IMG/VR virus record: IMGVR_UViG_3300033149_004321
Reading direction: 5' to 3' (one strand)
Source of the DNA: an uncultured virus (IMG/VR IMGVR_UViG_3300033149_004321)
Lineage: Duplodnaviria > Heunggongvirae > Uroviricota > Caudoviricetes
DNA length: 64,000 nucleotides
Positions 1 through 64,000 of this stretch are shown in pieces (within the stretch, counting starts at the first letter, position 1; each line of letters starts with the position of its first letter). The notes below the pieces were generated by a model. The model was not told the DNA's origin. It saw only the letters and a program-made list of their open reading frames with translations, and ran no database searches. The translations under genes were made by a program, and so were the position numbers.

Positions 1-1
1 T

Positions 2-712
2 TCTCAATATTTTCATTTTCTTGACTCTAAATTTACCACTTGAATTATAAGGAATAGCAACTATATCTTTTGCTGTAAACTCAACTTCAATATAAATTTT
101 CGATAAATCTTTTTCTGTATCTCTCAAACACCAATCAAGTGTAGCAACATTATACCCACTCCCACACGAGTATCTTTCGTCATCATTATAGCCATATGTT
201 TCATACGCTTTTCCTATTTCATATTTGAATTTTCGATAAGGGGATTCAAAAGTATTATCTAAATATTTATAAGCTCGTAGTTTTCCTGGTTGATATTTAA
301 GAATATTTAATGAGGTTCTAAATATTGATGGTATGTTTTTTGCTTTTTCAAGATTTGCTCCATAAAGATTTGCCTTGTAAAGAATTGCTCCTTCAAGATT
401 TGCCTTGTGAAGATTTGCCCCATAAAGATTTACTCCATAAAGATTTGCTCCATAAAGATTTGCCTCTACAAGATTTATTCTTTCAAGATTTGCCTCTTGA
501 AGATTTGCCTCTTTAAGATTCGACTCTTTAAGATTTGCCTCTTTAAGATTTGCCTCTACAAGATTTATTCTTTCAAGATTTGCCTTGTGAAGATATGCTC
601 CCTCAAGATTTGCCTTGTAAAGATTTACCTTGTGAAGATTTACTTTATAAAGAATTGCTTCTGAAAGATTTTTATCTTTTTTATACTTCTCCAAAACTTC
701 TTCTCTGGTCAT
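2..712 (-). CDS. Pentapeptide-repeat protein (3'-partial, runs off window start)
   Basis: Not in the ORF track; manual translation from ATG 712 gives MTREEVLEKYKKDKNLSEAILYKVNLHKVNLYKANLEGAYL... with about 20 A-N-L-x-x repeats, then a globular C-terminal domain. Confidence 0.9.
   Translation of the reverse strand, partial: MTREEVLEKYKKDKNLSEAILYKVNLHKVNLYKANLEGAYLHKANLERINLVEANLKEANLKESNLKEANLQEANLERINLVEANLYGANLYGVNLYGANLHKANLEGAILYKANLYGANLEKAKNIPSIFRTSLNILKYQPGKLRAYKYLDNTFESPYRKFKYEIGKAYETYGYNDDERYSCGSGYNVATLDWCLRDTEKDLSKIYIEVEFTAKDIVAIPYNSSGKFRVKKMKILR
351..660. repeat. 15-bp-period tandem repeat (AAGATTTGC core) encoding the pentapeptide repeats
   Basis: AAGATTT recurs about every 15 nt; reverse complement GCA AAT CTT = A-N-L. 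Confidence 0.9.
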
Positions 713-715
713 AAA

Positions 716-859
716 TTAATCCTCATAATTTTTAGTATAAAAACCGCTGTTTAATGTATTTTGTTCTTGCCCTCTTGATTCCTTAATGGCAAGTATAATT
801 ATCATTATAATTATTGCCAATACAGCAAATATTACAAATATTAACTTATCTCTTTTCAT
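716..859 (-). CDS. Small membrane protein
   Basis: MKRDKLIFVIFAVLAIIIMIIILAI: one hydrophobic helix; start taken at internal ATG. Confidence 0.5.
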   Translation of the reverse strand: MKRDKLIFVIFAVLAIIIMIIILAIKESRGQEQNTLNSGFYTKNYED

Positions 860-1012
860 TTTTTTCCTTTGATTTTTGCCATTCTTTATAAATCTTTGGA
901 TATACCCATTCAATTCTTTTGCAATTAAATTCACCTATGCCAAGAGAGCCACAATCGGGACACCACCACGTACCTGATACTACATATCTCTTATTTTTAT
1001 GTCTGCAATATT

Positions 1013-1537
1013 TCATTTTCTCTTCTCTTTTATTTCATAATAACGTTCTAAAAAATTCTTTTTAGCTTTTTCTGAACACCAAGAATTTATTTTATAGTCA
1101 AAAGTTTTATATTTAGTATATCTATTCTTCATTAATTGCTTTTCTTCAGTCGATAACATTCTTGAATCGACTATTTTTACTTCCTCTGGTAAGGGAAATA
1201 TCAAACCAAACTTTTTAGCTACTACTTCCAATATTCTTTCTTCTTTAAACCACGCAGGAAAACCTAAAAATGAAGTAACTTTTTTTATCGGTCCCGGTAT
1301 ATCTATACCAAAGAATGCCTCCGCTGAATCGTGTAATAAGCCCCACATTTCAAATTTTGATGGACAGAAATAGGAAACGTTTACCGAATGCTGTGCTACC
1401 GAGTAAAATACTTTTGTATGCCCACCAAACCTGCAAATTTGACTTAATGAATGCGCTATATCTTCTATTTCAAAATCATCTTCTTTCAATTCAAAAGGAC
1501 TTACTAATTTTCCATTCAATAGTTGTATTGATGTCAT
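1013..1537 (-). CDS. HD-domain phosphohydrolase (YfbR/5'-deoxynucleotidase-like)
   Basis: DIAHSLSQICRFGGH, YSVAQHS, LLHDSAEA motifs. Confidence 0.85.
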   Translation of the reverse strand: MTSIQLLNGKLVSPFELKEDDFEIEDIAHSLSQICRFGGHTKVFYSVAQHSVNVSYFCPSKFEMWGLLHDSAEAFFGIDIPGPIKKVTSFLGFPAWFKEERILEVVAKKFGLIFPLPEEVKIVDSRMLSTEEKQLMKNRYTKYKTFDYKINSWCSEKAKKNFLERYYEIKEKRK

Positions 1538-1555
1538 TTACTTTTCCTATTCAAT

Positions 1556-1759
1556 TTATATATTTTTCCTTTTTGGTTTTCCATTTCTTGGTCTCACTCT
1601 TTCGATTAAATTTTCAAGTCTATTAAAAAATTCTTCACTTGTGAAATATTTATGAACACCTCTTTTTGATTTGGGTTTGTCCCAATCTACTTTTAATTCC
1701 GCTCGTTTATAATACTTAAAAAATTCCTGAAAATATTTAGTATCAGTTACAAATTTCAT
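1556..1759 (-). CDS. Hypothetical protein
   Basis: ORF in tightly packed minus-strand run. Confidence 0.5.
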   Translation of the reverse strand: MKFVTDTKYFQEFFKYYKRAELKVDWDKPKSKRGVHKYFTSEEFFNRLENLIERVRPRNGKPKRKNI

Positions 1760-1760
1760 T

Positions 1761-2078
1761 TTATTCGATGTTATAATGTTCTTTCAAAATTTCATCCATC
1801 TTTTCATAAATAACATTAGAACTAAAAGGAGAGACACCCTGTTTTGTTTTCTTTTCAAAAACAATCTTTTTTGTTTTTATATTTACAATTTTTGTAATAA
1901 TTACTTTATCAATTCTATATTCCTGACTTTTTCTTATCACATAACAATAGACCCAATAATTTCTTTTTTTATAAACTATTTGAAATTTATAATAACTCCT
2001 TTGTTTTAAAAATTCATATCCTTTTACTGATTCTATGCTCTGAACGGTCTGCGGTTTCCAAACTTTTTCTTTTTGCAT
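1761..2078 (-). CDS. Hypothetical protein
   Basis: ORF in tightly packed minus-strand run. Confidence 0.5.
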   Translation of the reverse strand: MQKEKVWKPQTVQSIESVKGYEFLKQRSYYKFQIVYKKRNYWVYCYVIRKSQEYRIDKVIITKIVNIKTKKIVFEKKTKQGVSPFSSNVIYEKMDEILKEHYNIE

Positions 2079-2111
2079 TTCTTCAATTATGTATGCCCAA
2101 TCTTTTCGACA

Positions 2112-2387
2112 TTATCTTATTTTCAACTGTTTGGATAATATTCTTTGATTTATCATTTTTGTAATTTTCTCCTTCAAAACATCTTTAACATTACCCTCTA
2201 ACATTGGAATTATACCAGAAATATGTATCTGTTGTATTTTAATTTCATATTTATCTTCCTTATTAATACTATTGGGGAAAGCATTTATAGTAAAAAGAAC
2301 TGTATATTTATTACCTTCAAAAATAAATGTGCCATGAAATTCTCTTAACACTGAAAGAATTTTTATTTCTCTTATTCCGTTTTTCAC
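2112..2387 (-). CDS. Hypothetical protein
   Basis: ORF with GTG start in minus-strand run. Confidence 0.5.
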   Translation of the reverse strand: MKNGIREIKILSVLREFHGTFIFEGNKYTVLFTINAFPNSINKEDKYEIKIQQIHISGIIPMLEGNVKDVLKEKITKMINQRILSKQLKIR

Positions 2388-2771
2388 AATTTTTCCTCTT
2401 TTCTTACCTTTTTATTATAATCTTCTGTATTATCGAAAGCCTGTATAATAAATCCTAACTTTTCTTTCCTCTTTTTATGTTTTTCATTTCCATATCTTTT
2501 CATTAAATTTATCTATCATACGACTCTCTCCAACCATCTGCTCCATTGTAAAAACTACACCTTCTTCATCATTTCTAAAATCCAACAAAGAACAACGCAC
2601 TTCTTCTTTCCCTGAATTTACAAGTTTTTTGTTCATGTGCATATCATTTTCAATATGGAAAGCAAGAGACAATCCAAGAGGGTGTAAAATAGTCCTATTT
2701 ATTTCAAATAATAATCCCGTTTCTATCAAAAATTTAGCTGGGTCCTTAACAAACTTTGGCTTCTTATTCAT
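2384..2771 (-). pseudogene. Hypothetical phage protein with 1-nt insertion near 2504
   Basis: GLLFEINRTILHPLGLSL core; removing one A at AAA TTT A ATG extends the frame (KFMKRYGNEKHKKRKEKLGFIIQ...) to TGA 2386-2384, overlapping the next GTG start; length is 3n+1. Confidence 0.55.
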
Positions 2772-2924
2772 TTTATTTTCCAATTTCTATTTGTTCAACT
2801 TTCACTATTTTTTTGCACTCACTACACCTGTATTGCGTTACATTATTTATTTCAATTTCAAATATCCATTCATCACAACCGCATTTGCATTTTAACCAAG
2901 TCAATATTTTTGTAGTCATTATAA

Positions 2925-3290
2925 TTATTTTTTCTTTTTTAAATCTTTTATGGGGTTTTCACTACTAATTTCAAAATATATATCAAATATATTATCTACT
3001 ACTTTCTTATTTAATATTCTTTTTCTTTTTTTCTTATTACTATATTTGCAAAAAAATTCCCTGCAAATAGGTGGTCTATAATTCCATATGCGGCATAGTC
3101 TTTTTCTTGAATCAAAAGCTCTGCATTTGAATAATCCATTTTTCTTTTTTACAAATGTTATTCCATGTGTATATATCCAACCTCCAACTGGAACTTCTTT
3201 TGGGTCTATTTCTCCTTTTATCTTTTTTTCCAATCTAATACCATCACAGCACGTCCGAACACACTCTTTACAATCAATTTTCTTTTTCAT
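2925..3290 (-). CDS. YkgJ-family Cys-cluster (Zn/Fe-chelating) protein
   Basis: CKECVRTCC ... KCRAFD..KRLCRIWNYRPPICREFFC. Confidence 0.75.
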   Translation of the reverse strand: MKKKIDCKECVRTCCDGIRLEKKIKGEIDPKEVPVGGWIYTHGITFVKKKNGLFKCRAFDSRKRLCRIWNYRPPICREFFCKYSNKKKRKRILNKKVVDNIFDIYFEISSENPIKDLKKKK

Positions 3291-3304
3291 GTAATTAATT
3301 ATTT

Positions 3305-3658
3305 TTAAAATATAATATCGTTAGCTTTGCACCAAGCCATAGCAAATTTTTCAGCTGTCTTTTCAAAAGCATATTGAAATTCTCTTCTTTCATATAAAGA
3401 ATGGAACCATTCGTGGCAATAAATTAATGAAAACCCGCCCTCAAAATTAAAAACCCTGCCCCATTTATCTTTAAAAAGAAAAGTGCCGTTTTCAGGAATA
3501 AATATAGTAATAATTTTATTATTAAAATCACATTCTCCCCAAGTATCCTTTACTTCTTTTACCAAAACCACATTACATTTCCATTCTGGTAATAAAGGGG
3601 GTAACTTGCTTTTGATTAATTGTTTTGCTTTTCTTTTGTAATTGGGTTTTCTCGGCAT
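3305..3658 (-). CDS. Putative zinc metallopeptidase-like protein (HExxH)
   Basis: WGEC ... YCHEWFH ... E motif. Confidence 0.5.
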   Translation of the reverse strand: MPRKPNYKRKAKQLIKSKLPPLLPEWKCNVVLVKEVKDTWGECDFNNKIITIFIPENGTFLFKDKWGRVFNFEGGFSLIYCHEWFHSLYERREFQYAFEKTAEKFAMAWCKANDIIF

Positions 3659-3837
3659 CCTAATTCTTTCCTCAAAATATCTCTTTTATATCCAAAAATA
3701 GATAATTTATACAAAGTTTTTCTTGAATGTTTATTTTTACGATTAATTTCTTTATATAACTTATCTGTTATACTATCCACTTTCCAGGTATAATAATTCA
3801 ATAATAATTCTTTCCAAACCTGTTTAATTTTTTTCAA
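3616..3837 (-). CDS. Hypothetical protein whose 5' end lies in the 49-bp repeat
   Basis: TTG start, KKIKQVWKELLLNYYTW... Confidence 0.45.
   Translation of the reverse strand: MKKIKQVWKELLLNYYTWKVDSITDKLYKEINRKNKHSRKTLYKLSIFGYKRDILRKELGCRENPITKEKQNN
3788..3836. repeat. 49-bp perfect direct repeat, copy 1 (copy 2 at 5114-5162)
   Basis: gtataataattcaataataattctttccaaacctgtttaatttttttca is identical at both sites. Confidence 0.95.
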
Positions 3838-5101
3838 TGTTCTTTTCCATTGTATAAGGCGTAAAAATACCCTTCTCATCGGGTTCTAAAATTTTCCTTT
3901 CATCAAGTCTTACATTTATTTCTCTGTTAATGCCATGCTCTGGATGAAAATACCAGATTTTTTGGCTTGGGATAGATGTTACACTTAATTGACTTATTGT
4001 ATATTCTGTTCCACCAACTAAATTTCCGTTTATCAATTTCATATCACCAAGATTGGATTGAATATGAAAATGACCGTAAAGTCCATAATCTATTCTGACG
4101 CCTGTCATGGTTGTTATTTTCCAAAAGTCTCTTTCAACCCCATAATAAGGCGTACCCATCCAAGACCTTACCTGTTCACCATGAGATAAACAAAAATTAT
4201 AATTTCCACATTTGATTAACATTCTTGGGGATTCACTTACATAAGAAACATAATTTTTCTGTTTTGCCATTAATTTTTGAACTATACGATTAAGCATATA
4301 ATCAAAGTTATTTGTTGGTGGCATTTCTCCTGTTCTTTGTGTTAATCTTCCGTGATTCCCTTCAACACAAAACTCCTCTATTAAGGTAAAATGAGGTGCT
4401 AACGTTTGAATGAAATGTCTTTTAATATCCACCAAATCAATTAACTGCTCAACTACTGTTCTGTCAAGAAAATACGCCATTCCTGGACGTAAAGCGAAAC
4501 CTTCTCCCATATCACCAAGATTAAATAAAACTAATTTATCAAGTCCGTGATTCTTTTTATCCTCATATTTGAAATGTATTATTCTTTCTGCTAATAAAGC
4601 TAACCTTTTTCTTGCTATGTCCTGATTAAACGAACCCAACCCCATAGTGGCATCTGGCTTAACTTTCAAGCCATAATGCCAGTCTGAAATCATCCCATGA
4701 AATTCCTGTTGTGTTTTCATTTTCGTTGAAGACCTTACCAAAACAGGAACTTCTCTAAATTTCAAATCCCCTATTAATGAAATGAAATAATTGGCTGTAT
4801 TCTCAACTTGAGCAGATAATTTTCTATACCTTCTTTTCCATTGTTCTAATTCCGATTCAAGTAAATGTTCAGGTGTTCTTTGTCTTTGACTTTGATGGTT
4901 TCTTTCAGATTGGGTATAAATTATTTTTCCTTTTTTTCTTTCCTTTCTTAATTTACCCCTAATATTTTCTTCAGAAATAACACACTTAAATCGTTCCGCT
5001 ACTTTATTGCTTATTTCTGCATAACTAAAAAGTTCATTTCTTAACTCAATACAATATTTCACTATCTCTGGATTGTTTTTCCAATCGAAACGTTTTCTCA
5101 T
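3824..5101 (-). CDS. Calcineurin-like metallophosphoesterase with N-terminal HTH-like region
   Basis: SDWHYG, LGDMGE, EGNHGR, SHGE, GHFH motifs; probable ATG at 5101. Confidence 0.85.
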   Translation of the reverse strand: MRKRFDWKNNPEIVKYCIELRNELFSYAEISNKVAERFKCVISEENIRGKLRKERKKGKIIYTQSERNHQSQRQRTPEHLLESELEQWKRRYRKLSAQVENTANYFISLIGDLKFREVPVLVRSSTKMKTQQEFHGMISDWHYGLKVKPDATMGLGSFNQDIARKRLALLAERIIHFKYEDKKNHGLDKLVLFNLGDMGEGFALRPGMAYFLDRTVVEQLIDLVDIKRHFIQTLAPHFTLIEEFCVEGNHGRLTQRTGEMPPTNNFDYMLNRIVQKLMAKQKNYVSYVSESPRMLIKCGNYNFCLSHGEQVRSWMGTPYYGVERDFWKITTMTGVRIDYGLYGHFHIQSNLGDMKLINGNLVGGTEYTISQLSVTSIPSQKIWYFHPEHGINREINVRLDERKILEPDEKGIFTPYTMEKNIEKN

Positions 5102-5113
5102 TTCATTCTCCAT

Positions 5114-5162
5114 GTATAATAATTCAATAATAATTCTTTCCAAACCTGTTTAATTTTTTTCA
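5114..5162. repeat. 49-bp perfect direct repeat, copy 2
   Basis: Identical to 3788-3836. Confidence 0.95.
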
Positions 5163-5169
5163 TTGTTAT

Positions 5170-6331
5170 AATAATTAAAATAATAGTTGTTTTTTAAAAA
5201 CAAAAGCATTATCTTTACATATATGAAAATAACAATTAAATGCAAACTCAATCCAGACAAGAAACAAATTAAGATATTGAATAAGACTTTGTCTAAATGT
5301 CTTATAGCACTTAATTATGTTTCTAAAATCTCTTGGGATAACAAGTGCTTCAATCGTGTAGCACTTCATCATCTTGTCTATTACAAAATCAAATCTAAAT
5401 TTAAATTGTCTTCTCAAATATGCTGTGCAATTAAAGATAAAGTTGCTTTTTCTTATAAAGCTAATAAAAAGAAACAACATATTTTTAAGAAAGCTATATT
5501 GCCTCTTAATTTTAATCGCACCTTCAGTTTCAAAGATAATGAAATTGTTTCTATTTCTACTATTTCTGGTAGACAAAAAATTCCTTTTATGCTTGGAAAA
5601 TACCAAAAACAAATGTTGTTTAAAGCTATTAAGTTTTGTGATAGTGAACTTATTAAACAAAACAATAAATTTTATCTTAATATTGTCATAGAAATCCCAA
5701 ATGAACCAATGAAAAAAACTAAAAATGTGCTCGGCATAGATTTGGGTATTAAAAATATAGCAACTTGTAGTAATGGTAAAAACTTTTCTGGCAATAAAGT
5801 TCAATCTGTTAGAAATCGTTATCAATCTTTGAGGGGAAGGCTTCAAAGTAAAGGCACTAAATCTGCCAAAAGACATTTGAAAAAAATTTCTGGCAGAGAG
5901 AAACGGTTTCAAAAATATATTAATCATCAAATTTCTAAACAGATTGTAAAATTTGCTGTTCAATCCAACTCGAGTATTGCTCTGGAAGATTTGACCAATA
6001 TTAGAAAGACCACCAAACATAGAAAAAACTATAAAAGAATTTTTCATTGTTGGGCTTTTTTTCAACTTCGCCAATATATTCTTTATAAAGCACAACGAGC
6101 TGGTATTCCTATCATTTTTATTAATCCCGCTTATACCAGCCAAATCTGCTCTTCTTGTGGTAAAAAGGGTATACGTAATGGTCAAAACTTTCATTGTAAT
6201 CATTGTTCCTTTCAAGCAAATGCTGACTTTAATGCCAGTCTAAATATTCAAAGGGCTGCCATCAATCAGCCTATTGTAGGCAGTATTTAATATGACTTAC
6301 AAGCCATCTGCTTTAGCTGATGGTAGTTGAT
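5170..6331 (+). mobile_element. IS200/IS605-family tnpB-only (IS1341-type) element
   Basis: tnpB antisense to neighbours; right-end hairpin ccatc-tgctttagct-gatgg followed by tagttgat; removing 5170-6331 restores ...GGT AGA TAA CA ATG on the minus strand; no tnpA. Confidence 0.8.
5223..6290 (+). CDS. tnpB: RNA-guided endonuclease TnpB
   Basis: GIDLG (RuvC-I), IALEDL (RuvC-II), YTSQICSSC...CNHC zinc finger, NADFNASLNI (RuvC-III). Confidence 0.93.
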   Translation: MKITIKCKLNPDKKQIKILNKTLSKCLIALNYVSKISWDNKCFNRVALHHLVYYKIKSKFKLSSQICCAIKDKVAFSYKANKKKQHIFKKAILPLNFNRTFSFKDNEIVSISTISGRQKIPFMLGKYQKQMLFKAIKFCDSELIKQNNKFYLNIVIEIPNEPMKKTKNVLGIDLGIKNIATCSNGKNFSGNKVQSVRNRYQSLRGRLQSKGTKSAKRHLKKISGREKRFQKYINHQISKQIVKFAVQSNSSIALEDLTNIRKTTKHRKNYKRIFHCWAFFQLRQYILYKAQRAGIPIIFINPAYTSQICSSCGKKGIRNGQNFHCNHCSFQANADFNASLNIQRAAINQPIVGSI

Positions 6332-6585
6332 CTACCTTTCAATTTTTGTCTCAAGTATCTTTTCGGGTCATAATATTTTACTTTTTCACCTTTACCTTTT
6401 ACATAACAACTGAAACAAGAAGTTAATCCTGGATACCTGTAATTACCGCAATCTGAAAAATTTATACAAGGTAAACTTTTTAAAGAACGTTTTTTCTTTA
6501 TTATGTTATCTTCCAGTATAATTTCTGGAAAATCTTTTTGCATATCTTTTCTGATTTTTTCGGGTATTCTTTTTGGTAATTTCAT
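6313..6585 (-). CDS. Hypothetical Cys-motif protein; C-terminus extended by the IS end
   Basis: CINFSDC..CFSC; last residues STTIS are encoded by the IS right end. Confidence 0.55.
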   Translation of the reverse strand: MKLPKRIPEKIRKDMQKDFPEIILEDNIIKKKRSLKSLPCINFSDCGNYRYPGLTSCFSCYVKGKGEKVKYYDPKRYLRQKLKGRSTTIS

Positions 6586-6586
6586 T

Positions 6587-7078
6587 CTAAATTAATCCAC
6601 TAAAAACACCAAAAATAAGAAAAATTAAAGATAATATTAAAAATAACCGCCATAAATAATCATATGTATCGGTTGCTTTTTTTCTCTTTTCTTCTAATCT
6701 AACAAAGGAATAAAAAGTAATGCTTTCTTGTAAAGCTTTACTTTCAAAAAACAAACCTTTTTCATATAAACTGATGAAAACGGAAAATAAAGAAAAGGAA
6801 AAAAATAATATTGACAAATAATTTAAAATAATTATGCTATATATTACTCCTATTGAAGAAAAGAATAATAGACTGATTTGTAAAAATAAAAATTGAAAGA
6901 AGGACTGTTTTCTCAATAAATTAACACTGTTTAAATAATCTTTTGCGTTTATCTTTCGCAATTCCTTTTGCTTTTGTTCTTCTTCTTTAGTTAAAAACCT
7001 TGCTTCCAACTTTTCCTTATCTTCTTCCTTATCTTCTTTATCAGCTAATTCTTGTAAATTGCTAAAAAGTGTTTTCAT
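6587..7078 (-). CDS. Membrane protein (about 3 TM helices)
   Basis: Hydrophobic segments FFQFLFLQISLLFFSSIGVIYSIIIL, YLSILFFSFSLFSVFISL, LFLILSLIFLIFGVFSGLI. Confidence 0.65.
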   Translation of the reverse strand: MKTLFSNLQELADKEDKEEDKEKLEARFLTKEEEQKQKELRKINAKDYLNSVNLLRKQSFFQFLFLQISLLFFSSIGVIYSIIILNYLSILFFSFSLFSVFISLYEKGLFFESKALQESITFYSFVRLEEKRKKATDTYDYLWRLFLILSLIFLIFGVFSGLI

Positions 7079-8118
7079 TATTTCTTCTTTTCCTTTATTA
7101 CTAAAGCTATAAGATGTCTATATTTCTTATCTTTCGTATAAAAATATAAACAGTTCTTTTCTTCAATAAAATAGAACATATCACAAAAATCGAGAATTTG
7201 CAAAAGATGGACGGCGTTTGTGGAAAAGTCTATTTCTTCTTTCAATTTATTACATAGTATCGTTTCTTTTATCTCATCTTTTCTATCTCTGTAAGATAAG
7301 AACAATTTGTTTTCTTTCCCTATTACAGATACTATTGGTTCGTTATCGTAACTGGCAGAAGCAAAAGAGCAAATTCTCTTTAATGATTCCTTTGCTTTTT
7401 TAATATCTTTCAATTCCACACTTACTTTTTTCGTTTCTTTTATATCAAATAGATTTTTCCATTTCGGAAAATCAACACCCACCAAATTACCCATTAATTG
7501 TTTTTCGTTTTCATAATTAAAATACAGAATATTTTTATGCATAATCATTCCAATAGGCAGTTCATTTTCAAGTAAACGGTTCGCTAATTCTTCAGTTATA
7601 AGACAATTGAAGACTTTTTTATCCAGTTTGAAAACACTCACGCGATTCTCGTCCCCGCTTACAAGAAAATTATCATCAAAACTTATACCTTCTAAATCTA
7701 TTCTACCAATACCCTTTTTCACGTTAATAAGACAGAACTTAATTCCTTCTAATAAATCAGATGGGACTTCCTCTGTTTCTTTGAATTCTCTTTTTATATT
7801 TGGAAAAGAATCAATTGAATTCAGAGAAAGCTTTACCTTGCTGCTTTTTGACTTTATCATTAAAACGTTATCTTCCAACAATAAATCAATTTCTTCAGTT
7901 TTCAATCCTTCTACCACCGAACTAAATTTCTTTGCATTTACTATAAAACTTTCTTCAATGCTACAAGGAATGGTTATACCCACACTTTTATTAAAAGCAC
8001 ATAAAGTACCTTTTTCAAATTTAAGATTAGTTAATACCTGGTCAAGTTCGGTTTCAGTGCTTGCCATTCCTTTTACTTGTTTTATGTCGGATAACAATTT
8101 TTCTCTGTTTACTTTCAT
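7078..8118 (-). CDS. DNA sliding clamp (DnaN/beta-clamp-like), copy 1
   Basis: MKVNREKLL start, FIVNAKKF, IDSFPNI, SGDENRVS, VDFPKW, FSTNAVHL; 346 aa. Confidence 0.75.
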   Translation of the reverse strand: MKVNREKLLSDIKQVKGMASTETELDQVLTNLKFEKGTLCAFNKSVGITIPCSIEESFIVNAKKFSSVVEGLKTEEIDLLLEDNVLMIKSKSSKVKLSLNSIDSFPNIKREFKETEEVPSDLLEGIKFCLINVKKGIGRIDLEGISFDDNFLVSGDENRVSVFKLDKKVFNCLITEELANRLLENELPIGMIMHKNILYFNYENEKQLMGNLVGVDFPKWKNLFDIKETKKVSVELKDIKKAKESLKRICSFASASYDNEPIVSVIGKENKLFLSYRDRKDEIKETILCNKLKEEIDFSTNAVHLLQILDFCDMFYFIEEKNCLYFYTKDKKYRHLIALVIKEKKK

Positions 8119-8133
8119 TTTAAAGGTCTCCTA

Positions 8134-8898
8134 TTAATTATTCACTTTTTCAATTTTCATTATTTTATAATCTGGTATTTGTTTATCATGTACAGTTCTA
8201 TAAATTACGTGTAATTTTTCTATCTTGTTATTTTCACAAGGCAAATCATCACCTTCAATAAACACATCAAAATTATTTTCAGAAAGATTCATGGATTTAG
8301 TTTTTTTTATGTCCAATATTTTCAAATTTTTTTCCTTCAACCTTAACATTTTTTCAAAGATAGAAGTGGAAGCCACAAAAACACCTTTTTTTACTTCTTT
8401 CGGTTTTCCTTTTTTAAATGGACGCCAAGCTCGTATAGTATCAGAAGGCAATAAAAATAAATTTTGATGTCTTAAATTGTAATTTGCGGGCAAAGTGTTC
8501 AAATACGACAATACGTCATATACAAGCATTTCCCTTTCTTTTGATTTTACTATTGGATAAACAACTGTTATGTTCTTAAACTCTTTTTTTTCACTCCCCT
8601 TTATCATTCCTTTTAACATTACATAACCTAATACAGCTCTTACTCTTGCTATATATAATGCTCTTTTCCTGTTTTCTCTATCTTTTGGAGAACGTACCGA
8701 TATACCAGCAAACATTCTTGCTCCTATTGGTATTCTTTTTTCCATGATTACCACTCTTGCTCGTCTTTCCCCTCTAATGTAAAAATCAATTATCTTTTCA
8801 TTGTTTAAAGGGTTGCTTTTGTAAATATTCTTTTCTTTGTTTAATTCAAGCTCTTTTGAATTAGTAACTTGCCACATTGTTTCTGTATTCATTTTCAT
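8134..8898 (-). CDS. Hypothetical protein
   Basis: 254-aa ORF; GISVRSPKD...RKRALYIARVRA motif seen in phage proteins. Confidence 0.6.
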   Translation of the reverse strand: MKMNTETMWQVTNSKELELNKEKNIYKSNPLNNEKIIDFYIRGERRARVVIMEKRIPIGARMFAGISVRSPKDRENRKRALYIARVRAVLGYVMLKGMIKGSEKKEFKNITVVYPIVKSKEREMLVYDVLSYLNTLPANYNLRHQNLFLLPSDTIRAWRPFKKGKPKEVKKGVFVASTSIFEKMLRLKEKNLKILDIKKTKSMNLSENNFDVFIEGDDLPCENNKIEKLHVIYRTVHDKQIPDYKIMKIEKVNN

Positions 8899-8920
8899 TA
8901 TTCCTTCATAAAAATAGTAA

Positions 8921-9142
8921 TTATTTATTTACTGTTTCTATTTTTTCATTACAAAAAGGACAAAAACTTATTTCCTTGCTATAAACAGGAAAACCAGTCC
9001 CTCTATGTATAAAAAACTTAATCTTGCCATTATCATTTTCTATGTAATGCCACTTATTATACAATTCTTTCAATTCAGCACAACACCATTCAAGATCATA
9101 ATCAAACATTTCTCTTATTTTTCTTATTTTTATTACTTTCAT
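8921..9142 (-). CDS. Small Cys-motif protein
   Basis: WCC...ISFCPFCNEKI. Confidence 0.6.
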   Translation of the reverse strand: MKVIKIRKIREMFDYDLEWCCAELKELYNKWHYIENDNGKIKFFIHRGTGFPVYSKEISFCPFCNEKIETVNK

Positions 9143-9162
9143 AATAATACCTCCATAACTAA

Positions 9163-10092
9163 TTATTTACTCGCCTCATATAACATATTTAATAATCCAA
9201 ATTCACCAGAAGCAAACACATCTTCAATAAAACAACTACCTATTTCAATAGCTTTTTTTGTTTTATTTTCTTGCTTTGAATTCAACACAACTGATTTCAT
9301 ATAACCAAGTATAGCACGCCTTATCCTTTCTGGTTCAGGACTTTTAATCCCTTTATAAATATTCAATAATTGATTTAAAGAACAACTGTCATCGAGCAGC
9401 TTCCTGCAAAGTTCAATAACATTATATTCAATACCCGTCTGCTCCATTATAATATCAAGAGCTTCTTGCGTCTTTTTTATACCATCAACTTTTTCAAGCA
9501 TAATTAAAGCCGTTCTCGGCACGCCTTCACAATTTTCTATTATTAAACTTTTGACTTCTTTTTTTATATTCAAATTGTATTTCTTTATAGTATCATTAAT
9601 TAAATCTGTTAAATCAGGACCCCTTAACCTGTTCAATTCATATATAGCACATCTGTTTTTTATTGTTTTCAATATTTTTTGCGGGTCGGTACTGCAAAGG
9701 AAAAAGTAAACGTGATTTGGCGGCTCTTCTAAATCCTTCAACAAAGCATTCTGGCTACTATTTGATAACATATGACATTCATCTATAATATACGCTTTTG
9801 CTTTACTGCCAATGGGCATAAATGAAAGGTCTCTTATTATGCTACGCATCGCGTCCACGCCTGTAAAATCAGAAGCGTTAATCTCAACAATAGAACGTTT
9901 CTTGCAACCGAATTTTCTTGCCATAATACGGGCGAGGGTTGTTTTCCCGCAGCCGGAGGCGCCTGTAAAAAGAAAAGCGTGATTCCGTTTTTCTATTGAT
10001 TTTCCAATTGACATCAACAAACTTATTTTTAATGACGAATTTCCATAAAAACTTTTTAAACTTTTCGGTCTGGCTTCTATATGTAAAGGCAT
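9163..10092 (-). CDS. Clamp-loader AAA+ ATPase (DNA pol III gamma/tau-like)
   Basis: GASGCGKTT Walker A, EINASD, IIDECH Walker B, NALLKDLEEPP, TIKNRC. Confidence 0.92.
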   Translation of the reverse strand: MPLHIEARPKSLKSFYGNSSLKISLLMSIGKSIEKRNHAFLFTGASGCGKTTLARIMARKFGCKKRSIVEINASDFTGVDAMRSIIRDLSFMPIGSKAKAYIIDECHMLSNSSQNALLKDLEEPPNHVYFFLCSTDPQKILKTIKNRCAIYELNRLRGPDLTDLINDTIKKYNLNIKKEVKSLIIENCEGVPRTALIMLEKVDGIKKTQEALDIIMEQTGIEYNVIELCRKLLDDSCSLNQLLNIYKGIKSPEPERIRRAILGYMKSVVLNSKQENKTKKAIEIGSCFIEDVFASGEFGLLNMLYEASK

Positions 10093-10103
10093 TTTTCAAA
10101 TCC

Positions 10104-10421
10104 TTAAATCTTAAATTTTTTTACAGTGTTTTGCAAAACATAATTTTTATTAATCCGCAAAGTTTGTCCGAAAAGACCGTCTATTGCATTGTAAGTTTGG
10201 GATATAATATATTCTTTAAAATTTTCTGCAACCAGAAAGCCAGCGGTCTGATAAGATTTTTTCACAAAGTTTTTTACTCTTCCTGAATATTTATCTTTTA
10301 TCGGCGCTCGATTTTCCCATTCCAAATATATAATTGTCAAATCTTTTTTATTCAAATTCTTTTTGAAAAAGAAAGCTGAAGAAGGTAAGTTTCCATCAGC
10401 ATTTACTATATTCTCGTTCAT
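10104..10421 (-). CDS. Hypothetical protein
   Basis: ORF overlapping the upstream stop. Confidence 0.55.
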   Translation of the reverse strand: MNENIVNADGNLPSSAFFFKKNLNKKDLTIIYLEWENRAPIKDKYSGRVKNFVKKSYQTAGFLVAENFKEYIISQTYNAIDGLFGQTLRINKNYVLQNTVKKFKI

Positions 10422-10858
10422 AGTTTTTCCTTATGTATTTTTAGATTATGTATTTCAAGCATTCTTTTTGTCTTGAATACTCTATTACATCTCGAACAGG
10501 TTCTTTCTGGAAAACATTCCGTCATTGGAAATTTGGGATTTTTCTTTTTAGTAGTCCATATCAATCCGCAATTTTTACATACATAATAGTAATATCCTTT
10601 TCTAAATCCTTTACCTTTCCTTTTCCAATTATGTTTACTTTTTATATCTGTTTCCATATCAGGATAAAAGTTTATGGCATATACTTTCCTTTGTCCTGTT
10701 TCATATTTTTTATTGAACCATTCTATATATTCATCTATCTGTGTGCAAATATGCCAAGACTTTTGACCCCATCTTTTCTTTTTTACTCTTATATCTATTA
10801 ACTCTGTCCAAGGCAATAATCCTTTTCTTTTTGCACCTACAAGCATCTCTATAATCAT
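10418..10858 (-). CDS. Zinc-finger protein (C-terminal C2H2-like)
   Basis: H..CKNCG..C and CSRCNRVFKTKRMLEIHNLKIH. Confidence 0.65.
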   Translation of the reverse strand: MIIEMLVGAKRKGLLPWTELIDIRVKKKRWGQKSWHICTQIDEYIEWFNKKYETGQRKVYAINFYPDMETDIKSKHNWKRKGKGFRKGYYYYVCKNCGLIWTTKKKNPKFPMTECFPERTCSRCNRVFKTKRMLEIHNLKIHKEKL

Positions 10859-10900
10859 ATCTAATTATCATTTTTTAAAAGTATCTTTCTTATTTTACCA

Positions 10901-11170
10901 TCAATCCTTCCTTTCTTCAAATCTTTTTATTAAATCAAGAATAAAACTTTTACCAGAAGTTAATGGTCTTTTTAATATTGCAGACATCCTTATATCTTCC
11001 TTCTTGAAGTAAGCATTGATATATTCTCTTTGCCATTTCGATAAATAGACATCTGTATTTTCACCATATAACCAATTATAAAACCCTTCTTCACTATTCT
11101 CAAACTTTGATTTCTTTGACATAACTAATTCCATTTTTATTTTGCCATACTTTAAAACACTTATCCCCAA
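10901..11170 (-). CDS. Hypothetical protein (short P-loop-like SGKS)
   Basis: LSKWQREY...PLTSGKSF; true start probably internal (MSKKSK). Confidence 0.45.
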   Translation of the reverse strand: MGISVLKYGKIKMELVMSKKSKFENSEEGFYNWLYGENTDVYLSKWQREYINAYFKKEDIRMSAILKRPLTSGKSFILDLIKRFEERKD

Positions 11171-11711
11171 ATTCTTCTAATTCCGTTTCGTGTGTTATTA
11201 TTATCATTTGTATTTTAAACATATCAGAAACTTTTCTTATCATTTCACCAAAAGAACTTAACAAACCTTTTGATATACCTTTGCCAGGTTCATCAAGTAG
11301 AAATACAGAATCAGTTCTCGGTTCTTTTATGAACCAACTTGCCACTCGCCAAGCAAAAGAAATAATGTTTAATAATCCCTCCCCACACTCGTAATAAGGT
11401 GTTAAAATCTTACCACCCTTGTTAATCAAAGGCTCTGCTTCAGTTTGGTTTCTTTTCATTTTATAATCAAGTTTAAAAGAATACTCTTTCCCATAAACAG
11501 AGGCAAGGGCTAATGTTATTACATCCTCAAAATAGGCTCCCACTTGCCTTTGAGTTGCTATCATAACATTGTTCACCAAATCCCTTGCCTCCGAATACGT
11601 CTTTGCCATCCTCCTGTTTTCAGTTTTTCGCTGTTTCTCTTTCTTGAGTTCAGACAATAATTGCCTTTTGACAGCTCTTTGCTCTGTATAATGCTTTCTG
11701 TATTTGTTCAT
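11100..11711 (-). CDS. SbcC/Rad50-like ABC ATPase, C-terminal half
   Basis: CGEG signature-like, FLLDEP Walker B/D-loop, IIITH H-loop. Confidence 0.85.
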   Translation of the reverse strand: MNKYRKHYTEQRAVKRQLLSELKKEKQRKTENRRMAKTYSEARDLVNNVMIATQRQVGAYFEDVITLALASVYGKEYSFKLDYKMKRNQTEAEPLINKGGKILTPYYECGEGLLNIISFAWRVASWFIKEPRTDSVFLLDEPGKGISKGLLSSFGEMIRKVSDMFKIQMIIITHETELEEFGDKCFKVWQNKNGISYVKEIKV

Positions 11712-11728
11712 AGCAGGAAAGTGTTGTA

Positions 11729-12847
11729 TTAATTACTTAATTTTCTTGGCATTACAAGGTTAACTTCATTTTCTTCAACATCATTAGAATCAAAAAATAA
11801 TTGCTGACTAATATTATCTTTATATTTCCAAATGACTGTATTTCCTTTAATAGCGTTCAAACCCCTTACTAAATAAGACAAAGCAAAACCTATTGTCAAA
11901 TCTACCCCCCTATGTTCTTCACACAAAAAAGAAATTTCAAACCCAATATCTTCCTCAACATCTAAAGCTACAATTGTTATTTCTTTTCCTTTAATAATCA
12001 ATTTGATTGCTTCTGTTGTTTTACTCACAAAAGGCTTTGCTTGTTTTAAAGCATTCAACATTTCTTTTCTATCAAAAATAATTTTATTTTTCTGCTCGGT
12101 TGGGATAACTTTCCTGAAATCAGGATACATCCCCTCAATCGGTCTTGAATATAAAATAATATCATCAGACAATTCAAATTTTATATACCTTTCACCTTTG
12201 AAAACCCCTGCAAAATCAAAGTCAATTCTTGTCAATATTTCAATTATTTTTCTTGATAAAATAATATTAAAATCTTTCATTAATAATTCACAATTGTTTT
12301 CAATATCAAGATTTTTTATATACCTTAACGCATGTCCATCTGTACCACAACTTGATAATTTTTCTTCTTGTTCAATACAAACGCCTGTCAAACTATTCTT
12401 TATTCTCTCATTAGAAACGAAAGAAAGTTGCATATATAATTTTAGAAAAATGTCTTTTGACCACAAACCTACTTGTCTGAATTCATCTATTGGTTCTTCT
12501 GGATATTCTTCAGTATCCATATAAGGAAAAGAAACACTTTTACCATCAAATATTATCTTTACTCTTGGTTGCGTCTCTTCTAATTTAATTTCAATCTCTT
12601 TTGGTTTTGTTTTTATAATTTTTTCCAATACTTTTAACGGAGCAGTATAATTTCTTTCATCGTCTATTTTCATTACAAGAATTGTTTCTAAATCAGTCGC
12701 TAATATATTTCCATTTTTTACACATACCTGCAAAAGAAATGGTAAAGATGCTTTTTTATCAACTACTTTTTCAGCTATCGAAACAAACTTTTTTAACCTT
12801 GCTAAATTTTCATTATTGGTAGGCGGAAAAAATTTTGTGTTTTTCAT
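11729..12847 (-). CDS. dnaN: DNA polymerase III beta clamp (DnaN-like), copy 2
   Basis: LATDLE, EEYPE, LTGV, GTDGHAL, SRPIEGMYPDFRKVIP, IGF, LVMPR motifs. Confidence 0.88.
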   Translation of the reverse strand: MKNTKFFPPTNNENLARLKKFVSIAEKVVDKKASLPFLLQVCVKNGNILATDLETILVMKIDDERNYTAPLKVLEKIIKTKPKEIEIKLEETQPRVKIIFDGKSVSFPYMDTEEYPEEPIDEFRQVGLWSKDIFLKLYMQLSFVSNERIKNSLTGVCIEQEEKLSSCGTDGHALRYIKNLDIENNCELLMKDFNIILSRKIIEILTRIDFDFAGVFKGERYIKFELSDDIILYSRPIEGMYPDFRKVIPTEQKNKIIFDRKEMLNALKQAKPFVSKTTEAIKLIIKGKEITIVALDVEEDIGFEISFLCEEHRGVDLTIGFALSYLVRGLNAIKGNTVIWKYKDNISQQLFFDSNDVEENEVNLVMPRKLSN

Positions 12848-12861
12848 CTTAAAAAGCTCCT

Positions 12862-13197
12862 TTATTTATTTATTCCTAATTTATGAAAAAGAATTATTCT
12901 TAAATCCTTTAGATGATCTTCAATTTTTTTCATTGCTCCTGCCGTACCAGCTCCTTCAGTAGGCCTAATGCCACAATCCCATAAATCATCCATAAGAATT
13001 TGGGCATTGTCAGGTGATAATTTTAAACTAGGTTCGATTTCTATACCCATATCTTCTTCTGTTATTTTTTTCATTACAATATCTTCGCAAACAGTTTTTT
13101 GACCTTTCTCAAAATTGGTACTAAAGATATATATTTCTACGCTATCAAATAAAATAAAATTTTTCTTTGCCCGAAGACGAATACTTTTGTCATACAT
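12862..13197 (-). CDS. Conserved hypothetical phage protein
   Basis: AQILMDDLWDCGIRPTEGAGTAGAM...HLKDLR motif. Confidence 0.7.
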   Translation of the reverse strand: MYDKSIRLRAKKNFILFDSVEIYIFSTNFEKGQKTVCEDIVMKKITEEDMGIEIEPSLKLSPDNAQILMDDLWDCGIRPTEGAGTAGAMKKIEDHLKDLRIILFHKLGINK

Positions 13198-13332
13198 AAT
13201 TATTTTTTCCTATTAATTTACCTATTTTCTTTTTTAAACTTGTTAACGAACTAATAGCTCCAATAAAATAACCACAAATAAAAATTAAAACTATAATTAC
13301 AATAATAATTATGGGAAAGAATATGTCCATTT

Positions 13333-13581
13333 TTATTCCAAAAATTTATCTAATTTAATTTCCAATTCTGATATTTTTTCTTCAAGTTCTTTTCTTTTTT
13401 TATTCATTTCACTCATTAACTTTTCAGCTTCTTTTAATCCTTTGACGAGGAAATCATCTTTAAGTGTTTTATATGCTGATGATAATTTTCCACCAATTTC
13501 AGCATTCGCAAGCTCAATCTCTTTCAACTGTTCCTGTGCGTCCTTGACTTTATCTAATATGCTTTTCATATTATCATCCAT
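13333..13581 (-). CDS. Small coiled-coil protein (possible SbcC middle segment)
   Basis: Heptad-like composition; lies between sbcD and the sbcC C-half. Confidence 0.55.
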   Translation of the reverse strand: MDDNMKSILDKVKDAQEQLKEIELANAEIGGKLSSAYKTLKDDFLVKGLKEAEKLMSEMNKKRKELEEKISELEIKLDKFLE

Positions 13582-13625
13582 TTTATTCTTCTTCTTTTGG
13601 TATGCTTATTTTTGGTTCTGCCTTT

Positions 13626-14795
13626 CTAATTGTAGACATAAATGTCTGTTAATAGATTACCCACCGAAATGGGCATGCTGGATAATTTCTCATCCAGAGC
13701 ACTGGCCGTGCAATATTTTTTAAAAATGTTAATTGCTGAATTAATATCCCTATCCAGTTTCAAACCACAGTCACAGCTCATTGTTCTTTTATTGAGCGGC
13801 ATGTTATGGGTTTTTCCGCATCGAGAACAAGTTTTAGATGTGTAAGCTTCGTTAATCTTAATTAAATTTTTTCCATACAACTTAGATTTATAATTCAGAA
13901 ATTCTACAAATCTTCCTATTCTCCATTCGTTCTGAATAATTCGATTAAACCAAGGCTGTTTTTCCTTTATCATTCCATTTAAATTTAATCTACCAACTAC
14001 AATAGTTGATTCAGGGCGAATATTAGTTAACCAATAAGAAGCTTTGTGATAATAGTCGTTAATTCTGTTTAAATAACGAGTTATTTGTCTATGAAAAATT
14101 CTATTCTGTTTAAACCACCTCCTTGAAAATTTAATGCATTTATCTCGTTTACTTCTTAATTTGTCAATGTGTTTCGTATAATGGGAAAACTTATCAATTC
14201 TAATTAATTCATTTCTGGATGAATAACCGACAGCTAGAGTCTTGACACCTAAATCAATCCCTATTATGTCATCATTATTTATAATTAATTTTTCATCAAC
14301 CTCAATAGCAAAACAAACAAAATAGTTATTTTTCTGTTTAATTATAGTAACAGTACGATAATCATCAGGTATAGGTTCAGAAGTTCTTACTGTAAAATTG
14401 TTATATCCTCTACCTGTAGGAAGAATAAATCTATAATCATCTATTTTTTTAATATACATTCCGGGGTATTCCTGGGAAATAAATTCTTTTTTTCTCTTAT
14501 ATTTAGGAAAACCTTTACCATTATTAAAAAACCGTTTAAATGCCTTATCAAGTCGAAAATACATGGCTGATAAACATTTATTGTAAACTTTGTTATATTC
14601 CGGATATTCCTTTTTAATAGATGGTAATTGACTTTTCTGTTCATATATAGATAATTGCTTTTTGTTTTTCTCGTAAAAATCTATTTTTTCTTTTAATGCA
14701 AAATTATAAATTAATCTACATCGTTCAGACGCAAACTCTAAATAATTTTTACATTCCTGATTAATCTTTATTTTTATCTTTTTTACTAAAATCAT
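13626..14795 (-). CDS. tnpB: TnpB-family nuclease with rearranged RuvC-II
   Basis: CRLIYNFAL, GFPKYK, GIDLGVK, IVVGRL (Gly at usual Glu), INEAYTSKTCSRC, CDCG, DRDINSAINI. Confidence 0.9.
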   Translation of the reverse strand: MILVKKIKIKINQECKNYLEFASERCRLIYNFALKEKIDFYEKNKKQLSIYEQKSQLPSIKKEYPEYNKVYNKCLSAMYFRLDKAFKRFFNNGKGFPKYKRKKEFISQEYPGMYIKKIDDYRFILPTGRGYNNFTVRTSEPIPDDYRTVTIIKQKNNYFVCFAIEVDEKLIINNDDIIGIDLGVKTLAVGYSSRNELIRIDKFSHYTKHIDKLRSKRDKCIKFSRRWFKQNRIFHRQITRYLNRINDYYHKASYWLTNIRPESTIVVGRLNLNGMIKEKQPWFNRIIQNEWRIGRFVEFLNYKSKLYGKNLIKINEAYTSKTCSRCGKTHNMPLNKRTMSCDCGLKLDRDINSAINIFKKYCTASALDEKLSSMPISVGNLLTDIYVYN

Positions 14796-14798
14796 CCT

Positions 14799-15101
14799 TT
14801 ATCTTTTTTTTATAGGTTCGTAATCCATACATTCTCTTTTTGGAAACGGTAATTTTTCTTCTTTCCTTGCCATTTCTATATAATCCAACATATATATTTT
14901 ATATAAATATCTTACTTTTGATATATAACATCTTTTTAATTGTTCCCTTTCTTCCAACCAATAACGAGCCATCTTTTCCGCCTCACTAACCAATTTTGTT
15001 TCCGTGCTTATATAAAAAGTCATTTGAAACGTAGAAACATATTCAGACACGGGCAAATCGTCAACAATAACCACTTCCCAACAATGCATTTCTTTTATCA
15101 T
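14799..15101 (-). CDS. Hypothetical protein (CWEVV-domain paralog)
   Basis: MIKEMHCWEVV start nearly identical to the upstream gene. Confidence 0.65.
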   Translation of the reverse strand: MIKEMHCWEVVIVDDLPVSEYVSTFQMTFYISTETKLVSEAEKMARYWLEEREQLKRCYISKVRYLYKIYMLDYIEMARKEEKLPFPKRECMDYEPIKKR

Positions 15102-15553
15102 TTTATCTCCTCCAATAAATAGACTTCAAATAGGTATTCCAATGAATATATAAAAAACTTTTCAACTCGCAGAGGTGCATCAGCAAAAAATTCTTTTAAA
15201 CAAATATTAGCTATCTTTTCTACTTCTGCATATAATCTATTTTTTGTTGTAACAACACGAACAGTAAAATTAGGAACTGAATATTCCTTTGGTATGGTAT
15301 TATGAAAAACAACTTTCCAGCAATGAAAAATATTATCTGTTTTTATTTCATTTTCTTCAATATTAACAGAAAATAAATTTGTCATTCGATTTATAAAACA
15401 ACGACTAAAAAAAGCATCATGCTTCCATTCATTTAAATTTAAAATCTCGCTTTCTACCAAATTAACAGTCTCTTTTTCCGTTATAAAATGTTTAATTCGT
15501 TCATCTGTTTCGTTATTAAAAACAACCTCCCAACAATACATCTCTTTTATCAT
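15098..15553 (-). CDS. Hypothetical protein (two CWxVV domains)
   Basis: MYCWEVVF and FHCWKVVF internal repeat. Confidence 0.65.
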   Translation of the reverse strand: MIKEMYCWEVVFNNETDERIKHFITEKETVNLVESEILNLNEWKHDAFFSRCFINRMTNLFSVNIEENEIKTDNIFHCWKVVFHNTIPKEYSVPNFTVRVVTTKNRLYAEVEKIANICLKEFFADAPLRVEKFFIYSLEYLFEVYLLEEIK

Positions 15554-15606
15554 TTTATTTCTCCTCTTTTTTATTATATTTATACTTCATTAATATAGTA
15601 CTTTAA

Positions 15607-16536
15607 TCATTTTATTTCTTCCTGTGCTTCAGCTATTACGTTTATTATTTTTTTATTTGTATTATTTTTTTCATACCATTTCAGCAAGTTTTCTTGAAAA
15701 GAAACTTTTCTTTTATTCGTTTCTTTTTGGGATAAATATTTCAAAAACTTTTCAAGTTCTTCTTTATCTTTAGTATCAATTCTTTCTATAACCTCTTCAA
15801 ATACTTCTTCAGACGGTTTAAAGGGTATCCAAAATAATTCACTATCCATTTCTTCTGTGTCAAATACAATACAAAAAGGTTTTATATCAGCTTCATCAAT
15901 TTTCTTTCTCACCATTACTCCTGTATTGAAAATGAATTTATCCTTTCCATAAACATCAGAAAAGGGTCTGTGATAATCACCACATAAAATCAAATCATAA
16001 TCCGAATATTTCTGTCCAAAAACTCTTGGATGAATAAAATCTTGACCTGGATATATAGCTTCAGGGCTAATCATTTTGTGAACAACCAATACTTTAAATC
16101 CTTTTTCTTTTTTAGGAATAGGTATCTTTTCGCCAAAAGAAGCTCCGTATAAATGAACAACTTTTTTATCCCCCTCTTTAAAATATTTAAAAGGTTTCTT
16201 TCCCAATATTCTAACAGCCCCGGCAGACCTGAATATACCTACACCTGTCTTTTTTATTTTCTTTTTGCTTCTATAATAATAATCATGTTGTCCTAATACA
16301 AGATTGATTTTAATTTTATATTTAGATAGTAATTTCAAATAAGTAGATAAAACTAAAAAGGATGGATTTTGTGAATCAAAAAAATCACCTGCCTGCAAAA
16401 ATAAATCACAATTTTCCTCTTTATATTTTTTCAGACACCATTCAAACTTGAATTTTTGTGTCTCAAAAAAATCATCTTTCCTGTTCTCTGGGTTGTTTTG
16501 TCTTAAATGTGTGTCTGATAATAAAAATAGTTTCAT
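15607..16536 (-). CDS. SbcD/Mre11-like nuclease
   Basis: LSDTH, AGDFFD, LGQHD, VVH, CGDYH, NTG motifs. Confidence 0.9.
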   Translation of the reverse strand: MKLFLLSDTHLRQNNPENRKDDFFETQKFKFEWCLKKYKEENCDLFLQAGDFFDSQNPSFLVLSTYLKLLSKYKIKINLVLGQHDYYYRSKKKIKKTGVGIFRSAGAVRILGKKPFKYFKEGDKKVVHLYGASFGEKIPIPKKEKGFKVLVVHKMISPEAIYPGQDFIHPRVFGQKYSDYDLILCGDYHRPFSDVYGKDKFIFNTGVMVRKKIDEADIKPFCIVFDTEEMDSELFWIPFKPSEEVFEEVIERIDTKDKEELEKFLKYLSQKETNKRKVSFQENLLKWYEKNNTNKKIINVIAEAQEEIK

Positions 16537-16538
16537 AG

Positions 16539-17486
16539 TTAATTATTTATTTTTTCTAATAAATTTATCTTTGCTTCCTTTGTCAATTTTCTTTCGCAAG
16601 TCGGACAAAAAGTCAAAGCCTTTCTCAATGATTTTAACGTTGTTTCCAAGTTATTTTTAATTCTTTCAGTTTCTTCTTTTTTCAATTCCAATTTTTTTAT
16701 GTGTGTTATTACTTTTCCTAATTTATCTACATCATTATACAGTTTATTATATTTTTCAACAGATATTTTCAAATCGTTAATTATCTTTCCCATTTCTTTC
16801 GGTATTTTTATTTCCTTTTTTTCTTTTTCAAAATGTTTAATATTCTGAATACACACATTTAGTTTATCAATATTATTTTCTAATTCATCTAACTTTTCTT
16901 TGTATTTTTCATAGTTTTTCAAAAGTTTTTTATAATTATCCAAATAATCAAATGATTTTAACTGTTCTTTCAACTCTGATATATGTTCAATATTTTCTTT
17001 TTCTTTTCTTTCAGCTTGTCTCTTTCTTCTATTTAGCAAACTAACAATTTTACCCACGTTCTCTAAATCAGTCAACCTATTTATATATTCTGCTATCTTG
17101 CCAGGCGTATCTAAAATTAAGAAAAAAGATTTTAATTGGTCTTGTATATTTATTTCGTCCAAATCTAAAACATTTTTCACTTCTTCTGGGACATTTCCTT
17201 TTAACGCCTTATACAAATTACCGTTAATATCATAATCATTTCTTTGCCTATCTTTTATTTTTGTTATTTTTCCTCTATCTGTAATAATTTTCGCTTTAGC
17301 TTTTTTCTTTCCCTTTCTTATTATAGAATCACCAAGAGGTCTATTCTTTATTATCCAACGTATTGCCCTAAATAAAGACGTTTTTCCTTTATCTGATTCT
17401 CCTATAATAAAATTTATCCCAGAACTGAATTGATATTTTGAAATTTTATGTGCTTGAACGTTCTTTAAAATAATTTTATTTATCAT
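16539..17486 (-). CDS. SbcC/Rad50-like ATPase, N-terminal half ending in Zn-hook
   Basis: LKNVQAH, GESDKGKTS Walker A, Q-loop, coiled coil, CPTC near C-terminus. Confidence 0.88.
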   Translation of the reverse strand: MINKIILKNVQAHKISKYQFSSGINFIIGESDKGKTSLFRAIRWIIKNRPLGDSIIRKGKKKAKAKIITDRGKITKIKDRQRNDYDINGNLYKALKGNVPEEVKNVLDLDEINIQDQLKSFFLILDTPGKIAEYINRLTDLENVGKIVSLLNRRKRQAERKEKENIEHISELKEQLKSFDYLDNYKKLLKNYEKYKEKLDELENNIDKLNVCIQNIKHFEKEKKEIKIPKEMGKIINDLKISVEKYNKLYNDVDKLGKVITHIKKLELKKEETERIKNNLETTLKSLRKALTFCPTCERKLTKEAKINLLEKINN

Positions 17487-17673
17487 GATTTTTTAATTTT
17501 TTTATATTTCCAATTCTACCCACATCCGAATAGGTTTTCTTTCCAAACTCCAACCAATGTTTAAAACACAATTCTTCTTTGGCTGCCGGATGTGAAAAAT
17601 AAGGAACATAGCTGTAATAATTACAACCTTCTATCCTACATTTCTTTCCAGCTTTTTTTGTGTATTTCTTCAT
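17476..17673 (-). CDS. Small Cys/His protein
   Basis: CRIEGC...LCFKH. Confidence 0.5.
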   Translation of the reverse strand: MKKYTKKAGKKCRIEGCNYYSYVPYFSHPAAKEELCFKHWLEFGKKTYSDVGRIGNIKKLKNHDK

Positions 17674-17679
17674 AATTTA

Positions 17680-17877
17680 CTATCCCGAATAAATCACCGC
17701 TTTCTCATCAACAGACACTTCATGTCCACATTTAAAACATTTATAAATAATCAAATCATTTACAATATGCCATTGCTTTCGCCAATCTACGCAACCACAA
17801 ATTGGACACGGCGTTGATAACACAATAAACATTTCATTCCCCTTTCTTTCTTTTTCTATTCTTACCAGCATATTCAA
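17680..17877 (-). CDS. Small zinc-ribbon protein
   Basis: CPICG...CFKCG. Confidence 0.55.
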   Translation of the reverse strand: MNMLVRIEKERKGNEMFIVLSTPCPICGCVDWRKQWHIVNDLIIYKCFKCGHEVSVDEKAVIYSG

Positions 17878-18073
17878 ATTTCAAATTTTTATTACCACAA
17901 TGGCCACATCGGCATTCGATTATATCACCAGTTTCGGAATCGTGTCGAAAATAAACACCTACCTTACCACATTTACAAGTTTCAACTTTCACCCTGCCAA
18001 TACCATTAACTTCAACATATATAAAATCATCCATTATCTTTTTCCTTTCCAAATAACCTCTTATTAGTTTCAA
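17834..18073 (-). CDS. Small zinc-ribbon protein
   Basis: CKCG...CRCGHCG; start probably internal ATG (MDDFIY). Confidence 0.5.
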   Translation of the reverse strand: MKLIRGYLERKKIMDDFIYVEVNGIGRVKVETCKCGKVGVYFRHDSETGDIIECRCGHCGNKNLKFEYAGKNRKRKKGE

Positions 18074-18809
18074 AACTAAAATCTATGAATTCTCGATTAA
18101 GCAAATTCACTTCTTGATTTTTAGTTACTCGATTCATTACTTTTATTCTGTTTTCTGGCAACTTTTCCAATTTTATTTTTCCTTCACGCAATCTCAATTC
18201 TGTTCTCAATAAATGTGCCAACCAATATGCATCTGCTAAATCAGTAGCGGGTCCACCATAATCTTTCATTCCTTTATCAATTAGTTCTTTTGATATATCA
18301 AAACCTTTTTTTATTGCTTTTTGAACGCGATATTTTTTTGAAATAAACCCCTTCTTTATCCAAATTTGCAACGTTGTCGGCTCTATTACTCTTATTTTAA
18401 AACCCCAAGAAACTAAATCATTAATCAAACTGCCTGTCTGCTCAGCTATTTGCAAAATTGAAGATGAAACACTACCATATGAATAACCTTCAATTGCTAT
18501 ATATACCTCATCATTCACACGTTCGCTTACTTTATATTTAAATATTTCTGTTCTAATTAATTCAATTATTTTTTTCATTCGATAATAATGATAAATTTCT
18601 TTTGTTATTCCCTTATTTCTATCGCTTTTTTTCAATGGAGGAAAATATAAAGCATGTTCACTTATTTCTTTTCTCATATTCAAATACTTTTTTTTATCAG
18701 AAAGAAACTTCCAAGATATTATATTTCCTTTTTTATAATCCATATTAACAAGACCGAAATGCCTCAAACTTAAATCAATTCCAATTATAAAAGCGTTTTT
18801 TATTTTCAT
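18027..18809 (-). CDS. RuvC-like Holliday junction resolvase
   Basis: IGIDLSL, IAIEGYSYG, DLADAY. Confidence 0.82.
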   Translation of the reverse strand: MKIKNAFIIGIDLSLRHFGLVNMDYKKGNIISWKFLSDKKKYLNMRKEISEHALYFPPLKKSDRNKGITKEIYHYYRMKKIIELIRTEIFKYKVSERVNDEVYIAIEGYSYGSVSSSILQIAEQTGSLINDLVSWGFKIRVIEPTTLQIWIKKGFISKKYRVQKAIKKGFDISKELIDKGMKDYGGPATDLADAYWLAHLLRTELRLREGKIKLEKLPENRIKVMNRVTKNQEVNLLNREFIDFSFETNKRLFGKEKDNG

Positions 18810-18826
18810 TAATTTTTTTCGCTATA

Positions 18827-19210
18827 CTATATCACTTGAATATATATTATTTCTTCTACAGAATTATTACCATCAGTTAAATAACAGTTGATAGCAAATA
18901 CACCAACATAATTAGGGGCAGTCCATTGAACAGTATTTTCCATATTTGTAGTTTGAAAACTTCCGTTTGGTGATGATATAAAATAAAACATACTATCATC
19001 TTCTGGGTCATTTACTATTAATGTAATGCTACAAGTTTCCCCAACCCCCACAGTCTCCGGATAAATAATTTTAATTATTTCAGGCGGCTGATTTATTGGA
19101 ACCGGAGCAGTAGGTTTTTTCCCACAATCTATCATAATAAAAAACAAAACAAAAATAATAAAAAGAATATTCAATTCATTTGTAAAAATTTTTGCAAGAT
19201 TTTTAAACAT
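18827..19210 (-). CDS. Putative lipoprotein with Ig/PKD-like domain
   Basis: Hydrophobic N-region then CGKKPTAP; NQPPEI, DPEDDSM, WTAP, TDG. Confidence 0.65.
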   Translation of the reverse strand: MFKNLAKIFTNELNILFIIFVLFFIMIDCGKKPTAPVPINQPPEIIKIIYPETVGVGETCSITLIVNDPEDDSMFYFISSPNGSFQTTNMENTVQWTAPNYVGVFAINCYLTDGNNSVEEIIYIQVI

Positions 19211-19229
19211 AATAACCTCTTTTCCATAA

Positions 19230-19514
19230 TTAATTACTTTCCTTTTCAACAGTTATTGTTTCAATTTCTCTATCAACAAACTCGTTCACTTTTTTCAATG
19301 TTATTTCTGAAGTCAAAAGTTTATTTATTTGCCTTGTAAAGTTTAATATAGCTTTTTCAGTAAAAATAATATTTCCATTATAAATCTTTCCTGATTCCAA
19401 AATATTAATAAGAGCTGTCTTTTCTGAAAGTCTTATACCTAATAAACAAACAGCCTTATCTTTTTTCTTTTCTGTCATTGCGGATATTATTTCAAAATTA
19501 TTATGATGAATCAT
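19230..19514 (-). CDS. Hypothetical protein
   Basis: ATG just after the RecA stop. Confidence 0.5.
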   Translation of the reverse strand: MIHHNNFEIISAMTEKKKDKAVCLLGIRLSEKTALINILESGKIYNGNIIFTEKAILNFTRQINKLLTSEITLKKVNEFVDREIETITVEKESN

Positions 19515-19515
19515 A

Positions 19516-20559
19516 TCACCAAACCCTTTCCTTCCTTTCAATTGGCGTATAGATTTTTTGCCATATCTTCCAAATCTTTTCCTCAAGCTCTTTTTCAAGA
19601 TTATTTTCTTCAATATTTCTTATAGCTTCATCCAAATTTTTATATTTCTTCTTATTATAAATAATACCTTCAGCCCTGCTTTTTGTTATTTTCTTTTTAT
19701 TTTTTGCTCTAACATAATTATTATAAAATTCAAGATTTGTTCCTATGTTATCAATACCATAATCAAATAATAAACGAAATTCCCCACTTTTGAAGGGAGG
19801 CGCTATTTTGTTTTTATCTACATAAAAATAAAATCTTTCACCTATCACTTTGTCATATTCATTTTTTATTTTTTTCCCAGAAGATAATAGAATTCTTACA
19901 GTGGCATGAAAATTCAAAGCCAAACCACCGCTCCAAGCAACTGAACTTTCAAACGCTCCCGCACTAATATTAATTTTCTGATGGTCAACCGCTATAAAAG
20001 TAAAATCATTCAAAGCAAATCTTTTACCATACTTTCTACAAGCTTCAGACAATTTTTTCGCCCTTATAGTGCCATAACTTTTATCTTCCAATTTGTTTTT
20101 CATTTCAGTAATGGAAGGCAAAGCTGTAATGGAATCAACAGCCATAACAGTTGAGTATTTTCTTTCTTGTTTTGTTATTGTTTTTAATTCCTTTTCAACT
20201 TCTGTATCAAAGAGTTCTTCAAGAGTGTTCGGATTATTGTATTTCCAATTTTTAGTTTTCTTTTTCGGACTCATTGATACATCAAGACCAAATAATTTTC
20301 TTGCCCTATCAAAATCAAGAGTCATTTCTGAATCTTCATAAATAGATTTGCCTTTTAAAACTCTTTGATTATATCCAAGAACAGTTTGACATAATACTGA
20401 TTTGCAAGCTGAACTTTCACCTACTATATGTATAATTCTACCACCAGGAAAGCCACCTGGATATACATTAGCTATTGCCAAATCCAATAAAGTGCAACCT
20501 GTTCCAAGATAAAACTTCACTGGTGGCAGTGTTATTCTTCTTAATTTATTATTAGACAT
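19516..20559 (-). CDS. RecA/UvsX-like recombinase
   Basis: TGCTLLDLAI, GGFPGGRI, GESSACKS, AVDSITAL, GGLALNFHATVRI, KNKIAPPFK, YGIDN. Confidence 0.92.
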   Translation of the reverse strand: MSNNKLRRITLPPVKFYLGTGCTLLDLAIANVYPGGFPGGRIIHIVGESSACKSVLCQTVLGYNQRVLKGKSIYEDSEMTLDFDRARKLFGLDVSMSPKKKTKNWKYNNPNTLEELFDTEVEKELKTITKQERKYSTVMAVDSITALPSITEMKNKLEDKSYGTIRAKKLSEACRKYGKRFALNDFTFIAVDHQKINISAGAFESSVAWSGGLALNFHATVRILLSSGKKIKNEYDKVIGERFYFYVDKNKIAPPFKSGEFRLLFDYGIDNIGTNLEFYNNYVRAKNKKKITKSRAEGIIYNKKKYKNLDEAIRNIEENNLEKELEEKIWKIWQKIYTPIERKERVW

Positions 20560-21064
20560 TTCTCTTTTTTCTTTTACCAACTATTTCGTTCTCATATTCT
20601 TTCCTGCTTTCTTTTGAAACTACTTTCACAGACGTCAAAGCAAAATAATTAGATGCGTGCAATTGAGCTTCTACCTTTATCATTGACCGCTTGCTATCAA
20701 CTGAACGCTGTAATCCTTTGGCTTCATCCACTACTTTTTTTAATTCCAAAATTTCTTTTTTCATTGATAAGACACTTGAACGAGTATTAACAGTAGATTT
20801 TATCGCCGATTCAGTTGGCTTTTCTAATCCATATTTTTTAGGGTCTTTTCTAATAAGAAGAGAAATTTTATCAATATGTGTCTCCAATTCCAATTCAGCG
20901 TTTTCTATGAAATAAGAAGTTTCAGCAATGAAGCTATTTACTTCATCACAAAAAGAAGGAAACGAGGCGGATTCATCCTGCAAAGTATTTATATCTATTG
21001 CCAGCTTTCTTCTGAATGATTCCAACTTATTTTTTATTTCATTTATTTTTTTATCATTAATCAT
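20552..21064 (-). CDS. UvsY-like recombination mediator (putative)
   Basis: Helical; IRKDPKKYGLEKPTESAIK; located between SSB and RecA. Confidence 0.55.
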   Translation of the reverse strand: MINDKKINEIKNKLESFRRKLAIDINTLQDESASFPSFCDEVNSFIAETSYFIENAELELETHIDKISLLIRKDPKKYGLEKPTESAIKSTVNTRSSVLSMKKEILELKKVVDEAKGLQRSVDSKRSMIKVEAQLHASNYFALTSVKVVSKESRKEYENEIVGKRKKRNV

Positions 21065-21084
21065 AACTTTTTAAAAGAAAAAAG

Positions 21085-21150
21085 AAGGGCTTGCAACACA
21101 CAGAACCGATAAACTTGCTTGAAATGTCTTTCCATAGTTGCCAAGCCCTG
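21085..21150 (-). terminator. Long-loop stem followed by U-tract
   Basis: Minus strand agggcttggcaac ... gttgcaagccct followed by tcttttttctttt. Confidence 0.55.
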
Positions 21151-21185
21151 CTGTTTTTCTCTCCTCTCCTAATTTGATTTGTTAA

Positions 21186-22390
21186 TTATTTCTTTTTCTT
21201 TTTTGTTTTCTTTTTAACGGACTCTTTGGCGGGTTTCTTTTTAGGTTTCGTTTTTCTTTTTGTTTTTGGTTTCGGTTCTGGCTCTTCTTCATCCTCATCT
21301 TCATCCTCATCGTCTTCTAATTCATTTTCATCTTCTTCATCGCCTTCTTCTTCTAATTCTTCTTCTTCATCATCATCATCTTCTTCATCGTCATCGTCTT
21401 CTAATTCATCTTCATCTTCTAACTCTTCATCCTCATCATCTTCATCTTCTAATTCTTCTTCCTCATCGTCATCACCGTTTTCGTCTTCTTCATCTTCATC
21501 ATCTAATTCTTCTTCTTCATCCTCATTGTCTAACTCTTCTTCATCTTCTTCATCTTCATCGTCTTCTAATTCATCCTCATCATCATTATTATCTTTGCTT
21601 TCAAAATCTTCTTCAATTTCCTCTTCAACTTCTTCAGTCTCAACATCAATATCCATCATTTCTTTAATTTGTTCATAAGAAGCAGTTACAAGCAAACTTT
21701 CAAAATCTTCTCATTATCATAAACAGAGTTTTTAATTTCTAAAGTTCTATCCTGAATTTTTACCCCTTTATATCGGGTATTGTTTTGCACAGTACCAATA
21801 CGTTCAAAAGAAATTTCCTTTTTTTCGTCAGGGTCTGAAATGTCAATAGTTTCTTTCGTTCTTCTATCCTTGCTTAACTTCATTATTTCATCGTTTATCG
21901 TAGAAGGAGCATCATATATTTGCAACCCCTTCTTAACAGTTTCACTGTCCTTTGTATCCACAATAAAAAATAAAAACCTCAAAGTTGGGCGTAAATGCTT
22001 TATCGTGTCGTAATCAACACCAGCTTCTTTCAATTTATCTCGTTTTTCGCAAATAGGACATCTCTCTCTTTTTACACCCTTTTCAATGCTCATCAGTAAA
22101 GGACATAAAGCAGCGTCTTTATTACTATTAATGTCATAATGCACATAAATAGATTCACCAAAGTAAATGTCTGTCCTTTTCGGCGGGATTATAGCAATGA
22201 AATTATCGCCTTCTGGAGATTTATATTCTTGCATTATACCTGCTTTCTTCAAGGCATCCCTATCTATATACCAAGCTCTATTTCTAAACCTCCCACCCTT
22301 TTCGGCTTTGGTATATTCTTTTTCAATTGCTGCCGCCCGCGTACTTTTTTTCTTAACAACTGTCTTTTTTTTCTTTTTCTTTCTTACCAT
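21186..22390 (-). pseudogene. gp32-type single-stranded DNA-binding protein with very long acidic tail; frameshift near 21711
   Basis: NFIAIIPP, YVHY, LCP..CPIC, RFLFFIVD, IYDAP, DISDPDE, TRY; continues in another frame as EDFESLLVTASYEQIK followed by a D/E tract. Confidence 0.75.
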
Positions 22391-22484
22391 CGTAAAGCTC
22401 CTTTCTTTATTGTTAAAAATTTCATCTGTTTTCTTTTTTTCAGTATCATAATTCTTTACTTTTTTAATGAACACCTTACATAAT

Positions 22485-22514
22485 AATATACAAAATAAAA
22501 TCCTAAAATGAGAA
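22485..22514 (-). promoter_or_regulatory. Putative promoter, TTCTCA-N18-TATATT
   Basis: 33-bp segment repeated with one mismatch at 26660-26692; upstream of SSB. Confidence 0.6.
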
Positions 22515-22516
22515 AA

Positions 22517-25037
22517 TTAAATTTTTATTTCTTCCATATCAAATAAATTCTTACCCTTATACCATTTCATTTTCATAGGTACTATCTCCCAATAAAATCG
22601 TTTTTTAGTTAATCTTTTATTACTAATACCCATTACCTTTTCAAGTTCGGAATCTTTCACATCAAGCACCAACTCATCGTGTACCTGTATAATTGCTTTT
22701 GATTTCATTTTTTCTTTTTTCAAATCCTTTATTACATTATTTATTCCGTTCTGTAATAAATGATAACTGGTGGCTTGAATGGGTGTGTTTATTATTTGAT
22801 TTATTGATAACGGCGCCCGTCTTCTAAATCCAAAAAACGTTTTAACATACAAATTCCTTTTGTAAAAAGCTATCTGTTCATTCTGCCAATTTTTGATTCC
22901 TTTATGTTCTTGCCAAAGTTCTTTTTCTAAATTCTGCAAATGATAAGGGTCCACTTTTGAAAACGCTGGATATTTAGCTCTATTTTCCCAATACGAACCG
23001 TAAAACATAGCAAACACCCAACCATTTTTTGCATCATATCTTTGCTGTTTTGTAACCTGTCTTATTGGTATTCTGAATATTCTTGACGCCCATTCCCTAT
23101 GAAAATCATATCCTTCTAACAAATATTCAATAAGTTTTTTATCTTTTGAATACATAGCTATTACACAAACCTCTGAACCTCAATCAATTGTTTTATTTTT
23201 TTTGCTTCCTGCTCCCTTTCAGGTATGTTCTGAAAATTAGGTCTTGCGGAACTGCTTCTATAAGTTTCAACAGTGTGATTCATAAACGATGGGTGTATCC
23301 TGTTTCTACTGTCCAATTTCTCAAACCAATTTTTCAAATAAGTCCCTTCAAGTTTTTCAAGTTTTCTAATAGCAAGTATTCTGTTCGTCAATTTTTTCAA
23401 ATTTTCATCTTTCGTCTTTCTCAACATTTTTTTCAAACATTCCGCATCGACAGAATAATTACCTGCACTTGATTTTTCTTTTATCGGTTTCATCCCATAT
23501 AAATCATAATATAAAAATGACAAATCAGGATTTGAATTATAATTAAAATTTTTCTTATATTTTTTTGTAAATAATTTTACAGGCTTGCTTTTTGCTATCT
23601 TTCTTTGATACATCTCAATATTGCTTTGCAACTTTTCTGAAATTTCTTTTAATCTCTCAACATCAATTTGCACGCCTTCTTTTTCCATTCTTGCAAAAGC
23701 TCTTGTGGTTTCCGTAAGAAATAAAGAAGCTCTTTTAAAATCATTTTCATATTCCTGTTTTTTAATTTCCTTTTCCTGTTCCTTTCGCAACCACAAAGTA
23801 TTGCGAACATCTATACAATTATATTTCCCAATATCTTTTATATCTTCTTCTATTAAATTTCCTTGTTCAACTTCACTCTTCCATTGTGAAGAACCTGTCC
23901 TAACATAAATCTGAAATGCCAAAGAAGTCGTTCCCTTTCTTTCATCAATTATATGACTGTTCACCATTGTATCATAAACTTTTCCTCTTATGAAAACATT
24001 GAAGACCCTTTTTGAACATAAATCCTCATACTTTAAATTATGTATTGTCTTTTCTATTTTCTCATCAATTAACAATTTTTTCATTTCTTCATATAAAATC
24101 TTTTTCTGGTTTTCTGTCCATTTAGCTTGTGGGTGTTCTAAAGCAATACTATATGCCTTTTCTGTTTTACTACCAATACCGAACATTAATATTTTGAAAT
24201 CTTCTGTGTGTGTATTTACCCCTGTCGTCAAAACAAAAGTGTTTTTTCTTTTGAAAAGCTTTTAAAATTTTAACAGCTCTTTTAAAATCTTTATATATAA
24301 TAACATTTCCTTCATCCTCGTTTATACCTATCTTTTTAAAAGGTTTTTTTAAATACATCAAACCTTCTCTTATATCCCTTTCAAACAATTTTGTGTGTTC
24401 AGGTCTCCTCAATATGAAAGCCGAATGAAAAAGACAACACACCCAACAATTGTATTTCAAAGATGGAACTATCCTGCCTCTCATTTTTCCAGCGGTTATT
24501 TCAAATTCTGCATCATCCAATATACCTTTTATAGCTTTTTCTCCAACAGCAAATATTAGTTTAGGTTTTATTTTTCTAATATTATGAACCAATCTCGGCT
24601 TGCAATATTTAACTCTTTTCTGATTTGGGTAAATATTGTCTGGTGGTCGGCAAGCAATTGTGTTATCCAATTTAGCATCTCTGTAAATGTTAATCCCATT
24701 TTTCCTGAAAGCTCTAAAAAGAACTTCCCCAGATTCACCAACAAATTGTTTTCCCTTTTCATCTTCAATCTTCAACTTTACCTGGTGCTTCACCTACAAT
24801 GAGAATACCTTTTAATCCTTCACCGCTCGGCTTCATTTTAGGCGAATTGCAATTTTTGTATAGTCCACAAGATTTGCAATTGGCAGGTTGTTCAAGTTTA
24901 TATCGTTCTTCTTCTGACAAAGTAAATAACTGTGGTTTGATTAAACGTCTTTTCGGCGGGTTTCTCTTTCCTATCTTCTGTGGTTCTTCTTTCAAACCAA
25001 ACTCGGCTGGGTCAAAAAATGCGGATTGCTTTTTCAT
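22517..25037 (-). pseudogene. UDG(family 4)-3'-5' exonuclease-family A DNA polymerase fusion, broken into 4 ORFs
   Basis: CKSCGL, GEAPG..ED, ACRPP, HSAFILR (UDG); HNLKYE, YNCID (exo); TYRSSSARPNFQNIP, RYDAK..F..FYG, NTPIQ, QVHDELV (PolA); lesions near 24768, 24227 and 23181. Confidence 0.85.
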
Positions 25038-26638
25038 AAAATAGTAGCTTGAACTTTTTTGAATTTAACAGCTTTTATTCTTGCTTCTGCTATATCACAA
25101 TATTCCTGATTTATTTCTATACCAATATATTTTCTATTTAATATTTTACACGCGACAGCTGTCGTACCTGAACCGATAAAAGGGTCAAGAACGATGTCGC
25201 CTGTTCGTGTGGTCAACGTAATTAAATATTTGAACAATTTTACAGGCTTCACCGTTTCGTGTATATTCTTCTTTCCTTTTCCTAGTCCTTTGTTCCTTTC
25301 AGATTTACTCGCTTTCGGTATTATCATAAAAGGGAACGTTTCCCTTGCACATTTATTCCACTCATCCAAAGAAAAGTATCGGGAAAATGAACCTGAATCC
25401 TTTAGGGGTAATTTTATATTTCTTTCTACTTTATAAAATGATTTTCCTCCATCTGTTTTTATATGCCTACCACCCGATTGATAATTTTTCCCGTTATCCA
25501 ACACACCATCAGACACAAGCAAGTTTGCAGGAAACCTGCCGTAAGGTTTTATTGTTTGCGCTTTCTTTCCTTTTCTTGAATCAACACCCAAAAATTTTTT
25601 CTCATCTGGTTCTAAATTATACGGTTGTTTATAATTAATACCGTTTTTCCATCCAACTCTTTTAGGTATATACTCTTCTTTATCATAATTAGACAAAGGA
25701 ATTCGACAATCGTCCAACCAAGTAATTCCCTTACCATTCTTCAATGCCTGGTCAACATAACTCTTTTCACTTAATGGTTTCATACATACTAATATGACTT
25801 CAAGAGCTGGTTTCATTTGCATTCCAGCGTAACTTCCGTCAAGAACTTTCGCTTGGTCGGTGGCGGGTTTAGTCTCCCATACTGCTTTATTTCTTTTTTC
25901 TTCTGTATCTAATAAATTATAACTTGTAGAATTTTTTTGAATATTAGGCATTCTTGCACTTCTTTTTTTTCCGTCAGCATCTATTTTTTCACCTATAATT
26001 TCCCTTTCAGCTTCTTTCCGTTCAATTAATTCATCAAAACGATTATCAAGATTTAATATTTCTTTTAATTGTAAATAATAATATTTAGATGGTAACTGTA
26101 TTCCTGATAATCTGCCTTCCCACCAACTATATGCTGTATTTGTACCAAGCATTTTATCAATTGCAGACATAGATAAATCTTTTTCTATTCTCTTTTTCTT
26201 TAAATAATTAGCAAAAGGTTTATAAGTATTTTGAGTTCTATTATTCCGTTTATCCACTATTTTACTTATTGAACTCGCTTTCGGGAATCCTGATGCGTAA
26301 ACGTGATACAAACTTGAAAACCCCATCTCAAATCCCGCATCTTCAAGATTAACTATCATTCGAGAAAGCACATCTTGGCGTGGTGCAGACATCACAAGAC
26401 ACCAAGCTCCTGGTTTCAACACTCGCAAACATTCTTTCCATATATCAATTGACGGAACTGCTCTGTCCCAATCTTTCCCCATAAACTTATAACCATACAG
26501 CTATGGAGGGTCGGTAATAACAGCATCTATACAATTGTCTGGCAACTTTTTCATTTCTTCCAGACAATCACTGTTTATTACGCGACCCAAATATTCCTTT
26601 AAATTTGATTGTTTATTTTTAGATTGTTTTTTCTTCAT
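25034..26638 (-). pseudogene. N6A/N4C DNA methyltransferase (beta class) with HTH insert; 6-nt insertion containing TAG in DPPY
   Basis: INSDCLEEMKKLPDNCIDAVITDPP*LYG, GRFPANL, HETVKP, VLDPFIGSGTT. Confidence 0.85.
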
Positions 26639-26660
26639 AATCATAAACACCTTTTACTAT

Positions 26661-26690
26661 AATATACAAAATAAAATTCTAAAATGAGAA
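26661..26690 (-). promoter_or_regulatory. Putative promoter, TTCTCA-N18-TATATT
   Basis: Near-identical to 22484-22516; heads the leftward block. Confidence 0.6.
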
Positions 26691-26699
26691 AAATTTTTG

Positions 26700-27340
26700 A
26701 AATTGTTTAAAAATCGCTTATATAACGTAATAAAAAATTTAAAAACTTTCAAACGTAGAACTATACCTTTTTAATTTTTACCCAAAAACTCATTGTCAGT
26801 GGCTTGATTCTGACCAAATAAGCGATTTTAAAATTATATTACAAGTCATATTTTAAAAAATTTAACAGAAGAAAAATAAAAAACACAAAAAATTATAATA
26901 CATAAACAGAGAAAATTTTAAATAGAATTATTGTTTTTATTAAACATAGATATTAAAATATTAATAAAATATCAGTGAATAATACAGCAAACCCTTTGTG
27001 GCATTGAAAAATCGTTGTTTTTTGCTCTGTCCATAGCAGATTAATATATATATATATAGATTATATATATTAATCTATCTGCTGGCGTGGTAAAAAATAT
27101 AATATAATTTGTTGTGTTATAACAAGATAAATTAAAAATAAAAAAAATAAAAAGGAAATGGTTAATATTTTATTAATATTTTAGTGTTTTTCACTGTAGA
27201 ATTATAAAAATTTTTTTATTTTTTCATATAAAATTCATTAAATTTTAGTGTTTTTATACTTAATATATATTATTAATATTTTAATAAGATTTTATAAATA
27301 TATAAATAATTAATTATTGATTTAGAAATATTTTAAATTA
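26700..27340. other. AT-rich divergent intergenic region, candidate replication origin
   Basis: No ORFs; strand switch; (TA)n tract 27043-27070 inside an imperfect inverted repeat; 12-bp inverted repeat at 26710-26721 / 26818-26829. Confidence 0.45.
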
Positions 27341-27343
27341 ATT

Positions 27344-27373
27344 TTTACATTTTAAGTTTTATTTTTGTATATT
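27344..27373 (+). promoter_or_regulatory. Putative promoter, TTTACA-N18-TATATT
   Basis: Same T-rich spacer ending TTTTG-TATATT as the two leftward promoters. Confidence 0.55.
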
Positions 27374-27408
27374 ATTATATAAGGTATAATTATGAAAGGA
27401 AACAAAAA

Positions 27409-28221
27409 ATGAAAAAATATCTGCAAATAGAAATAACAGACAGCTTGCTGAACGCTTTGATTGATTCAAAAAAATGCAAGGAAAAAGTATCTATTTCCTT
27501 TTGCGTGGATAATGAAGAAAGCAAATCAAAGCAGGCAAAACCATTCTTTAAATTTTCCGAAAATGAATTACTCCTGATTAAAAAATGGAATACAGAAGTA
27601 AAATCTTATCAGAAAACGAACCCACACGATAAAAGAAACCAAGAAACTACCATGAAAGAATTTTCAAAAGAGATAGAAACGGTAATAAAGCCTCTTATGA
27701 AAAGAATGAAAGTTGAAGAAGTGATAAAGCAAATAGATTTTTATTTTCTTGCTTGTAAAAAATGTCAACATTTGAAAGATGGAAGAAATTTTGGATTTAA
27801 AAATCTATTAGGGTTCTTGAGAAAACTAAATAAAAATTATGTGAAAGGAGAAAAAGGATGGTGGGACAATAGCTACACTGAACCGTTTGATGATAAATAT
27901 AAAAAAACTACAAGATTGATAGCTAATGAATTTGCTATTATATATCTGAATAGAGATAGATATAATCTAATAAATCCATCAAGAGACTATGAAACGTTTA
28001 TGTCAACCGCAAAGAAGATAAAATACTTTATGAAAAGGAATCCTGGTTTGCCTTTTGATAGGCAGGAAATAATAGAATACTTTTTAAAAGCTGTAAAAAG
28101 ATATACTGATAATTCCGAAATAGATACGGTATATCCAAAAATATTATTGAATAATAATGTATGGAACATTATTTTTCCTCAATACCTCAAAGAAATTTAC
28201 CCCTCAATTGAAATTAAATAA
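27409..28221 (+). CDS. Hypothetical protein (possible replication initiator/helicase loader by position)
   Basis: 270-aa ORF with AAGGA RBS; first gene after the AT-rich region. Confidence 0.65.
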   Translation: MKKYLQIEITDSLLNALIDSKKCKEKVSISFCVDNEESKSKQAKPFFKFSENELLLIKKWNTEVKSYQKTNPHDKRNQETTMKEFSKEIETVIKPLMKRMKVEEVIKQIDFYFLACKKCQHLKDGRNFGFKNLLGFLRKLNKNYVKGEKGWWDNSYTEPFDDKYKKTTRLIANEFAIIYLNRDRYNLINPSRDYETFMSTAKKIKYFMKRNPGLPFDRQEIIEYFLKAVKRYTDNSEIDTVYPKILLNNNVWNIIFPQYLKEIYPSIEIK

Positions 28222-28223
28222 TT

Positions 28224-29045
28224 ATGAAAAAAATTGACGAATTTGTTAATAAGATTATTTATGGTAACTGCATTGAAGTAATGCATGAATTTCCTGATAA
28301 TAGTATTGATTTGACTTTAACATCACCGCCTTATGATGATTTAAGAGAATATGGTGGACATAAATTTGATTTTGTTATATTCAAAAAGATAGCAAGAGAA
28401 TTATATAGAATAACAAAAAAAGGTGGTATAGTTGTCTGGGTAGTTGGAGACGCCACTATCAAAGGAAGTGAAACGGGAACAAGCTTTAAACAAGCATTAT
28501 ATTTTAAAGCGGTCGGTTTTAATTTACACGATACTATGATATATGAAAGCGAAAAACCCCCTTTATCTCACAACAGATATGAACAGAAATTTGAATATAT
28601 GTTTGTGTTTTCAAAAGAAAAGCCAAAAACTTTTAATCCTATAAAAATAAAAACAACATACAAAAAAAGTTTGCATAATTATAATTTAGGTTCTTCTGCA
28701 AGCATAAAAGAAAAAAAGTATGCTATGAGAAAAAGAAATGAAAAAACTATTATAAAAAAATATAAATTTAAGGGGAATATTTGGAAATATGTTGCTGGTA
28801 GTTCTTCAGCAAAAGATAAAATAGCATATCAACATCCAGCTATCTTTCCCGAACAGTTAGCCAAAGACCATATCATATCTTGGAGTAATAAAGGAGATAT
28901 AGTTCTTGACCCGATGTGTGGTTCTGGAACTACTTGTAAGATGGCAAAAAAGTATGGAAGAAATTTTATTGGTATAGAAATAGAAAAAAGTTATGTTGAA
29001 ATAGCAAGAAAAAGAATCAAAAAGATTCAAAGTGTTTTAATATAA
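28224..29045 (+). CDS. N4C/N6A DNA methyltransferase (beta class)
   Basis: TSPPYD, HPAIFPEQL, VLDPMCGSGTT. Confidence 0.93.
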   Translation: MKKIDEFVNKIIYGNCIEVMHEFPDNSIDLTLTSPPYDDLREYGGHKFDFVIFKKIARELYRITKKGGIVVWVVGDATIKGSETGTSFKQALYFKAVGFNLHDTMIYESEKPPLSHNRYEQKFEYMFVFSKEKPKTFNPIKIKTTYKKSLHNYNLGSSASIKEKKYAMRKRNEKTIIKKYKFKGNIWKYVAGSSSAKDKIAYQHPAIFPEQLAKDHIISWSNKGDIVLDPMCGSGTTCKMAKKYGRNFIGIEIEKSYVEIARKRIKKIQSVLI

Positions 29046-29057
29046 AAAAAGGCCCCA

Positions 29058-30402
29058 ATGGAAGATAAAATAATTTCCCAACACCTTCAAGACTGTATGC
29101 TGAACCGTGCCATAGTTGATACTAATTTTTTATCTTTAATAAGGCACGTTTTAAAACCAGCTTATATGTCTGAAATGTCCAGATGAACATTTCCACGATG
29201 AGGCATTACATTTTGTAAATAACTTGCCAGAAAGCAAGCGTGAAGATTATGTAAAATATATCAAAAAAATCTTATCAATAAAAAAAGCCAATTCTGATTA
29301 TTTAATAAGCAGGGTAAATAAGTTTGTTAAAGCAAGAGAATATGAAAAAGCCGCCATTAATTTTGCTGAAGACGTATCCAAAGGTAAATTTGAAAAAGCC
29401 GAAAGAACAATTTTGTCTGCTATGAAAACGGGAATAGAAAGAGAGGATATAGGTTCGGATTATTTTAGGGACTTTTCGGATTTAGACAACAGATTTGAAA
29501 AAGAAAAACCGTTAGTAACCACCTGTTTTACTGCTTTAGATAAATTGATATTGGGGTTCAAGAGACAGGAGTTTGTGATTATTATGGGAAAATTCAAAGG
29601 GAAAAAATCATGGTATCTTTATGAAATAGCAAGACACGGATTAATGAAAGGATTAAACGTATTGATAATTTCCCATGAAAATTCTATAGCTGAAATAAGA
29701 AAAAGAATGGATATGATTTCTGGCGCTTTGCTTGATGAAAACACTTGTAAGAATGGTGAAGAAGGAAAGAAAATAAAATTGTTTTATTACGATGAAGAAG
29801 AAGAAAGAATAAAAAATGAAAAAGTGTATAGAGAAAGTGTGTTTAATTCCCAAGCTGTAAAAAAAACAAGGAAAACACTCGAAAGATTTGGTGGCAGGTT
29901 ACTCATAAAAAAGTATCCGCCAAGGGTAGCGAACATGTTTGAAGTAATGCGTTATCTTGACCACATAGAAAAATTTGAAAAGTTCATTCCAGATATTGTA
30001 ATTAATGATTACATTACTATTATGTCACCGCTTGAAGGAGATGAAAGAAAACCGCTACACGAATCGGAAAGAAATAACGGATTATTACATAAAACAATTG
30101 CAGATGACAGAAATTGTTTAGTGATAACAGCTTCACAAATTAATAGAGAAGAAGTAAATAAGCCAGTTCCAACCGTGAAAGGTTTTGCTGGCGCAATAGC
30201 GAAAGCAGGGGACTGTGATAAAACAATAGTAATATGCCAGACGGACGAGCAGGAAAAATTATTTCCGATTCAGGAGGGGAAGCTTTTTGTATTGCTTAAC
30301 AGAACGGGGAGCGGGCAACACCAACATTGTATATTTGGGTCAAATTTGATGATTGGTCAATTTGCATTATATTCAAGATTGGAACGTGGTCGAAAGAGAT
30401 GA
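29058..30402 (+). pseudogene. DnaB-like replicative helicase; frameshift near 29170
   Basis: GKFKGKKS Walker A-like, ISHEN, VINDY, ITASQINR; N-terminus MEDKIISQHLQD..AYMS is in a different frame from KCPDEHFHDE. Confidence 0.75.
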
Positions 30403-33128
30403 ACTACAAAGCTATAAAAAAATCCAAACTTGAAAATTTTTTTAAAAATATTAAATTCAAAACAATTCCTATGAAGCATCAATACATTGGACTATATTTT
30501 GCAATTAAAGAAAACTTAAATTCAGTTATGTTCTGGTTGGGCGTGGGAACGGGAAAGACCAAGTTGGCATTGGATTTATGTTTATTATGGAAAGTGAAAA
30601 AGATACTTGTCATTTGTCCAAATTCTGTAACTAAAACCTGGATTTATGAAACAAAAAAACATTCTGATTTCAAAGCTATAAGATTGATAGGAACTAAAAA
30701 TCAAAGAATAGAAAGATTAAATAAAAAAAGAAACATATACATAATTAATTATGAAGGCTTGAAAGTATTATATAGTAAATTAATTAATGAAAGATTTGAT
30801 TGTATAATTGCGGATGAATGTTTTCCTTATAATCAGAAAGTATTTACAAATAAAGGAGAAATTGAAATAGGAAAAATTGTGGAAGATAAAAAGAAAGTAA
30901 AAGTATTAACCTATAATCATAAAACGAAATTTTTAGAATGGAAAAAAATAAGAAAATTCATAAAAAACCCTATTACTAATGAAACAGAATTTGTTAAAAT
31001 AAATCATGAAAATGGTAATTTTGCTTGCACTTTAAATCATAAAATATATATTAAAGATAAAGGCTATATACAAGCAAAAAGCTTAATTAATTTATTTTCT
31101 TGTAAAGGGGAAAGCTATGAAAAGAATATTAATTTGTTGTCAATGCGAAAAAAAGTTTACAATGAAATATTGGCAAAAATATCGTTTAGAAAAAGATCCA
31201 GATGCAAAAGTATTTTGTTCCAAAAAATGTTGGGCAATTTGGAGATGCAAACAGCCGGAATATCAAAAAATGTTCAAGGAAGAACGTGTGAAAAAATTGA
31301 AACGGGGTATAATCAAATCAAAAAGAGAAAACAAAGAAGTGTGGGCAAAAAAATACAAAGCTTCTTCAGAAAGAATGAAAAAGAACAACCCCATGTACAA
31401 TTCAGAAACGCGGAAAAAGGTATCAGAAAAAAATCGTGGAAAGCCTTTTTTGATTCGTGGTGGAAACGGCAAAATACCAATACCCCAATTGATTCTTGCT
31501 ACTGCTTTAAATTGGAAAATGGAAATACCCGTAAAAACAAAACCTGCATCAAAGGGGCTTTTACCTGTCTTACCGCATTTACCAGATTGTTACAAAATAG
31601 ATATAGGAAACAAAAGAATGAAAATAGGAATAGAAGTAGATGGGCATTCCCACAATTCTGGAAAACAAAAATTTTTAGACAGAAAAAAAGAAATAGTGTT
31701 AAATTCTCTCGGCTGGAAAGTTTTAAGATTTACAAACAAAGAAGTATTAGAAGACCTTCCGAAAGTTCTTTCAAAAATAAATACATATATAATTTAGAAA
31801 TTGAAGATAATCATAATTATTTTATTAACAATATTCTTGTTTCAAATTGTCATTATGTCAAATCCAAGTTCGCCAATAGAACTATAATGACAAACCGCCT
31901 TTGCAGACAAACGAAAAAGAAAATATTTTTGACTGGCACGCCAATAGCAACAGATGAAAAGGATTTGTGGGCGGAATATTGGTGTCTTGATAATGGATTT
32001 TCACTTGGAAACAATTACTGGCGATTTCTGAACACATACTTTTACAAGAGTTTCTACGATTGGAAGCCAAAAAAAATATGTTCTATCTGTGGTAATTTTT
32101 ATATAAGTTTAAGAAACCATCTTAAAGAAAAACACCCAAGCATTTCAACTTTGGTATATCATAATAAATATAAAAATGAAAGAACAATACAAGAATTAAT
32201 ATTGAATAGGATTACAAATAAGACTTTGAGATACGAAACTGAAGAATGTCTGGATTTGCCTGAAAAAGTATATTTAAAATATTATGCAAAAATGACAAAG
32301 AGACAAAAGAAAGACACATTAAAATTTATATCAGAAAGATATAATGAACTAACAGAAGCAAACGTATTGACAAAAACAATAAGACTATCACAAATAACTG
32401 GGGGTTTCCTTATGAGAAAGAAAAATATTAATATAAAAAAGCATAAGCTTAAAGAATTAATTGAAGAAGGGAATAAATATAAAAGTGCGGAGGAATTTGT
32501 AAATGCCATATATAATAATCAAATTACATCAGTTTCTAAAGCACCTAATCCTATGAATCAAATGATTAATGTTGCCGCTATGGTTCAAGATGCGGGTTTT
32601 TTGGATGCCAAAGACTTTTGGAATAAAATGATAAAAAAGAAAATATACACATATAAAAAGAACCCTAAACTTGATTTATTATTGGAAGTATTGGAATCAA
32701 TAAAAGGGAAGTGTATTATATTTCATCGCTTCACAAGAGAAGCTGAAATAATTGAACAGGCTTTGGATAGCAAAAAAATAAATTACGCTTCTGTTCGTGG
32801 TAGCATTACGGGGAAGGAAAGAGAAAAGGAATTTAATAAATTCAAAAATAATTCAGGTTGTAATATATTAATTTCACATCCTAAATGCGGGGGAGAAGGT
32901 ATAAATCTTCAACACGCAAATTATGTCATATTTTATTCAAATAATTATGAGGGGGCTACCACAAGAATCCAAGCCGAGAATCGAGTGCATAGGGTAGGGC
33001 AAAACAAGAAATGCTTTATAGTCGATTTGGTTATTGAAAATTCCATTGATGAACAGATTTTGGATATTGGACTATCCAAAAAGGAAAAAGCGAAAAAAGT
33101 CTTGAATTATATCTCGAAAATGCACTGA
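30399..33128 (+). CDS. SNF2/DEAD-family helicase containing an intein
   Basis: GVGTGKT, INYEG, ADE|CH, LTGTP, GGEGINLQ, QAENRVHRVGQ. Confidence 0.92.
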   Translation: MNYKAIKKSKLENFFKNIKFKTIPMKHQYIGLYFAIKENLNSVMFWLGVGTGKTKLALDLCLLWKVKKILVICPNSVTKTWIYETKKHSDFKAIRLIGTKNQRIERLNKKRNIYIINYEGLKVLYSKLINERFDCIIADECFPYNQKVFTNKGEIEIGKIVEDKKKVKVLTYNHKTKFLEWKKIRKFIKNPITNETEFVKINHENGNFACTLNHKIYIKDKGYIQAKSLINLFSCKGESYEKNINLLSMRKKVYNEILAKISFRKRSRCKSILFQKMLGNLEMQTAGISKNVQGRTCEKIETGYNQIKKRKQRSVGKKIQSFFRKNEKEQPHVQFRNAEKGIRKKSWKAFFDSWWKRQNTNTPIDSCYCFKLENGNTRKNKTCIKGAFTCLTAFTRLLQNRYRKQKNENRNRSRWAFPQFWKTKIFRQKKRNSVKFSRLESFKIYKQRSIRRPSESSFKNKYIYNLEIEDNHNYFINNILVSNCHYVKSKFANRTIMTNRLCRQTKKKIFLTGTPIATDEKDLWAEYWCLDNGFSLGNNYWRFLNTYFYKSFYDWKPKKICSICGNFYISLRNHLKEKHPSISTLVYHNKYKNERTIQELILNRITNKTLRYETEECLDLPEKVYLKYYAKMTKRQKKDTLKFISERYNELTEANVLTKTIRLSQITGGFLMRKKNINIKKHKLKELIEEGNKYKSAEEFVNAIYNNQITSVSKAPNPMNQMINVAAMVQDAGFLDAKDFWNKMIKKKIYTYKKNPKLDLLLEVLESIKGKCIIFHRFTREAEIIEQALDSKKINYASVRGSITGKEREKEFNKFKNNSGCNILISHPKCGGEGINLQHANYVIFYSNNYEGATTRIQAENRVHRVGQNKKCFIVDLVIENSIDEQILDIGLSKKEKAKKVLNYISKMH
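30819..31847 (+). mobile_element. Intein (343 aa) in helicase motif II (DE|CH)
   Basis: Starts CFPYNQKVFT, block B CTLNHKIY, ends YNLEIEDNHNYFINNILVSN, Cys at +1. Confidence 0.92.
31117..31797 (+). CDS. Vsr/DUF559-type endonuclease nested in the intein in an alternative frame
   Basis: AAGGGG RBS then ATG; CCQC..FCSKKC zinc motif, NPM..ETRKKVS NUMOD-like, YKIDIG, IEVDGHSH, DRKKE..L..LGWKVLRF. Confidence 0.85.
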   Translation: MKRILICCQCEKKFTMKYWQKYRLEKDPDAKVFCSKKCWAIWRCKQPEYQKMFKEERVKKLKRGIIKSKRENKEVWAKKYKASSERMKKNNPMYNSETRKKVSEKNRGKPFLIRGGNGKIPIPQLILATALNWKMEIPVKTKPASKGLLPVLPHLPDCYKIDIGNKRMKIGIEVDGHSHNSGKQKFLDRKKEIVLNSLGWKVLRFTNKEVLEDLPKVLSKINTYII

Positions 33129-33270
33129 ACTTTTTGCCTAATTTTGTCAAGTATTTTCTGAAAAAAATTTAAAATAGTTTTTAAAATAAGTTGATTTTTG
33201 TTACTTATCTTAAATAAATACAACTAATTATATATATTAATAAAAAATATTAAAAAATATTAAAAAAGAC

Positions 33271-33299
33271 TTGACATTGTCAAATCTGTATATTATATT
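33271..33299 (+). promoter_or_regulatory. Sigma70-type promoter TTGACA-N17-TATATT with palindrome TTGACAtTGTCAA over the -35
   Basis: Direct reading; upstream tandem TAAAAAATAT repeats. Confidence 0.75.
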
Positions 33300-33335
33300 G
33301 TATATAGAAAACAGAAAAATTGAAAGGAGAAAAAA

Positions 33336-33530
33336 ATGGATATACCAAAAATTACAGCAAAAGAGTATAGAGAGGAATACAAATATCATTGCAAAAATAT
33401 TTCTTCTCCATATCCTTTTATCGTTTGGAAAGTGAAATATATTCATTTGCGGCAAATTCAGAATAGCAAAGATTATTCTGAAGAATCGCTGAAAAGGGAA
33501 AAAGAACTCTGTAATGAATTAGGATACTGA
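33336..33530 (+). CDS. Hypothetical protein
   Basis: AAGGAG RBS, first gene after the promoter. Confidence 0.6.
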   Translation: MDIPKITAKEYREEYKYHCKNISSPYPFIVWKVKYIHLRQIQNSKDYSEESLKREKELCNELGY

Positions 33531-33544
33531 AACAGGAGGTTATT

Positions 33545-33859
33545 ATGAAATTATCAGAAGCAAAAATATTATTTAAAAAGCAATACCCCAACGGCTTTAT
33601 TACAAGTGGTAAAAATATTTCTGGTTGTAAAAAAAGTCGGTGGGCAGTATGCTTTAATGAAAACGACAAAGTATATGAATATACTGGAACGTTAAGAAAT
33701 GTATTAATAAAAATATTGCCTATGTCCGAGAAGGACAAGGACTTATTATGGAACATAATTGGAAGGTGTGATAACGGATGTCCAATTGAGAAAAATGGGT
33801 TAAGCCATAAACATGGATATTGTGTTAATTGTGGTTCAAAAATTATACATTATTGGTAA
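33545..33859 (+). CDS. Hypothetical protein with C-terminal Cys motif
   Basis: AGGAGG RBS; CDNGC..YCVNCG. Confidence 0.65.
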   Translation: MKLSEAKILFKKQYPNGFITSGKNISGCKKSRWAVCFNENDKVYEYTGTLRNVLIKILPMSEKDKDLLWNIIGRCDNGCPIEKNGLSHKHGYCVNCGSKIIHYW

Positions 33860-33890
33860 AAAAAACAAAAAAATAGAAAGGAGATTTAAA

Positions 33891-34097
33891 ATGAAAAGAT
33901 TAATTAATCCTGACCAGAATAAAATATACCACGTTTGGCATTATTGCGTCAAATGTGGGAAAACTTGGACGCATTCTCAAGGCGATTTTGATAGTCTAAA
34001 AAAACACGAGTGTTTTTTAAATTTAAATGTTGGAGAAACATCGCCTTTCTATTTTAAAACAATATCAACTAAAATTGATGTGGTGATTATTAATTAA
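33891..34097 (+). CDS. Hypothetical protein
   Basis: AAGGAG RBS before ATG 33891; CVKCG. Confidence 0.55.
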   Translation: MKRLINPDQNKIYHVWHYCVKCGKTWTHSQGDFDSLKKHECFLNLNVGETSPFYFKTISTKIDVVIIN

Positions 34098-34117
34098 AGA
34101 GAAAACATAAATAAATT

Positions 34118-34432
34118 ATGAAAGCTCCGATTAAATTATTATTAGGTGCAATAAAAGACCTTGAGAAAGCTTATCAGAAAACCGCTAAAGTAAGTAAAAG
34201 TAAATCAATTCGTGGATTTGATATAGAAGATTTGAAAACAATAAGCAAACAGATTAAAGATAAAATTAATTCATTAGAGGGTTTTCTTGACCCCGATATT
34301 GCTTTGCAAAGGTCAAAGGAACTTACTGAATATTTCAAAGAAAGAAAAAAATCAAAACGTAAACTAAAAAATGCAAGAATTTTTGCTATAGAAAAAGAAA
34401 AGAAAAAGACAAAGAAAAGGAAAACAAAATAA
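34118..34432 (+). CDS. Hypothetical basic protein
   Basis: ORF in plus-strand run. Confidence 0.55.
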   Translation: MKAPIKLLLGAIKDLEKAYQKTAKVSKSKSIRGFDIEDLKTISKQIKDKINSLEGFLDPDIALQRSKELTEYFKERKKSKRKLKNARIFAIEKEKKKTKKRKTK

Positions 34433-34638
34433 TGGCAAAGTTAAATTCAAAAAGATTTAAGTTAATAGCAAAACTTATTAAAGACGGTAATATTAAATAT
34501 GCTATAAGAAGCGACCATAAAATTCTACACAGATATAGTGATGGGAGATATATTTTATATAGAGAAATAAAAAAAGGACACATTGAAAAAGTAATTAATA
34601 AATTTAAAGAAATGGGATATTCTGTTGAAAGATATTAA
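34432..34638 (+). CDS. Hypothetical protein
   Basis: Start overlaps the previous stop. Confidence 0.55.
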   Translation: MAKLNSKRFKLIAKLIKDGNIKYAIRSDHKILHRYSDGRYILYREIKKGHIEKVINKFKEMGYSVERY

Positions 34639-35421
34639 ATGAAATTATACAATATGACAGACATTAACACCAAAAAGTTGAAAAAAGTTCTTAATGCTAT
34701 ACTATGTGGCTGTCCGTTTGTAAGCAGGCACATGATTATAAAAGTATCGGGTTCATTGAGAACTACAGGTAAAAGTAAATACCACGCAAAATTGGATAAA
34801 TATTATCCTTTGCCTTCAAGCACAACACGGCTTTATGAAGCCGACTTTGTGAAAAAAAGGCAACTGATAATGGATTGCGGAGATAAAAAAACTTGGATAA
34901 GAAGCAATGGTGCTTATATCATTTGGATATTGCGATTAGGTAATATTAAAATTATTCCAAATGATTATAAAAAATCACTGAAAAATGTGAACAAATTTCT
35001 TGACGTATCATTGTGGGATATAATTCATCAATTTTATCTTGCCAGCCTTTTAATTGATAAAAGAAAAGGTGTTAATAATATTCCAGAAAAAAACAAAAAC
35101 TGGCATTGGTATAAAAAAACAGATTTGAGGCGACAAGCTGAAGATTTCACTTTTGATTTCACAGAAAGAAGAAAATATTTTCGTGGGTTTTTAAGAGTGA
35201 AAAATGAATTAGCAAAGGAAATATTGAATACGCTTGCTTACCTTAAAGGAATAAAAGTATTGCCTAAAGAAAGTATTGGTTATACAAGGTGTAGTCGGTG
35301 CGGAAAGAAAATCAGAATCAAAAAAAGATTATTCTGTAAAAAATGCAAAGAAGAAATAATAAATATGGTGGCTGGGGGACAGTTACCGATAGAATATTTA
35401 ACTATAAAAAGATGGAGGTGA
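34639..35421 (+). CDS. Hypothetical protein with C-terminal zinc ribbon
   Basis: CSRCG..FCKKC. Confidence 0.6.
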   Translation: MKLYNMTDINTKKLKKVLNAILCGCPFVSRHMIIKVSGSLRTTGKSKYHAKLDKYYPLPSSTTRLYEADFVKKRQLIMDCGDKKTWIRSNGAYIIWILRLGNIKIIPNDYKKSLKNVNKFLDVSLWDIIHQFYLASLLIDKRKGVNNIPEKNKNWHWYKKTDLRRQAEDFTFDFTERRKYFRGFLRVKNELAKEILNTLAYLKGIKVLPKESIGYTRCSRCGKKIRIKKRLFCKKCKEEIINMVAGGQLPIEYLTIKRWR

Positions 35422-35425
35422 TATT

Positions 35426-35656
35426 ATGAAAATAGACACAATTTCAAAAACAAATGCCCCTATTAATTCTTTATCACCAAAAGGTTGCACATGGAAAGCT
35501 AAATTTTCAAATAACGTAGAAGTTCAGTTCTGGACACCTTTGAATCTTTCAAGAGCAAAGGCAAAAATAAGACTTCTTGATATAGCCAATTATGGAAGGA
35601 AATACCCTGTTTATTTTAAAGAGGATATTATTCAAGTCTGGAAAACAAAAGAATAA
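35426..35656 (+). CDS. Hypothetical protein
   Basis: GGAGGTG RBS. Confidence 0.6.
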   Translation: MKIDTISKTNAPINSLSPKGCTWKAKFSNNVEVQFWTPLNLSRAKAKIRLLDIANYGRKYPVYFKEDIIQVWKTKE

Positions 35657-35692
35657 TTAATTACAAATTTTTTAATATAGGAGAATTGAAAA

Positions 35693-35960
35693 ATGAAGAT
35701 AACAGAATATTTATTAAAAGAATTAAAAGGAAAAAATAATTATAGAAAAGAAAGGTTTCAGTCTTGAACAATTATATCATATAGCTGAAATGATGCCCCC
35801 AGATATTTGGCCTTTATTAAGTGAAATACTGGGGTTAGATTATCCTTTAGAGAAATATCATCCTGTACCAGATGATATATTTACGGTTACCAAAGTAGAA
35901 ATTTTAGAAAATATTATAGACTGTGTTAATAGTTATGAAGATTGGGAAATAGATGAGTAA
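35693..35960 (+). pseudogene. Hypothetical protein with +1 A in the A6 run at 35731-35736
   Basis: AGGAG RBS; removing one A gives MKITEYLLKELKGKIIIEKKGFSLEQLYH...EIDE* overlapping the primase start; length is 3n+1. Confidence 0.55.
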
Positions 35961-36891
35961 AACAAACGTGAAAAAAACCCTTGAGCATTTTGAAATTGAT
36001 TTTGTTGAGGAATATGAACAGGTTTCAGACAAATGTTACGGTGTTCAATGTCCTTATTGTGATGATAAAAAATATCATTGCGGAGTGTTTAAAGATACAG
36101 GTTACTTTTCTTGTTTCAGATGCGGGGAAACGGGCAATCTTTTCAAACTGATTAATCAATTTCAAAGCATAGATTGGGAAACATTTAAATTTATTGCTTT
36201 TGAAGAAGAAGATAATGTTGAGGCAATAGATAGAATAAAAGAAATGTTCAATAATAAAACAGAAAATAAAGAAAAGAACATGGAAAAGATAGAAGTTGAT
36301 TTACCTAAATTTACTGTTCCAATATCAGAAGCGTGCAGAAAACCAATATTATATAATGTAGAGCCACTGATTAATTTTATTCTAAAAAGAAAAATAAATC
36401 ATAATAAATTATTAAATGAAAGTTGCTTGTGGTGTTATTACGGTGAGTTTGCTGGTAGATTAATCATTCCTATAAAAGAAAATAATAAATTGATAGGGTA
36501 TCAAGCAAGAGACATAACAAATAGAAGCAAGAATAAGTATGTTTTTTCTGCTGGATTTAAAGCTTCTGAATACCTTTACAATCTGAAAAATCAGAAATTG
36601 ATTTATCTAGTCGAGGGCATACTGGACTGTTGGCGTGTTGGTGATAACGCTGTCAGTTCTTTTAGTAGTCATTTGTCAAAAAAGCAAATAAATCTATTAG
36701 CAAATTCAAAAGTGCAAAAGATTGTTCTTATGTGGGATGGTGATGCTTATGATAAAGCATTAAAAATGGCAAAGGAAATTGCTCCTTTGTTCGAAAAGGT
36801 CGGCGTTGTTCAATTGCCTGTTGGAACTGACCCCGATTCGCTTGGGAAAAATAAATTAAAGAAATATTTAGAAAATATTAATTGGATTTAA
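35953..36891 (+). CDS. DNA primase (Zn finger + Toprim)
   Basis: CPYC..H..CFRC, GRLIIPI, GYQARDI, LVEGILD, MWDGD, DPDSL. Confidence 0.92.
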   Translation: MSKTNVKKTLEHFEIDFVEEYEQVSDKCYGVQCPYCDDKKYHCGVFKDTGYFSCFRCGETGNLFKLINQFQSIDWETFKFIAFEEEDNVEAIDRIKEMFNNKTENKEKNMEKIEVDLPKFTVPISEACRKPILYNVEPLINFILKRKINHNKLLNESCLWCYYGEFAGRLIIPIKENNKLIGYQARDITNRSKNKYVFSAGFKASEYLYNLKNQKLIYLVEGILDCWRVGDNAVSSFSSHLSKKQINLLANSKVQKIVLMWDGDAYDKALKMAKEIAPLFEKVGVVQLPVGTDPDSLGKNKLKKYLENINWI

Positions 36892-36902
36892 GGAAAAAAA
36901 CT

Positions 36903-37475
36903 ATGAATATTGAAGAAGCCATCAAAAATAAGAAAGTGAAAAAGATAATTAATTATCTTTCTGTCAAGGCATATATAAAACTTTCTTCTAATGCAACTTC
37001 AGAAACAACATATAGTATAGATGATTTCAAGCAAGAAGGTTATATTTGTTTAATAAAGATATTACCTCAATATAAAAAAGAAAAAGCTGAATTCCACACA
37101 TTCTTAAAGAACTGTGTGGAAAGACATTTCAAAGATATTATTAATAAGGAAAATAGATTGAATTATCCAATAACTGAAAATATTAATACACTTTTAGACT
37201 CATTAGAAAACCCAGTAAGACGGAAATCTGTTCAATTTATATCATACAATTCAAACTTTAATATATTTTTTATAGACAAATTATCATCAGAAGCAAGATT
37301 ATTTTATAATACAGTTTTTAATCCACCAGAAGAATTAAAAAATATATTGATAAAGAAAAGTAAGAAAAGAAGTAGGTGTAAATTAAAAAGTGTTGTGGCA
37401 GAGCATTTAAATTTTTCAAGACACCAATTGAAAAAAATTAAAAAAGAAATAATAAATAAAGCAGTAGTAATGTAA
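36903..37475 (+). CDS. Sigma-70 region-2-like factor (putative phage sigma)
   Basis: IDDFKQEGYICLIK..Y..EKAEFHTFL..CVERHFKD; C-terminal VAEHLNFSR HTH. Confidence 0.65.
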   Translation: MNIEEAIKNKKVKKIINYLSVKAYIKLSSNATSETTYSIDDFKQEGYICLIKILPQYKKEKAEFHTFLKNCVERHFKDIINKENRLNYPITENINTLLDSLENPVRRKSVQFISYNSNFNIFFIDKLSSEARLFYNTVFNPPEELKNILIKKSKKRSRCKLKSVVAEHLNFSRHQLKKIKKEIINKAVVM

Positions 37476-37498
37476 AAATAAAGAAAGGGAAAATATTT

Positions 37499-37681
37499 AT
37501 GCAAAAATCAATTAGAAAATCTATCTCGTTTACAAGGGAATTTTACAAAAATTTCTTGAAGTATATTAAAAAGAAAAATAAGGAAAAAGGGAAAGCTCCT
37601 TTGAGTTTTTCAAAGCGGGTTGAGGATACTTTAGCAAAACAAATGAAGTCGGAAGGGTTTTTTGATAAAGATAAGGAATAA
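37499..37681 (+). CDS. Small ribbon-helix-helix-like regulator (putative)
   Basis: RKSISF beta strand...SFSKRVED. Confidence 0.45.
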   Translation: MQKSIRKSISFTREFYKNFLKYIKKKNKEKGKAPLSFSKRVEDTLAKQMKSEGFFDKDKE

Positions 37682-37844
37682 AAATATAGTTATATGCTTC
37701 ACAGATTGCTTGTATTAAACTTTTATTGAAAAGTAATGGTAATGTATGTTTATTTAAAGAAAACTTATTAGAAATGATATTTTGAAACTTTTAACATAGG
37801 AAATTATTAATTACGCAAAATAACAAAACAACAGCAATAATTGA

Positions 37845-37878
37845 AAAGAAGTCTTGAGTTAATTTTCAAGACTTCTTT
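37845..37878. terminator. Bidirectional hairpin between convergent blocks
   Basis: aaagaagtcttga-N8-tcaagacttcttt, 13-bp perfect stem. Confidence 0.75.
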
Positions 37879-37906
37879 GGCAAAGACAACTATCAATCAG
37901 AAAGAT

Positions 37907-39454
37907 TTACCTTATCATAAAAGGATCAACGGCTTTATACAGTCCTTGTCTATCTCTTGCTTTTCTATACTTGATAAAAGCATTGCTTTTAATGGCGTCT
38001 TCTATTGTTTTTGTTTTTGATGTGCCTCCAGAAGCACCCAGAGTAATTATATCTGCGTTTATTGATGTTTTGGGGAAGACTACTATTTCTACATGGACTA
38101 TTTTATTGCTGTTTCTTGCTTTCCAAAAAACAAGACAACCTTCTTTTGATTGGGATAATATTATTTCTTTCTCTTTAAAATAATTATATAATCCCTCCGC
38201 ACTTAAATCAAATTTAGGTGTACGTGGCAATAGTCCCACACCTTTCAAGCCTTCAACAGCGAGTCCCGAATTATGTACTATAAAATTTTCCGCAATAAAA
38301 GTATTTAGTTCTGTTTCTAAATTATAAGTTGGTTCTTTTTGAACTTTTTTTATTTCTAAAACTCTTTCCACACCAAAAACACTATTTAAATTTAATAAAT
38401 CTCTAAAGTTTTTTATATTTAATTTTCTTTCGCCATTTCTTTTTGATTCAGGGTACCAAGTAAAGACATACATATCCTTTGCATTTTTTACTTTTTTACC
38501 TTTTATAAGTATATCTTTGTTTCTTTTTTGTATGTACACATTTTCTGTTCTTCCTTTTAACATTCTTAATAATAATTGTAATTCATAAATTAAATTTTTA
38601 TAACAAGAAGCAAAACGTATTCCTGAATAAGTAGCTTTTCCTTTCCTTTTTCTAATGAAACCATACCCATCTGAATCTATATATCCTTCTAAAAATAAAT
38701 AAACTTGTCTTTTATTCATTTCCCAAACTATCTTTGGCAATTTTCTTTCAAAAGATTTTGTCTGAAAACCGTTTTTTATTAATTCATTAACAATTTTAAC
38801 ATCACTAAAATATATGCCGTGTGTTTTATGAAATATGATTTTATTATTTGTAATTTTTTCTATTTTACTTCTTGCTTTTTCTCTTAATTTATTGTTATAA
38901 AATGCCAAATATACATGTCTATTATCTGTAATATGCCCATCCCCTAACATCGCTCCTAAAAACCAGATAAACTCGTCTGAATAATTTATGCCTTTGCTTT
39001 TCCATTTGTATTTATTTAATATTATTAAAGAATCATCTCTTTTTAAATCACAAAATCTTTTCCAAACAAGTTTTGTGTTATTTCTAATTTCCCACCCTGG
39101 TTTTCCATTACCACGTTCAATTACAAGAAATGGATGATTATGGGATGCTTTAATTCTAGAACATCTTGTTCTTATTTCATAAATTTCTTGTTTTCCATTT
39201 TTAAATAAATTTAAAACATTACATTTTTTCAATTTTCCTTCTTTAAAATCAAATGACCAAACTTTTTCTTTTGGCTCTATTTCTTGTATTTTTTTATAAC
39301 CTTTAGTTGTCAAGATTGGTGTATCCTTTGGAAAACAGCAGTCAAATCCTTTCATAGGATCATCGCCAGCCCACAAATAAGGAACGCCAATAAAGTGCTT
39401 AACATATTCCAAAAAAAGCTGTCTCAATTCTTCCATTATTTCTTCTTCACTCAT
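37907..39454 (-). CDS. NlpC/P60 peptidoglycan hydrolase (putative endolysin) containing an intein
   Basis: IGVPYLWAGDDPMKGFDC|SGL..., GCLVFW, IVHVEI. Confidence 0.88.
   Translation of the reverse strand: MSEEEIMEELRQLFLEYVKHFIGVPYLWAGDDPMKGFDCCFPKDTPILTTKGYKKIQEIEPKEKVWSFDFKEGKLKKCNVLNLFKNGKQEIYEIRTRCSRIKASHNHPFLVIERGNGKPGWEIRNNTKLVWKRFCDLKRDDSLIILNKYKWKSKGINYSDEFIWFLGAMLGDGHITDNRHVYLAFYNNKLREKARSKIEKITNNKIIFHKTHGIYFSDVKIVNELIKNGFQTKSFERKLPKIVWEMNKRQVYLFLEGYIDSDGYGFIRKRKGKATYSGIRFASCYKNLIYELQLLLRMLKGRTENVYIQKRNKDILIKGKKVKNAKDMYVFTWYPESKRNGERKLNIKNFRDLLNLNSVFGVERVLEIKKVQKEPTYNLETELNTFIAENFIVHNSGLAVEGLKGVGLLPRTPKFDLSAEGLYNYFKEKEIILSQSKEGCLVFWKARNSNKIVHVEIVVFPKTSINADIITLGASGGTSKTKTIEDAIKSNAFIKYRKARDRQGLYKAVDPFMIR
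38270..39337 (-). mobile_element. LAGLIDADG intein (356 aa)
   Basis: CFPKDTPILT start, ASHNHPF, FLGAMLGDG, FLEGYIDSDG, TYNLETELNTFIAENFIVHN, Ser at +1. Confidence 0.95.
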
Positions 39455-39894
39455 CAGAAAATAGCCACATTATAACTTAATATTAGTTTCAATCGAGCTT
39501 GCCATTCCTTTTTAAATTCTCTTTCTTCTTTGCCCATGTCGTAAAATAAAGATATGCTTACGTTGTGGTGTGGAAATACAATAAAACCAGAACCGAACAT
39601 AGGATATACTTTTTCACTTTCTTTATCAGTGTAAAATAAACTTGAGAAATGCACGCCTATAATTTCTTTCCACACAAACATAAAAGAACCGCCGGTACCA
39701 AGATAAGGCTTGGCTTCAAGAATAGTGTTAGGTTCTTCACTACCTTCTACGATGACAGCAAAAGGTAAATAACCAACTGAAAATTTCCAGTTCTTTCCCA
39801 AATCTACGTTTGCAGAATCTTGTGCTTTACATAAACCGACAGAAACAAAACTAATAAGAATAACTAATGATAAGATTGCTAATAAATTTTTCAT
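39454..39894 (-). CDS. Secreted/outer-membrane beta-strand protein
   Basis: Signal peptide ending CKA|Q; amphipathic beta strands; C-terminal LSYNVAIF. Confidence 0.6.
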   Translation of the reverse strand: MKNLLAILSLVILISFVSVGLCKAQDSANVDLGKNWKFSVGYLPFAVIVEGSEEPNTILEAKPYLGTGGSFMFVWKEIIGVHFSSLFYTDKESEKVYPMFGSGFIVFPHHNVSISLFYDMGKEEREFKKEWQARLKLILSYNVAIF

Positions 39895-39912
39895 AATTTT
39901 AAAGCTCCTTTC

Positions 39913-40467
39913 TTATATTCTAAATTCAACCTGTATTTTGTATTGCCAGAATAATTTATTATTTAATTTTCTCATTATCATTTTTGGAATCAACGAAAAT
40001 CTTTTCGTTATTTTATATTCATAAAGAGCGTCTATTTCAATTATTTCTTTTTCAAATCCTTTTGCATACATTAATCTTATCCTATCTAATCTATAAGAAA
40101 GCATCGCTAATCCATCAGGATTTTTCCATTTCTCAAGACTAACCATTAAACCAAAATAAAAATTCCACAGATAAATTTTATATTTTCCAAAGCCAATAGG
40201 GATATTTTCCAAAGGCTGAAAGAAACTGAATCGCTGGTAATTTATAGATTTAGCACTCTTCATAAAATCTACGAATTCAAAACGTTTATTTCCAATGAAA
40301 ATATCCCTCCCAGTATAATAGTGTCCATTTTCCCTTTCATACAAAAAAACAGCCCTATTATTTTCACCACGTAAACCACCTGTTATTTCATAATCAAAGG
40401 GGTTTGAAGGCTGATTAGCAGACCTGATACTAATAGACATTAATAAAATTAAAATGTATTCACTCAT
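39913..40467 (-). CDS. Putative outer-membrane beta-barrel-like protein
   Basis: Alternating aromatic strands, ends WQYKIQVEFRI. Confidence 0.5.
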   Translation of the reverse strand: MSEYILILLMSISIRSANQPSNPFDYEITGGLRGENNRAVFLYERENGHYYTGRDIFIGNKRFEFVDFMKSAKSINYQRFSFFQPLENIPIGFGKYKIYLWNFYFGLMVSLEKWKNPDGLAMLSYRLDRIRLMYAKGFEKEIIEIDALYEYKITKRFSLIPKMIMRKLNNKLFWQYKIQVEFRI

Positions 40468-40762
40468 TATTATTTAATTTTTCTTTTGCTTTTCCATCTG
40501 TAGTTTTCTTATTATCCGCCTCTTCTTTCACTCTTTTCCCAAGTTGATACATAAATCCCCTGAATAAAGCGCCGAACGTGTTCATAAACTCTTGACACAA
40601 TTTCTTTCTTCCTGGAATAATTTTCATTCTATCGTATAAATAGTCGGCAGCACTGCACCCCCATTTGTAAAGTTTTTCATTATCTATTATTCTATGCAAT
40701 AAAAATATTATTGCAATAGCAACTCCGCCTGACTCCCAGAGGTGACTTAATATCCATTCCAT
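40460..40762 (-). CDS. Membrane protein (holin candidate)
   Basis: One N-terminal TM helix, charged C-terminus, near the lysin. Confidence 0.45.
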   Translation of the reverse strand: MEWILSHLWESGGVAIAIIFLLHRIIDNEKLYKWGCSAADYLYDRMKIIPGRKKLCQEFMNTFGALFRGFMYQLGKRVKEEADNKKTTDGKAKEKLNNNE

Positions 40763-40764
40763 AT

Positions 40765-41253
40765 TTATTCCTCCTTTCTTAAATTTTTTAACATTCCTGA
40801 CCTGCTTTTTGCTTTTTCATCTTCAGTTCTTTCAGTAGGTTTAAAATTGCCATACCAAATGCCTACATAATCATCTGATAATGAACAGTATATTGTTATA
40901 TTTTTCAAAATAGTTTCATCTAATCTTGGTATATAAGATTCAGTTCCTTTTTTGAAAGCTGAAATAGGAATGACTGTATAATTCTTTATATAACCTATTT
41001 CTCTAATATTGTATTCAAACCCATTTCTTTTCAAAAATCTTGACGAATTAATTTCCACTATTACGTCATTCCAAATAAAATTATTTCTATTATATATTAT
41101 TACCCAATCGTCCGTCTGTTTAACTTCAGCTTTTAAATATGTTATTTTAGGAATTTTATCTCTTGTTTTTTCTCCTGTATTGAACCATATAAATAAAACA
41201 ATTAAAACAAAAGCGATTATATAAATAGAAAATTGAATTAAATGTTTTTTCAT
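40765..41253 (-). CDS. Membrane-anchored hypothetical protein
   Basis: N-terminal TM helix. Confidence 0.6.
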   Translation of the reverse strand: MKKHLIQFSIYIIAFVLIVLFIWFNTGEKTRDKIPKITYLKAEVKQTDDWVIIYNRNNFIWNDVIVEINSSRFLKRNGFEYNIREIGYIKNYTVIPISAFKKGTESYIPRLDETILKNITIYCSLSDDYVGIWYGNFKPTERTEDEKAKSRSGMLKNLRKEE

Positions 41254-41274
41254 CCTAAAGGCCCTTGATATTTT

Positions 41275-41583
41275 TTATCTTGATATTCTTTCAAGTATTC
41301 TATCAAGTTTTTCTGAATCTTTTTCTTGTTGTTTTTGCATTATTTTTATTAGTGTTTTTAATTCAATCAAATTGTCTTCATTAATACCTACACGGTTTTC
41401 TAAAGCCACTACGTCATTTCTAATTGCAAATAAACTTGAATCAATCTGTGCTTCAACTTTTGGAGTGAAAAAAGAAAACCATAACACTGAAAGTAAAAAC
41501 CCACCAATTATAATGCAATAAACAATGATTTTTAAATCTTCAGCTAACCTTTCCTTGAATTTTACAAGATTACCGTTTTTCAT
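41275..41583 (-). CDS. Membrane protein with coiled coil
   Basis: TM helix, VEA|Q, coiled coil ending EKLDRILERI. Confidence 0.55.
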   Translation of the reverse strand: MKNGNLVKFKERLAEDLKIIVYCIIIGGFLLSVLWFSFFTPKVEAQIDSSLFAIRNDVVALENRVGINEDNLIELKTLIKIMQKQQEKDSEKLDRILERISR

Positions 41584-41849
41584 TTTCTTTTCCTTAATAA
41601 ATAGTGAAGTGTCTCCACATAAACAGGTATAGATATAACTGCAATTCCTATTATTTTTCCAAAATCGTGAAAATTAAAATCATTCAGCCACACACCAAAA
41701 AATATACCTGAACATAAAAATAATAATACAGAAAACCATTGTAATAAATGCCATTCCCAGTTATTCGTTTTCCCTTTTATCGAATACTTGTTGTAAAAAG
41801 CGAAAACAAAACAAGCAAATATAAATATTATAGAGCAAATATAATTCAT
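41580..41849 (-). CDS. 3-TM membrane protein
   Basis: Three hydrophobic segments. Confidence 0.55.
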   Translation of the reverse strand: MNYICSIIFIFACFVFAFYNKYSIKGKTNNWEWHLLQWFSVLLFLCSGIFFGVWLNDFNFHDFGKIIGIAVISIPVYVETLHYLLRKRK

Positions 41850-42010
41850 TTTCCTATTAAATTAAATAATTATCGGAATTTGCCCAGAGCATTCTTTATT
41901 GATTAATAACATAATCAAAACCAAAATAATCATAAGAACAATGTAAAAAGATTTTCTAAAATAAATGAAATTCATTATATATCCTTTATATAATAAAATG
42001 AAAAAAATTT

Positions 42011-44086
42011 TTATTCTCTTGAATATAAAACATCCGCTAATTTCATCAGTTTGTGTACGTTATTAGTCGTGTCCATTGTAACAAGCCAAAGTTCGTTATC
42101 AGGAACTTTCACACTATCAGCCAAATGTGCTATCATATTAGTCAAAGAATCCTGCAAAGTAGCCAAGGCAACGCCCCCACTCAAAGTAACATCACCAAAA
42201 TCAACCCTAACTAATCTTGAACCGCCAGAAACGAGACTATCTGTATTATATGCAAAAAGTTCAAGAAAATTCCTCGCGTTTGCAATTACTTGTAAAGTAT
42301 CACCTGCCCAGTCCGATTGATTGGTTTTATGTGGAAAATAGTTTGAAAGAAAACCTCTGTCCCCATAATACATAATTTTATTTGAATTCTTGATAGCATA
42401 GGTAACTGTATAAGGATTATTCCCTGTATCTATTTCTGTAATTATTACCATACCATTATTCAAAGTTGTATATACTAATGTATCGGGTACTTCAGCGAGT
42501 GTTCTTACGTTACTTGGATTCGAACGCGTTGTATCGTTAGCACTATCAATTACAACTATCGAAAAGGTTGTTAATGAATCTGGTTTCCAATTCCAATTTG
42601 TAACTGTATCCGTTATTGTTCTTTCAACACCTGTTCCTCCAGAAAAAACAGTATCCCCTATAATAACGTCGTTTTCATTACTAAAATAATACCCTTTTAC
42701 ACTATCCCAAACTGTAGAAAAGGTTATCTCTATTGAGCTGTCATTTTTGACTGGTCGAAACGATTCGCTAAAAAGTTTTCTTTCATCATTTAAGGTTACA
42801 CCAAAATAGGGTCTGTCTCCTGTTTCTGTAACGTATTCTCCACTATAAACACCAAAGCCTCTAATATTACTATCAGTAGTATCTTCATTGATTATCGCTA
42901 TCCAAAGAGTATCGCCTATATACCTGGACACCGTATCTTTTGGTATTATGGTATAAACTGTATCTCCTACAGCACTCCAATCGGATGTTAAAATAGTATC
43001 TAAAGGTGTTTTATTTGTTTGCCAATCCAACCCCAATATACCCACAAACCCTGAATCGTTACTAATCCAATTAACTGTATTATATATTTTATGTGAAGCT
43101 GAAGGAGAACCTGTTTCGGTTTCTCCATTTTTCGTTCCTTCCACAAAACCAGTAGCTGCCGGGTCAATTACATATACAAAACCCGTGTCATTTATCCAAC
43201 TATCATTACTTATTACTGTTCTCAAAGTACCGTCAGTAGCTACACTATATTCGTTGCTTGGATAATCTGCCAAATTTACCCAAAGTAATGCTGAATATTT
43301 CCTCGTTGTCGATGCGCCAATAAACAATGTAGTAGATACTCCATAATTAAATTCAGTGTTCACATTTCCTCTGTTATAAAATAAATAAGTATCCAATAAA
43401 TCTGTAGTAGTTAAAACAACTGAAATCGTAGGGTCTATTGTAATCGGATAATTATAATCATTTCTATTCCCTTCTATTTCAAATACCATGTATTGTTTTC
43501 TGTTTATTTCAATTAAATTCCAAGACAAAGGTATTCTTCTTTCTCCAAGAAAATAATTATTATCTTTACACCAAGCATAAGGTCTTTGTATTTTTATTAT
43601 TGCTTCATTATCTTTAACAACAACTATCGTAGAGTCTTCAAGCATAACTATTTCAGAATCATTATCTATTAGACTTAATTTAACTAAAAATTTGTGTCTT
43701 GCAAATTTGTTTTTAATTATATATTCAGTTTTAATTCCTTCAGGAAAGGTCTGTAAGATATAATCAACATTTTTCCAGGCATTAATATATCTTCTTTTAT
43801 TTTTAGTTTTAATGGGGTTTTTTTGAAACACGTTGGTATTCTGTTCTTGTAAAAGTAAAACAACACCTTTAGTTTCAATTTTAATGGGTTTTCTTGGATT
43901 ATTATTACCTCGATAAATCATTTTATCAGAAATATATTCAGTTCTGAAATTACCTACTTTTCTATCCCTTAATTCATATTTTCTGAAATTATTTGAACCT
44001 TTTCTGATTTGTATATCTCTTTTCATTTGTCCGAAAGCATTTGAACATAAGAACAGAAATAAAATAGTTAAACATATCTTTTTCAT
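42011..44086 (-). CDS. Large signal-peptide-bearing beta-rich protein (DNRLRE/CBM-like and Fn3-like regions)
   Basis: MKKICLTILFLFLCSNAFG|Q; YPITIDPT, DTYL..NYG..LFIG; 18 D(S/T)(AILVMT) motifs. Confidence 0.75.
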   Translation of the reverse strand: MKKICLTILFLFLCSNAFGQMKRDIQIRKGSNNFRKYELRDRKVGNFRTEYISDKMIYRGNNNPRKPIKIETKGVVLLLQEQNTNVFQKNPIKTKNKRRYINAWKNVDYILQTFPEGIKTEYIIKNKFARHKFLVKLSLIDNDSEIVMLEDSTIVVVKDNEAIIKIQRPYAWCKDNNYFLGERRIPLSWNLIEINRKQYMVFEIEGNRNDYNYPITIDPTISVVLTTTDLLDTYLFYNRGNVNTEFNYGVSTTLFIGASTTRKYSALLWVNLADYPSNEYSVATDGTLRTVISNDSWINDTGFVYVIDPAATGFVEGTKNGETETGSPSASHKIYNTVNWISNDSGFVGILGLDWQTNKTPLDTILTSDWSAVGDTVYTIIPKDTVSRYIGDTLWIAIINEDTTDSNIRGFGVYSGEYVTETGDRPYFGVTLNDERKLFSESFRPVKNDSSIEITFSTVWDSVKGYYFSNENDVIIGDTVFSGGTGVERTITDTVTNWNWKPDSLTTFSIVVIDSANDTTRSNPSNVRTLAEVPDTLVYTTLNNGMVIITEIDTGNNPYTVTYAIKNSNKIMYYGDRGFLSNYFPHKTNQSDWAGDTLQVIANARNFLELFAYNTDSLVSGGSRLVRVDFGDVTLSGGVALATLQDSLTNMIAHLADSVKVPDNELWLVTMDTTNNVHKLMKLADVLYSRE

Positions 44087-44102
44087 AAATCCCTCTTTAA
44101 AA

Positions 44103-44531
44103 TTAAATCTGTGTCGGTTCTCCAATGTTAATAACTAAAGTTGTTGCGTTTAAAGCCCATCCTACTTTTACAAGGAAATCACCTGAACCATAAGTCGGAG
44201 CTGTTTGTGAAATATTACCTGAACCTGAAAGAAAAACATCACCACCAATAGTGCTAAAACTCCAACCAGGATTTGATATATCACCTCTCATTTGCATAGT
44301 TCCCGTTGCATCTTCAGCAACCGCTTCTGTCATAATACCTATTACTCTTGCTTCTGATAAACTACCTATGTCCGCAGGTAATACTTTACCGTTTGTATGC
44401 ATATAAACAGCATCATATTGTGAAACGCCACCAGCACCGCCAGTAACCACCATTCCTATCAAATCCTGACGTAAATTATTATAATCAGTTGCTAAAGCGG
44501 CATCGCCCGCTACAACATCACTTGATTCCAT
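44103..44531 (-). CDS. Virion protein (DUF2190/cement-like domain)
   Basis: SQYDAVY, ARVIGI, GGDVFLS..G.ISQTAP; paralog of the C-terminus of 45791-46795. Confidence 0.6.
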   Translation of the reverse strand: MESSDVVAGDAALATDYNNLRQDLIGMVVTGGAGGVSQYDAVYMHTNGKVLPADIGSLSEARVIGIMTEAVAEDATGTMQMRGDISNPGWSFSTIGGDVFLSGSGNISQTAPTYGSGDFLVKVGWALNATTLVINIGEPTQI

Positions 44532-44641
44532 ACTTTAAATTTCCTTCTACTTCAATATATTCATCCATAATAAATTTTATATCTTCATAAAATCTTTCCC
44601 AATAATCGTTATCTTTTTCTTTTTCGTTCATTTTAATACCA

Positions 44642-45785
44642 TTATGGAAATTTAGGGGTTAAATCAACTTGAAATAAATCACCTTTTATATATATAAAAA
44701 GACTATCACCAACGGTAAAAAGAACATTTCCCGCACCAACTGAAACAGCTCCAAAACCAGCGGTATCAGTATTAATAGATTCAATATAATTTGTTATCTT
44801 ACTTTTGTCAACTTTGATATTATCAATATAAGCCGTACCCCCAAGCATTTGCCCTGTTATCTTTGTGAAATCTAAATGCCTGCTCTTGGATTCCATATAA
44901 GCATCGTATATTTCAGTGGCGGAAAGGGCACGTTTGTATAAGTAGATTTCATCTATAATACCTTGATAATTACGACTAGCATATTGAGTATCAAATAAAT
45001 TTGAACCTATACTTATATTAAAATTATTAGGTCCGAAATCAGCTATATAAGTAAGTGACTTGTCAAATATACCATTCAAATATACTTTGAATGCACTACC
45101 ATCATATATTCCTACAACGTGCGTCCAGGTATTCAATTTCACGGCAGTGTTACTGGTAACTAATCTACCAGCACCAGCGCCAGACCAAACCTGTATTTTG
45201 CCTGAAGTTTCCTGAATAACCAAAGCATACCCATCAGTCCAACCATCCTTACTTATAATACACTTATCTGAACCCGCAAAAGAAGTGGGAAATATCCACG
45301 CTGAAATAGTTATTTGTCCAGTAATGTCCAAATCATCACAATCATTAACAATAATAGCACTTGCACCATCAAAACTGTATGCACCCCCAAACATAGAACT
45401 ATCTGGATTATTTACATTTGTAGCCCCACTATCAATACCGTTGTGTGCGTTTTACAAGAGAATCAGAACTTATATCTGACTTCAATGACATCACTGGTTC
45501 TCTACCTGTATCTATGTATGCTCTATCGAATATAACAGTATCAATCTTTGTACTGTCATCAAGCATAGATATACCAAACGCGTTCATTGAATCTACAAAA
45601 GCATCCAATTTTAGAAGTGTTTGTACGCTATCTGATAAAACATCTTTTATGCCGTCATTAGTCCACATTCGCAGAATCGTCTGTTCAGAATACGTTGAAT
45701 CCCAACAAACCACTTGAATATAAGTCTGTCCAAATAAAGAAAAGGGTAATAATAAGATTAGTATTAAAAATAAAATTCTTTTCAT
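44642..45785 (-). pseudogene. Signal-peptide-bearing LamG/concanavalin-like protein, frameshifted near 45452
   Basis: MKRILFLILILLLPFSLFG|Q; second frame NAHNG...AYSFDG, ITISAWI, WTHVVGIYDG, VYLNG, GIIDEIYLYKRALS. Confidence 0.75.
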
Positions 45786-45790
45786 TCCAA

Positions 45791-46795
45791 TTACCTCGCT
45801 ATGAATTCATCCGCAATGTCTATGACAAGTGTTGTTGGAGATTTAACCCAACCAACCCTAACCAAGTATTCCCCGCTCCCACTTGGAGGCGTTTCTGTTA
45901 ATTCTCCATCTGTTGTGGCAAGATAAACCTCACCACCAATAGTTCCAAAATTCCAACTTGCATTTGTGATTTCACCATTTATCTGCACATCTCCAAGACT
46001 GCCTTCAGCTATGTCTTCCATAGCAATCCCTCTGATTCTTGCAGAAGTTCTTGACCCGGCATTTGCACACAACACTGTTCCACTATCAGTAACGTAAACA
46101 GCATCATATTGCGAAACGCCTCCGGTACCACCTGTCAGTTCTAATTTTATATAATCCACTGAAGTTATCCCTGTTAAATTATCTATGTCTATATAACCAT
46201 CAACGGTTAATGAATATGAACTTGTTTTATTTTCTGAAATTGAAACGTGATTAAATAACACGCCTGAATCTGCTACCCCTGTCGCGCCGTCGCCAAACCA
46301 ACCAAATTCATATAAAGTCCCCCCTGCTGGATTACCGTTTCCACTTGAAATATACAATCTTGCTCTTACCTGCGCTGAAGAATAGGATATGACAGCTACA
46401 GTAGTTCTGTATATTTCATTAGATAAAACTGTATCTGCGATTGAAGGAGAAACTGAAGTATCTCCTACTGCTCCATAAGTAATATCACAATCGTTACTAC
46501 CACCAGCCAACCTGTTCGCTATTGATTTTCTACCCACAGTTGTAGTTACGTTTGAATAAGAACAAATATTAATCGGTTTGTTATATTCAATTAAATCATT
46601 TATTTTTAATTGTATTTCATTCAATAATTTTCTATTTACTAAAGAAGAGTTATTTTTAAATTCTTTGTAAACTTCATTTCTTTTTTTAATCAGAAAATTA
46701 ATATCGTTTTCCAATACCAAATCTTTTTTTCTTTTGGAAAACAATACATTACCTTTTAAACCCAATTTATTTTTGTAATTAATTATTCTTTTCAT
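45791..46795 (-). CDS. Tail/baseplate-associated protein with C-terminal cement-like domain
   Basis: NVTTTVGR, AVGD, DTVLSNEIYR, EFGWF, LFNHV. Confidence 0.7.
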   Translation of the reverse strand: MKRIINYKNKLGLKGNVLFSKRKKDLVLENDINFLIKKRNEVYKEFKNNSSLVNRKLLNEIQLKINDLIEYNKPINICSYSNVTTTVGRKSIANRLAGGSNDCDITYGAVGDTSVSPSIADTVLSNEIYRTTVAVISYSSAQVRARLYISSGNGNPAGGTLYEFGWFGDGATGVADSGVLFNHVSISENKTSSYSLTVDGYIDIDNLTGITSVDYIKLELTGGTGGVSQYDAVYVTDSGTVLCANAGSRTSARIRGIAMEDIAEGSLGDVQINGEITNASWNFGTIGGEVYLATTDGELTETPPSGSGEYLVRVGWVKSPTTLVIDIADEFIAR

Positions 46796-46798
46796 TTA

Positions 46799-48271
46799 TC
46801 ATCCCCAATCAAAAAACCCCCAATCACCTTGTTGAGCATCGGGACCCCAAGTAGTAGTGCCTGATTCTATCAATCTAAATGTATGGTCTGTATCGTTTAA
46901 TTCCATTTCCTCGCTATGAAACGTATATTTATCAATTAATTCATCACCTTTCTTTTCAGTCAATTTTGTATATCTAACAAGTTCAGCTATTACTTCTGAA
47001 GCCCATTTAGGTGCTTTTGCAAATTGTATTGTATAAAAAGCATACCCACCCCCAATCGTTTTCGTAGTTACAGAAGTAATCATATATGTATTATCAACCG
47101 AACTATCCCAATTTGGCGGGTCTAAAGTTAATAACTGTCCTGATTTATAACCTGTGTTATGTGTTTCAAAACTACCACTTATTCTTGGATAAGCATATTC
47201 ATTTATTTCCGCAAGCCCTCTGTCTCTTGCTTCATCATTTGAACTGATGGAATTGTCTATTATTATGCCTTCATGTATTCCGTCGCCACCTTCTATACTT
47301 TTAGCATAAGCTTGAGCATCAGCATTTATTACTTGTGTTATGACCTTTATATTATATGAATACAAACAGAAAACACTATCAGGAACATCAGGAATAACCT
47401 CACCTCCTGCTGTATTACAATAGACAGTCTTTGCATTATAATCAAGCAAATAAGCATAACTAACATCACCATCATCTTTATCCTTTACTCCAACAGTTTT
47501 TTCTGTTCCTGTATCCCAATCTACACCTACTCTTATTTCTAAACTATGAGGAGAATAATTCAAAACCCATTCTTCAGTTGTTCCATCCCCAGCAAAAGAT
47601 TCGGTAGTTGGAGAACTTAAATAATTTCCACCATGAACCATTACTTGATTTTTTACTTCCGAAAAATCCCAATTTATTTTTAGATTTCTAACTGCATCAT
47701 TATTTTCATCTATTTTATAAGGAGCAATATTTGTTTCTCTTGGAAAGAAATGTACATCTTTTTCGTAATCAACATACCATTCATACCCAGCTATTTTTGC
47801 CAGTCTTCTTATGCATTCTGAAATAGAAACATAATTAAAAACTATTGTATCAATAGTAGGACCTGTATCTACATTAGTTGTTGTAAATCCCCATGTGTTA
47901 TCTATATAATTATTAAAAATATGATTTATAATAGTATTACAACTTGAATTTGTATAAGCTTCAGCTACCAATCTATATTCCAAAATCCTTTGATAATCAA
48001 CACAATTAACATAATATTTAAATTTACCAGGAGAAAATTGCACACCATCAACACTGTCTATTATCCCACCAAATAAAATTCTTGAAGTATTATCGTCATC
48101 CGTTTGTATTATTTCAACGACTTGTCCATTTTGAGGTCTATTAGTAGGGTCAACTAAAGTAAATGAACAGGTATTTACTTTATCTGTTACTACATCTTGG
48201 ATTGAAATAGTACCTTTTTCAATCTTTTTTGTTACATCAATACTATTAATTGTGGTTTCAATAGATGGCAT
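46799..48271 (-). CDS. Minor tail (hub/tip) protein
   Basis: Directly after tape measure; LFGGII, CVDY, WYVDYEKDVHFF, NQVMVHGG. Confidence 0.7.
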   Translation of the reverse strand: MPSIETTINSIDVTKKIEKGTISIQDVVTDKVNTCSFTLVDPTNRPQNGQVVEIIQTDDDNTSRILFGGIIDSVDGVQFSPGKFKYYVNCVDYQRILEYRLVAEAYTNSSCNTIINHIFNNYIDNTWGFTTTNVDTGPTIDTIVFNYVSISECIRRLAKIAGYEWYVDYEKDVHFFPRETNIAPYKIDENNDAVRNLKINWDFSEVKNQVMVHGGNYLSSPTTESFAGDGTTEEWVLNYSPHSLEIRVGVDWDTGTEKTVGVKDKDDGDVSYAYLLDYNAKTVYCNTAGGEVIPDVPDSVFCLYSYNIKVITQVINADAQAYAKSIEGGDGIHEGIIIDNSISSNDEARDRGLAEINEYAYPRISGSFETHNTGYKSGQLLTLDPPNWDSSVDNTYMITSVTTKTIGGGYAFYTIQFAKAPKWASEVIAELVRYTKLTEKKGDELIDKYTFHSEEMELNDTDHTFRLIESGTTTWGPDAQQGDWGFFDWG

Positions 48272-48280
48272 TATAATTAA

Positions 48281-51166
48281 TTATATTTGTACCATTCTTC
48301 TTACATTTACAGCTATTCTTTTGTCAATTTCATTTACAAGTTCATCAATTCTTTCACTACTATCAATTGTATTTCCAGTTACATTTATATAAATATTATT
48401 AACATTTTTGCTACCAAAATCGCCACCCCTTATCTTGCTTGCTATTGCTGATGGGATTATCATTTCACCTCTGTGTATATTGGCTAACATATCTGCAGGA
48501 ACATTGCTTATTCCTGACCGAGCCCCTATCGGAGAAGGAGAACCCATAGCTCTCCATTCGCTTATATTAGGGGCCATACCTATTCCTGTTTTTACTACAG
48601 GTACTCTGGGTATTCCACCAGGATACATTCTTCTTAAATTTCTTTCATAATCAGGGTCGCCTGGGAAAACAGGTTCACCGAATTCATCAAAAACATCTAT
48701 ACCAGACATAGGAACTGTTTTTCCTGTCCAAGGGATACCTGCTTCACGTAATTTTCTTATGTAATCTGCTTGTGCCGAACCTTGTATAGCTTGTTGTCTT
48801 TTTGCCAAATAAGCTTGATATCTATCCTGTTCTGTATAACCTATATCTGACAATACAGCTGCCCCCCAAGCTGTCCCTGCAGCAAGAATACCTGCAGCAG
48901 CTCCAACCCCTGCTCCTACACCAACCCCAACGCCAGCTCCCGCTCCTGCGCCAGCTCCCGCTCCAGCACCAGCTCCTATTCCCAAAGCAGATGTTATTTT
49001 ACTTTTAACACCTGAAAATATACTACCTATCGTATTTCCTAAACCACTAAATATTTCAGAAATACTTTTGCTTCCTTTTAATGTATCTTCCAATATTTTA
49101 TCTATAAATTTTCCTTTATAATTTTTTGCTATTGCATTCCAGTTTCCATCTAAAGCATCTTTCAAATCTTCATTCACTTTTGTAATATCTTGTCCTAAAG
49201 CAACCCATAAATTGCTGAATGAGGTGGGTTCTTCACCCATCAAAATTCCTTTCAACAATTTCTTTTGATTTTCTAAAGATTCTTTATGTGCTTTTTCTGT
49301 CTTCTTTATTGACCTTTCATTAATAGATTTTTCGTATTTTTCCCAAGCTGTCAACATACTATCGGTTGTTTTTTTTGTTTCCTTTTTTACTACAATATTT
49401 GATTCCTCTACTTCTTCTTCCTGATTTTCCAAGCTACTAATCAAATCTTGTAATTGTTTTTCTTCTTCCGATTTTTTCGTTAAAGTAACTTCTTTTGCCA
49501 TTCTAATTTTTTTATCAGTATGTTCTCGAATCTTTGCTTCAACTTTTTCAGTAAATGTTTTTGTTTTATCCAATTCAAATTGTCTATTGGCTTCTGCCCG
49601 TTCTCTCATTCTTGCTTCTATTTCTTTTATATCTGCTTCAACATCTGCTCCAAAAAACCCTTTAGTTTGCAAGTATGTTTTGTAAATAGCGTCTACTGTA
49701 TTTTTGAAAGCCCCAATTAATTGAGTAAATCCCCCACTTAAATCGTCCATTAATACTTGAATGGCAGCAATAACCCAAGAAGCTTTTTCCTGTATACCTC
49801 CCCAATCCCTTTTCCAAGCTGTATATAATAAGCCAACTGCCGTTACTATTGCCATAATGGCAAGAACTACTGGATTTCCAAGAAAAGAAAGATTTAATAA
49901 CTTGACAGCTGCTGTTATTAATTTTATAGAAGTAACTATTTGTGGAAGCATAAGTAAGACTGGACCCATAGCTAACATAAAAGCTCCTATACCTCCAGTC
50001 AATAATGTTAAAACAGTCGTTAAAGTTTCATGTTTTGAAAGTAAATTAGCAATATAACCTATCCATTCTGCAAAACTATCAATAACTTTTCCTATAATAG
50101 GTATTAAATTATTTCCAATAACAACCAATAATTCTTCAATTTGATTCTTCAAAGTTGCCCATTTCAAAGTAAAACTTTCGTTCATCTTTGTAAAAGCTAA
50201 ATCAGTTGCTCCGACTGTTTTTTCCATTGCTTTCATGGTAATATTATATTTTTCATTCATCGCCCCACTTAAAGATAAGGCTGCTGTCAAAGCTCTAACA
50301 TTTGGAAACAATTGTGCCATTATTTCTACATTACCGCCAGTGGCCTCTTTCATTTCATTCATAGCACCAATCAAACCTTTTTCCTGCAACGTTGTAGCGC
50401 TTAATTCCAACCCAAAACGTGCGGCAGTCTTTGCTGCATCATCAGTAGGTTTAATAAATCCTGTCATTAAACCTTTTAATGCTGTCATTGTTGTAGCAGT
50501 ATCAATACCACCTGCTGTCATAGCTGCCGTTGCTGCTGCCAAGTCTTCAAAAGAAACGCCTGCATTTGTAGCAATAGGTATAGCGTTACCCATTGTAGCA
50601 GCCATTTCTGCAACAGTTGTTTTACCTAAATTCTGCGTTGTAATCAATGTATCCATTACATGATTAACATCAGTCTGTGCATCACCATAAGCATTCATTA
50701 TTGTAGATAAAAGATTAACTGAAGTAGCTGTATCTGTAAAACCCGCTGTAGCCAATTTGGCAGCCCCTTCAACAAAAACTAATGCTTCAGATGTGTCAAC
50801 CCCAGCAGATAAGGCTTGATACATTGCTTCTGTAAGTGTATTCAAATCTTGTGGAACAGTTCTTCCGATTTCACGTAATCCTTTAGCAAAGACTTCCATA
50901 TTAACTTTAGCAGTGTCAACAAGTGTGGAAACTTTATTCATTCCTTCTTCAAATTTAGCTGCTTTTATAGTAGCACCTGTCAGACCTGCTGTGATAGCTG
51001 CTCCTGCTACCGTGAAAGCTTTTCCTACCACCCTGATACTTGCTTGATGCTTTTTAATAGACCTATCTAATTCATTTAAATATCCTTTAGCATCTGAAAC
51101 CATTCTGTTTACTGCTGCTGCACTGGATTTTAAATTAATCAATATGTCGCCAAGATTAACACTCAT
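48281..51166 (-). CDS. Tail tape measure protein (TP901 family)
   Basis: 961 aa, Ala-rich helical; KFEEGMNKVSTL, AMYQALSAG, NLGKTT, ANIHRGEMIIP. Confidence 0.92.
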   Translation of the reverse strand: MSVNLGDILINLKSSAAAVNRMVSDAKGYLNELDRSIKKHQASIRVVGKAFTVAGAAITAGLTGATIKAAKFEEGMNKVSTLVDTAKVNMEVFAKGLREIGRTVPQDLNTLTEAMYQALSAGVDTSEALVFVEGAAKLATAGFTDTATSVNLLSTIMNAYGDAQTDVNHVMDTLITTQNLGKTTVAEMAATMGNAIPIATNAGVSFEDLAAATAAMTAGGIDTATTMTALKGLMTGFIKPTDDAAKTAARFGLELSATTLQEKGLIGAMNEMKEATGGNVEIMAQLFPNVRALTAALSLSGAMNEKYNITMKAMEKTVGATDLAFTKMNESFTLKWATLKNQIEELLVVIGNNLIPIIGKVIDSFAEWIGYIANLLSKHETLTTVLTLLTGGIGAFMLAMGPVLLMLPQIVTSIKLITAAVKLLNLSFLGNPVVLAIMAIVTAVGLLYTAWKRDWGGIQEKASWVIAAIQVLMDDLSGGFTQLIGAFKNTVDAIYKTYLQTKGFFGADVEADIKEIEARMRERAEANRQFELDKTKTFTEKVEAKIREHTDKKIRMAKEVTLTKKSEEEKQLQDLISSLENQEEEVEESNIVVKKETKKTTDSMLTAWEKYEKSINERSIKKTEKAHKESLENQKKLLKGILMGEEPTSFSNLWVALGQDITKVNEDLKDALDGNWNAIAKNYKGKFIDKILEDTLKGSKSISEIFSGLGNTIGSIFSGVKSKITSALGIGAGAGAGAGAGAGAGVGVGVGAGVGAAAGILAAGTAWGAAVLSDIGYTEQDRYQAYLAKRQQAIQGSAQADYIRKLREAGIPWTGKTVPMSGIDVFDEFGEPVFPGDPDYERNLRRMYPGGIPRVPVVKTGIGMAPNISEWRAMGSPSPIGARSGISNVPADMLANIHRGEMIIPSAIASKIRGGDFGSKNVNNIYINVTGNTIDSSERIDELVNEIDKRIAVNVRRMVQI

Positions 51167-51477
51167 TTATTTTTCCTTGTAAAATCAGCTTTTCTTTTCA
51201 AGTTTCTTAAATTCCTTATTTCTAAAATATTTGGTTTTGCATTTGGGTCAAGGTAATAATCAATATCATTCGGATTTATACCTGCTTTTCGCATCTTTTC
51301 CATCATTCTAAAATCTGTTCTCTTTCCACTTTCCAAGCTTTCTTCTCCTTTTTTGACACTTTTAGCTTCTTCTTTTATTCCTATAAATGCACACAAGGAA
51401 TCAATTTCAAAAGCTCTTACATCATCCTTTACTTCTAATATAACACTCGGCCTCGTTCCGTATCGCCTACCCACCAT
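51163..51477 (-). CDS. Tail assembly chaperone C-terminal (gpT-like) frame
   Basis: Between chaperone and tape measure; frame is open back to the CCCCCTTTC site. Confidence 0.6.
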   Translation of the reverse strand: MVGRRYGTRPSVILEVKDDVRAFEIDSLCAFIGIKEEAKSVKKGEESLESGKRTDFRMMEKMRKAGINPNDIDYYLDPNAKPNILEIRNLRNLKRKADFTRKNK

Positions 51478-51499
51478 ATCTAAAGCTAAAAGATGATTT

Positions 51500-51973
51500 T
51501 TATTTCGTGCGAAAGGGGGACATTTCTTGCCCCCGCCCCATAGTTAACTCCCAAATAGCAATCAAGTCAGGAAAATCAAAAAAGGAAGGGGGTACATATT
51601 CATCTTCCGTCAAGCCTTCTTTCAAAGCATCTTCATCAAACATAACTCTTGGTTGTATAATTGCTATTGTGGCAAATCTATAAAACAAACTCATCATAGA
51701 CTTAAAATCAGAATCAGAAAAATTCTTCATTTTCGTAAAATCACCGCTTAAATCATCAACACTTTCCATCTTTGAAATAAGACTATACGTGAATATGTCC
51801 TTTTCTATTAAATCAAAAAGTTTTGGCGGTCGAACCAAAACTTTTATCTTGGAATTAGGTAATTCAAATATAAAATCCTTTTTTGCTTCCCTCATTTGTG
51901 AAGGGGTAACTACTTCATTTTCATTCTCTTCTACTATTTTCTTTTTAGTTTTTTTAACAACGTTTTCGTCCAT
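51500..51973 (-). CDS. Tail assembly chaperone (gpG-like)
   Basis: Follows the tail tube gene; ends SPFRTK. Confidence 0.7.
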   Translation of the reverse strand: MDENVVKKTKKKIVEENENEVVTPSQMREAKKDFIFELPNSKIKVLVRPPKLFDLIEKDIFTYSLISKMESVDDLSGDFTKMKNFSDSDFKSMMSLFYRFATIAIIQPRVMFDEDALKEGLTEDEYVPPSFFDFPDLIAIWELTMGRGQEMSPFRTK

Positions 51974-52006
51974 CTTTTTGGCTCCTTAAATTTTAGTATT
52001 TAATTA

Positions 52007-52513
52007 TTATGTAGCTACGTCTGTGTCGCCAAAACAGAATAACTGATAACCAGCACTTTTTGAACTATCCCTATAGCCATGAAAAACAGCAGCAATAGTT
52101 TTTACGCTTTCCTTATTATAACCTATTTCAAAAGTTTCTTGACATAAAGCTTTGAATATAGTTATTTTCTGATTATCATCCGTTTCCCAAGATGGCTCTA
52201 AAACAAGTTCAGCTAAATCACTCGTCGATATTGTGTCGCCACCAAAATCTAACCGTTCATCATCCCCACTTGTGGTTAATGTTCCTTGCGTGAAAACATA
52301 AGATAAATTAGTGGGTCCTGTTTCTGCAAGAGGAACGGTAGCGGTGCAAGCTTCACCCGTCAAGAAAGTTGTTTCTTTCATAGTGTACTGGTCGGCTGTA
52401 AAATCTACAAAAGTTGGAGTATATGTAAAAGTTACTCCTCCTGCTGACCTGCCTAAATCGTTACCATCATACGTAATGGAACAAGGCCCCAAATGTACAT
52501 CAGTTAAAGCCAT
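52007..52513 (-). CDS. Major tail tube protein
   Basis: LGPCSITYDGNDLGRSAGGVTFTY, ADQY, VPLAE, ITIFKA. Confidence 0.8.
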   Translation of the reverse strand: MALTDVHLGPCSITYDGNDLGRSAGGVTFTYTPTFVDFTADQYTMKETTFLTGEACTATVPLAETGPTNLSYVFTQGTLTTSGDDERLDFGGDTISTSDLAELVLEPSWETDDNQKITIFKALCQETFEIGYNKESVKTIAAVFHGYRDSSKSAGYQLFCFGDTDVAT

Positions 52514-52525
52514 TTTTTATCTCCT

Positions 52526-52966
52526 TTACCCTACATAGTTAGCGTCTTCCCTTACTTTTACGTGAAAAGAAAGGTATTGTATTGGTAGTTCAATATCTGG
52601 GTCTTTCTGCAAATACGGACCCGATATTAGGGCAGAAGCAAAAACATAAGCTTCACCCATTTCCAGATTGTTTTTCCTGTGGAGCAAATCTCTTATCATC
52701 CAAGCCATAACTTTTGATATTTGCGAATCATAAGACCTGCAAAAGATTTCTACTCTTGCATTATCTATTTCAAGATACGTCTCAATCCCAACATTGCCTT
52801 GCCTTCTTATTTTAACAGCATTCACTCCCCTTGCCAAATTCGGAGACCACCTATGCAAACAAAAAGTAGGTTTGGTTGTTAAATTGCTTTCACTCCAGGG
52901 TGTTGTCCAATTATCTTCTAAATAAGTTTTTAATTGTTCTTCTAAATAATTATTTAATGTAGTCAT
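52526..52966 (-). CDS. Tail terminator/completion protein (putative)
   Basis: Synteny; RVEIFCRS...IRDLLH. Confidence 0.6.
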   Translation of the reverse strand: MTTLNNYLEEQLKTYLEDNWTTPWSESNLTTKPTFCLHRWSPNLARGVNAVKIRRQGNVGIETYLEIDNARVEIFCRSYDSQISKVMAWMIRDLLHRKNNLEMGEAYVFASALISGPYLQKDPDIELPIQYLSFHVKVREDANYVG

Positions 52967-53349
52967 TATTTATTTTCAACTGATTCAAATACATCTTTCT
53001 TTAATGCATTGGCTACTAAACTAATAACATCTTTCGATTTTTCTTCAAGAGCAGGCCATAAAAAAGGTTGTGCATCCATCTTACTTGTTCCTAGTTCAAC
53101 ATAAGGAGCATAATAAGCGTTAACACCCACAATTGTCAAGAAATTTGAAACTTTCTCTACAAAATGATTCCTTTGTAAATTACCTGTTTTTACTGGAACA
53201 ATTTCCTGTGATTTTGTTTTAACTATGTTCCCGCTCTCATAAAGAGCATCACCTAAAACTTCTGCTGTTTCTTTATCAATCCAATCCAATTTTCTCTTTA
53301 TTGCTTCAAGACCTTCAATTGTCAAATCTAAATATTTTTCGGTAACCAT
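52966..53349 (-). CDS. HK97 gp10-family tail-completion protein
   Basis: VPVKTGNLQR, YAPYVELGTSKMDAQPFLWPA. Confidence 0.88.
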   Translation of the reverse strand: MVTEKYLDLTIEGLEAIKRKLDWIDKETAEVLGDALYESGNIVKTKSQEIVPVKTGNLQRNHFVEKVSNFLTIVGVNAYYAPYVELGTSKMDAQPFLWPALEEKSKDVISLVANALKKDVFESVENK

Positions 53350-53351
53350 AA

Positions 53352-54482
53352 TTAATCCAGCTTTCTGTAAGCAACTGCTATTGTTAATGAATCTATATCT
53401 TCTCCGGCACCCGTTTCTGTAAAACTTAATTTCAAAGTTTCACCGCTTGCCATATCGGCATTTTCAGCATGTAAATCACCCATATCTTCAAATATCCCTG
53501 CCGTCAACGCAAGCCCTGCTGCATAGGGTCCACTTATATATCTTTCAACAATTTTTGATGTGCCATTTTTAATAGAAACTAATACATAATTTGAATCGGA
53601 ATCAGCAGCATACGTTTCTGTCGAACCAATGTAAACTTTATCTATTACAATTCTTCCAGCAGTTATCATTAGACAAAAAACGTGGTCAGCATCATCGGAT
53701 TTAGTATAATCCCCCAAGTTAAAAACATCTACAAAATATCTGTCCCTTGCTCTTGGTTGTGTCATTATCCCTTCAAGGTCAACACCAAATACTTCCGTTC
53801 CACCTTCCTTGAATGAAATATGGTCCCTAACTGTCTGGTCGCTTATTATAGTGCCGTCTGTTTTTGCCGGTTCGGCGAATTCAATAACTGGGTCGGACTG
53901 TGCATCTGTATTAGAATCTGTGCTTGTAGCTACTATATTATATTCTATTCTTACTGTGAATCCTGAAAGAGCCATGCCATTTCCAGATTTAGCAAACTTA
54001 ATATAAACAGTTTCATTAGGTAATATTGTGGAATAATCTGTATCAATAGTCCCACTTGCACGCCAAGTGTTAAGAGTAAAACCAGCAGAAGCCGTTGTAA
54101 TAGCTGCCGCTACTGTTCTTTCCGTAGCACCTGCTCCGGCCTTTTTGCAAATGGAAATAGACTGATAATCAGTGGTATCCAACGCTACGGATGTGTCTGT
54201 AGCAAAATCTGCTGTCTTTATTGTTACAGGAACAGGCGCTCTGAAAATAGGAAATAAATTCCCATCTTCATTTGCCGCTATATCTCCAAGACAAACGTGG
54301 ATTGTTCTTGTTTTCCATCCTGAATTTGAAACGATTTCTCCGTGTTTATTTATTCTACAAACTTCTGTACCGCTCTTTGTCATTCTTATAAAATCGCGAC
54401 CTTTATTATCATCTATTTCGATAACAGGTCCCGTTGATTCTTTTAAATCATCAAATAATAGGCACTGATCCCCGGCTGCCAT
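53352..54482 (-). CDS. Putative virion structural protein (two tandem copies of the domain in 54628-55152)
   Basis: Repeated VCLGDIAA..D / FAKSGNGMALSGFT pattern. Confidence 0.65.
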   Translation of the reverse strand: MAAGDQCLLFDDLKESTGPVIEIDDNKGRDFIRMTKSGTEVCRINKHGEIVSNSGWKTRTIHVCLGDIAANEDGNLFPIFRAPVPVTIKTADFATDTSVALDTTDYQSISICKKAGAGATERTVAAAITTASAGFTLNTWRASGTIDTDYSTILPNETVYIKFAKSGNGMALSGFTVRIEYNIVATSTDSNTDAQSDPVIEFAEPAKTDGTIISDQTVRDHISFKEGGTEVFGVDLEGIMTQPRARDRYFVDVFNLGDYTKSDDADHVFCLMITAGRIVIDKVYIGSTETYAADSDSNYVLVSIKNGTSKIVERYISGPYAAGLALTAGIFEDMGDLHAENADMASGETLKLSFTETGAGEDIDSLTIAVAYRKLD

Positions 54483-54627
54483 ACTTAACCTCCTATATTA
54501 TTTAAATTTATTTTCAAAACTGTTTTTTCCTCATTCTATAGTTAAATTGCTTTTTTAATTAAAATTCTTTTTCATTCTTTTAGTATTGTCTTTCCTTCTT
54601 TCTATTAAAACCCAATTTATTTTAATA

Positions 54628-55152
54628 TCAGGCTTCACAAGTAAACACAAGATGCAATGTGAATCCCTCAAGAGCCATTCCGCTACTTGCTTTTGTAAAT
54701 GTACAGTAAACTTTCTCATCAGCAGCCAAAACCTTATGCGTCCCATCTAAAGAACCGCAATCATTAGCTACCCCACCAGTAAGACCTGCTGCTGTAGTCG
54801 GAGGCGAGCTGAATATGGCGTTATCATCTTTATCATATAAATTAATTGTTTGATAATTAACGGCATCTGCTCCAACATCATCAGCTACACTATAATAAAC
54901 TTTATATAAAGTAACCGCTTCTAATTTTTGAAAAATAGGTATTTTCAAAGAATCTGAATCAGCGGCCACGTCTCCTACACAAACATTTTGATAATGATAT
55001 TGCTGATTATTTGTCTGGTCAGGTAATCCATTACAATCTATACTGAAAGTTTCCGTGCTATCTTTTTTACAAACTAAAAAGTCATTGTCAGATTGGTCAA
55101 GAATTATAATAGCACCTTTACCCTCTGGGTTTTTAATTTTTAATGCTGGCAT
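54628..55152 (-). CDS. Putative virion structural protein
   Basis: VCVGDVAADSD ... FTKASSGMALEGFT; AGGAG RBS. Confidence 0.65.
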   Translation of the reverse strand: MPALKIKNPEGKGAIIILDQSDNDFLVCKKDSTETFSIDCNGLPDQTNNQQYHYQNVCVGDVAADSDSLKIPIFQKLEAVTLYKVYYSVADDVGADAVNYQTINLYDKDDNAIFSSPPTTAAGLTGGVANDCGSLDGTHKVLAADEKVYCTFTKASSGMALEGFTLHLVFTCEA

Positions 55153-55168
55153 TTCTATTACTCCTATT

Positions 55169-55357
55169 TTATATTATTTCAATGTCTTTCCTTATTTTCT
55201 TTTTTGATTTATTCTTTTTCAGCTTTTCTATTCTAACTTTCTTTTCAAGTTCGATATTCGGTTTAAGCCAGGGATAATATTTTTTCAAATTTTCAATTTC
55301 TTTTTCTGAAATTTTATCATCTACTATATCTTTTATCATTTTTATTCTTCCACCCAT
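55169..55357 (-). CDS. Hypothetical protein
   Basis: AAGGAG RBS. Confidence 0.5.
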   Translation of the reverse strand: MGGRIKMIKDIVDDKISEKEIENLKKYYPWLKPNIELEKKVRIEKLKKNKSKKKIRKDIEII

Positions 55358-55370
55358 AATTAATTACTCC

Positions 55371-55715
55371 TTATATAGTCAACGCTTCTTCTAAAGATTC
55401 CCTAACATCCACATGATAACTTAAAGTTTTTCCAAACTGATTTTTACTTCTCTTTAAATAAATTATTTGATATGTTTTTCCATCATAAACAATCCTGTCT
55501 TCTGAATCAATAGAAGCTTTATTTTCTATTATAAAAGAACCATCCATCAATTCATCTTTACCTGTAATTCCCACTGTCAATCTTTCTCTTTTTGAAAGAA
55601 AAAAACACCTTGCTTCCTGTGAAGTTTTATAACTAACATTTCCATAATCATCATAAGTAACCCCTGAACGTATATAACAAACTTCACGTAGTATTTTATC
55701 TATTGGTATTCGCAT
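55371..55715 (-). CDS. Head-closure (head-tail joining) protein
   Basis: YDDYGN, EDRIVYDGKTYQI. Confidence 0.65.
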   Translation of the reverse strand: MRIPIDKILREVCYIRSGVTYDDYGNVSYKTSQEARCFFLSKRERLTVGITGKDELMDGSFIIENKASIDSEDRIVYDGKTYQIIYLKRSKNQFGKTLSYHVDVRESLEEALTI

Positions 55716-56911
55716 TATATTATCATTTCCGTAGGTTCAGTCTTTGCATACCAACCCAATTGTTGATATAATTCAGGAGGCAAACCATTTTTAAAATCTG
55801 CTGCTGAATATTCATAATCACCATCACTAATATTTTCCTTTTTGAATGCTCTATCCAATCTACTCAAACCATATTTGTAAGCAACCATTTCACAACATAT
55901 CTGTTTTAACGGTTCTGGTATCGTTTCGTACCCGCCAGTATAAGAAACTGTTATATTCATTACTCTATTAGTTACATTTAAAATAGCACTTGTTGATAAA
56001 TCCAAAATTCCTTCATCATAAAGCACATCAAAATCAGATAAAGGATTACTGGGCAAATACAACGTTATAGTTGTTTCTTTAGCATTCAAACCAGAAACTT
56101 TAAATAAATAAGAACAAGGATAATCAGCATAATCATTATCCATCAGTTCAGCTGTCCAACCCAAATCACTGTCCAAAGCATTTATGGCATCGACCATTTC
56201 TGTTATAGTATCGTCATCTTCAAAAGTCAAATCTTCATCGCTACCATTTGAATCCCCACCAAATATTTTCAAATTTATCTTGGCAGTTGTTACTTCAATA
56301 GGACAGAAAGCCGTATCTGTCAAAGTATTTTTTATTGTCATCACTCCTGTCCTACCTGTGCTTACCTTTACATCAGAAACTATTGGATAATTATTTAACA
56401 TTATTAATCCACTATCAGTTACACTGTGTCTTTCGTTTATAAATGAACGGCTTTTCAGTTTCCTTCTACATTCATTTTCAATTCCTATAGAAGCATTGTT
56501 TATAAGCATTTCTAAAAGAAAATTATCATAACAATATAAAATCAATTTATTCGTTTCACCTAAACAACTTGTAGCTTCTTTTATAATTAAATCGGTTGAA
56601 GAAACATTTGACCTTCCTTCAAGATTAACGACCCAACCCTTATCCCAAGTGTCATTTATATAATCAACAAGTTCTGTCAAAGTATCATAATCATCAGCAG
56701 TCAAATCTATTGTCTTATCTCCATTATTAGCTCCTGAAGAAGTTACACTTAATATCATTGCTTCATCTTTGACTTGGACAGTAGCTGCTGTCGTTACCCC
56801 ATCAGAATTAGAATTGTAAATTGAAATCCCAGAAGTTTGAACGTTCTCCCTTTCTTGCAAATAATTTTTACATTCTTCTAATGAGATTAATGCGTATTCT
56901 GAAAGACTCAT
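55715..56911 (-). CDS. Head-tail connector (gp6/gp15-like) with two inserted domains
   Basis: LISLEECKNYL, LINNAS..IENECRR, VSYTGGYETIPEPLKQ; repeated DTLTELVDYIN / DTITEMVDAIN inserts. Confidence 0.75.
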   Translation of the reverse strand: MSLSEYALISLEECKNYLQERENVQTSGISIYNSNSDGVTTAATVQVKDEAMILSVTSSGANNGDKTIDLTADDYDTLTELVDYINDTWDKGWVVNLEGRSNVSSTDLIIKEATSCLGETNKLILYCYDNFLLEMLINNASIGIENECRRKLKSRSFINERHSVTDSGLIMLNNYPIVSDVKVSTGRTGVMTIKNTLTDTAFCPIEVTTAKINLKIFGGDSNGSDEDLTFEDDDTITEMVDAINALDSDLGWTAELMDNDYADYPCSYLFKVSGLNAKETTITLYLPSNPLSDFDVLYDEGILDLSTSAILNVTNRVMNITVSYTGGYETIPEPLKQICCEMVAYKYGLSRLDRAFKKENISDGDYEYSAADFKNGLPPELYQQLGWYAKTEPTEMII

Positions 56912-57008
56912 TTTAATCCATTTTTAGTTATAAGAATAATTTTATTTTTTAAATTTTCAAAATAATATTAAACTTACCATTAATCACCATTTTATCTTAT
57001 CATAAAAA

Positions 57009-57824
57009 TTAATCATTTCTTTCTATCCACCCAATAAGAGAAGCCGTTACATCCGACGCTGCTGTTGTTTCAACAGCAAGATATACATCCGTTCTTTCAC
57101 TTATTACTATGGGAAAGATAAACTCATTTCCTGATGTTGTATATTGTATTTTCTTTACCCATATAGAACGGTCAGTTTTATTATAAGGAATAATGTGTAT
57201 GCCAAAACTTGCTATTACTGCCTGTGCAATTGAACATTCAAAATAAGCTAAATATAAAGTATAATTGTCTGGAACGGTATAAAATGCGTGATATGTCTGC
57301 CCATCATAAGCGTTAATCATACCAACGGTTGTATCTGCACCAAGATTTGTTATACGCAAATTGCCTTTTAATGTATCAGCTCCAGAAGAATCTACCCAAG
57401 CCCTGTTCAATCTCAAAAATTCCTTTGCACTCTTCACTCTATTTGTACCATCCAAATCAAGTGTATCCCTTATTACATTATAATCAGCATCCAACCCTTC
57501 AAAAATTACTGTTCTTCCTCCAGTACCACCTTTATCGTCAGCCGCATTATTGGAACAAACCATCAAAGATTCAGCAGCCGCCAAAGGATTATAAGTACCT
57601 GAACTATCCCAGATAACTTGATGTGCTGCCCCGGTTGAATTGCAAACCCCTATAATATTAACCGCTTCTGCTCTTTTAATTATACCTTTGGCTATATTAA
57701 GATAATACGTTTGGGCAGATACTCTCAAATCACCATCCTCAAATTCTACTCTACTGTTCCACTGGGCGAATAACGTAGTGGGAAAGAATATAAATAAAAT
57801 TAAATAGTATAATAATTTTTTCAT
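57009..57824 (-). CDS. Signal-peptide-bearing beta-rich protein in head module
   Basis: MKKLLYYLILFIFFPTTLFA|Q; SNNAADD, GLDADY, FLRLNRA, YTVP. Confidence 0.75.
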   Translation of the reverse strand: MKKLLYYLILFIFFPTTLFAQWNSRVEFEDGDLRVSAQTYYLNIAKGIIKRAEAVNIIGVCNSTGAAHQVIWDSSGTYNPLAAAESLMVCSNNAADDKGGTGGRTVIFEGLDADYNVIRDTLDLDGTNRVKSAKEFLRLNRAWVDSSGADTLKGNLRITNLGADTTVGMINAYDGQTYHAFYTVPDNYTLYLAYFECSIAQAVIASFGIHIIPYNKTDRSIWVKKIQYTTSGNEFIFPIVISERTDVYLAVETTAASDVTASLIGWIERND

Positions 57825-57828
57825 TTTT

Positions 57829-58323
57829 TTATCTCACATTGACTTCCAATGTATAGGGGATAGTTCTCCCCTTATTTACGTTTAATGAATCTGTATTTCT
57901 TACTAAAAACAACATATGCTCTGCCGCTTCAGGATTAATTTTAAAATGATTATATAAATTATAATGCTTAACACTATCTTCAAGATTAATAGCAACTGCT
58001 CCAGAAGAATCTGGATGTGGAACTAACAAAGTATCCCAAAAAGCATACCCCCATTGTAAATTTATTCTGGGTAATTTTCCTTCAGTGTAAGCGTTTCCCG
58101 ATGTATCATATTTAAATTTTACTTCAACTACCCCAGTAAAAGATTGATTAGCTAAATTGATTCTTAAAGTATCAATATCGAGTTTATTCGTTCCACCGGC
58201 ATCGACGCTATCAGGAGCAAGTAAAGTGCCTTGCATTGAAAATTTCACCATTCTTTGTGAATAAATATCTGAAAACCAAAGGACAAAAAATGATATTAAT
58301 ATAAATATAAATAATTTTTTCAT
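57829..58323 (-). CDS. Signal-peptide-bearing protein in head module
   Basis: MKKLFIFILISFFVLWFSDIYS|Q. Confidence 0.7.
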   Translation of the reverse strand: MKKLFIFILISFFVLWFSDIYSQRMVKFSMQGTLLAPDSVDAGGTNKLDIDTLRINLANQSFTGVVEVKFKYDTSGNAYTEGKLPRINLQWGYAFWDTLLVPHPDSSGAVAINLEDSVKHYNLYNHFKINPEAAEHMLFLVRNTDSLNVNKGRTIPYTLEVNVR

Positions 58324-58341
58324 TGGACACCTAAAAAGATT

Positions 58342-58372
58342 TTCCCTGCGGACTATAAAAGCCCGCAAGGAA
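58342..58372 (-). terminator. Hairpin / terminator
   Basis: Minus strand ttccttgcgggc-ttttata-gtccgcagggaa then aatcttttt. Confidence 0.55.
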
Positions 58373-58393
58373 TAATTAATTATTCTTCTTCAT

Positions 58394-58561
58394 TCAACTT
58401 AACTTTTTCTTTCTTCTTTCTTCTGATAATATAGAAGGCACGTCTTCAGCTCTTGCATTAAAAACGCTACCTGGTTCTAACAGCATACTTTTACCGTTAA
58501 CATTATACCTCAAAAATCTACCTGGCAACATCTTCATTCTAAAAACATTTTTAATAGCCAT
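58394..58561 (-). CDS. Small hypothetical protein
   Basis: GGAGGAG RBS; MAIKNVFRMKMLPGRFL...; below ORF-track cutoff. Confidence 0.5.
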   Translation of the reverse strand: MAIKNVFRMKMLPGRFLRYNVNGKSMLLEPGSVFNARAEDVPSILSEERRKKKLS

Positions 58562-58586
58562 TGGACTCCTCCATAAGTTTAATTAA

Positions 58587-59513
58587 TTATTTTTCAGCCA
58601 CTATTCTATACCAGTCTTCAAGTAAATACTGCCCGGCTGTAGTCCCTTCTCCCTTTTTTAATTCTCGGAAAGGCGTTAATTTTCCACCGATTGGTAAATT
58701 AGAAGTACCTGCAATACTGTCTATCAATACACCATTAGCATACCACCAAACGGCGCAATCGGTACCTTCACCGTCAAAATGAAATCCTAATGTATTCCAG
58801 CCAAGATTCCCAGAAGCAGGTAATAAAATTAACGAATCAGTCAATTCAGTTGTCACAGCTAAACCAAAAGCAGCCTCTAATTGATAAGCTGTATGTGTCC
58901 CCAAAGCAACTCTCCATTCACACCAAATTTCTTTTGTGCTGTCCATAACAATAGATGTGTTGTTTATATGAGAATTGTTAAGACCATCATCTTGGCTTGT
59001 TGTAAGTATTTTTAAAACCCCACCAGCACTATCTGGTAGCGTATATCCATTTTTACCTGTATCGGAAGAACAATACCATCCAGCTATTGATGAATCCCCG
59101 GGTCCTGCGGATATATCAGCACAAATCCAATCTTCAAATAACTCAAATACTTCTGATGCATTATGCCAACCTATATTAGTTTTAATTTTATTATTCCACA
59201 TACCTGTATTAGGACTTTCAATAACATTGGTACCATCAAAGTATAATTCATAATCATCGTCAGTTCCTAAAAGTATTCCATAATTATCAGCAAAGTTATA
59301 ATTGGCAGACGCATCAGCTATAACTGTTCCTGATTGTATGTCAACAGTAGCGCCGGAATTTAATTGTATTTCACCACCATCTTTAACCACCATTCTATCA
59401 CCGCCCGTGTCAAAATAAATCTTTGTTATGTAATCAGATTGAGCAAATACAATTCCAACTACAATCAAAGAAGCGGAAAGCAAAGTGGTTATTAATTTCC
59501 AATTCTTTTTCAT
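58587..59513 (-). CDS. Signal-peptide-bearing putative head decoration protein
   Basis: MKKNWKLITTLLSASLIVVGIVFA|QSDYITKIYFDTGGDRMVVKDGGEI; AGGAGG RBS; lectin-like beta C-terminal half. Confidence 0.75.
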   Translation of the reverse strand: MKKNWKLITTLLSASLIVVGIVFAQSDYITKIYFDTGGDRMVVKDGGEIQLNSGATVDIQSGTVIADASANYNFADNYGILLGTDDDYELYFDGTNVIESPNTGMWNNKIKTNIGWHNASEVFELFEDWICADISAGPGDSSIAGWYCSSDTGKNGYTLPDSAGGVLKILTTSQDDGLNNSHINNTSIVMDSTKEIWCEWRVALGTHTAYQLEAAFGLAVTTELTDSLILLPASGNLGWNTLGFHFDGEGTDCAVWWYANGVLIDSIAGTSNLPIGGKLTPFRELKKGEGTTAGQYLLEDWYRIVAEK

Positions 59514-59548
59514 TATTTAATACCTCCTAAAATTTTATAGTATATAAT

Positions 59549-59610
59549 GAAGAAGGCGGGGCAGGAGCCCAAACCCCGCCATCTCCCTTCAACGTCCTTC
59601 TTCAGGACGA
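59549..59610 (-). terminator. Double hairpin, GC-rich
   Basis: Minus strand cgtcct-gaaga-aggacg then ggcgggg-N12-ccccgcc-ttcttc. Confidence 0.55.
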
Positions 59611-59615
59611 GTCTA

Positions 59616-60020
59616 TTATTCACTTGCATCACTTGAATAATCACTCGTTGCTGGTGAATAAATTGGGTCTTTCCCTATTAATATAACACACACATAAGAA
59701 TCATTGCTTGAACCTGTTTCAGTTACATCAACCCTAACGTATCTTTTTATATCGTCAAGTTCAACTTTCGTTAGTCCTGACTCATCAAGTAATGTAGCTG
59801 TTACCGTTGTGTGTGTTGCAAAAGTGCTATCGTCTTCACTATCCAAGATAGTGCAAGAATCAAACGTATCGCTTCCAAGAGTGAACGAAATTATAGCATA
59901 TGCATCTCTGCACCCATACATATCAACAGACGTGCCTGTAGATAGACCATTTAATAAATTGGCTCTTATTCCTTCCTTCACCAACATACTAGCGCCAAAA
60001 TCTCTGGTTACTGCTCTCAT
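59616..60020 (-). CDS. Putative head decoration/minor capsid protein
   Basis: Follows major capsid; GTSVDM.G, DSEDDSTF, KRYVRV. Confidence 0.7.
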   Translation of the reverse strand: MRAVTRDFGASMLVKEGIRANLLNGLSTGTSVDMYGCRDAYAIISFTLGSDTFDSCTILDSEDDSTFATHTTVTATLLDESGLTKVELDDIKRYVRVDVTETGSSNDSYVCVILIGKDPIYSPATSDYSSDASE

Positions 60021-60087
60021 AATTTTTTACTCCTATATTTTTGTTTCATTATTTTTCCTGTTTCAACAATTGTTGAAACAAATATTA

Positions 60088-61284
60088 TTACGATGCCGCT
60101 ACTCCTTTAATAATATAGAAATTCTTTGGTTCTCTGGGAGCGCCATCAGAACGCATAACCGCTCTGAAGTAAGTTTCGTTTCGTAAGAAACTATCACCAG
60201 CAACATCAGAAGCACTGATTTCAATTAATTCAGTTTTTTTCTGAAGAATAGCAAAATCACTCCATTTTCCAAGAATTATATAAGAAAGACTTGTTCCAGT
60301 ACCAGCCGTTAGATTTGTTACAATTTGGGTAGTAAAACCAACTTTATATCCCAAAATATCATCAGGTTCTTTCTTTGTCAAATCTCTTGCTAACTGCTGT
60401 CCCAGATGATAAATATATGAACCTTCTCCATTCTTCAATTGTCGCAAACTATTCTTTGTTCTCGGATGCATTATCCAACCATCACAAGTAGCATCATTAG
60501 CTTGTATAGCGTATTCAGCGTCCATCAGGTCATCAAAAGTAGGCACAGCCCCATTACCCGAACCAAGCGTAGTGCTTGATACAAGAGGGTTGTTGTAAAT
60601 ACCCAAAGGTTGTGTTCCACCTGTACCTTTTATGAACGCTAAATCTTCAGCAAGCGCAAGAACTTTTGCCAAATCGTCTTTTATAATCGTGTCCACCGCC
60701 GGTCCCGCATCCGCCAATAAATCATTTTTGACTTTTGTAACTCCCACACAATCTTTTAATACTAAATTGAGCATGGCAAATGCCTGGTCGGAAGCGGTAA
60801 AATCAGTTGTTCTTGCATCCTGTACCCAATAAGCGGTTGCTCCCCCCGTTGTTCTCGGTATTGACATAGTGTTTCCATTCACTTCATAAACGGTAGCACC
60901 CATATCTCTTATGATAGCTTTCGCCCGAAGCAATTCAATGACTTCTGTTGAAACTTCTGGAGGAATAAGAAACCCACCTTTAACACCAAGACCACCACGC
61001 ATTGTTTTTATCACTTCTTCTTTATCCGAATTTATTCTTATAAAAGCTTGCTTTTCATAATCAGCATCTTCCCAGTTACCAGTAGTCGAACCACGCAAAT
61101 ACTTTGCTATTGAAAGGTACTGCTTTCCACCGGTGACAGGGGTTTCAATCCTATCGTTTTCTGTTGATCTTTCCCGTGCTTTCGTCAAAGGCTCAAGACT
61201 TTTCTTGATTTGCTCCTTGACAATTTTTTGCATTTCATCAAGGTCAATAGTTACTTTTTTCGTTTCTTTCTTTTTATCAGCCAT
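60088..61284 (-). CDS. Major capsid protein (HK97 fold)
   Basis: GGFLIPPEVSTEVIELLR, AYWV, EDLAFIKGTG..QPLGI, WIMHP, ILGYKV, GKWSDF. Confidence 0.93.
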   Translation of the reverse strand: MADKKKETKKVTIDLDEMQKIVKEQIKKSLEPLTKARERSTENDRIETPVTGGKQYLSIAKYLRGSTTGNWEDADYEKQAFIRINSDKEEVIKTMRGGLGVKGGFLIPPEVSTEVIELLRAKAIIRDMGATVYEVNGNTMSIPRTTGGATAYWVQDARTTDFTASDQAFAMLNLVLKDCVGVTKVKNDLLADAGPAVDTIIKDDLAKVLALAEDLAFIKGTGGTQPLGIYNNPLVSSTTLGSGNGAVPTFDDLMDAEYAIQANDATCDGWIMHPRTKNSLRQLKNGEGSYIYHLGQQLARDLTKKEPDDILGYKVGFTTQIVTNLTAGTGTSLSYIILGKWSDFAILQKKTELIEISASDVAGDSFLRNETYFRAVMRSDGAPREPKNFYIIKGVAAS

Positions 61285-61319
61285 TATACACACCCCACTA
61301 AATTTTATATGTTAATAAC

Positions 61320-62132
61320 TTATTTTTCTAACACTTCTTTAATCCCGTCTTCCACGAGATTACCGATATTTTTAGCTAATTCTTCACCTGTCAATTCAGT
61401 TATCTCATTTTCATCGGGATTTTCCTCTTCACTTTCAACACCAGCTTCTTTCAGTTCTTCTTTGACTATATCATCAGCCATCTTTTTTAGGTTTTCCCTA
61501 ATGCTTTCCTCTGAATCTTCTGAAGCTTCTTCTTCATCGTCATTAGCCTCTTTGGTTTCCCCCGCACCCTCGGCGGATTTCTCCGCTTCTGTGTTTTTGC
61601 TTTCTTCTTCTTTTTCTTCTTGTTCTTTTAATAGTTCAGCAATAACATCAGTAGCTTTGGACAATCCTTCACTCAATTGTTTTAACATATCAAGGGTCTT
61701 TTTTGAAAACCGAGCGCCAACTTTTTCAATGCCTTCAGCTTCATCTTTTTCTTTGTCATCTTCACTTTCAATTTCCTTTTCTGAAAGAACGGTATCCGCA
61801 AGTTTGTTTATATAAATACCAATAGCATTTTGCAATTCTTTTGGCATATCGTTAGTGAACTGATTTATCAAATCTGCCGCCTCTTCTGCTTTGTTCAATT
61901 CTTCAAAAACACCACTAACTTTTTCCAAATCTTCTTTCGACAAATCCCTCTGCGAAAGATTTCTGAACATATCGTTGATTTTACTCACTTTTAAATCCTC
62001 CATCTTATTTTCTTTTTTATTTCTTTTTATCAAATAGAATTTTTTTCTATTAGCAGGATTATCGACAAAAGAAACTTCATCAACTTCTACATCCTCAAGT
62101 TTTCTTGGCTTCTTTCTGTTTTTTTCAAACAT
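61320..62132 (-). CDS. Scaffold-like acidic protein with N-terminal protease strand EVSFVDNPAN
   Basis: LEDVEVDEVSFVDNPANRKKF then acidic helical region; GAGGAGG RBS. Confidence 0.7.
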   Translation of the reverse strand: MFEKNRKKPRKLEDVEVDEVSFVDNPANRKKFYLIKRNKKENKMEDLKVSKINDMFRNLSQRDLSKEDLEKVSGVFEELNKAEEAADLINQFTNDMPKELQNAIGIYINKLADTVLSEKEIESEDDKEKDEAEGIEKVGARFSKKTLDMLKQLSEGLSKATDVIAELLKEQEEKEEESKNTEAEKSAEGAGETKEANDDEEEASEDSEESIRENLKKMADDIVKEELKEAGVESEEENPDENEITELTGEELAKNIGNLVEDGIKEVLEK

Positions 62133-62156
62133 TTACGCCTCCTCAAAATAAAAAAA

Positions 62157-62188
62157 GGCAATGCCAAACTCCTTAATTGACATTGCCT
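62157..62188 (-). terminator. Rho-independent terminator-like hairpin
   Basis: Minus strand aggcaatgtcaa-N-ttggcattgcct followed by a T run. Confidence 0.6.
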
Positions 62189-62344
62189 AAAAATAAACTT
62201 AAAAAAAGTCTTATACAGACAATTCTCTAAATTTGTAAACAAAAATTATTCATTTGTTTACAAAAAACATACAAACAAACCCTCAAATTTGAAAACAAAA
62301 ATAACAAATTTGTTTTAAAAAAACAAGTTTTATTTTAAAAATAG

Positions 62345-63862
62345 TTATTCCTGCCGAATTTTCGCACGTCCACCTATAGAGAAACCATTAATCTCCCCAT
62401 CCTTAATTTTTTTCCATAATTCTTTTGCCAATATTTTAACTGCCATTACCCAACTTCCTTTTTTCACTTTCTCCCCACCAACATTATAATCAACAGGAGC
62501 AATAAAACTTTCAATAACCTTTGCAACTGTTTTTTCTTTATGCATTATCTTAAAATTTTGACTATATAACATATAATCGTAGGCAGCTTTTCTCACTTCA
62601 TCGGAATCCATTTCATCGCCTTGAGCATCAACTTCATTCGGAGAATAAACAACACCAGTTACAATCTGTTCATCTTTATTAGTTTTTATAAAATCAACTT
62701 CTATATCTATATCATAATCTTCTCCAAACTCCATCTTTTCCAATTTATGTAATTCGGGTGGTTCTAGATCCAACTCTTTGTAGTGCCTTTTCAAATGTTC
62801 ATAAACAGCTTTTCTATCTGCATCAGGAATTTTTGTACCTCCTCTTGCTCCAAGCAAAGCCCCCATAGCCGCTATAACACCTCTGCGAACTGTTTTAATC
62901 TCCCCATCAATTACTTTATGATGAGGCAACTTATAAGAAGCTCTTATTTCAGGGTTTTCTGAATCAAACCAGGCATGAACAGATTTATACTTTTCCCAAT
63001 CTGGATTTTCTTCATCACCCAATATTTTATTTCCGTCCGCTGAAGAAAAACTCCACGCGACATCATCAGCTAAAGGAAATTTCTTATACGGAACGGCACG
63101 TTTTTCTATTTCTTCACCTTCTTCTTTTCTCATTTTCTGTCCCGGTCCCGGTCTTTCAACTCTACGCATTTCACCCCCGCATTCTGGACAATCTATCGAC
63201 CTACAATGCTTATCCGTTTTTAATTTATACCCACAATCCAAACATTCACATTCATATTCAACTTTTTTAACAGCTGGTTCAAACAATATTGGTTCATAAT
63301 CATGGTCTTTACACCACTTCTTTGCTTCTGCTACAGTAAAATCACTGCTATCAAATCTTATTGCTTGCAATTCACTCTTGCCTTCTTTGATTCCATATAT
63401 AGCATGTATGCCTGTACCAAATGCATTATTCTTTCTGGCAAACCTTGTATATTTACCCGGAGATGTTAATCTCGCTGAATGCTCGTTTGGATAAGGTTTC
63501 AATATATCAGTTTCATAAGATTCAATAGCTTCTTTCAGATTTGTTATTTCAGCTTTCAATAGTCTGTTGTCCATTATCAACTTATCATTATCAATTTGCT
63601 TTTTAATTTTTTCATCCAGCTTCCTATCGAGATTTTTATGTAATAATTTCAGTTCCCTTCTTTCCATTTCATTTTTAAGCATTCTAAATTTATCGAAAAA
63701 ATTATCAATATAAATCTGCTCAAATATGTTTCTCAAAATATGCAACTTCTCACTGGAAAGTTTTTTCAAAACATCGGCATTTACTTCTTCAACTTTCGGC
63801 ACAGATTTATTTGTATTTCTTTCAAAGCCCCTTTTATTCGATTTTACAAATTGTTTTCCCAT
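62345..63862 (-). CDS. XkdF-like prohead protease with N-terminal accessory domains
   Basis: QIVTGVVYSPNEVDAQGD, MH, IESFIAP, KGSWVM, IKDGEINGFSIGG. Confidence 0.88.
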   Translation of the reverse strand: MGKQFVKSNKRGFERNTNKSVPKVEEVNADVLKKLSSEKLHILRNIFEQIYIDNFFDKFRMLKNEMERRELKLLHKNLDRKLDEKIKKQIDNDKLIMDNRLLKAEITNLKEAIESYETDILKPYPNEHSARLTSPGKYTRFARKNNAFGTGIHAIYGIKEGKSELQAIRFDSSDFTVAEAKKWCKDHDYEPILFEPAVKKVEYECECLDCGYKLKTDKHCRSIDCPECGGEMRRVERPGPGQKMRKEEGEEIEKRAVPYKKFPLADDVAWSFSSADGNKILGDEENPDWEKYKSVHAWFDSENPEIRASYKLPHHKVIDGEIKTVRRGVIAAMGALLGARGGTKIPDADRKAVYEHLKRHYKELDLEPPELHKLEKMEFGEDYDIDIEVDFIKTNKDEQIVTGVVYSPNEVDAQGDEMDSDEVRKAAYDYMLYSQNFKIMHKEKTVAKVIESFIAPVDYNVGGEKVKKGSWVMAVKILAKELWKKIKDGEINGFSIGGRAKIRQE

Positions 63863-63894
63863 TTGAAGTTTCTCCTAATTTATTTTATAATTAA

Positions 63895-63999
63895 TTATGT
63901 TTTCTTTTTTCCTTTAGGCGGTGCTTGAAATTTAGGCTTGCCTGTAGGTTTTGTCAATGTATCCTTATCATAAACAGGTGTCCAATAGCACATACAATT
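63895..63999 (-). CDS. 3' end of probable minor head protein (Mu gpF/SPP1 gp7-like), partial
   Basis: NCMCYWTPV resembles the HPNCRC terminal motif; position upstream of the protease. Confidence 0.55.
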   Translation of the reverse strand, partial: NCMCYWTPVYDKDTLTKPTGKPKFQAPPKGKKKT

Positions 64000-64000
64000 G

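Follow-up and report, generated by a model that had tools for sequence, protein, structure and literature searches.

Inteins that carry an endonuclease gene out of frame have been reported in cyanobacterial dnaX and in actinobacteriophages (bioRxiv 10.1101/2025.01.02.630785), so the general architecture discussed here is already known, as the original prediction had allowed; both preprints regard such nucleases as rare. In cyanobacterial dnaX, the intein is contiguous, its in-frame middle is disordered, and an overlapping endonuclease ORF carries Shine-Dalgarno (SD) motifs. The nuclease frame has a low dN/dS and the host frame a high one, and there are empty, mini, and full alleles, for which secondary invasion is proposed. 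These features recur at the locus described here or among its family members. However, the dnaX nuclease is of the LAGLIDADG type, its ORF is termed +2 by the authors, and it is confined to one host gene in one phylum, whereas the present family has zinc-module, Vsr-like nucleases in the +1 frame of SF2 helicases, clamp loaders, and a terminase. In addition, the text of the dnaX paper describes no overlap with a splicing strand.

In actinobacteriophages, as at our locus, the endonuclease gene occupies another frame or strand of a full intein, VSR-like enzymes included; invasion by a free-standing gene is proposed, and the inteins are considered still mobile (bioRxiv 10.1101/2025.01.02.630785). 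In that preprint, the VSR-like genes are antisense, the sense case is endonuclease VII-like and lies in frame 3, and the hosts are polymerase, minor capsid, terminase, and thymidylate synthase genes. In contrast, our nuclease gene lies in the sense +1 frame, this arrangement is the rule for its family, and the gene overlaps the C-terminal splicing half. A third related arrangement is that of fractured genes, in which a split intein surrounds a free Vsr-like endonuclease gene of the same superfamily and on the same strand (PMC2677866). There, stops and a new start split the intein, whereas our intein is contiguous; the 3' end of the nuclease gene overlaps the C-terminal intein part by 6-69 bp at the 15 loci described.

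The window, a stretch of 64,000 nucleotides from an uncultured virus, contains a phage SNF2-type helicase gene on the plus strand (30399-33128, intein included). We take the ATG at 30399, which overlaps the stop codon of an upstream DnaB-like gene, as the start and set aside the TTG at 30327 chosen by the ORF tool. The N-extein of 140 residues (30399-30818) has the Walker A sequence GTGKT and ends in IIADE. The C-extein (31848-33128) begins with CHYV and contains motif III (LTGT) and a Helicase_C domain (PF00271, E 2.5e-18; phrog_62, E 1.4e-82). Between them, within helicase motif II and splitting DE from CH, lies a class 1 intein of 343 residues (30819-31847), which runs from CFP to ILVSN with no stop in the helicase frame. 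The same strand encodes a 226-residue endonuclease in the +1 frame (31117-31797), with its own ATG, its own stop, and an SD-like AAGGGG (31105-31110) 6 nt ahead of the ATG. Thus, the predicted coordinates and frames of both the intein and a separate nuclease gene hold. All 2730 bases recur at 100% identity in another virus record, G001, which may or may not represent independent reads.

The intein presents the class 1 motifs Cys1, T71-L-N-H74, and Ser342-Asn343, followed by Cys+1; C1 and N343 are invariant across 83 aligned inteins. The intein, whose N-terminal splicing half (residues 1-94, 30819-31100) is single coding, matches TIGR01445 of NCBIfam (E 1.8e-8), and the C-terminal half reaches 15 bits against TIGR01443, slightly below the cut-off of 15.6. 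In the AlphaFold model, the Hint halves are predicted with pLDDT of 92-98 (residues 1-94) and 96-97 (residues 321-343), the latter covering the single-coding rest of the C-terminal half (31798-31847). The modeled fold superimposes on the Mtu RecA intein (3ifj) with a Z score of 18.0 and an rmsd of 2.1 over 129 aligned residues. A penultimate histidine is usual in class 1 inteins but not universal. Here, the penultimate residue is Ser342; SN occurs in 21 of 188 relatives and HN in 165, and the upstream histidine in DNHNY is present. Judging from these motifs and from the DECH motif that excision would restore, the intein probably splices. Empty alleles of relatives read DECHH.

Between the splicing halves, the intein frame continues without a stop through residues 95-297 (31101-31709), a filler with no recognizable domain. 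The only Pfam and NCBIfam matches of this frame are to splicing domains, a PHROGs search with its overlapped part returns no families, and residues 95-295 are mostly modeled at pLDDT 45-60, except for one helix near 104-124. Our intein thus departs from the canonical layout, in which the endonuclease domain is read in frame with the splicing halves. It departs from the fractured-gene layout as well, as the frame is open and no Met precedes the C-terminal strand. Splicing would discard the filler, as originally proposed.

In the +1 frame, the nuclease matches Pfam DUF559 (E 1.1e-11, residues 158-223) and contains IEVDGHSH and LGWKVLRF. An N-terminal zinc module (Cys7/Cys10/Cys34/Cys38; weak L24e match, E 0.004) is joined by a helical linker, carrying a conserved SERMKKNNPM motif and an RGGNG motif, to the Vsr-like/DUF559 domain, whose candidate catalytic residues are E136, D162, D175, H179, and D188. 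The latter four are invariant in the family columns, and an invariant Glu occupies the matching place in alignment A3. The original prediction had called the protein NUMOD-like; a Pfam search with an E limit of 1 gives no NUMOD family, and therefore the term describes a resemblance only. The best structural match is I-Bth0305I (PDB 3r3p), albeit a weak one (Foldseek E 3e-3, TM 0.60 on target); 3r3p, 3hrl, and 1vsr are the top Foldseek rows, all with E above 0.001. A profile search matches the nuclease to 3r3p at E 4.8e-5, and the direct alignment spans the D175-D188 part only. Like our nuclease, I-Bth0305I combines an N-terminal DNA-binding region with a C-terminal Vsr-like domain, and its catalytic residues E170, D196, N208, H213, and D222 are spaced by 26, 12, 5, and 9 (PMC3239194), compared with 26, 13, 4, and 9 here. 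However, I-Bth0305I is the product of a group I intron of recA and has two NUMOD2 motifs (PMC3239194), whereas our protein has a four-cysteine zinc module and is nested in an intein; the two are about 20% identical. We classify the nuclease as Vsr-like and of the EDxHD type, and it would be expected to cleave DNA.

The coexistence of two open frames is far beyond chance. The overlap region has a G+C content of 31.7%, and three null models that hold the nuclease protein or its codons fixed predict means of 27, 20, and 17 stops in the helicase frame (minima 14, 9, and 7). In none of 20,000 shuffles under each null is the helicase frame open, in line with the original claim that its openness is under selection.

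The original prediction treated the whole overlapped helicase frame as junk. This does not apply to its end, where the final 29 codons of the nuclease coincide with part of the C-terminal splicing half (31710-31797) and both frames are constrained. Here, intein RLESFKI (family consensus RVESIEI) lies over nuclease GWKVLRF, and the nuclease stop TAA falls within the intein YNL motif. Among nested loci, 144 of 169 use GGG for the Gly codon in GWxVLRF. For Gly codons free of constraint, the figure is 179 of 688, and at the motif it is 6 of 27 in generic loci and 2 of 9 in free-standing ones. In nested loci, TTG encodes the Leu in 123 of 163 cases and AGR the Arg in 146 of 171. It is these GGG, TTG, and AGR choices that yield V-E-S-I-E-I in the intein frame. 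As judged from sequence, the codons used in the shared zone reveal that the two frames are both under selection there. The shared intein stretch is modeled by AlphaFold as a strand (pLDDT about 81), and same-site mini-inteins retain an equivalent strand. Because the last strand and helix of the nuclease share bases with the first strand of the C-terminal half, the +1 relation is locked.

The same +1 nesting is found in 189 of 209 nuclease clusters (90% identity), which is at odds with the original description of the architecture as rare. By locus, a nuclease nested in the +1 frame of a contiguous intein occurs in 112 of 116 loci of a first set and 136 of 160 of a second. None of 58 generic DUF559 loci, excluded from these counts and used as a control, lies within an intein. 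L264, which scores 52 under translation table 11 and is nested +1 under table 25, is dropped from the counts, and duplicates are merged at 90%. Insertion directly follows DE or EE in 165 of 188 nested loci, mostly at the Walker B motif of helicases and clamp loaders and also in a terminase. The nested loci include cultured phages and complete phage genomes. As anticipated, annotation misses the nuclease: it gives the host gene alone in all six annotated phage regions examined.

Other arrangements do occur among relatives. P0153 is a distant DUF559 intein with its nuclease in frame. The N-terminal half is fused to the nuclease in P0013, P0004, P0151, and L267, and the nuclease is fused to the C-terminal half in P0152, for which a search for DNA context gives two weak zinc-finger matches only. 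Longer, fused forms amount to 3 proteins among 8000 candidates scored, a sample by which the rarity of in-frame forms is therefore weakly tested. Such forms favor a rival view, in which sequencing or assembly error has introduced a pair of compensating indels into a conventional DUF559 intein with its nuclease in frame. We nevertheless consider such an error extremely improbable. Each of the two frames depends on bases 31710-31797, a double demand that no indel pair reconciles. Moreover, the register is common to the 189 clusters, complete phage genomes among them, and the nuclease has its own translation signals; the identity of G001 argues against an error to the extent that its reads are independent.

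The four fusions of the N-terminal half are also relevant to how the nuclease is made. A programmed +1 frameshift could produce it joined to the N-extein and the N-terminal intein half, with no internal initiation, and no clear SD is found by the pattern used in 125 of 188 nested loci. However, GGAG or GAGG precedes 38 of 116 +1-frame ATGs just past the N-terminal half, compared with 77 of 1549 in exteins; the SD-like signal at the expected nuclease ATG is thus enriched sixfold. By the pattern used, a clear SD is present in 63 of 188 nested loci (28 of 188 are without an ATG in the expected zone), and strong AAGGAG or GGAGG motifs occur at many loci. At our locus, the +1 frame carries a stop 10 codons ahead of the nuclease ATG. 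Of the fused proteins, the three with counts or trees each sit singly among nested relatives, and these, known as protein sequences alone, may be indel errors. We therefore give frameshifting very little weight and favor internal initiation. Two further control elements were considered and rejected. The AAGGGG sits in a weak predicted hairpin (31095-31112) that leaves it unpaired with a probability of 0.36-0.50, and an SD hairpin of the kind that controls translation in fractured genes is not a family trait (36 of 63 loci below shuffled, p 0.16). Matches to a sigma-70 promoter number 22, against 17.3 +/- 4.1 expected by chance, and none lies on the plus strand just upstream of the nuclease ATG.

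Selection on the nuclease is evident in relatives. In all four close phage pairs, three of which share the same three genomes, dN/dS from uncorrected counts is 0.04-0.13 in the nuclease frame and 1.2-2.2 in the host frame. The nuclease is more alike than the filler in 35 of 35 pairs, although picking pairs at >55% nuclease identity favors such an outcome. Intein and nuclease divergence correlate moderately (Mantel rho 0.36), and therefore the two modules may be exchanged. L009 and L013 have inteins that are 95.8% identical and exteins that are 78.2% and 76.4% identical. In the Corynebacterium glutamicum phages phi673, with the intein, and phi674, without it, all but 17 of the 1605 bases of the exteins agree (99% identity); the +1 codon specifies Cys in phi673 and Val in phi674. 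A homing-like pattern is thus apparent in Vibrio and Corynebacterium phage relatives.

With both ORFs, their fold assignments, the family-wide +1 register, and two-frame selection established by sequence, we regard it as highly probable that the locus is a mobile intein with two functions in two frames of one strand. Ribosomes starting at the helicase ATG would make a 909-residue precursor. Its two Hint halves, residues 1-94 and roughly residues 298-343, would then remove the 343-residue insert together with the filler, leaving a 566-residue helicase with an intact DECH motif. Initiation by other ribosomes at the internal AAGGGG/ATG would yield the separate Vsr-like endonuclease. This enzyme would cut helicase alleles that lack the intein, close to their Walker B codons, so that repair of the cut would copy the whole element. 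Selection would act in +1 to maintain the nuclease protein and in the helicase frame to keep out stops.

Alternatively, the window copy may no longer home, its nuclease being a recent relic or serving another role, such as cutting competing phage DNA, so that only splicing matters. Viral contigs searched with the C-extein of the helicase yield 10 candidate stretches, none of them a relative, and no empty allele; the nearest nucleases within the sets compiled are 48-52% identical. The selection and homing-like patterns are therefore those of relatives. A decayed relative also exists: L329 is stop-depleted and keeps intein remnants. However, the window nuclease retains all four cysteines, all five candidate catalytic residues, and a full-length ORF, and its relatives show purifying selection and homing-like patterns. 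Loss of homing thus seems unlikely to us, and we retain the mobile intein as our reading.

The relatives include free-standing nuclease genes and split inteins in addition to the nested genes. Three split relatives (L109, L242, and L259) have the fractured layout described previously (PMC2677866), with overlaps of 94-121 nt. They form one clade (SH-aLRT 98) in the same register as the nested genes, and in all three the C-terminal half has a Met immediately ahead of the shared strand. Nine free-standing relatives do not form one clade (7 changes, p-AU 0.017), and eight of them lie directly upstream of a helicase-like gene. The record of L345 lacks the helicase. Stop depletion, considered as an indication of descent of split loci from nested ones, seems present at first (P 0.037, 0.34, and 0.007), but the signal is gone without the C-half overlap, and the argument is rejected.

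We tentatively suggest, as a possibility that falls somewhat short of an even chance, that one old and very large lineage, frame-locked in +1, moves among three states: a free gene beside a helicase that has no intein, a gene nested in a contiguous intein, and a split intein. Stops acquired in the filler, together with a Met before the shared strand, could then turn nested genes into fractured ones, with no new invasion, and nested nucleases would repeatedly escape to adjoin the target gene. The single register in 189 clusters, the split clade with that register, and the scattered free genes favor this reading. Against it, the split-locus filler has no stop-avoidance signal (T before AA/AG/GA in 54 of 198 cases, compared with 110 of 326 elsewhere) and the deep tree branches lack resolution, and therefore the trees give no direction of change. 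The original proposal that a free-standing gene invaded a mini-intein is likewise plausible and follows a published model, but the event would be old and family-wide rather than one in the window genome, and the same trees give it no direction.

Our literature search finds no description of a sense +1 Vsr-like family, although the tables of the actinophage preprint may list such cases. This family alone has at least about 200 distinct members, and its nuclease gene is missing from the annotated phage genomes examined. Such inteins would pass for ones with a decayed nuclease, and they are probably mobile. The zone shared by nuclease and splicing strand is a clean natural case of dual coding with both frames under selection, and phi673 and phi674, phages of a harmless laboratory host, offer a ready test pair, with the intein present and absent between exteins that are nearly identical. 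The split and free-standing relatives are relevant to the acquisition of endonucleases by inteins and to the origin of split inteins. If the three-state reading is true, the family would link free homing endonucleases, full inteins, and natural split inteins as the intermediate that has been missing among them.

The window is part of a tailed-phage genome and includes genes for capsid, prohead protease, tape measure, PolA, clamp and clamp loader, RecA, and primase. Its helicase ORF (30399-33128) matches SNF2-rel_dom, ResIII, and Helicase_C. Residues 141-483 of the helicase (30819-31847) form an intein with Cys1, T71-x-x-H74, and Ser-Asn343 followed by Cys, inserted at the DE/CH boundary of helicase motif II. 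A 226-aa nuclease ORF (31117-31797) lies in the +1 frame relative to the helicase, with AAGGGG spaced 6 nt from its ATG, and matches DUF559 (Pfam, E 1.1e-11). The coordinates, the +1 ORF with its own RBS and ATG, and the DUF559 identity given in the original prediction are all found in the sequence and Pfam; its "NUMOD-like" label is a resemblance, with 0 NUMOD models of Pfam matching the nuclease. The helicase frame has 0 stops across the nuclease ORF. Under three nulls (synonymous resampling by window usage, codon-order shuffle, and within-gene synonymous permutation; 20,000 trials each), the mean numbers of stops are 27, 20, and 17, respectively, and the frame is open in 0/20,000 trials each, in agreement with the predicted openness of two frames beyond chance. 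Very probably, this is a two-frame mobile intein, in which the splicing halves would excise the filler (the stop-free middle) from the precursor, an internal start in the +1 frame would yield the nuclease, and the nuclease would cut empty Walker B alleles.

In the AlphaFold model of the intein, built from an 83-sequence alignment, pLDDT is 92-98 for residues 1-94, 45-60 for most of 95-295, about 81 for a strand at 299-306, and 96-97 for 321-343. The model superimposes on the Mtu RecA splicing domain with a Z of 18.0 over 129 residues. Residues 1-94 and 320-343 give 118; therefore, judged by residue count, the strand 299-306 is probably part of the Hint fold. The nuclease combines a four-cysteine module and a long helix with the motifs SERMKKNNPM and RGGNG and with a C-terminal domain. 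The top solved structures for this domain are 3hrl (E 4.7e-10) and I-Bth0305I (E 4.8e-5) by profile, and I-Bth0305I, weakly, by fold (E 3e-3). The spacing of E136, D162, D175, H179, and D188 resembles that of five active-site residues of I-Bth0305I in an excerpt of PMC3239194.

At the filler end, the intein frame reads R-L-E-S-F-K-I over G199-W-K-V-L-R-F of the nuclease, where the family consensus is R-V-E-S-I-E-I; the stop codon of the nuclease sits within the intein YNL motif. The Gly codon of GWxVLRF is free of any stop-avoidance constraint. It is GGG, which yields the intein Val, in 144/169 nested loci versus 179/688 other unconstrained Gly codons, 6/27 generic DUF559 loci, and 2/9 free-standing loci. 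In addition, the Leu is TTG in 123/163 (background 119/389) and the Arg is AGR in 146/171 (background 556/1265). With this codon bias and the shared strand, the filler end is not the "junk frame" originally proposed. The window has GGC and TTA there, so its intein strand differs from the consensus, with hydrophobic alternation kept. An equivalent strand is present in mini-inteins at the same insertion site, and a Met immediately precedes the shared strand in 3/3 split relatives. Both frames depend on the same bases here, which would explain why the register is fixed and makes an assembly error creating the two frames by two indels hardly credible.

Related loci were collected on nuclease similarity alone, with layout assigned afterwards; each scan kept its best 80 matches, so locus counts are samples to be read as "at least". 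Family membership was a nuclease profile score of at least 80. Among the matches listed, the first set holds 174 loci including the window: 58 generic DUF559 loci, with an intein around 0/58, and 116 family loci (112 with the nuclease nested in +1 within a contiguous intein, 1 truncated at a contig end, 1 split, and 2 intein-free). A second set, led by a free-standing member, holds 160 among the matches listed (136 nested, 12 with one half detected, 8 intein-free, 3 with halves in separate ORFs, and 1 fused). One of the three separate-ORF loci, L264, is nested under table 25 and was omitted from pooled counts; the layout at 1621-4401 is open only when TGA is translated as Gly, at 39 codons in the helicase and 13 in the nuclease. 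The pooled 275 loci listed form 209 clusters at 90% identity: 189 are nested, 6 are truncated at contig ends yet open in that register, 9 are free-standing, 3 are split, 1 is decayed, and 1 is fused to the N-half. Among these 209, no nuclease is in the +2 frame or antisense to a detected intein half. Insertion is directly after DE or EE in 165/188 nested clusters, whose hosts are, by a rough motif rule, 146 SF2 helicases, 23 clamp-loader-like proteins, and 19 others including one terminase. A representative protein library holds 893 proteins at E <=1e-10 to the nuclease, counted without genomic context. Forty GenBank phage records match, and the host gene is the sole annotation in 6/6 opened. 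The phi673 paper mentions the intein, but no nuclease inside, in the passage with these terms (PMC6132909). One metagenome contig (L192, 2066-3025) joins a DinB-like region to mid-nuclease and the helicase C-part of a nested locus, without an N-half, though near-identical L017, L094, and L275 have one; it is possibly misassembled.

The three split loci (L109, L242, and L259), with 15-22 filler stops and the register of nested loci, are fractured genes of the kind described in PMC2677866 and form one clade (SH-aLRT 98). Free-standing genes lack the nested-locus codon signature, and 8/9 have a helicase-like gene directly downstream, with an intein-free Walker B motif in 6 and the motif unseen in 2. 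On a 48-row tree, the free-standing state has to change 7 times, and a single clade is rejected (p-AU 0.017); the deep branching order is without support (4/45 branches starred), so the tree gives neither an origin nor a direction. In P0153, a distant DUF559 intein, the nuclease is in-frame; in P0152 (7 members), it is fused to the C-half.

The per-frame dN/dS proposed with the original prediction, run on relatives, is 0.04-0.13 for the nuclease frame and 1.2-2.2 for the host frame of the overlap in four close phage pairs (uncorrected counts; three of the four pairs share genomes). GGAG/GAGG precedes 38/116 +1-frame ATGs at intein codons 80-110 versus 77/1549 in exteins. Against an internal start count a clear SD in only 63/188 nested loci and no ATG at codons 80-110 in 28/188. 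That the nuclease is made by a frameshift fusion is, in our judgment, very unlikely.

Between two Vibrio phage loci (L009 and L013), the inteins share 95.8% identity and the flanking exteins 78.2% and 76.4%, and the boundaries are sharp. At the same site, three relatives have an empty DECHH and three others a different 150-aa mini-intein. Corynebacterium phages phi673 and phi674 differ by a 302-aa intein and 17/1605 extein bases, 3 of the 17 being the +1 codon. Intein-free phage 142E35-1 (L176, 101-1789; DEAHH) and phi674 (L346, 51-1655; DEVHH) have a non-nucleophilic +1 residue, so homing there must co-transfer the Cys codon. Vibrio phage PS65A.1 (L182, 101-3232) carries two inteins in its helicase: at Walker A lies a long one containing LAGLIDADG-like motifs, and at Walker B a mini-intein. 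Identity of the N-half is correlated with that of the nuclease (rho 0.36; null maximum 0.08), indicating a partly shared history that leaves room for exchange. In viral contigs, we found no close relative or empty allele of the window's helicase; homing of the window copy is therefore presumed from its relatives. An inactive or repurposed copy is very unlikely.

Elsewhere in the window, a TnpB-like gene (5187-6290, + strand; PF07282, PF01385), opposite to surrounding genes, has an antisense ORF open for 346 codons (5175-6215, - strand; AAAGGAACAATG near its start). The gene contains 1 TTA/CTA/TCA codon versus 25 in the other TnpB-like gene (13626-14795, - strand; HTH_OrfB domain), a scarcity with a chance of about 3e-10 under window codon usage and 239/2000 under the gene's own codon set. 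The antisense protein matches no family in Pfam or PHROGs, and the single relative we found for it is identical. The window has another intein (37907-39454, - strand), this one canonical, with its LAGLIDADG domain in-frame. It lies in a short, putatively NlpC/P60-like protein with GVPYLWAG...DC/SGL (intein after DC), a GHV-like motif further on, and a weak PHROG match to a minor tail protein. Two adjacent ORFs separated by 5 bases (23161-24231 and 22517-23155, - strand) make up the family A DNA polymerase and cover Pfam positions 2-146 and 170-378. In a 482-aa N6/N4 methylase (25034-26482, - strand), some 185 Pfam profile positions are spread over residues 14-466; the protein thus contains large inserts, one resembling helix-turn-helix; a second methylase is at 28224-29045.

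Gorbalenya 1998, as relayed by citing papers, is said to be earlier work on the subject, and one study reportedly describes a hidden HNH gene inside a methylase insert. The layout is shared by the cyanobacterial dnaX intein, for which SD motifs and dN/dS for each frame are reported; there the nested gene is a LAGLIDADG one, whereas the window carries a Vsr-like nuclease (bioRxiv 10.64898/2026.09.14.751524). An actinophage survey presents antisense LAGLIDADG and VSR-like intein genes, a sense frame-3 endonuclease VII-like gene, and an invasion model (bioRxiv 10.1101/2025.01.02.630785). Out-of-frame intein nucleases are thus published, as the original prediction suspected. In the open-access papers and preprint texts searched, we found no description of a sense +1 Vsr-like family or of a nuclease gene overlapping a splicing strand of a contiguous intein. 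What is added here is the dual-function strand, split and free states within one nuclease family, and a phage pair suited to testing.

Follow-up and report, generated by a model that had tools for sequence, protein, structure and literature searches.

Five genes embedded in the head and tail blocks of an uncultured tailed phage appear to encode genuine Sec/signal-peptidase-I (SPI) substrates of a Q-rule host, and their products look like substrates of that host's D-S/T-hydrophobic O-glycosylation system as well. Both readings, made from the genes and their translations, are well supported; the site of maturation is most likely the periplasm, away from the cytoplasm in which tailed phages build their particles. 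The window referred to below is the whole stretch of DNA analyzed, 64,000 nucleotides of IMG/VR record IMGVR_UViG_3300033149_004321 (Caudoviricetes).

Signal peptides of the n-h-c type are found on six late ORFs, all on the minus strand, and in 6/6 of them a Gln directly follows the -3/-1 site: SP146 (39454..39894, CKA|Q), SP691 (42011..44086, AFG|Q), SP117 (45432..45785, LFG|Q), SP271 (57009..57824, LFA|Q), SP164 (57829..58323, IYS|Q) and SP308 (58587..59513, VFA|Q). The criterion for a signal was a Lys/Arg n-region, a hydrophobic h-region and small residues at -3/-1, and our own heuristic scan built on these n/h/c and -3/-1 features flagged seven of 94 ORFs. Among the seven are five of the six candidates named in the original prediction; the other, SP164, escaped only because the scan window ended one residue early, and by eye its start (MKK, 14 hydrophobic residues, IYS|Q) fits the signal pattern. 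The two additional flagged ORFs were set aside, 40765-41253 as an N-terminal membrane anchor within the lysis cassette and 24584-24802 as a probably spurious ORF. The original prediction of classic signals that leave Gln, on five virion-module genes and on 39454-39894, is borne out in every case, coordinates included. SP146, a small protein with a C-terminal Phe, encoded beside the endolysin gene in the lysis cassette, has a single sequon and is outside the virion-module set. SPI substrates of Bacteroidetes follow a Q-rule, with Gln(+1) (PMC5837995), and the presence of this residue in all six leader ORFs argues for export.

What had been predicted as a single LamG gene is, in the window, divided between two reading frames, as ORFs 45432-45785 and 44642-45394. 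SP117, with its signal and N-terminal domain, is the 5' fragment of this split signal+LamG gene, while the second ORF, part of a fragment whose frame is open upstream to 45451 (44642..45451, minus strand; Laminin_G_3), matches PF13385 in a profile search (E 2.6e-27) as well as PHROGs named virion structural protein and baseplate wedge. Relative to a near-identical IMG/VR record, G001, the window has a 41-nt deletion at 45452/45453 that splits the gene; in G001 the intact gene encodes one 394-aa protein with signal and LamG in frame and eight sequons against 2.62 expected (p 0.003). The signal and the six sequons first ascribed to the gene stand, but of the two records it is G001 that has the gene whole.

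The sequon was taken as D-(S/T)-(A/I/L/V/M/T), and counts were compared with 2000 composition-preserving shuffles per protein. The hand counts that accompanied the original prediction (18, 6, 5, 4 and 3 in the leader proteins, three in a 490-aa tail protein and one in the capsid protein) prove exact. None of 2000 shuffles reaches the observed number for SP691 (691 aa; 18 against 3.28 expected), SP117 (117 aa; 6 against 1.04) or SP164 (164 aa; 5 against 0.5), while SP308 (308 aa; 4 against 1.5, p 0.06) and SP271 (271 aa; 3 against 1.19, p 0.11) are not individually significant in the window. The G001 form of SP308 is 339 aa long and has six sequons against 1.75 expected, and the excess is individually significant for four of the five proteins in G001, as compared with three of five in the window. 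Pooled, the five virion-module leader proteins hold 36 sequons against 7.5 expected (z 10.7), about fivefold over chance, whereas 20 leaderless virion-module proteins hold 24 against 23.1 (z 0.2); the comparison with shuffles and signal-less virion genes that had been suggested as a check thus favors the predicted enrichment. Per 100 aa, sequon density is 2.49 in leader-bearing and 0.45 in leaderless proteins (Fisher 7e-11), and 58 early ORFs have 20 sequons against 16.5 expected.

The excess belongs to the motif and not to its parts. Nine control motifs (E, N or G replacing D, permuted orders, and N-x-S/T) are not enriched in the same proteins. Block shuffles of the mature parts give expectations of 8.8 (20-residue blocks) or 8.1 (40-residue blocks) sequons, with z still ~10. 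One of A/I/L/V/M/T follows D-S/T in 36/52 instances in the leader proteins, against 39% by composition (p 1e-5), and in 24/59 instances in the leaderless proteins (p 0.46). Leader, Gln and motif-specific excess co-occur only in the leader-bearing proteins. It is because the excess is motif-specific and absent from the 20 leaderless neighbors that we read it as a probable mark of O-glycosylation. The D-S/T motif is described as enriched in non-cytoplasmic Bacteroidota proteins and nearly fully occupied, and engineered D-S/T motifs become glycosylated (PMC12871550).

The genes themselves are of a piece with their surroundings. Their GC and GC3 match those of their neighbors, gaps of 4-16 nt separate them from the genes upstream, and their starts have either a Shine-Dalgarno site or tight coupling to the gene upstream. 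Since, in addition, leaderless homologs occur in virion modules elsewhere, the sequence comparisons support a reading of the exported proteins as virion-type (fiber- or lectin-like) and not as foreign cargo. A phage moron of the Lom/Bor type was considered and rejected: promoter-like (90 vs 86) and terminator-like (8 vs 8.2) sites are at background, composition is like that of the neighbors, and no integrase was detected in the scan of ORFs from the 64 kb. The phage is a virulent-looking siphovirus. It also encodes leaderless receptor-binding candidates of 334, 142 and 490 aa, so that it would not need the exported proteins on its particle.

After its signal, SP308 has a short four-strand beta motif (residues ~27-63; phrog_12102), then a linker modeled at low confidence, and at its C terminus a domain with a ConA-like lectin/glucanase fold. 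Structure prediction, likewise put forward earlier as a check, yields a model (pLDDT 71.6) that in Foldseek matches GH16 glucanases and legume lectins (E 3e-7 to 1e-4, TM 0.4-0.5). Among phage proteins the model matches Mtd-N, SO2946-like, ConA-like, minor tail and virion structural proteins. The leader and the ~35-residue beta motif recur in 44 further proteins out of 69 hits in phmmer, and 34/44 aligned members of this N-motif family match phrog_12102. In 5/45 family proteins (those where the motif pattern matched) a lipobox replaces the SPI-type site, an exchange that would be expected only of real secretion signals; anchor-plus-linker variants, in which the anchor is uncleaved, also occur.

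The HK97-type major capsid protein (60088..61293, minus strand) anchors a conserved order of capsid gene, ~140-aa gene and N-motif gene. The middle place in the window, between the capsid gene and SP308, is held by a 134-aa protein (59616..60020, minus strand; phrog_5707), which may be a partner of the SP308 family and has homologs at the corresponding position of L005 and L008 (GC 57-66%), where the family follows with or without a leader. Leaderless members in this position are found in L008 and in P0033, P0037 and P0052, and the family occupies the post-capsid position in very different phages. Between a 55-aa ORF and SP164, a hairpin (58342..58372, minus strand; a 13-bp G+C-rich stem, then a weak T tract) may serve as terminator or attenuator past the capsid gene, the 134-aa gene, SP308 and the 55-aa ORF.

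Virion-type homology extends to SP271, which matches phrog_8198 (E 3e-28) and has leaderless homologs in 38 phage records, where they neighbor genes for terminase, portal or sheath. Its matches include genes in cyanophage virion modules that are labeled virion or tail fiber protein; one, in S-SCSM1, is labeled 'virion protein'. In S-SCSM1, a phage with 45 proteins found by MS, ORF31 is hypothetical in its supplement row. Our searches found no virion-protein homology for SP691, the last gene of the tail-tip block, or for SP164, a small orphan protein. The only SP691 relative found, P0005, is 29% identical and likewise has signal, Gln and an excess of sequons (25 against 4.8 expected), many of them in aligned positions.

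A Shine-Dalgarno core precedes 37/89 ORFs (42%), as compared with 5/56 and 2/56 in two cultured Bacteroidia phages. Since such sites are abundant, the host probably belongs to a Bacteroidota lineage outside class Bacteroidia. The attribution to Bacteroidota host systems made in the original prediction therefore fits as regards Q-rule and sequon, but a Bacteroides- or Flavobacterium-type host is unlikely. Q-rule and O-glycosylation have been characterized in class Bacteroidia, which is at odds with the Shine-Dalgarno usage here. A Q-value of 77% is given for Ignavibacterium album (PMC5837995).

We tentatively propose, at somewhat under an even chance for the chain as a whole, that these are late accessory virion-type proteins made as Sec pre-proteins, glycosylated, and added to particles at lysis. 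The five leader genes would be transcribed together with the virion genes around them. Their products would cross the inner membrane, be cut by signal peptidase I, have the exposed Gln converted to pyroglutamate by a host cyclase, receive host O-glycans in the periplasm at many D-S/T-hydrophobic sites, and fold there; this stretch of the path, from export to periplasmic folding, we regard as likely. When holin and endolysin merge cytoplasm and periplasm, the proteins would bind finished particles as peripheral add-ons, SP308 on the head and the signal+LamG protein and SP691 on the tail tip, and the particle would gain a stabilized, host-glycan-coated, glycan-binding outer layer. This docking is the weakest step, and we put it just short of even. 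We know of no mechanism that joins a periplasmic protein to a tailed-phage particle, and any window for docking at lysis would be short. The best outside support for arrival on the virion is, in our analysis, the MS/MS notes on three proteins of Cellulophaga phage phi18:3. Signals, Gln and sequon excess support the export and host glycosylation of virion-type proteins that had been proposed from the start, while arrival on the virion and display on the cell envelope come out about equally likely.

It is a distinct possibility that export and glycosylation take place but that the proteins stay off the virion, remaining in the periplasm or outer membrane, or being released at lysis, and acting on the cell surface. 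As lectin-type copies of receptor-binding modules they could mask receptors on infected cells and debris and so spare progeny from loss; they could also exclude other phages, or aid lysis or adhesion. The evidence for export is identical for this account and for ours. The lipobox and uncleaved-anchor variants of the SP308 family imply membrane tethering, which fits envelope residence better than virion attachment, and the folds are carbohydrate-binding; for SP691 the Atlas gives a weak lead to CBM96/DNRLRE. The exported phage proteins Lom, Bor, Llp and Cor are not known to be virion parts, and in Flavobacterium phage 11b a gene for a lipoprotein stands between those for capsid and adaptor. In Porphyromonas gingivalis prophages, too, Q-rule proteins are seen as likely outer-membrane modifiers (Matrishin et al., 2023; PMC10367356). 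On the other hand, the leaderless same-position members of the SP308 family, and the cyanophage homologs, cannot work in the periplasm, and they imply an ancestral role that was cytoplasmic and probably in the virion. The five genes are, moreover, scattered over both head and tail blocks, the leader-bearing phi18:3 proteins carry a structural annotation based on MS/MS, and late expression with no integrase found would be late for exclusion.

Improbable, in our judgment, is the idea that the leaders do not serve Sec at all, the proteins being cytoplasmic virion parts with an N-terminal helix for assembly (membrane-associated, or removed by a prohead protease) and the sequon excess a habit of beta folds. 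Predicted signals of capsid proteins have indeed been suggested to be cut by prohead proteases (Matrishin et al., 2023; PMC10367356), leaderless members of the SP308 family start just where cleavage is predicted in those with leaders, and several SP691 sequons stand in recurring G-D-T-hydrophobic contexts. Gln(+1) throughout and the lipobox variants are, however, features of host secretion and not of protease sites. The 20 leaderless virion proteins that lack the motif-specific enrichment are equally beta-rich; the enrichment is found in five unrelated proteins and again in a lysis-cassette protein with a membrane anchor from Bacteroides phage B40-8 (5 sequons against 0.92 expected); and SP308 relatives from mostly high-GC sources have leaders yet no enrichment, which argues that the fold does not require the sequon. 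An artifact, with false leaders arising from wrong starts and motif counts due to chance, is close to refuted: two of the five proteins fall short of individual significance, and several small deletions relative to G001 mark the window as an imperfect assembly, but none of 2000 shuffles attains the pooled count, the starts are backed by Shine-Dalgarno sites or by tight coupling to the preceding gene, and the same ORFs, starts and counts recur in G001, an independent record.

Phage proteins with Sec or lipoprotein signals are familiar from lambda Lom and Bor, T5 Llp, Cor and Shiga toxin. Some of these genes lie in or beside late or tail blocks, and their products are released or act at the envelope; they are morons, or exclusion or virulence factors, usually single genes, often with their own promoter and a different composition. 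To our knowledge, none of this group has homology to virion proteins, whereas here there are five genes with neighbor-like composition, tight spacing and virion-type homology. Glycosylated mycobacteriophage virions have O-linked glycans on surface proteins, added in the cytoplasm by phage-encoded glycosyltransferases; here, a host periplasmic system would instead be borrowed via export. The phrog_12102/N-motif family shares leader and beta motif with SP308 and has no described function.

Closer parallels come from phages of Bacteroidota. In the cultured phage phi18:3 (NC_021794.1), three adjacent genes, gp085-087, each open with a Sec-type signal and then Gln (FGYS|Q, VSA|Q, LNA|Q) and are annotated in GenBank as virion structural, structural and tail protein, with 'annotation based on experimental MS/MS proteomics analysis'. 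Unlike the phage described here, phi18:3 is a podovirus of a Flavobacteriia host; its three proteins show no sequence similarity to those of the window and are not sequon-enriched (one each, against 2.9-3.6 expected), and MS could have picked them up from envelope material that co-purified. P. gingivalis prophages likewise have genes of unknown function in which predicted cleavage exposes Gln, seen as an adaptation to host secretion; these prophages are temperate, and the available text of the paper draws no link to virion modules, virion homology or O-glycosylation (Matrishin et al., 2023; PMC10367356).

The Bacteroidota O-glycosylation system and Q-rule share with the present proteins both the motif and Gln(+1) (PMC12871550; PMC5837995; PMC10653852). 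In the available text of the O-glycosylation review, the word 'phage' is absent (PMC12871550). Both systems have been described there for cellular proteins, whereas the putative substrates here are late proteins of a phage, with sequons ~fivefold over chance. More speculatively than the proposal for this one phage, Bacteroidota tailed phages might complete their virions by a second route outside the cytoplasm, in which peripheral head and tail proteins travel via Sec, are processed and glycosylated by periplasmic enzymes of the host, and dock on particles built in the cytoplasm only once lysis merges the two compartments. If so, the released virion would wear its host's own O-glycan, and, via the leader- and lipobox-bearing N-motif family, the same might perhaps hold for phages of other phyla.

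Five leader-bearing genes lie among the virion genes of this siphovirus, three of them within its head block: SP308 (58587..59513), SP164 (57829..58323), SP271 (57009..57824), SP117 (45432..45785) and SP691 (42011..44086), all on the minus strand; a sixth leader ORF, SP146 (39454..39894, minus strand), belongs to the lysis cassette. The original prediction, which had read these leaders as Sec signals cleaved before glutamine, was correct in its coordinates, leaders and motif counts on recheck. In all six leaders a basic n-region precedes an uncharged hydrophobic core, and Gln stands immediately after the -3/-1 site, the arrangement known as the Q-rule (Gln at +1 after signal peptidase I cleavage). 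Leaders were detected with our own n/h/c and -3/-1 heuristic, which flagged 7 of 94 ORFs, namely five candidates, one lysis-cassette membrane anchor and one probably spurious ORF; SP164 escaped, the scan range being one residue too short, and its leader was read by eye.

The five virion-module leader proteins show a fivefold, motif-specific enrichment, borne out by controls, in D-(S/T)-(A/I/L/V/M/T), the Bacteroidota O-glycosylation motif (hereafter, the sequon). Pooled, they contain 36 sequons where composition shuffles give 7.5 (z 10.7), and the enrichment foreseen by the original prediction is thus upheld, as is its remark that signal-less neighbors have far fewer: 20 late-region proteins without a leader hold 24 sequons versus 23.1 expected. 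The 58 early ORFs hold 20 versus 16.5. Upon replacing the motif with control motifs (first residue E, N or G; permuted order; N-x-S/T), the enrichment is gone. Both halves of the motif contribute, since D-S/T dipeptides are themselves in excess in the five proteins (52 versus 19 expected) and the residue that follows is A/I/L/V/M/T in 36 of these 52, as against 39% by composition (p 1e-5); in the leaderless proteins it is so in 24 of 59. Taken singly, SP691, SP117 and SP164 reach significance in the window while SP308 (p 0.06) and SP271 (p 0.11) do not; with the forms found in the near-identical record G001, four of the five leader proteins do.

G001 (47,109 bases) is the nearest IMG/VR record found, and aligns to window positions 20685-64000 (99.7-100% identity), from which it differs by just 5 substitutions and eight short indels. 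The window lacks 93 nt at 58854, 25 nt at 58420, 41 nt at 45452/45453, 56 nt at 29171, ~30 nt at 23188, and 8 nt and 4 nt elsewhere, and carries 7 nt extra. Several of these indels, which may be assembly errors or population variants, break or shorten window genes: the signal+LamG gene, SP308, the 55-aa ORF, and the polymerase-split region near 23188, where the family-A DNA polymerase occupies two adjacent ORFs (22517-23155 and 23161-24231, minus strand) with ~30 extra bases at their junction in G001. The site of the 41-nt gap is precisely the boundary between SP117 and the LamG ORF, which in the window have overlapping frames. In G001 these two form one 394-aa protein with a signal, an N-domain and Laminin_G_3, and with 8 sequons versus 2.62 expected (p 0.003), so that the window's version is either a disrupted variant or a product of misassembly; the single LamG gene originally described therefore stands for the intact state in G001, and fails for the window, where the gene is split. 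The 93 nt likewise add 31 residues to SP308, giving a 339-aa form (P0007) with 6 sequons versus 1.75 expected (p 0.002).

The entire 64 kb looks like phage, at a GC content of ~30%. Replication and recombination genes occupy 1-37.7 kb (a split family-A polymerase, two clamp-like genes, a clamp loader, a primase, a RecA-like gene, SbcCD-like genes, two methylases, a sigma-factor-like gene and two TnpB genes), and a siphovirus-type late region, all on the minus strand, fills 37.9-64 kb. The latter begins with a prohead protease (62345-63862), a scaffold-like protein, an HK97-type capsid protein (60088-61293) and a 134-aa protein, followed in order by SP308, the 55-aa ORF, SP164 and SP271. There follow a head-tail adaptor, a head completion protein, two paralogous proteins, a Neck1-type protein, a tail terminator, the major tail protein, two chaperone-like ORFs and the tape measure protein, and then a 490-aa protein, a 334-aa protein, SP117, the LamG ORF, a 142-aa protein and SP691. 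The lysis cassette closes the series with four small membrane proteins, a 184-aa protein, SP146 and an intein-interrupted NlpC/P60 endolysin. No integrase was seen among the ORFs scanned, and no tRNAs were found in the window.

Several features of these neighbors are worth recording. The two paralogous proteins between the head-completion and Neck1-type genes gave no family match; the 376-aa member (53352-54482, minus strand) contains two copies of the domain forming the 174-aa member (54628-55152, minus strand; E 9e-20 and 2e-11). The tape measure protein (48281-51166, minus strand) has a 26-residue (GA)n/(GV)n run at residues 731-756. The 334-aa (45791-46795) and 142-aa (44103-44531) tail-tip proteins, both on the minus strand, are encoded on either side of the signal+LamG gene and have in common a C-terminal domain (50% identity over 117 residues) with a weak likeness to Phage_cement_2. 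In the lysis cassette (39454-41849, minus strand), one of the small membrane proteins (41275-41583) looks i-spanin-like by eye, with its N-terminal anchor and its tail of coiled-coil type, and the mature part of SP146, 122 residues with a C-terminal Phe, resembles by eye a small outer-membrane beta-barrel; SP146 could be an unusual outer-membrane lysis component. The endolysin (37907-39454, minus strand) is split by an intein that combines a splicing domain (E 1e-15) with a LAGLIDADG homing-endonuclease domain, its NlpC/P60 halves scoring below threshold.

The leader genes themselves do not look like foreign cargo. We dropped the reading of them as morons because their GC and GC3 are those of their neighbors, the 5' gaps of SP271, SP117 and SP691 are only 4-16 nt, and promoter-like and terminator-like sites occur at background level. 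One strong hairpin (58372-58342) follows the block of capsid gene, 134-aa gene, SP308 and 55-aa ORF, a position compatible with SP308 being expressed, like the capsid protein, at a high level. A periplasmic-disulphide rationale was also rejected, the Cys counts giving it no support.

Judged from its sequence, SP308 is a member of a widespread head-module family whose members bear a leader or a lipobox. An exhaustive phmmer search gave 69 hits (query included), most of them aligning to residues 10-70, that is, to the leader and a glycine-rich beta motif of ~35 residues (phrog_12102, matched in 34 of 44 aligned members), while the C-termini vary and lengths range from 59 to 740 aa. By pattern, the motif is found in 45 proteins: the hydrophobic leader is of SPI or anchor type in 37, five have a lipobox, and three start right at the motif. 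The tally is biased toward leaders because the query itself carried a leader, and the pattern missed at least three further members with the motif. The leaders of these relatives are mostly alanine-/valine-rich, and there is no sequon enrichment. A leaderless family member, P0037, gave no match to phages. Alignments A2 and A3 being too variable, IMG/VR was scanned with a degenerate DNA pattern, which returned six loci of 57-69% GC. One of these, L005 (with the same genes in L010), reads portal, protease, capsid protein, 148-aa homologue of the window's 134-aa protein, lipobox motif protein, 149-aa protein with its own signal, adaptor; another, L008, reads protease, capsid protein, 145-aa protein, leaderless motif protein. 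The order of capsid gene, ~140-aa gene and motif gene is thus conserved across very different phages, while the leader comes and goes. The 149-aa leader protein of L005 (6251-6700), a 66%-GC phage contig, lies between the lipobox protein and the adaptor and mirrors SP164 and SP271. In an AlphaFold model of SP308 (38-row alignment, pLDDT 71.6), the leader forms a helix and is followed by four short strands, an uncertainly modeled linker and a beta sandwich. This sandwich resembles GH16 glucanases, Emp47p and legume lectins, and its matches among viral models are to minor tail and virion structural proteins and to Mtd-N-containing, SO2946-like and ConA-like proteins.

Few relatives turned up overall. 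Among 5.8 billion clustered proteins the sole relative found for SP691 is P0005 (748 aa, 29% identity), whose signal ends in LNA|Q and whose sequons number 25 versus 4.8 expected, many at aligned positions; structural look-alikes of SP691 in the Atlas fall in CBM96/DNRLRE clusters, a resemblance we take as a lead only. SP271 belongs to phrog_8198 (E 3e-28), and tblastn places its homologues in 38 phage records, mostly T4-like cyanophages, adjoining terminase, portal or sheath genes. The original prediction had proposed asking whether homologues in phages of non-FCB hosts lack signal and sequons. For SP271, three translated homologues from that mostly cyanophage search and two from the protein search are without a leader and have 0-2 sequons, the chance level. 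In a further homologue, P0011, a signal is present and ends in VSA|Q. The homologue in S-SCSM1 (ORF31) is labeled "virion protein" in GenBank, and may be among the 45 virion proteins reported for this phage by mass spectrometry (PMC9602691). Word-indexed protein searches gave 1, 1 and 3 relatives. SP691 and SP308 found no match among cultured phages, PDB sequence searches with SP691 and SP271 returned nothing meaningful, and Pfam and NCBIfam at loose cut-offs yielded only a sub-threshold DUF7948 match, for P0005. When IMG/VR was scanned with SP271, the capsid protein and the SP691 alignment, only the same or a near-identical phage came back. The SP271 model (pLDDT 45.3) was too poor for a fold search.

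The Q-rule is reported to hold in 332 of 334 Bacteroidetes species, with most Chlorobi failing it and Ignavibacterium album obeying it at a Q-value of 77% (PMC5837995), and the glycosylation motif to be enriched in non-cytoplasmic proteins of nearly all Bacteroidota families (PMC12871550); together, these distributions indicate the phylum Bacteroidota as host. Shine-Dalgarno cores at -18 to -5 precede 37 (4-mer) and 28 (5-mer) of 89 window ORFs, against backgrounds of 5.6% and 2.7%, the corresponding counts being 5/56 in Bacteroides phage B40-8 and 2/56 in Flavobacterium phage 11b. Ribosomes of the class Bacteroidia are described as blind to such sequences (PMC10798248), so that usage in 42% of the window's ORFs, compared with ~4-9% in these two Bacteroidia phages, is at odds with a host from that class despite the Q-rule and the sequons. 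On our reading, the host would be a member of the Bacteroidota outside the class Bacteroidia, for example an Ignavibacteria-like organism. Genome-contig scans with the SP691 alignment and TnpB and two metagenome scans gave no host match, and in cultured phages the capsid, PolA and tape-measure proteins found distant tblastn matches only, on mixed hosts. The two TnpB genes (OrfB_IS605 / Cas12f-like TNB; 5187-6290, plus strand, and 13626-14795, minus strand), which lie within the replication region, are only 25% identical to each other, and a scan of 185,579 species genomes found no close copy. For comparison, in B40-8 a membrane-anchored protein after the endolysin (15801-16406) has 5 sequons versus 0.92 expected, and 11b encodes an 88-aa lipoprotein between its capsid and adaptor genes (12286-12552).

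Sequence statistics and comparative data make it quite probable that the leader proteins are exported and processed in the manner of host proteins. As to their destination, our leading reading, held tentatively, is that they would be added onto the virion at lysis. The only empirical hint that such proteins reach particle preparations comes by analogy from Cellulophaga phage phi18:3 (NC_021794.1), in which the signals of the adjacent gp085-087 end in FGYS|Q, VSA|Q and LNA|Q, respectively, and all three proteins are annotated as structural on the basis of MS/MS proteomics, per GenBank notes; nine other MS-annotated proteins of this phage are without a leader. These three proteins differ from those of the window in having no sequon enrichment (1 each versus ~3 expected) and no homology to them. 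Against attachment to the virion, those SP308 relatives that have a lipobox or an anchor-type leader would remain on a membrane, and we know of no mechanism for docking periplasmic proteins onto a virion. Possibly, then, the leader proteins act in the envelope or mask receptors, a reading only a little less likely than addition onto the virion. It is improbable that the leaders serve some cytoplasmic role; the strong sequon excess is confined to the leader-bearing virion-module proteins of the window. Chance is scarcely credible as an explanation, with z still ~10 after shuffling in 20- or 40-residue blocks.

If the proteins are indeed exported, glycosylated and joined to the virion, then phages borrow a host post-translational system, and virions in Bacteroidota-rich habitats could bear host-type glycans, affecting stability, adhesion and immune recognition. 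Should they stay in the envelope instead, they would form a new class of late proteins, lectin-like in type and descended from virion modules, that mask receptors or remodel the surface. With either destination, the combination of signal, Gln and sequons would be a host-phylum marker readable from phage sequence alone, and the cultured Cellulophaga phages offer a direct test bed. In textbook accounts the assembly of tailed phages takes place entirely in the cytoplasm, and Benler 2018 (PMC6199706) takes a missing signal peptide to indicate phage origin; were virion joining true, signal peptides could no longer be used to separate phage structural genes from cellular genes. The literature we searched describes no Sec-routed part of a tailed-phage virion, and the nearest precedent is a comment about Q-rule proteins that prophages of P. 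gingivalis encode (PMC10367356).
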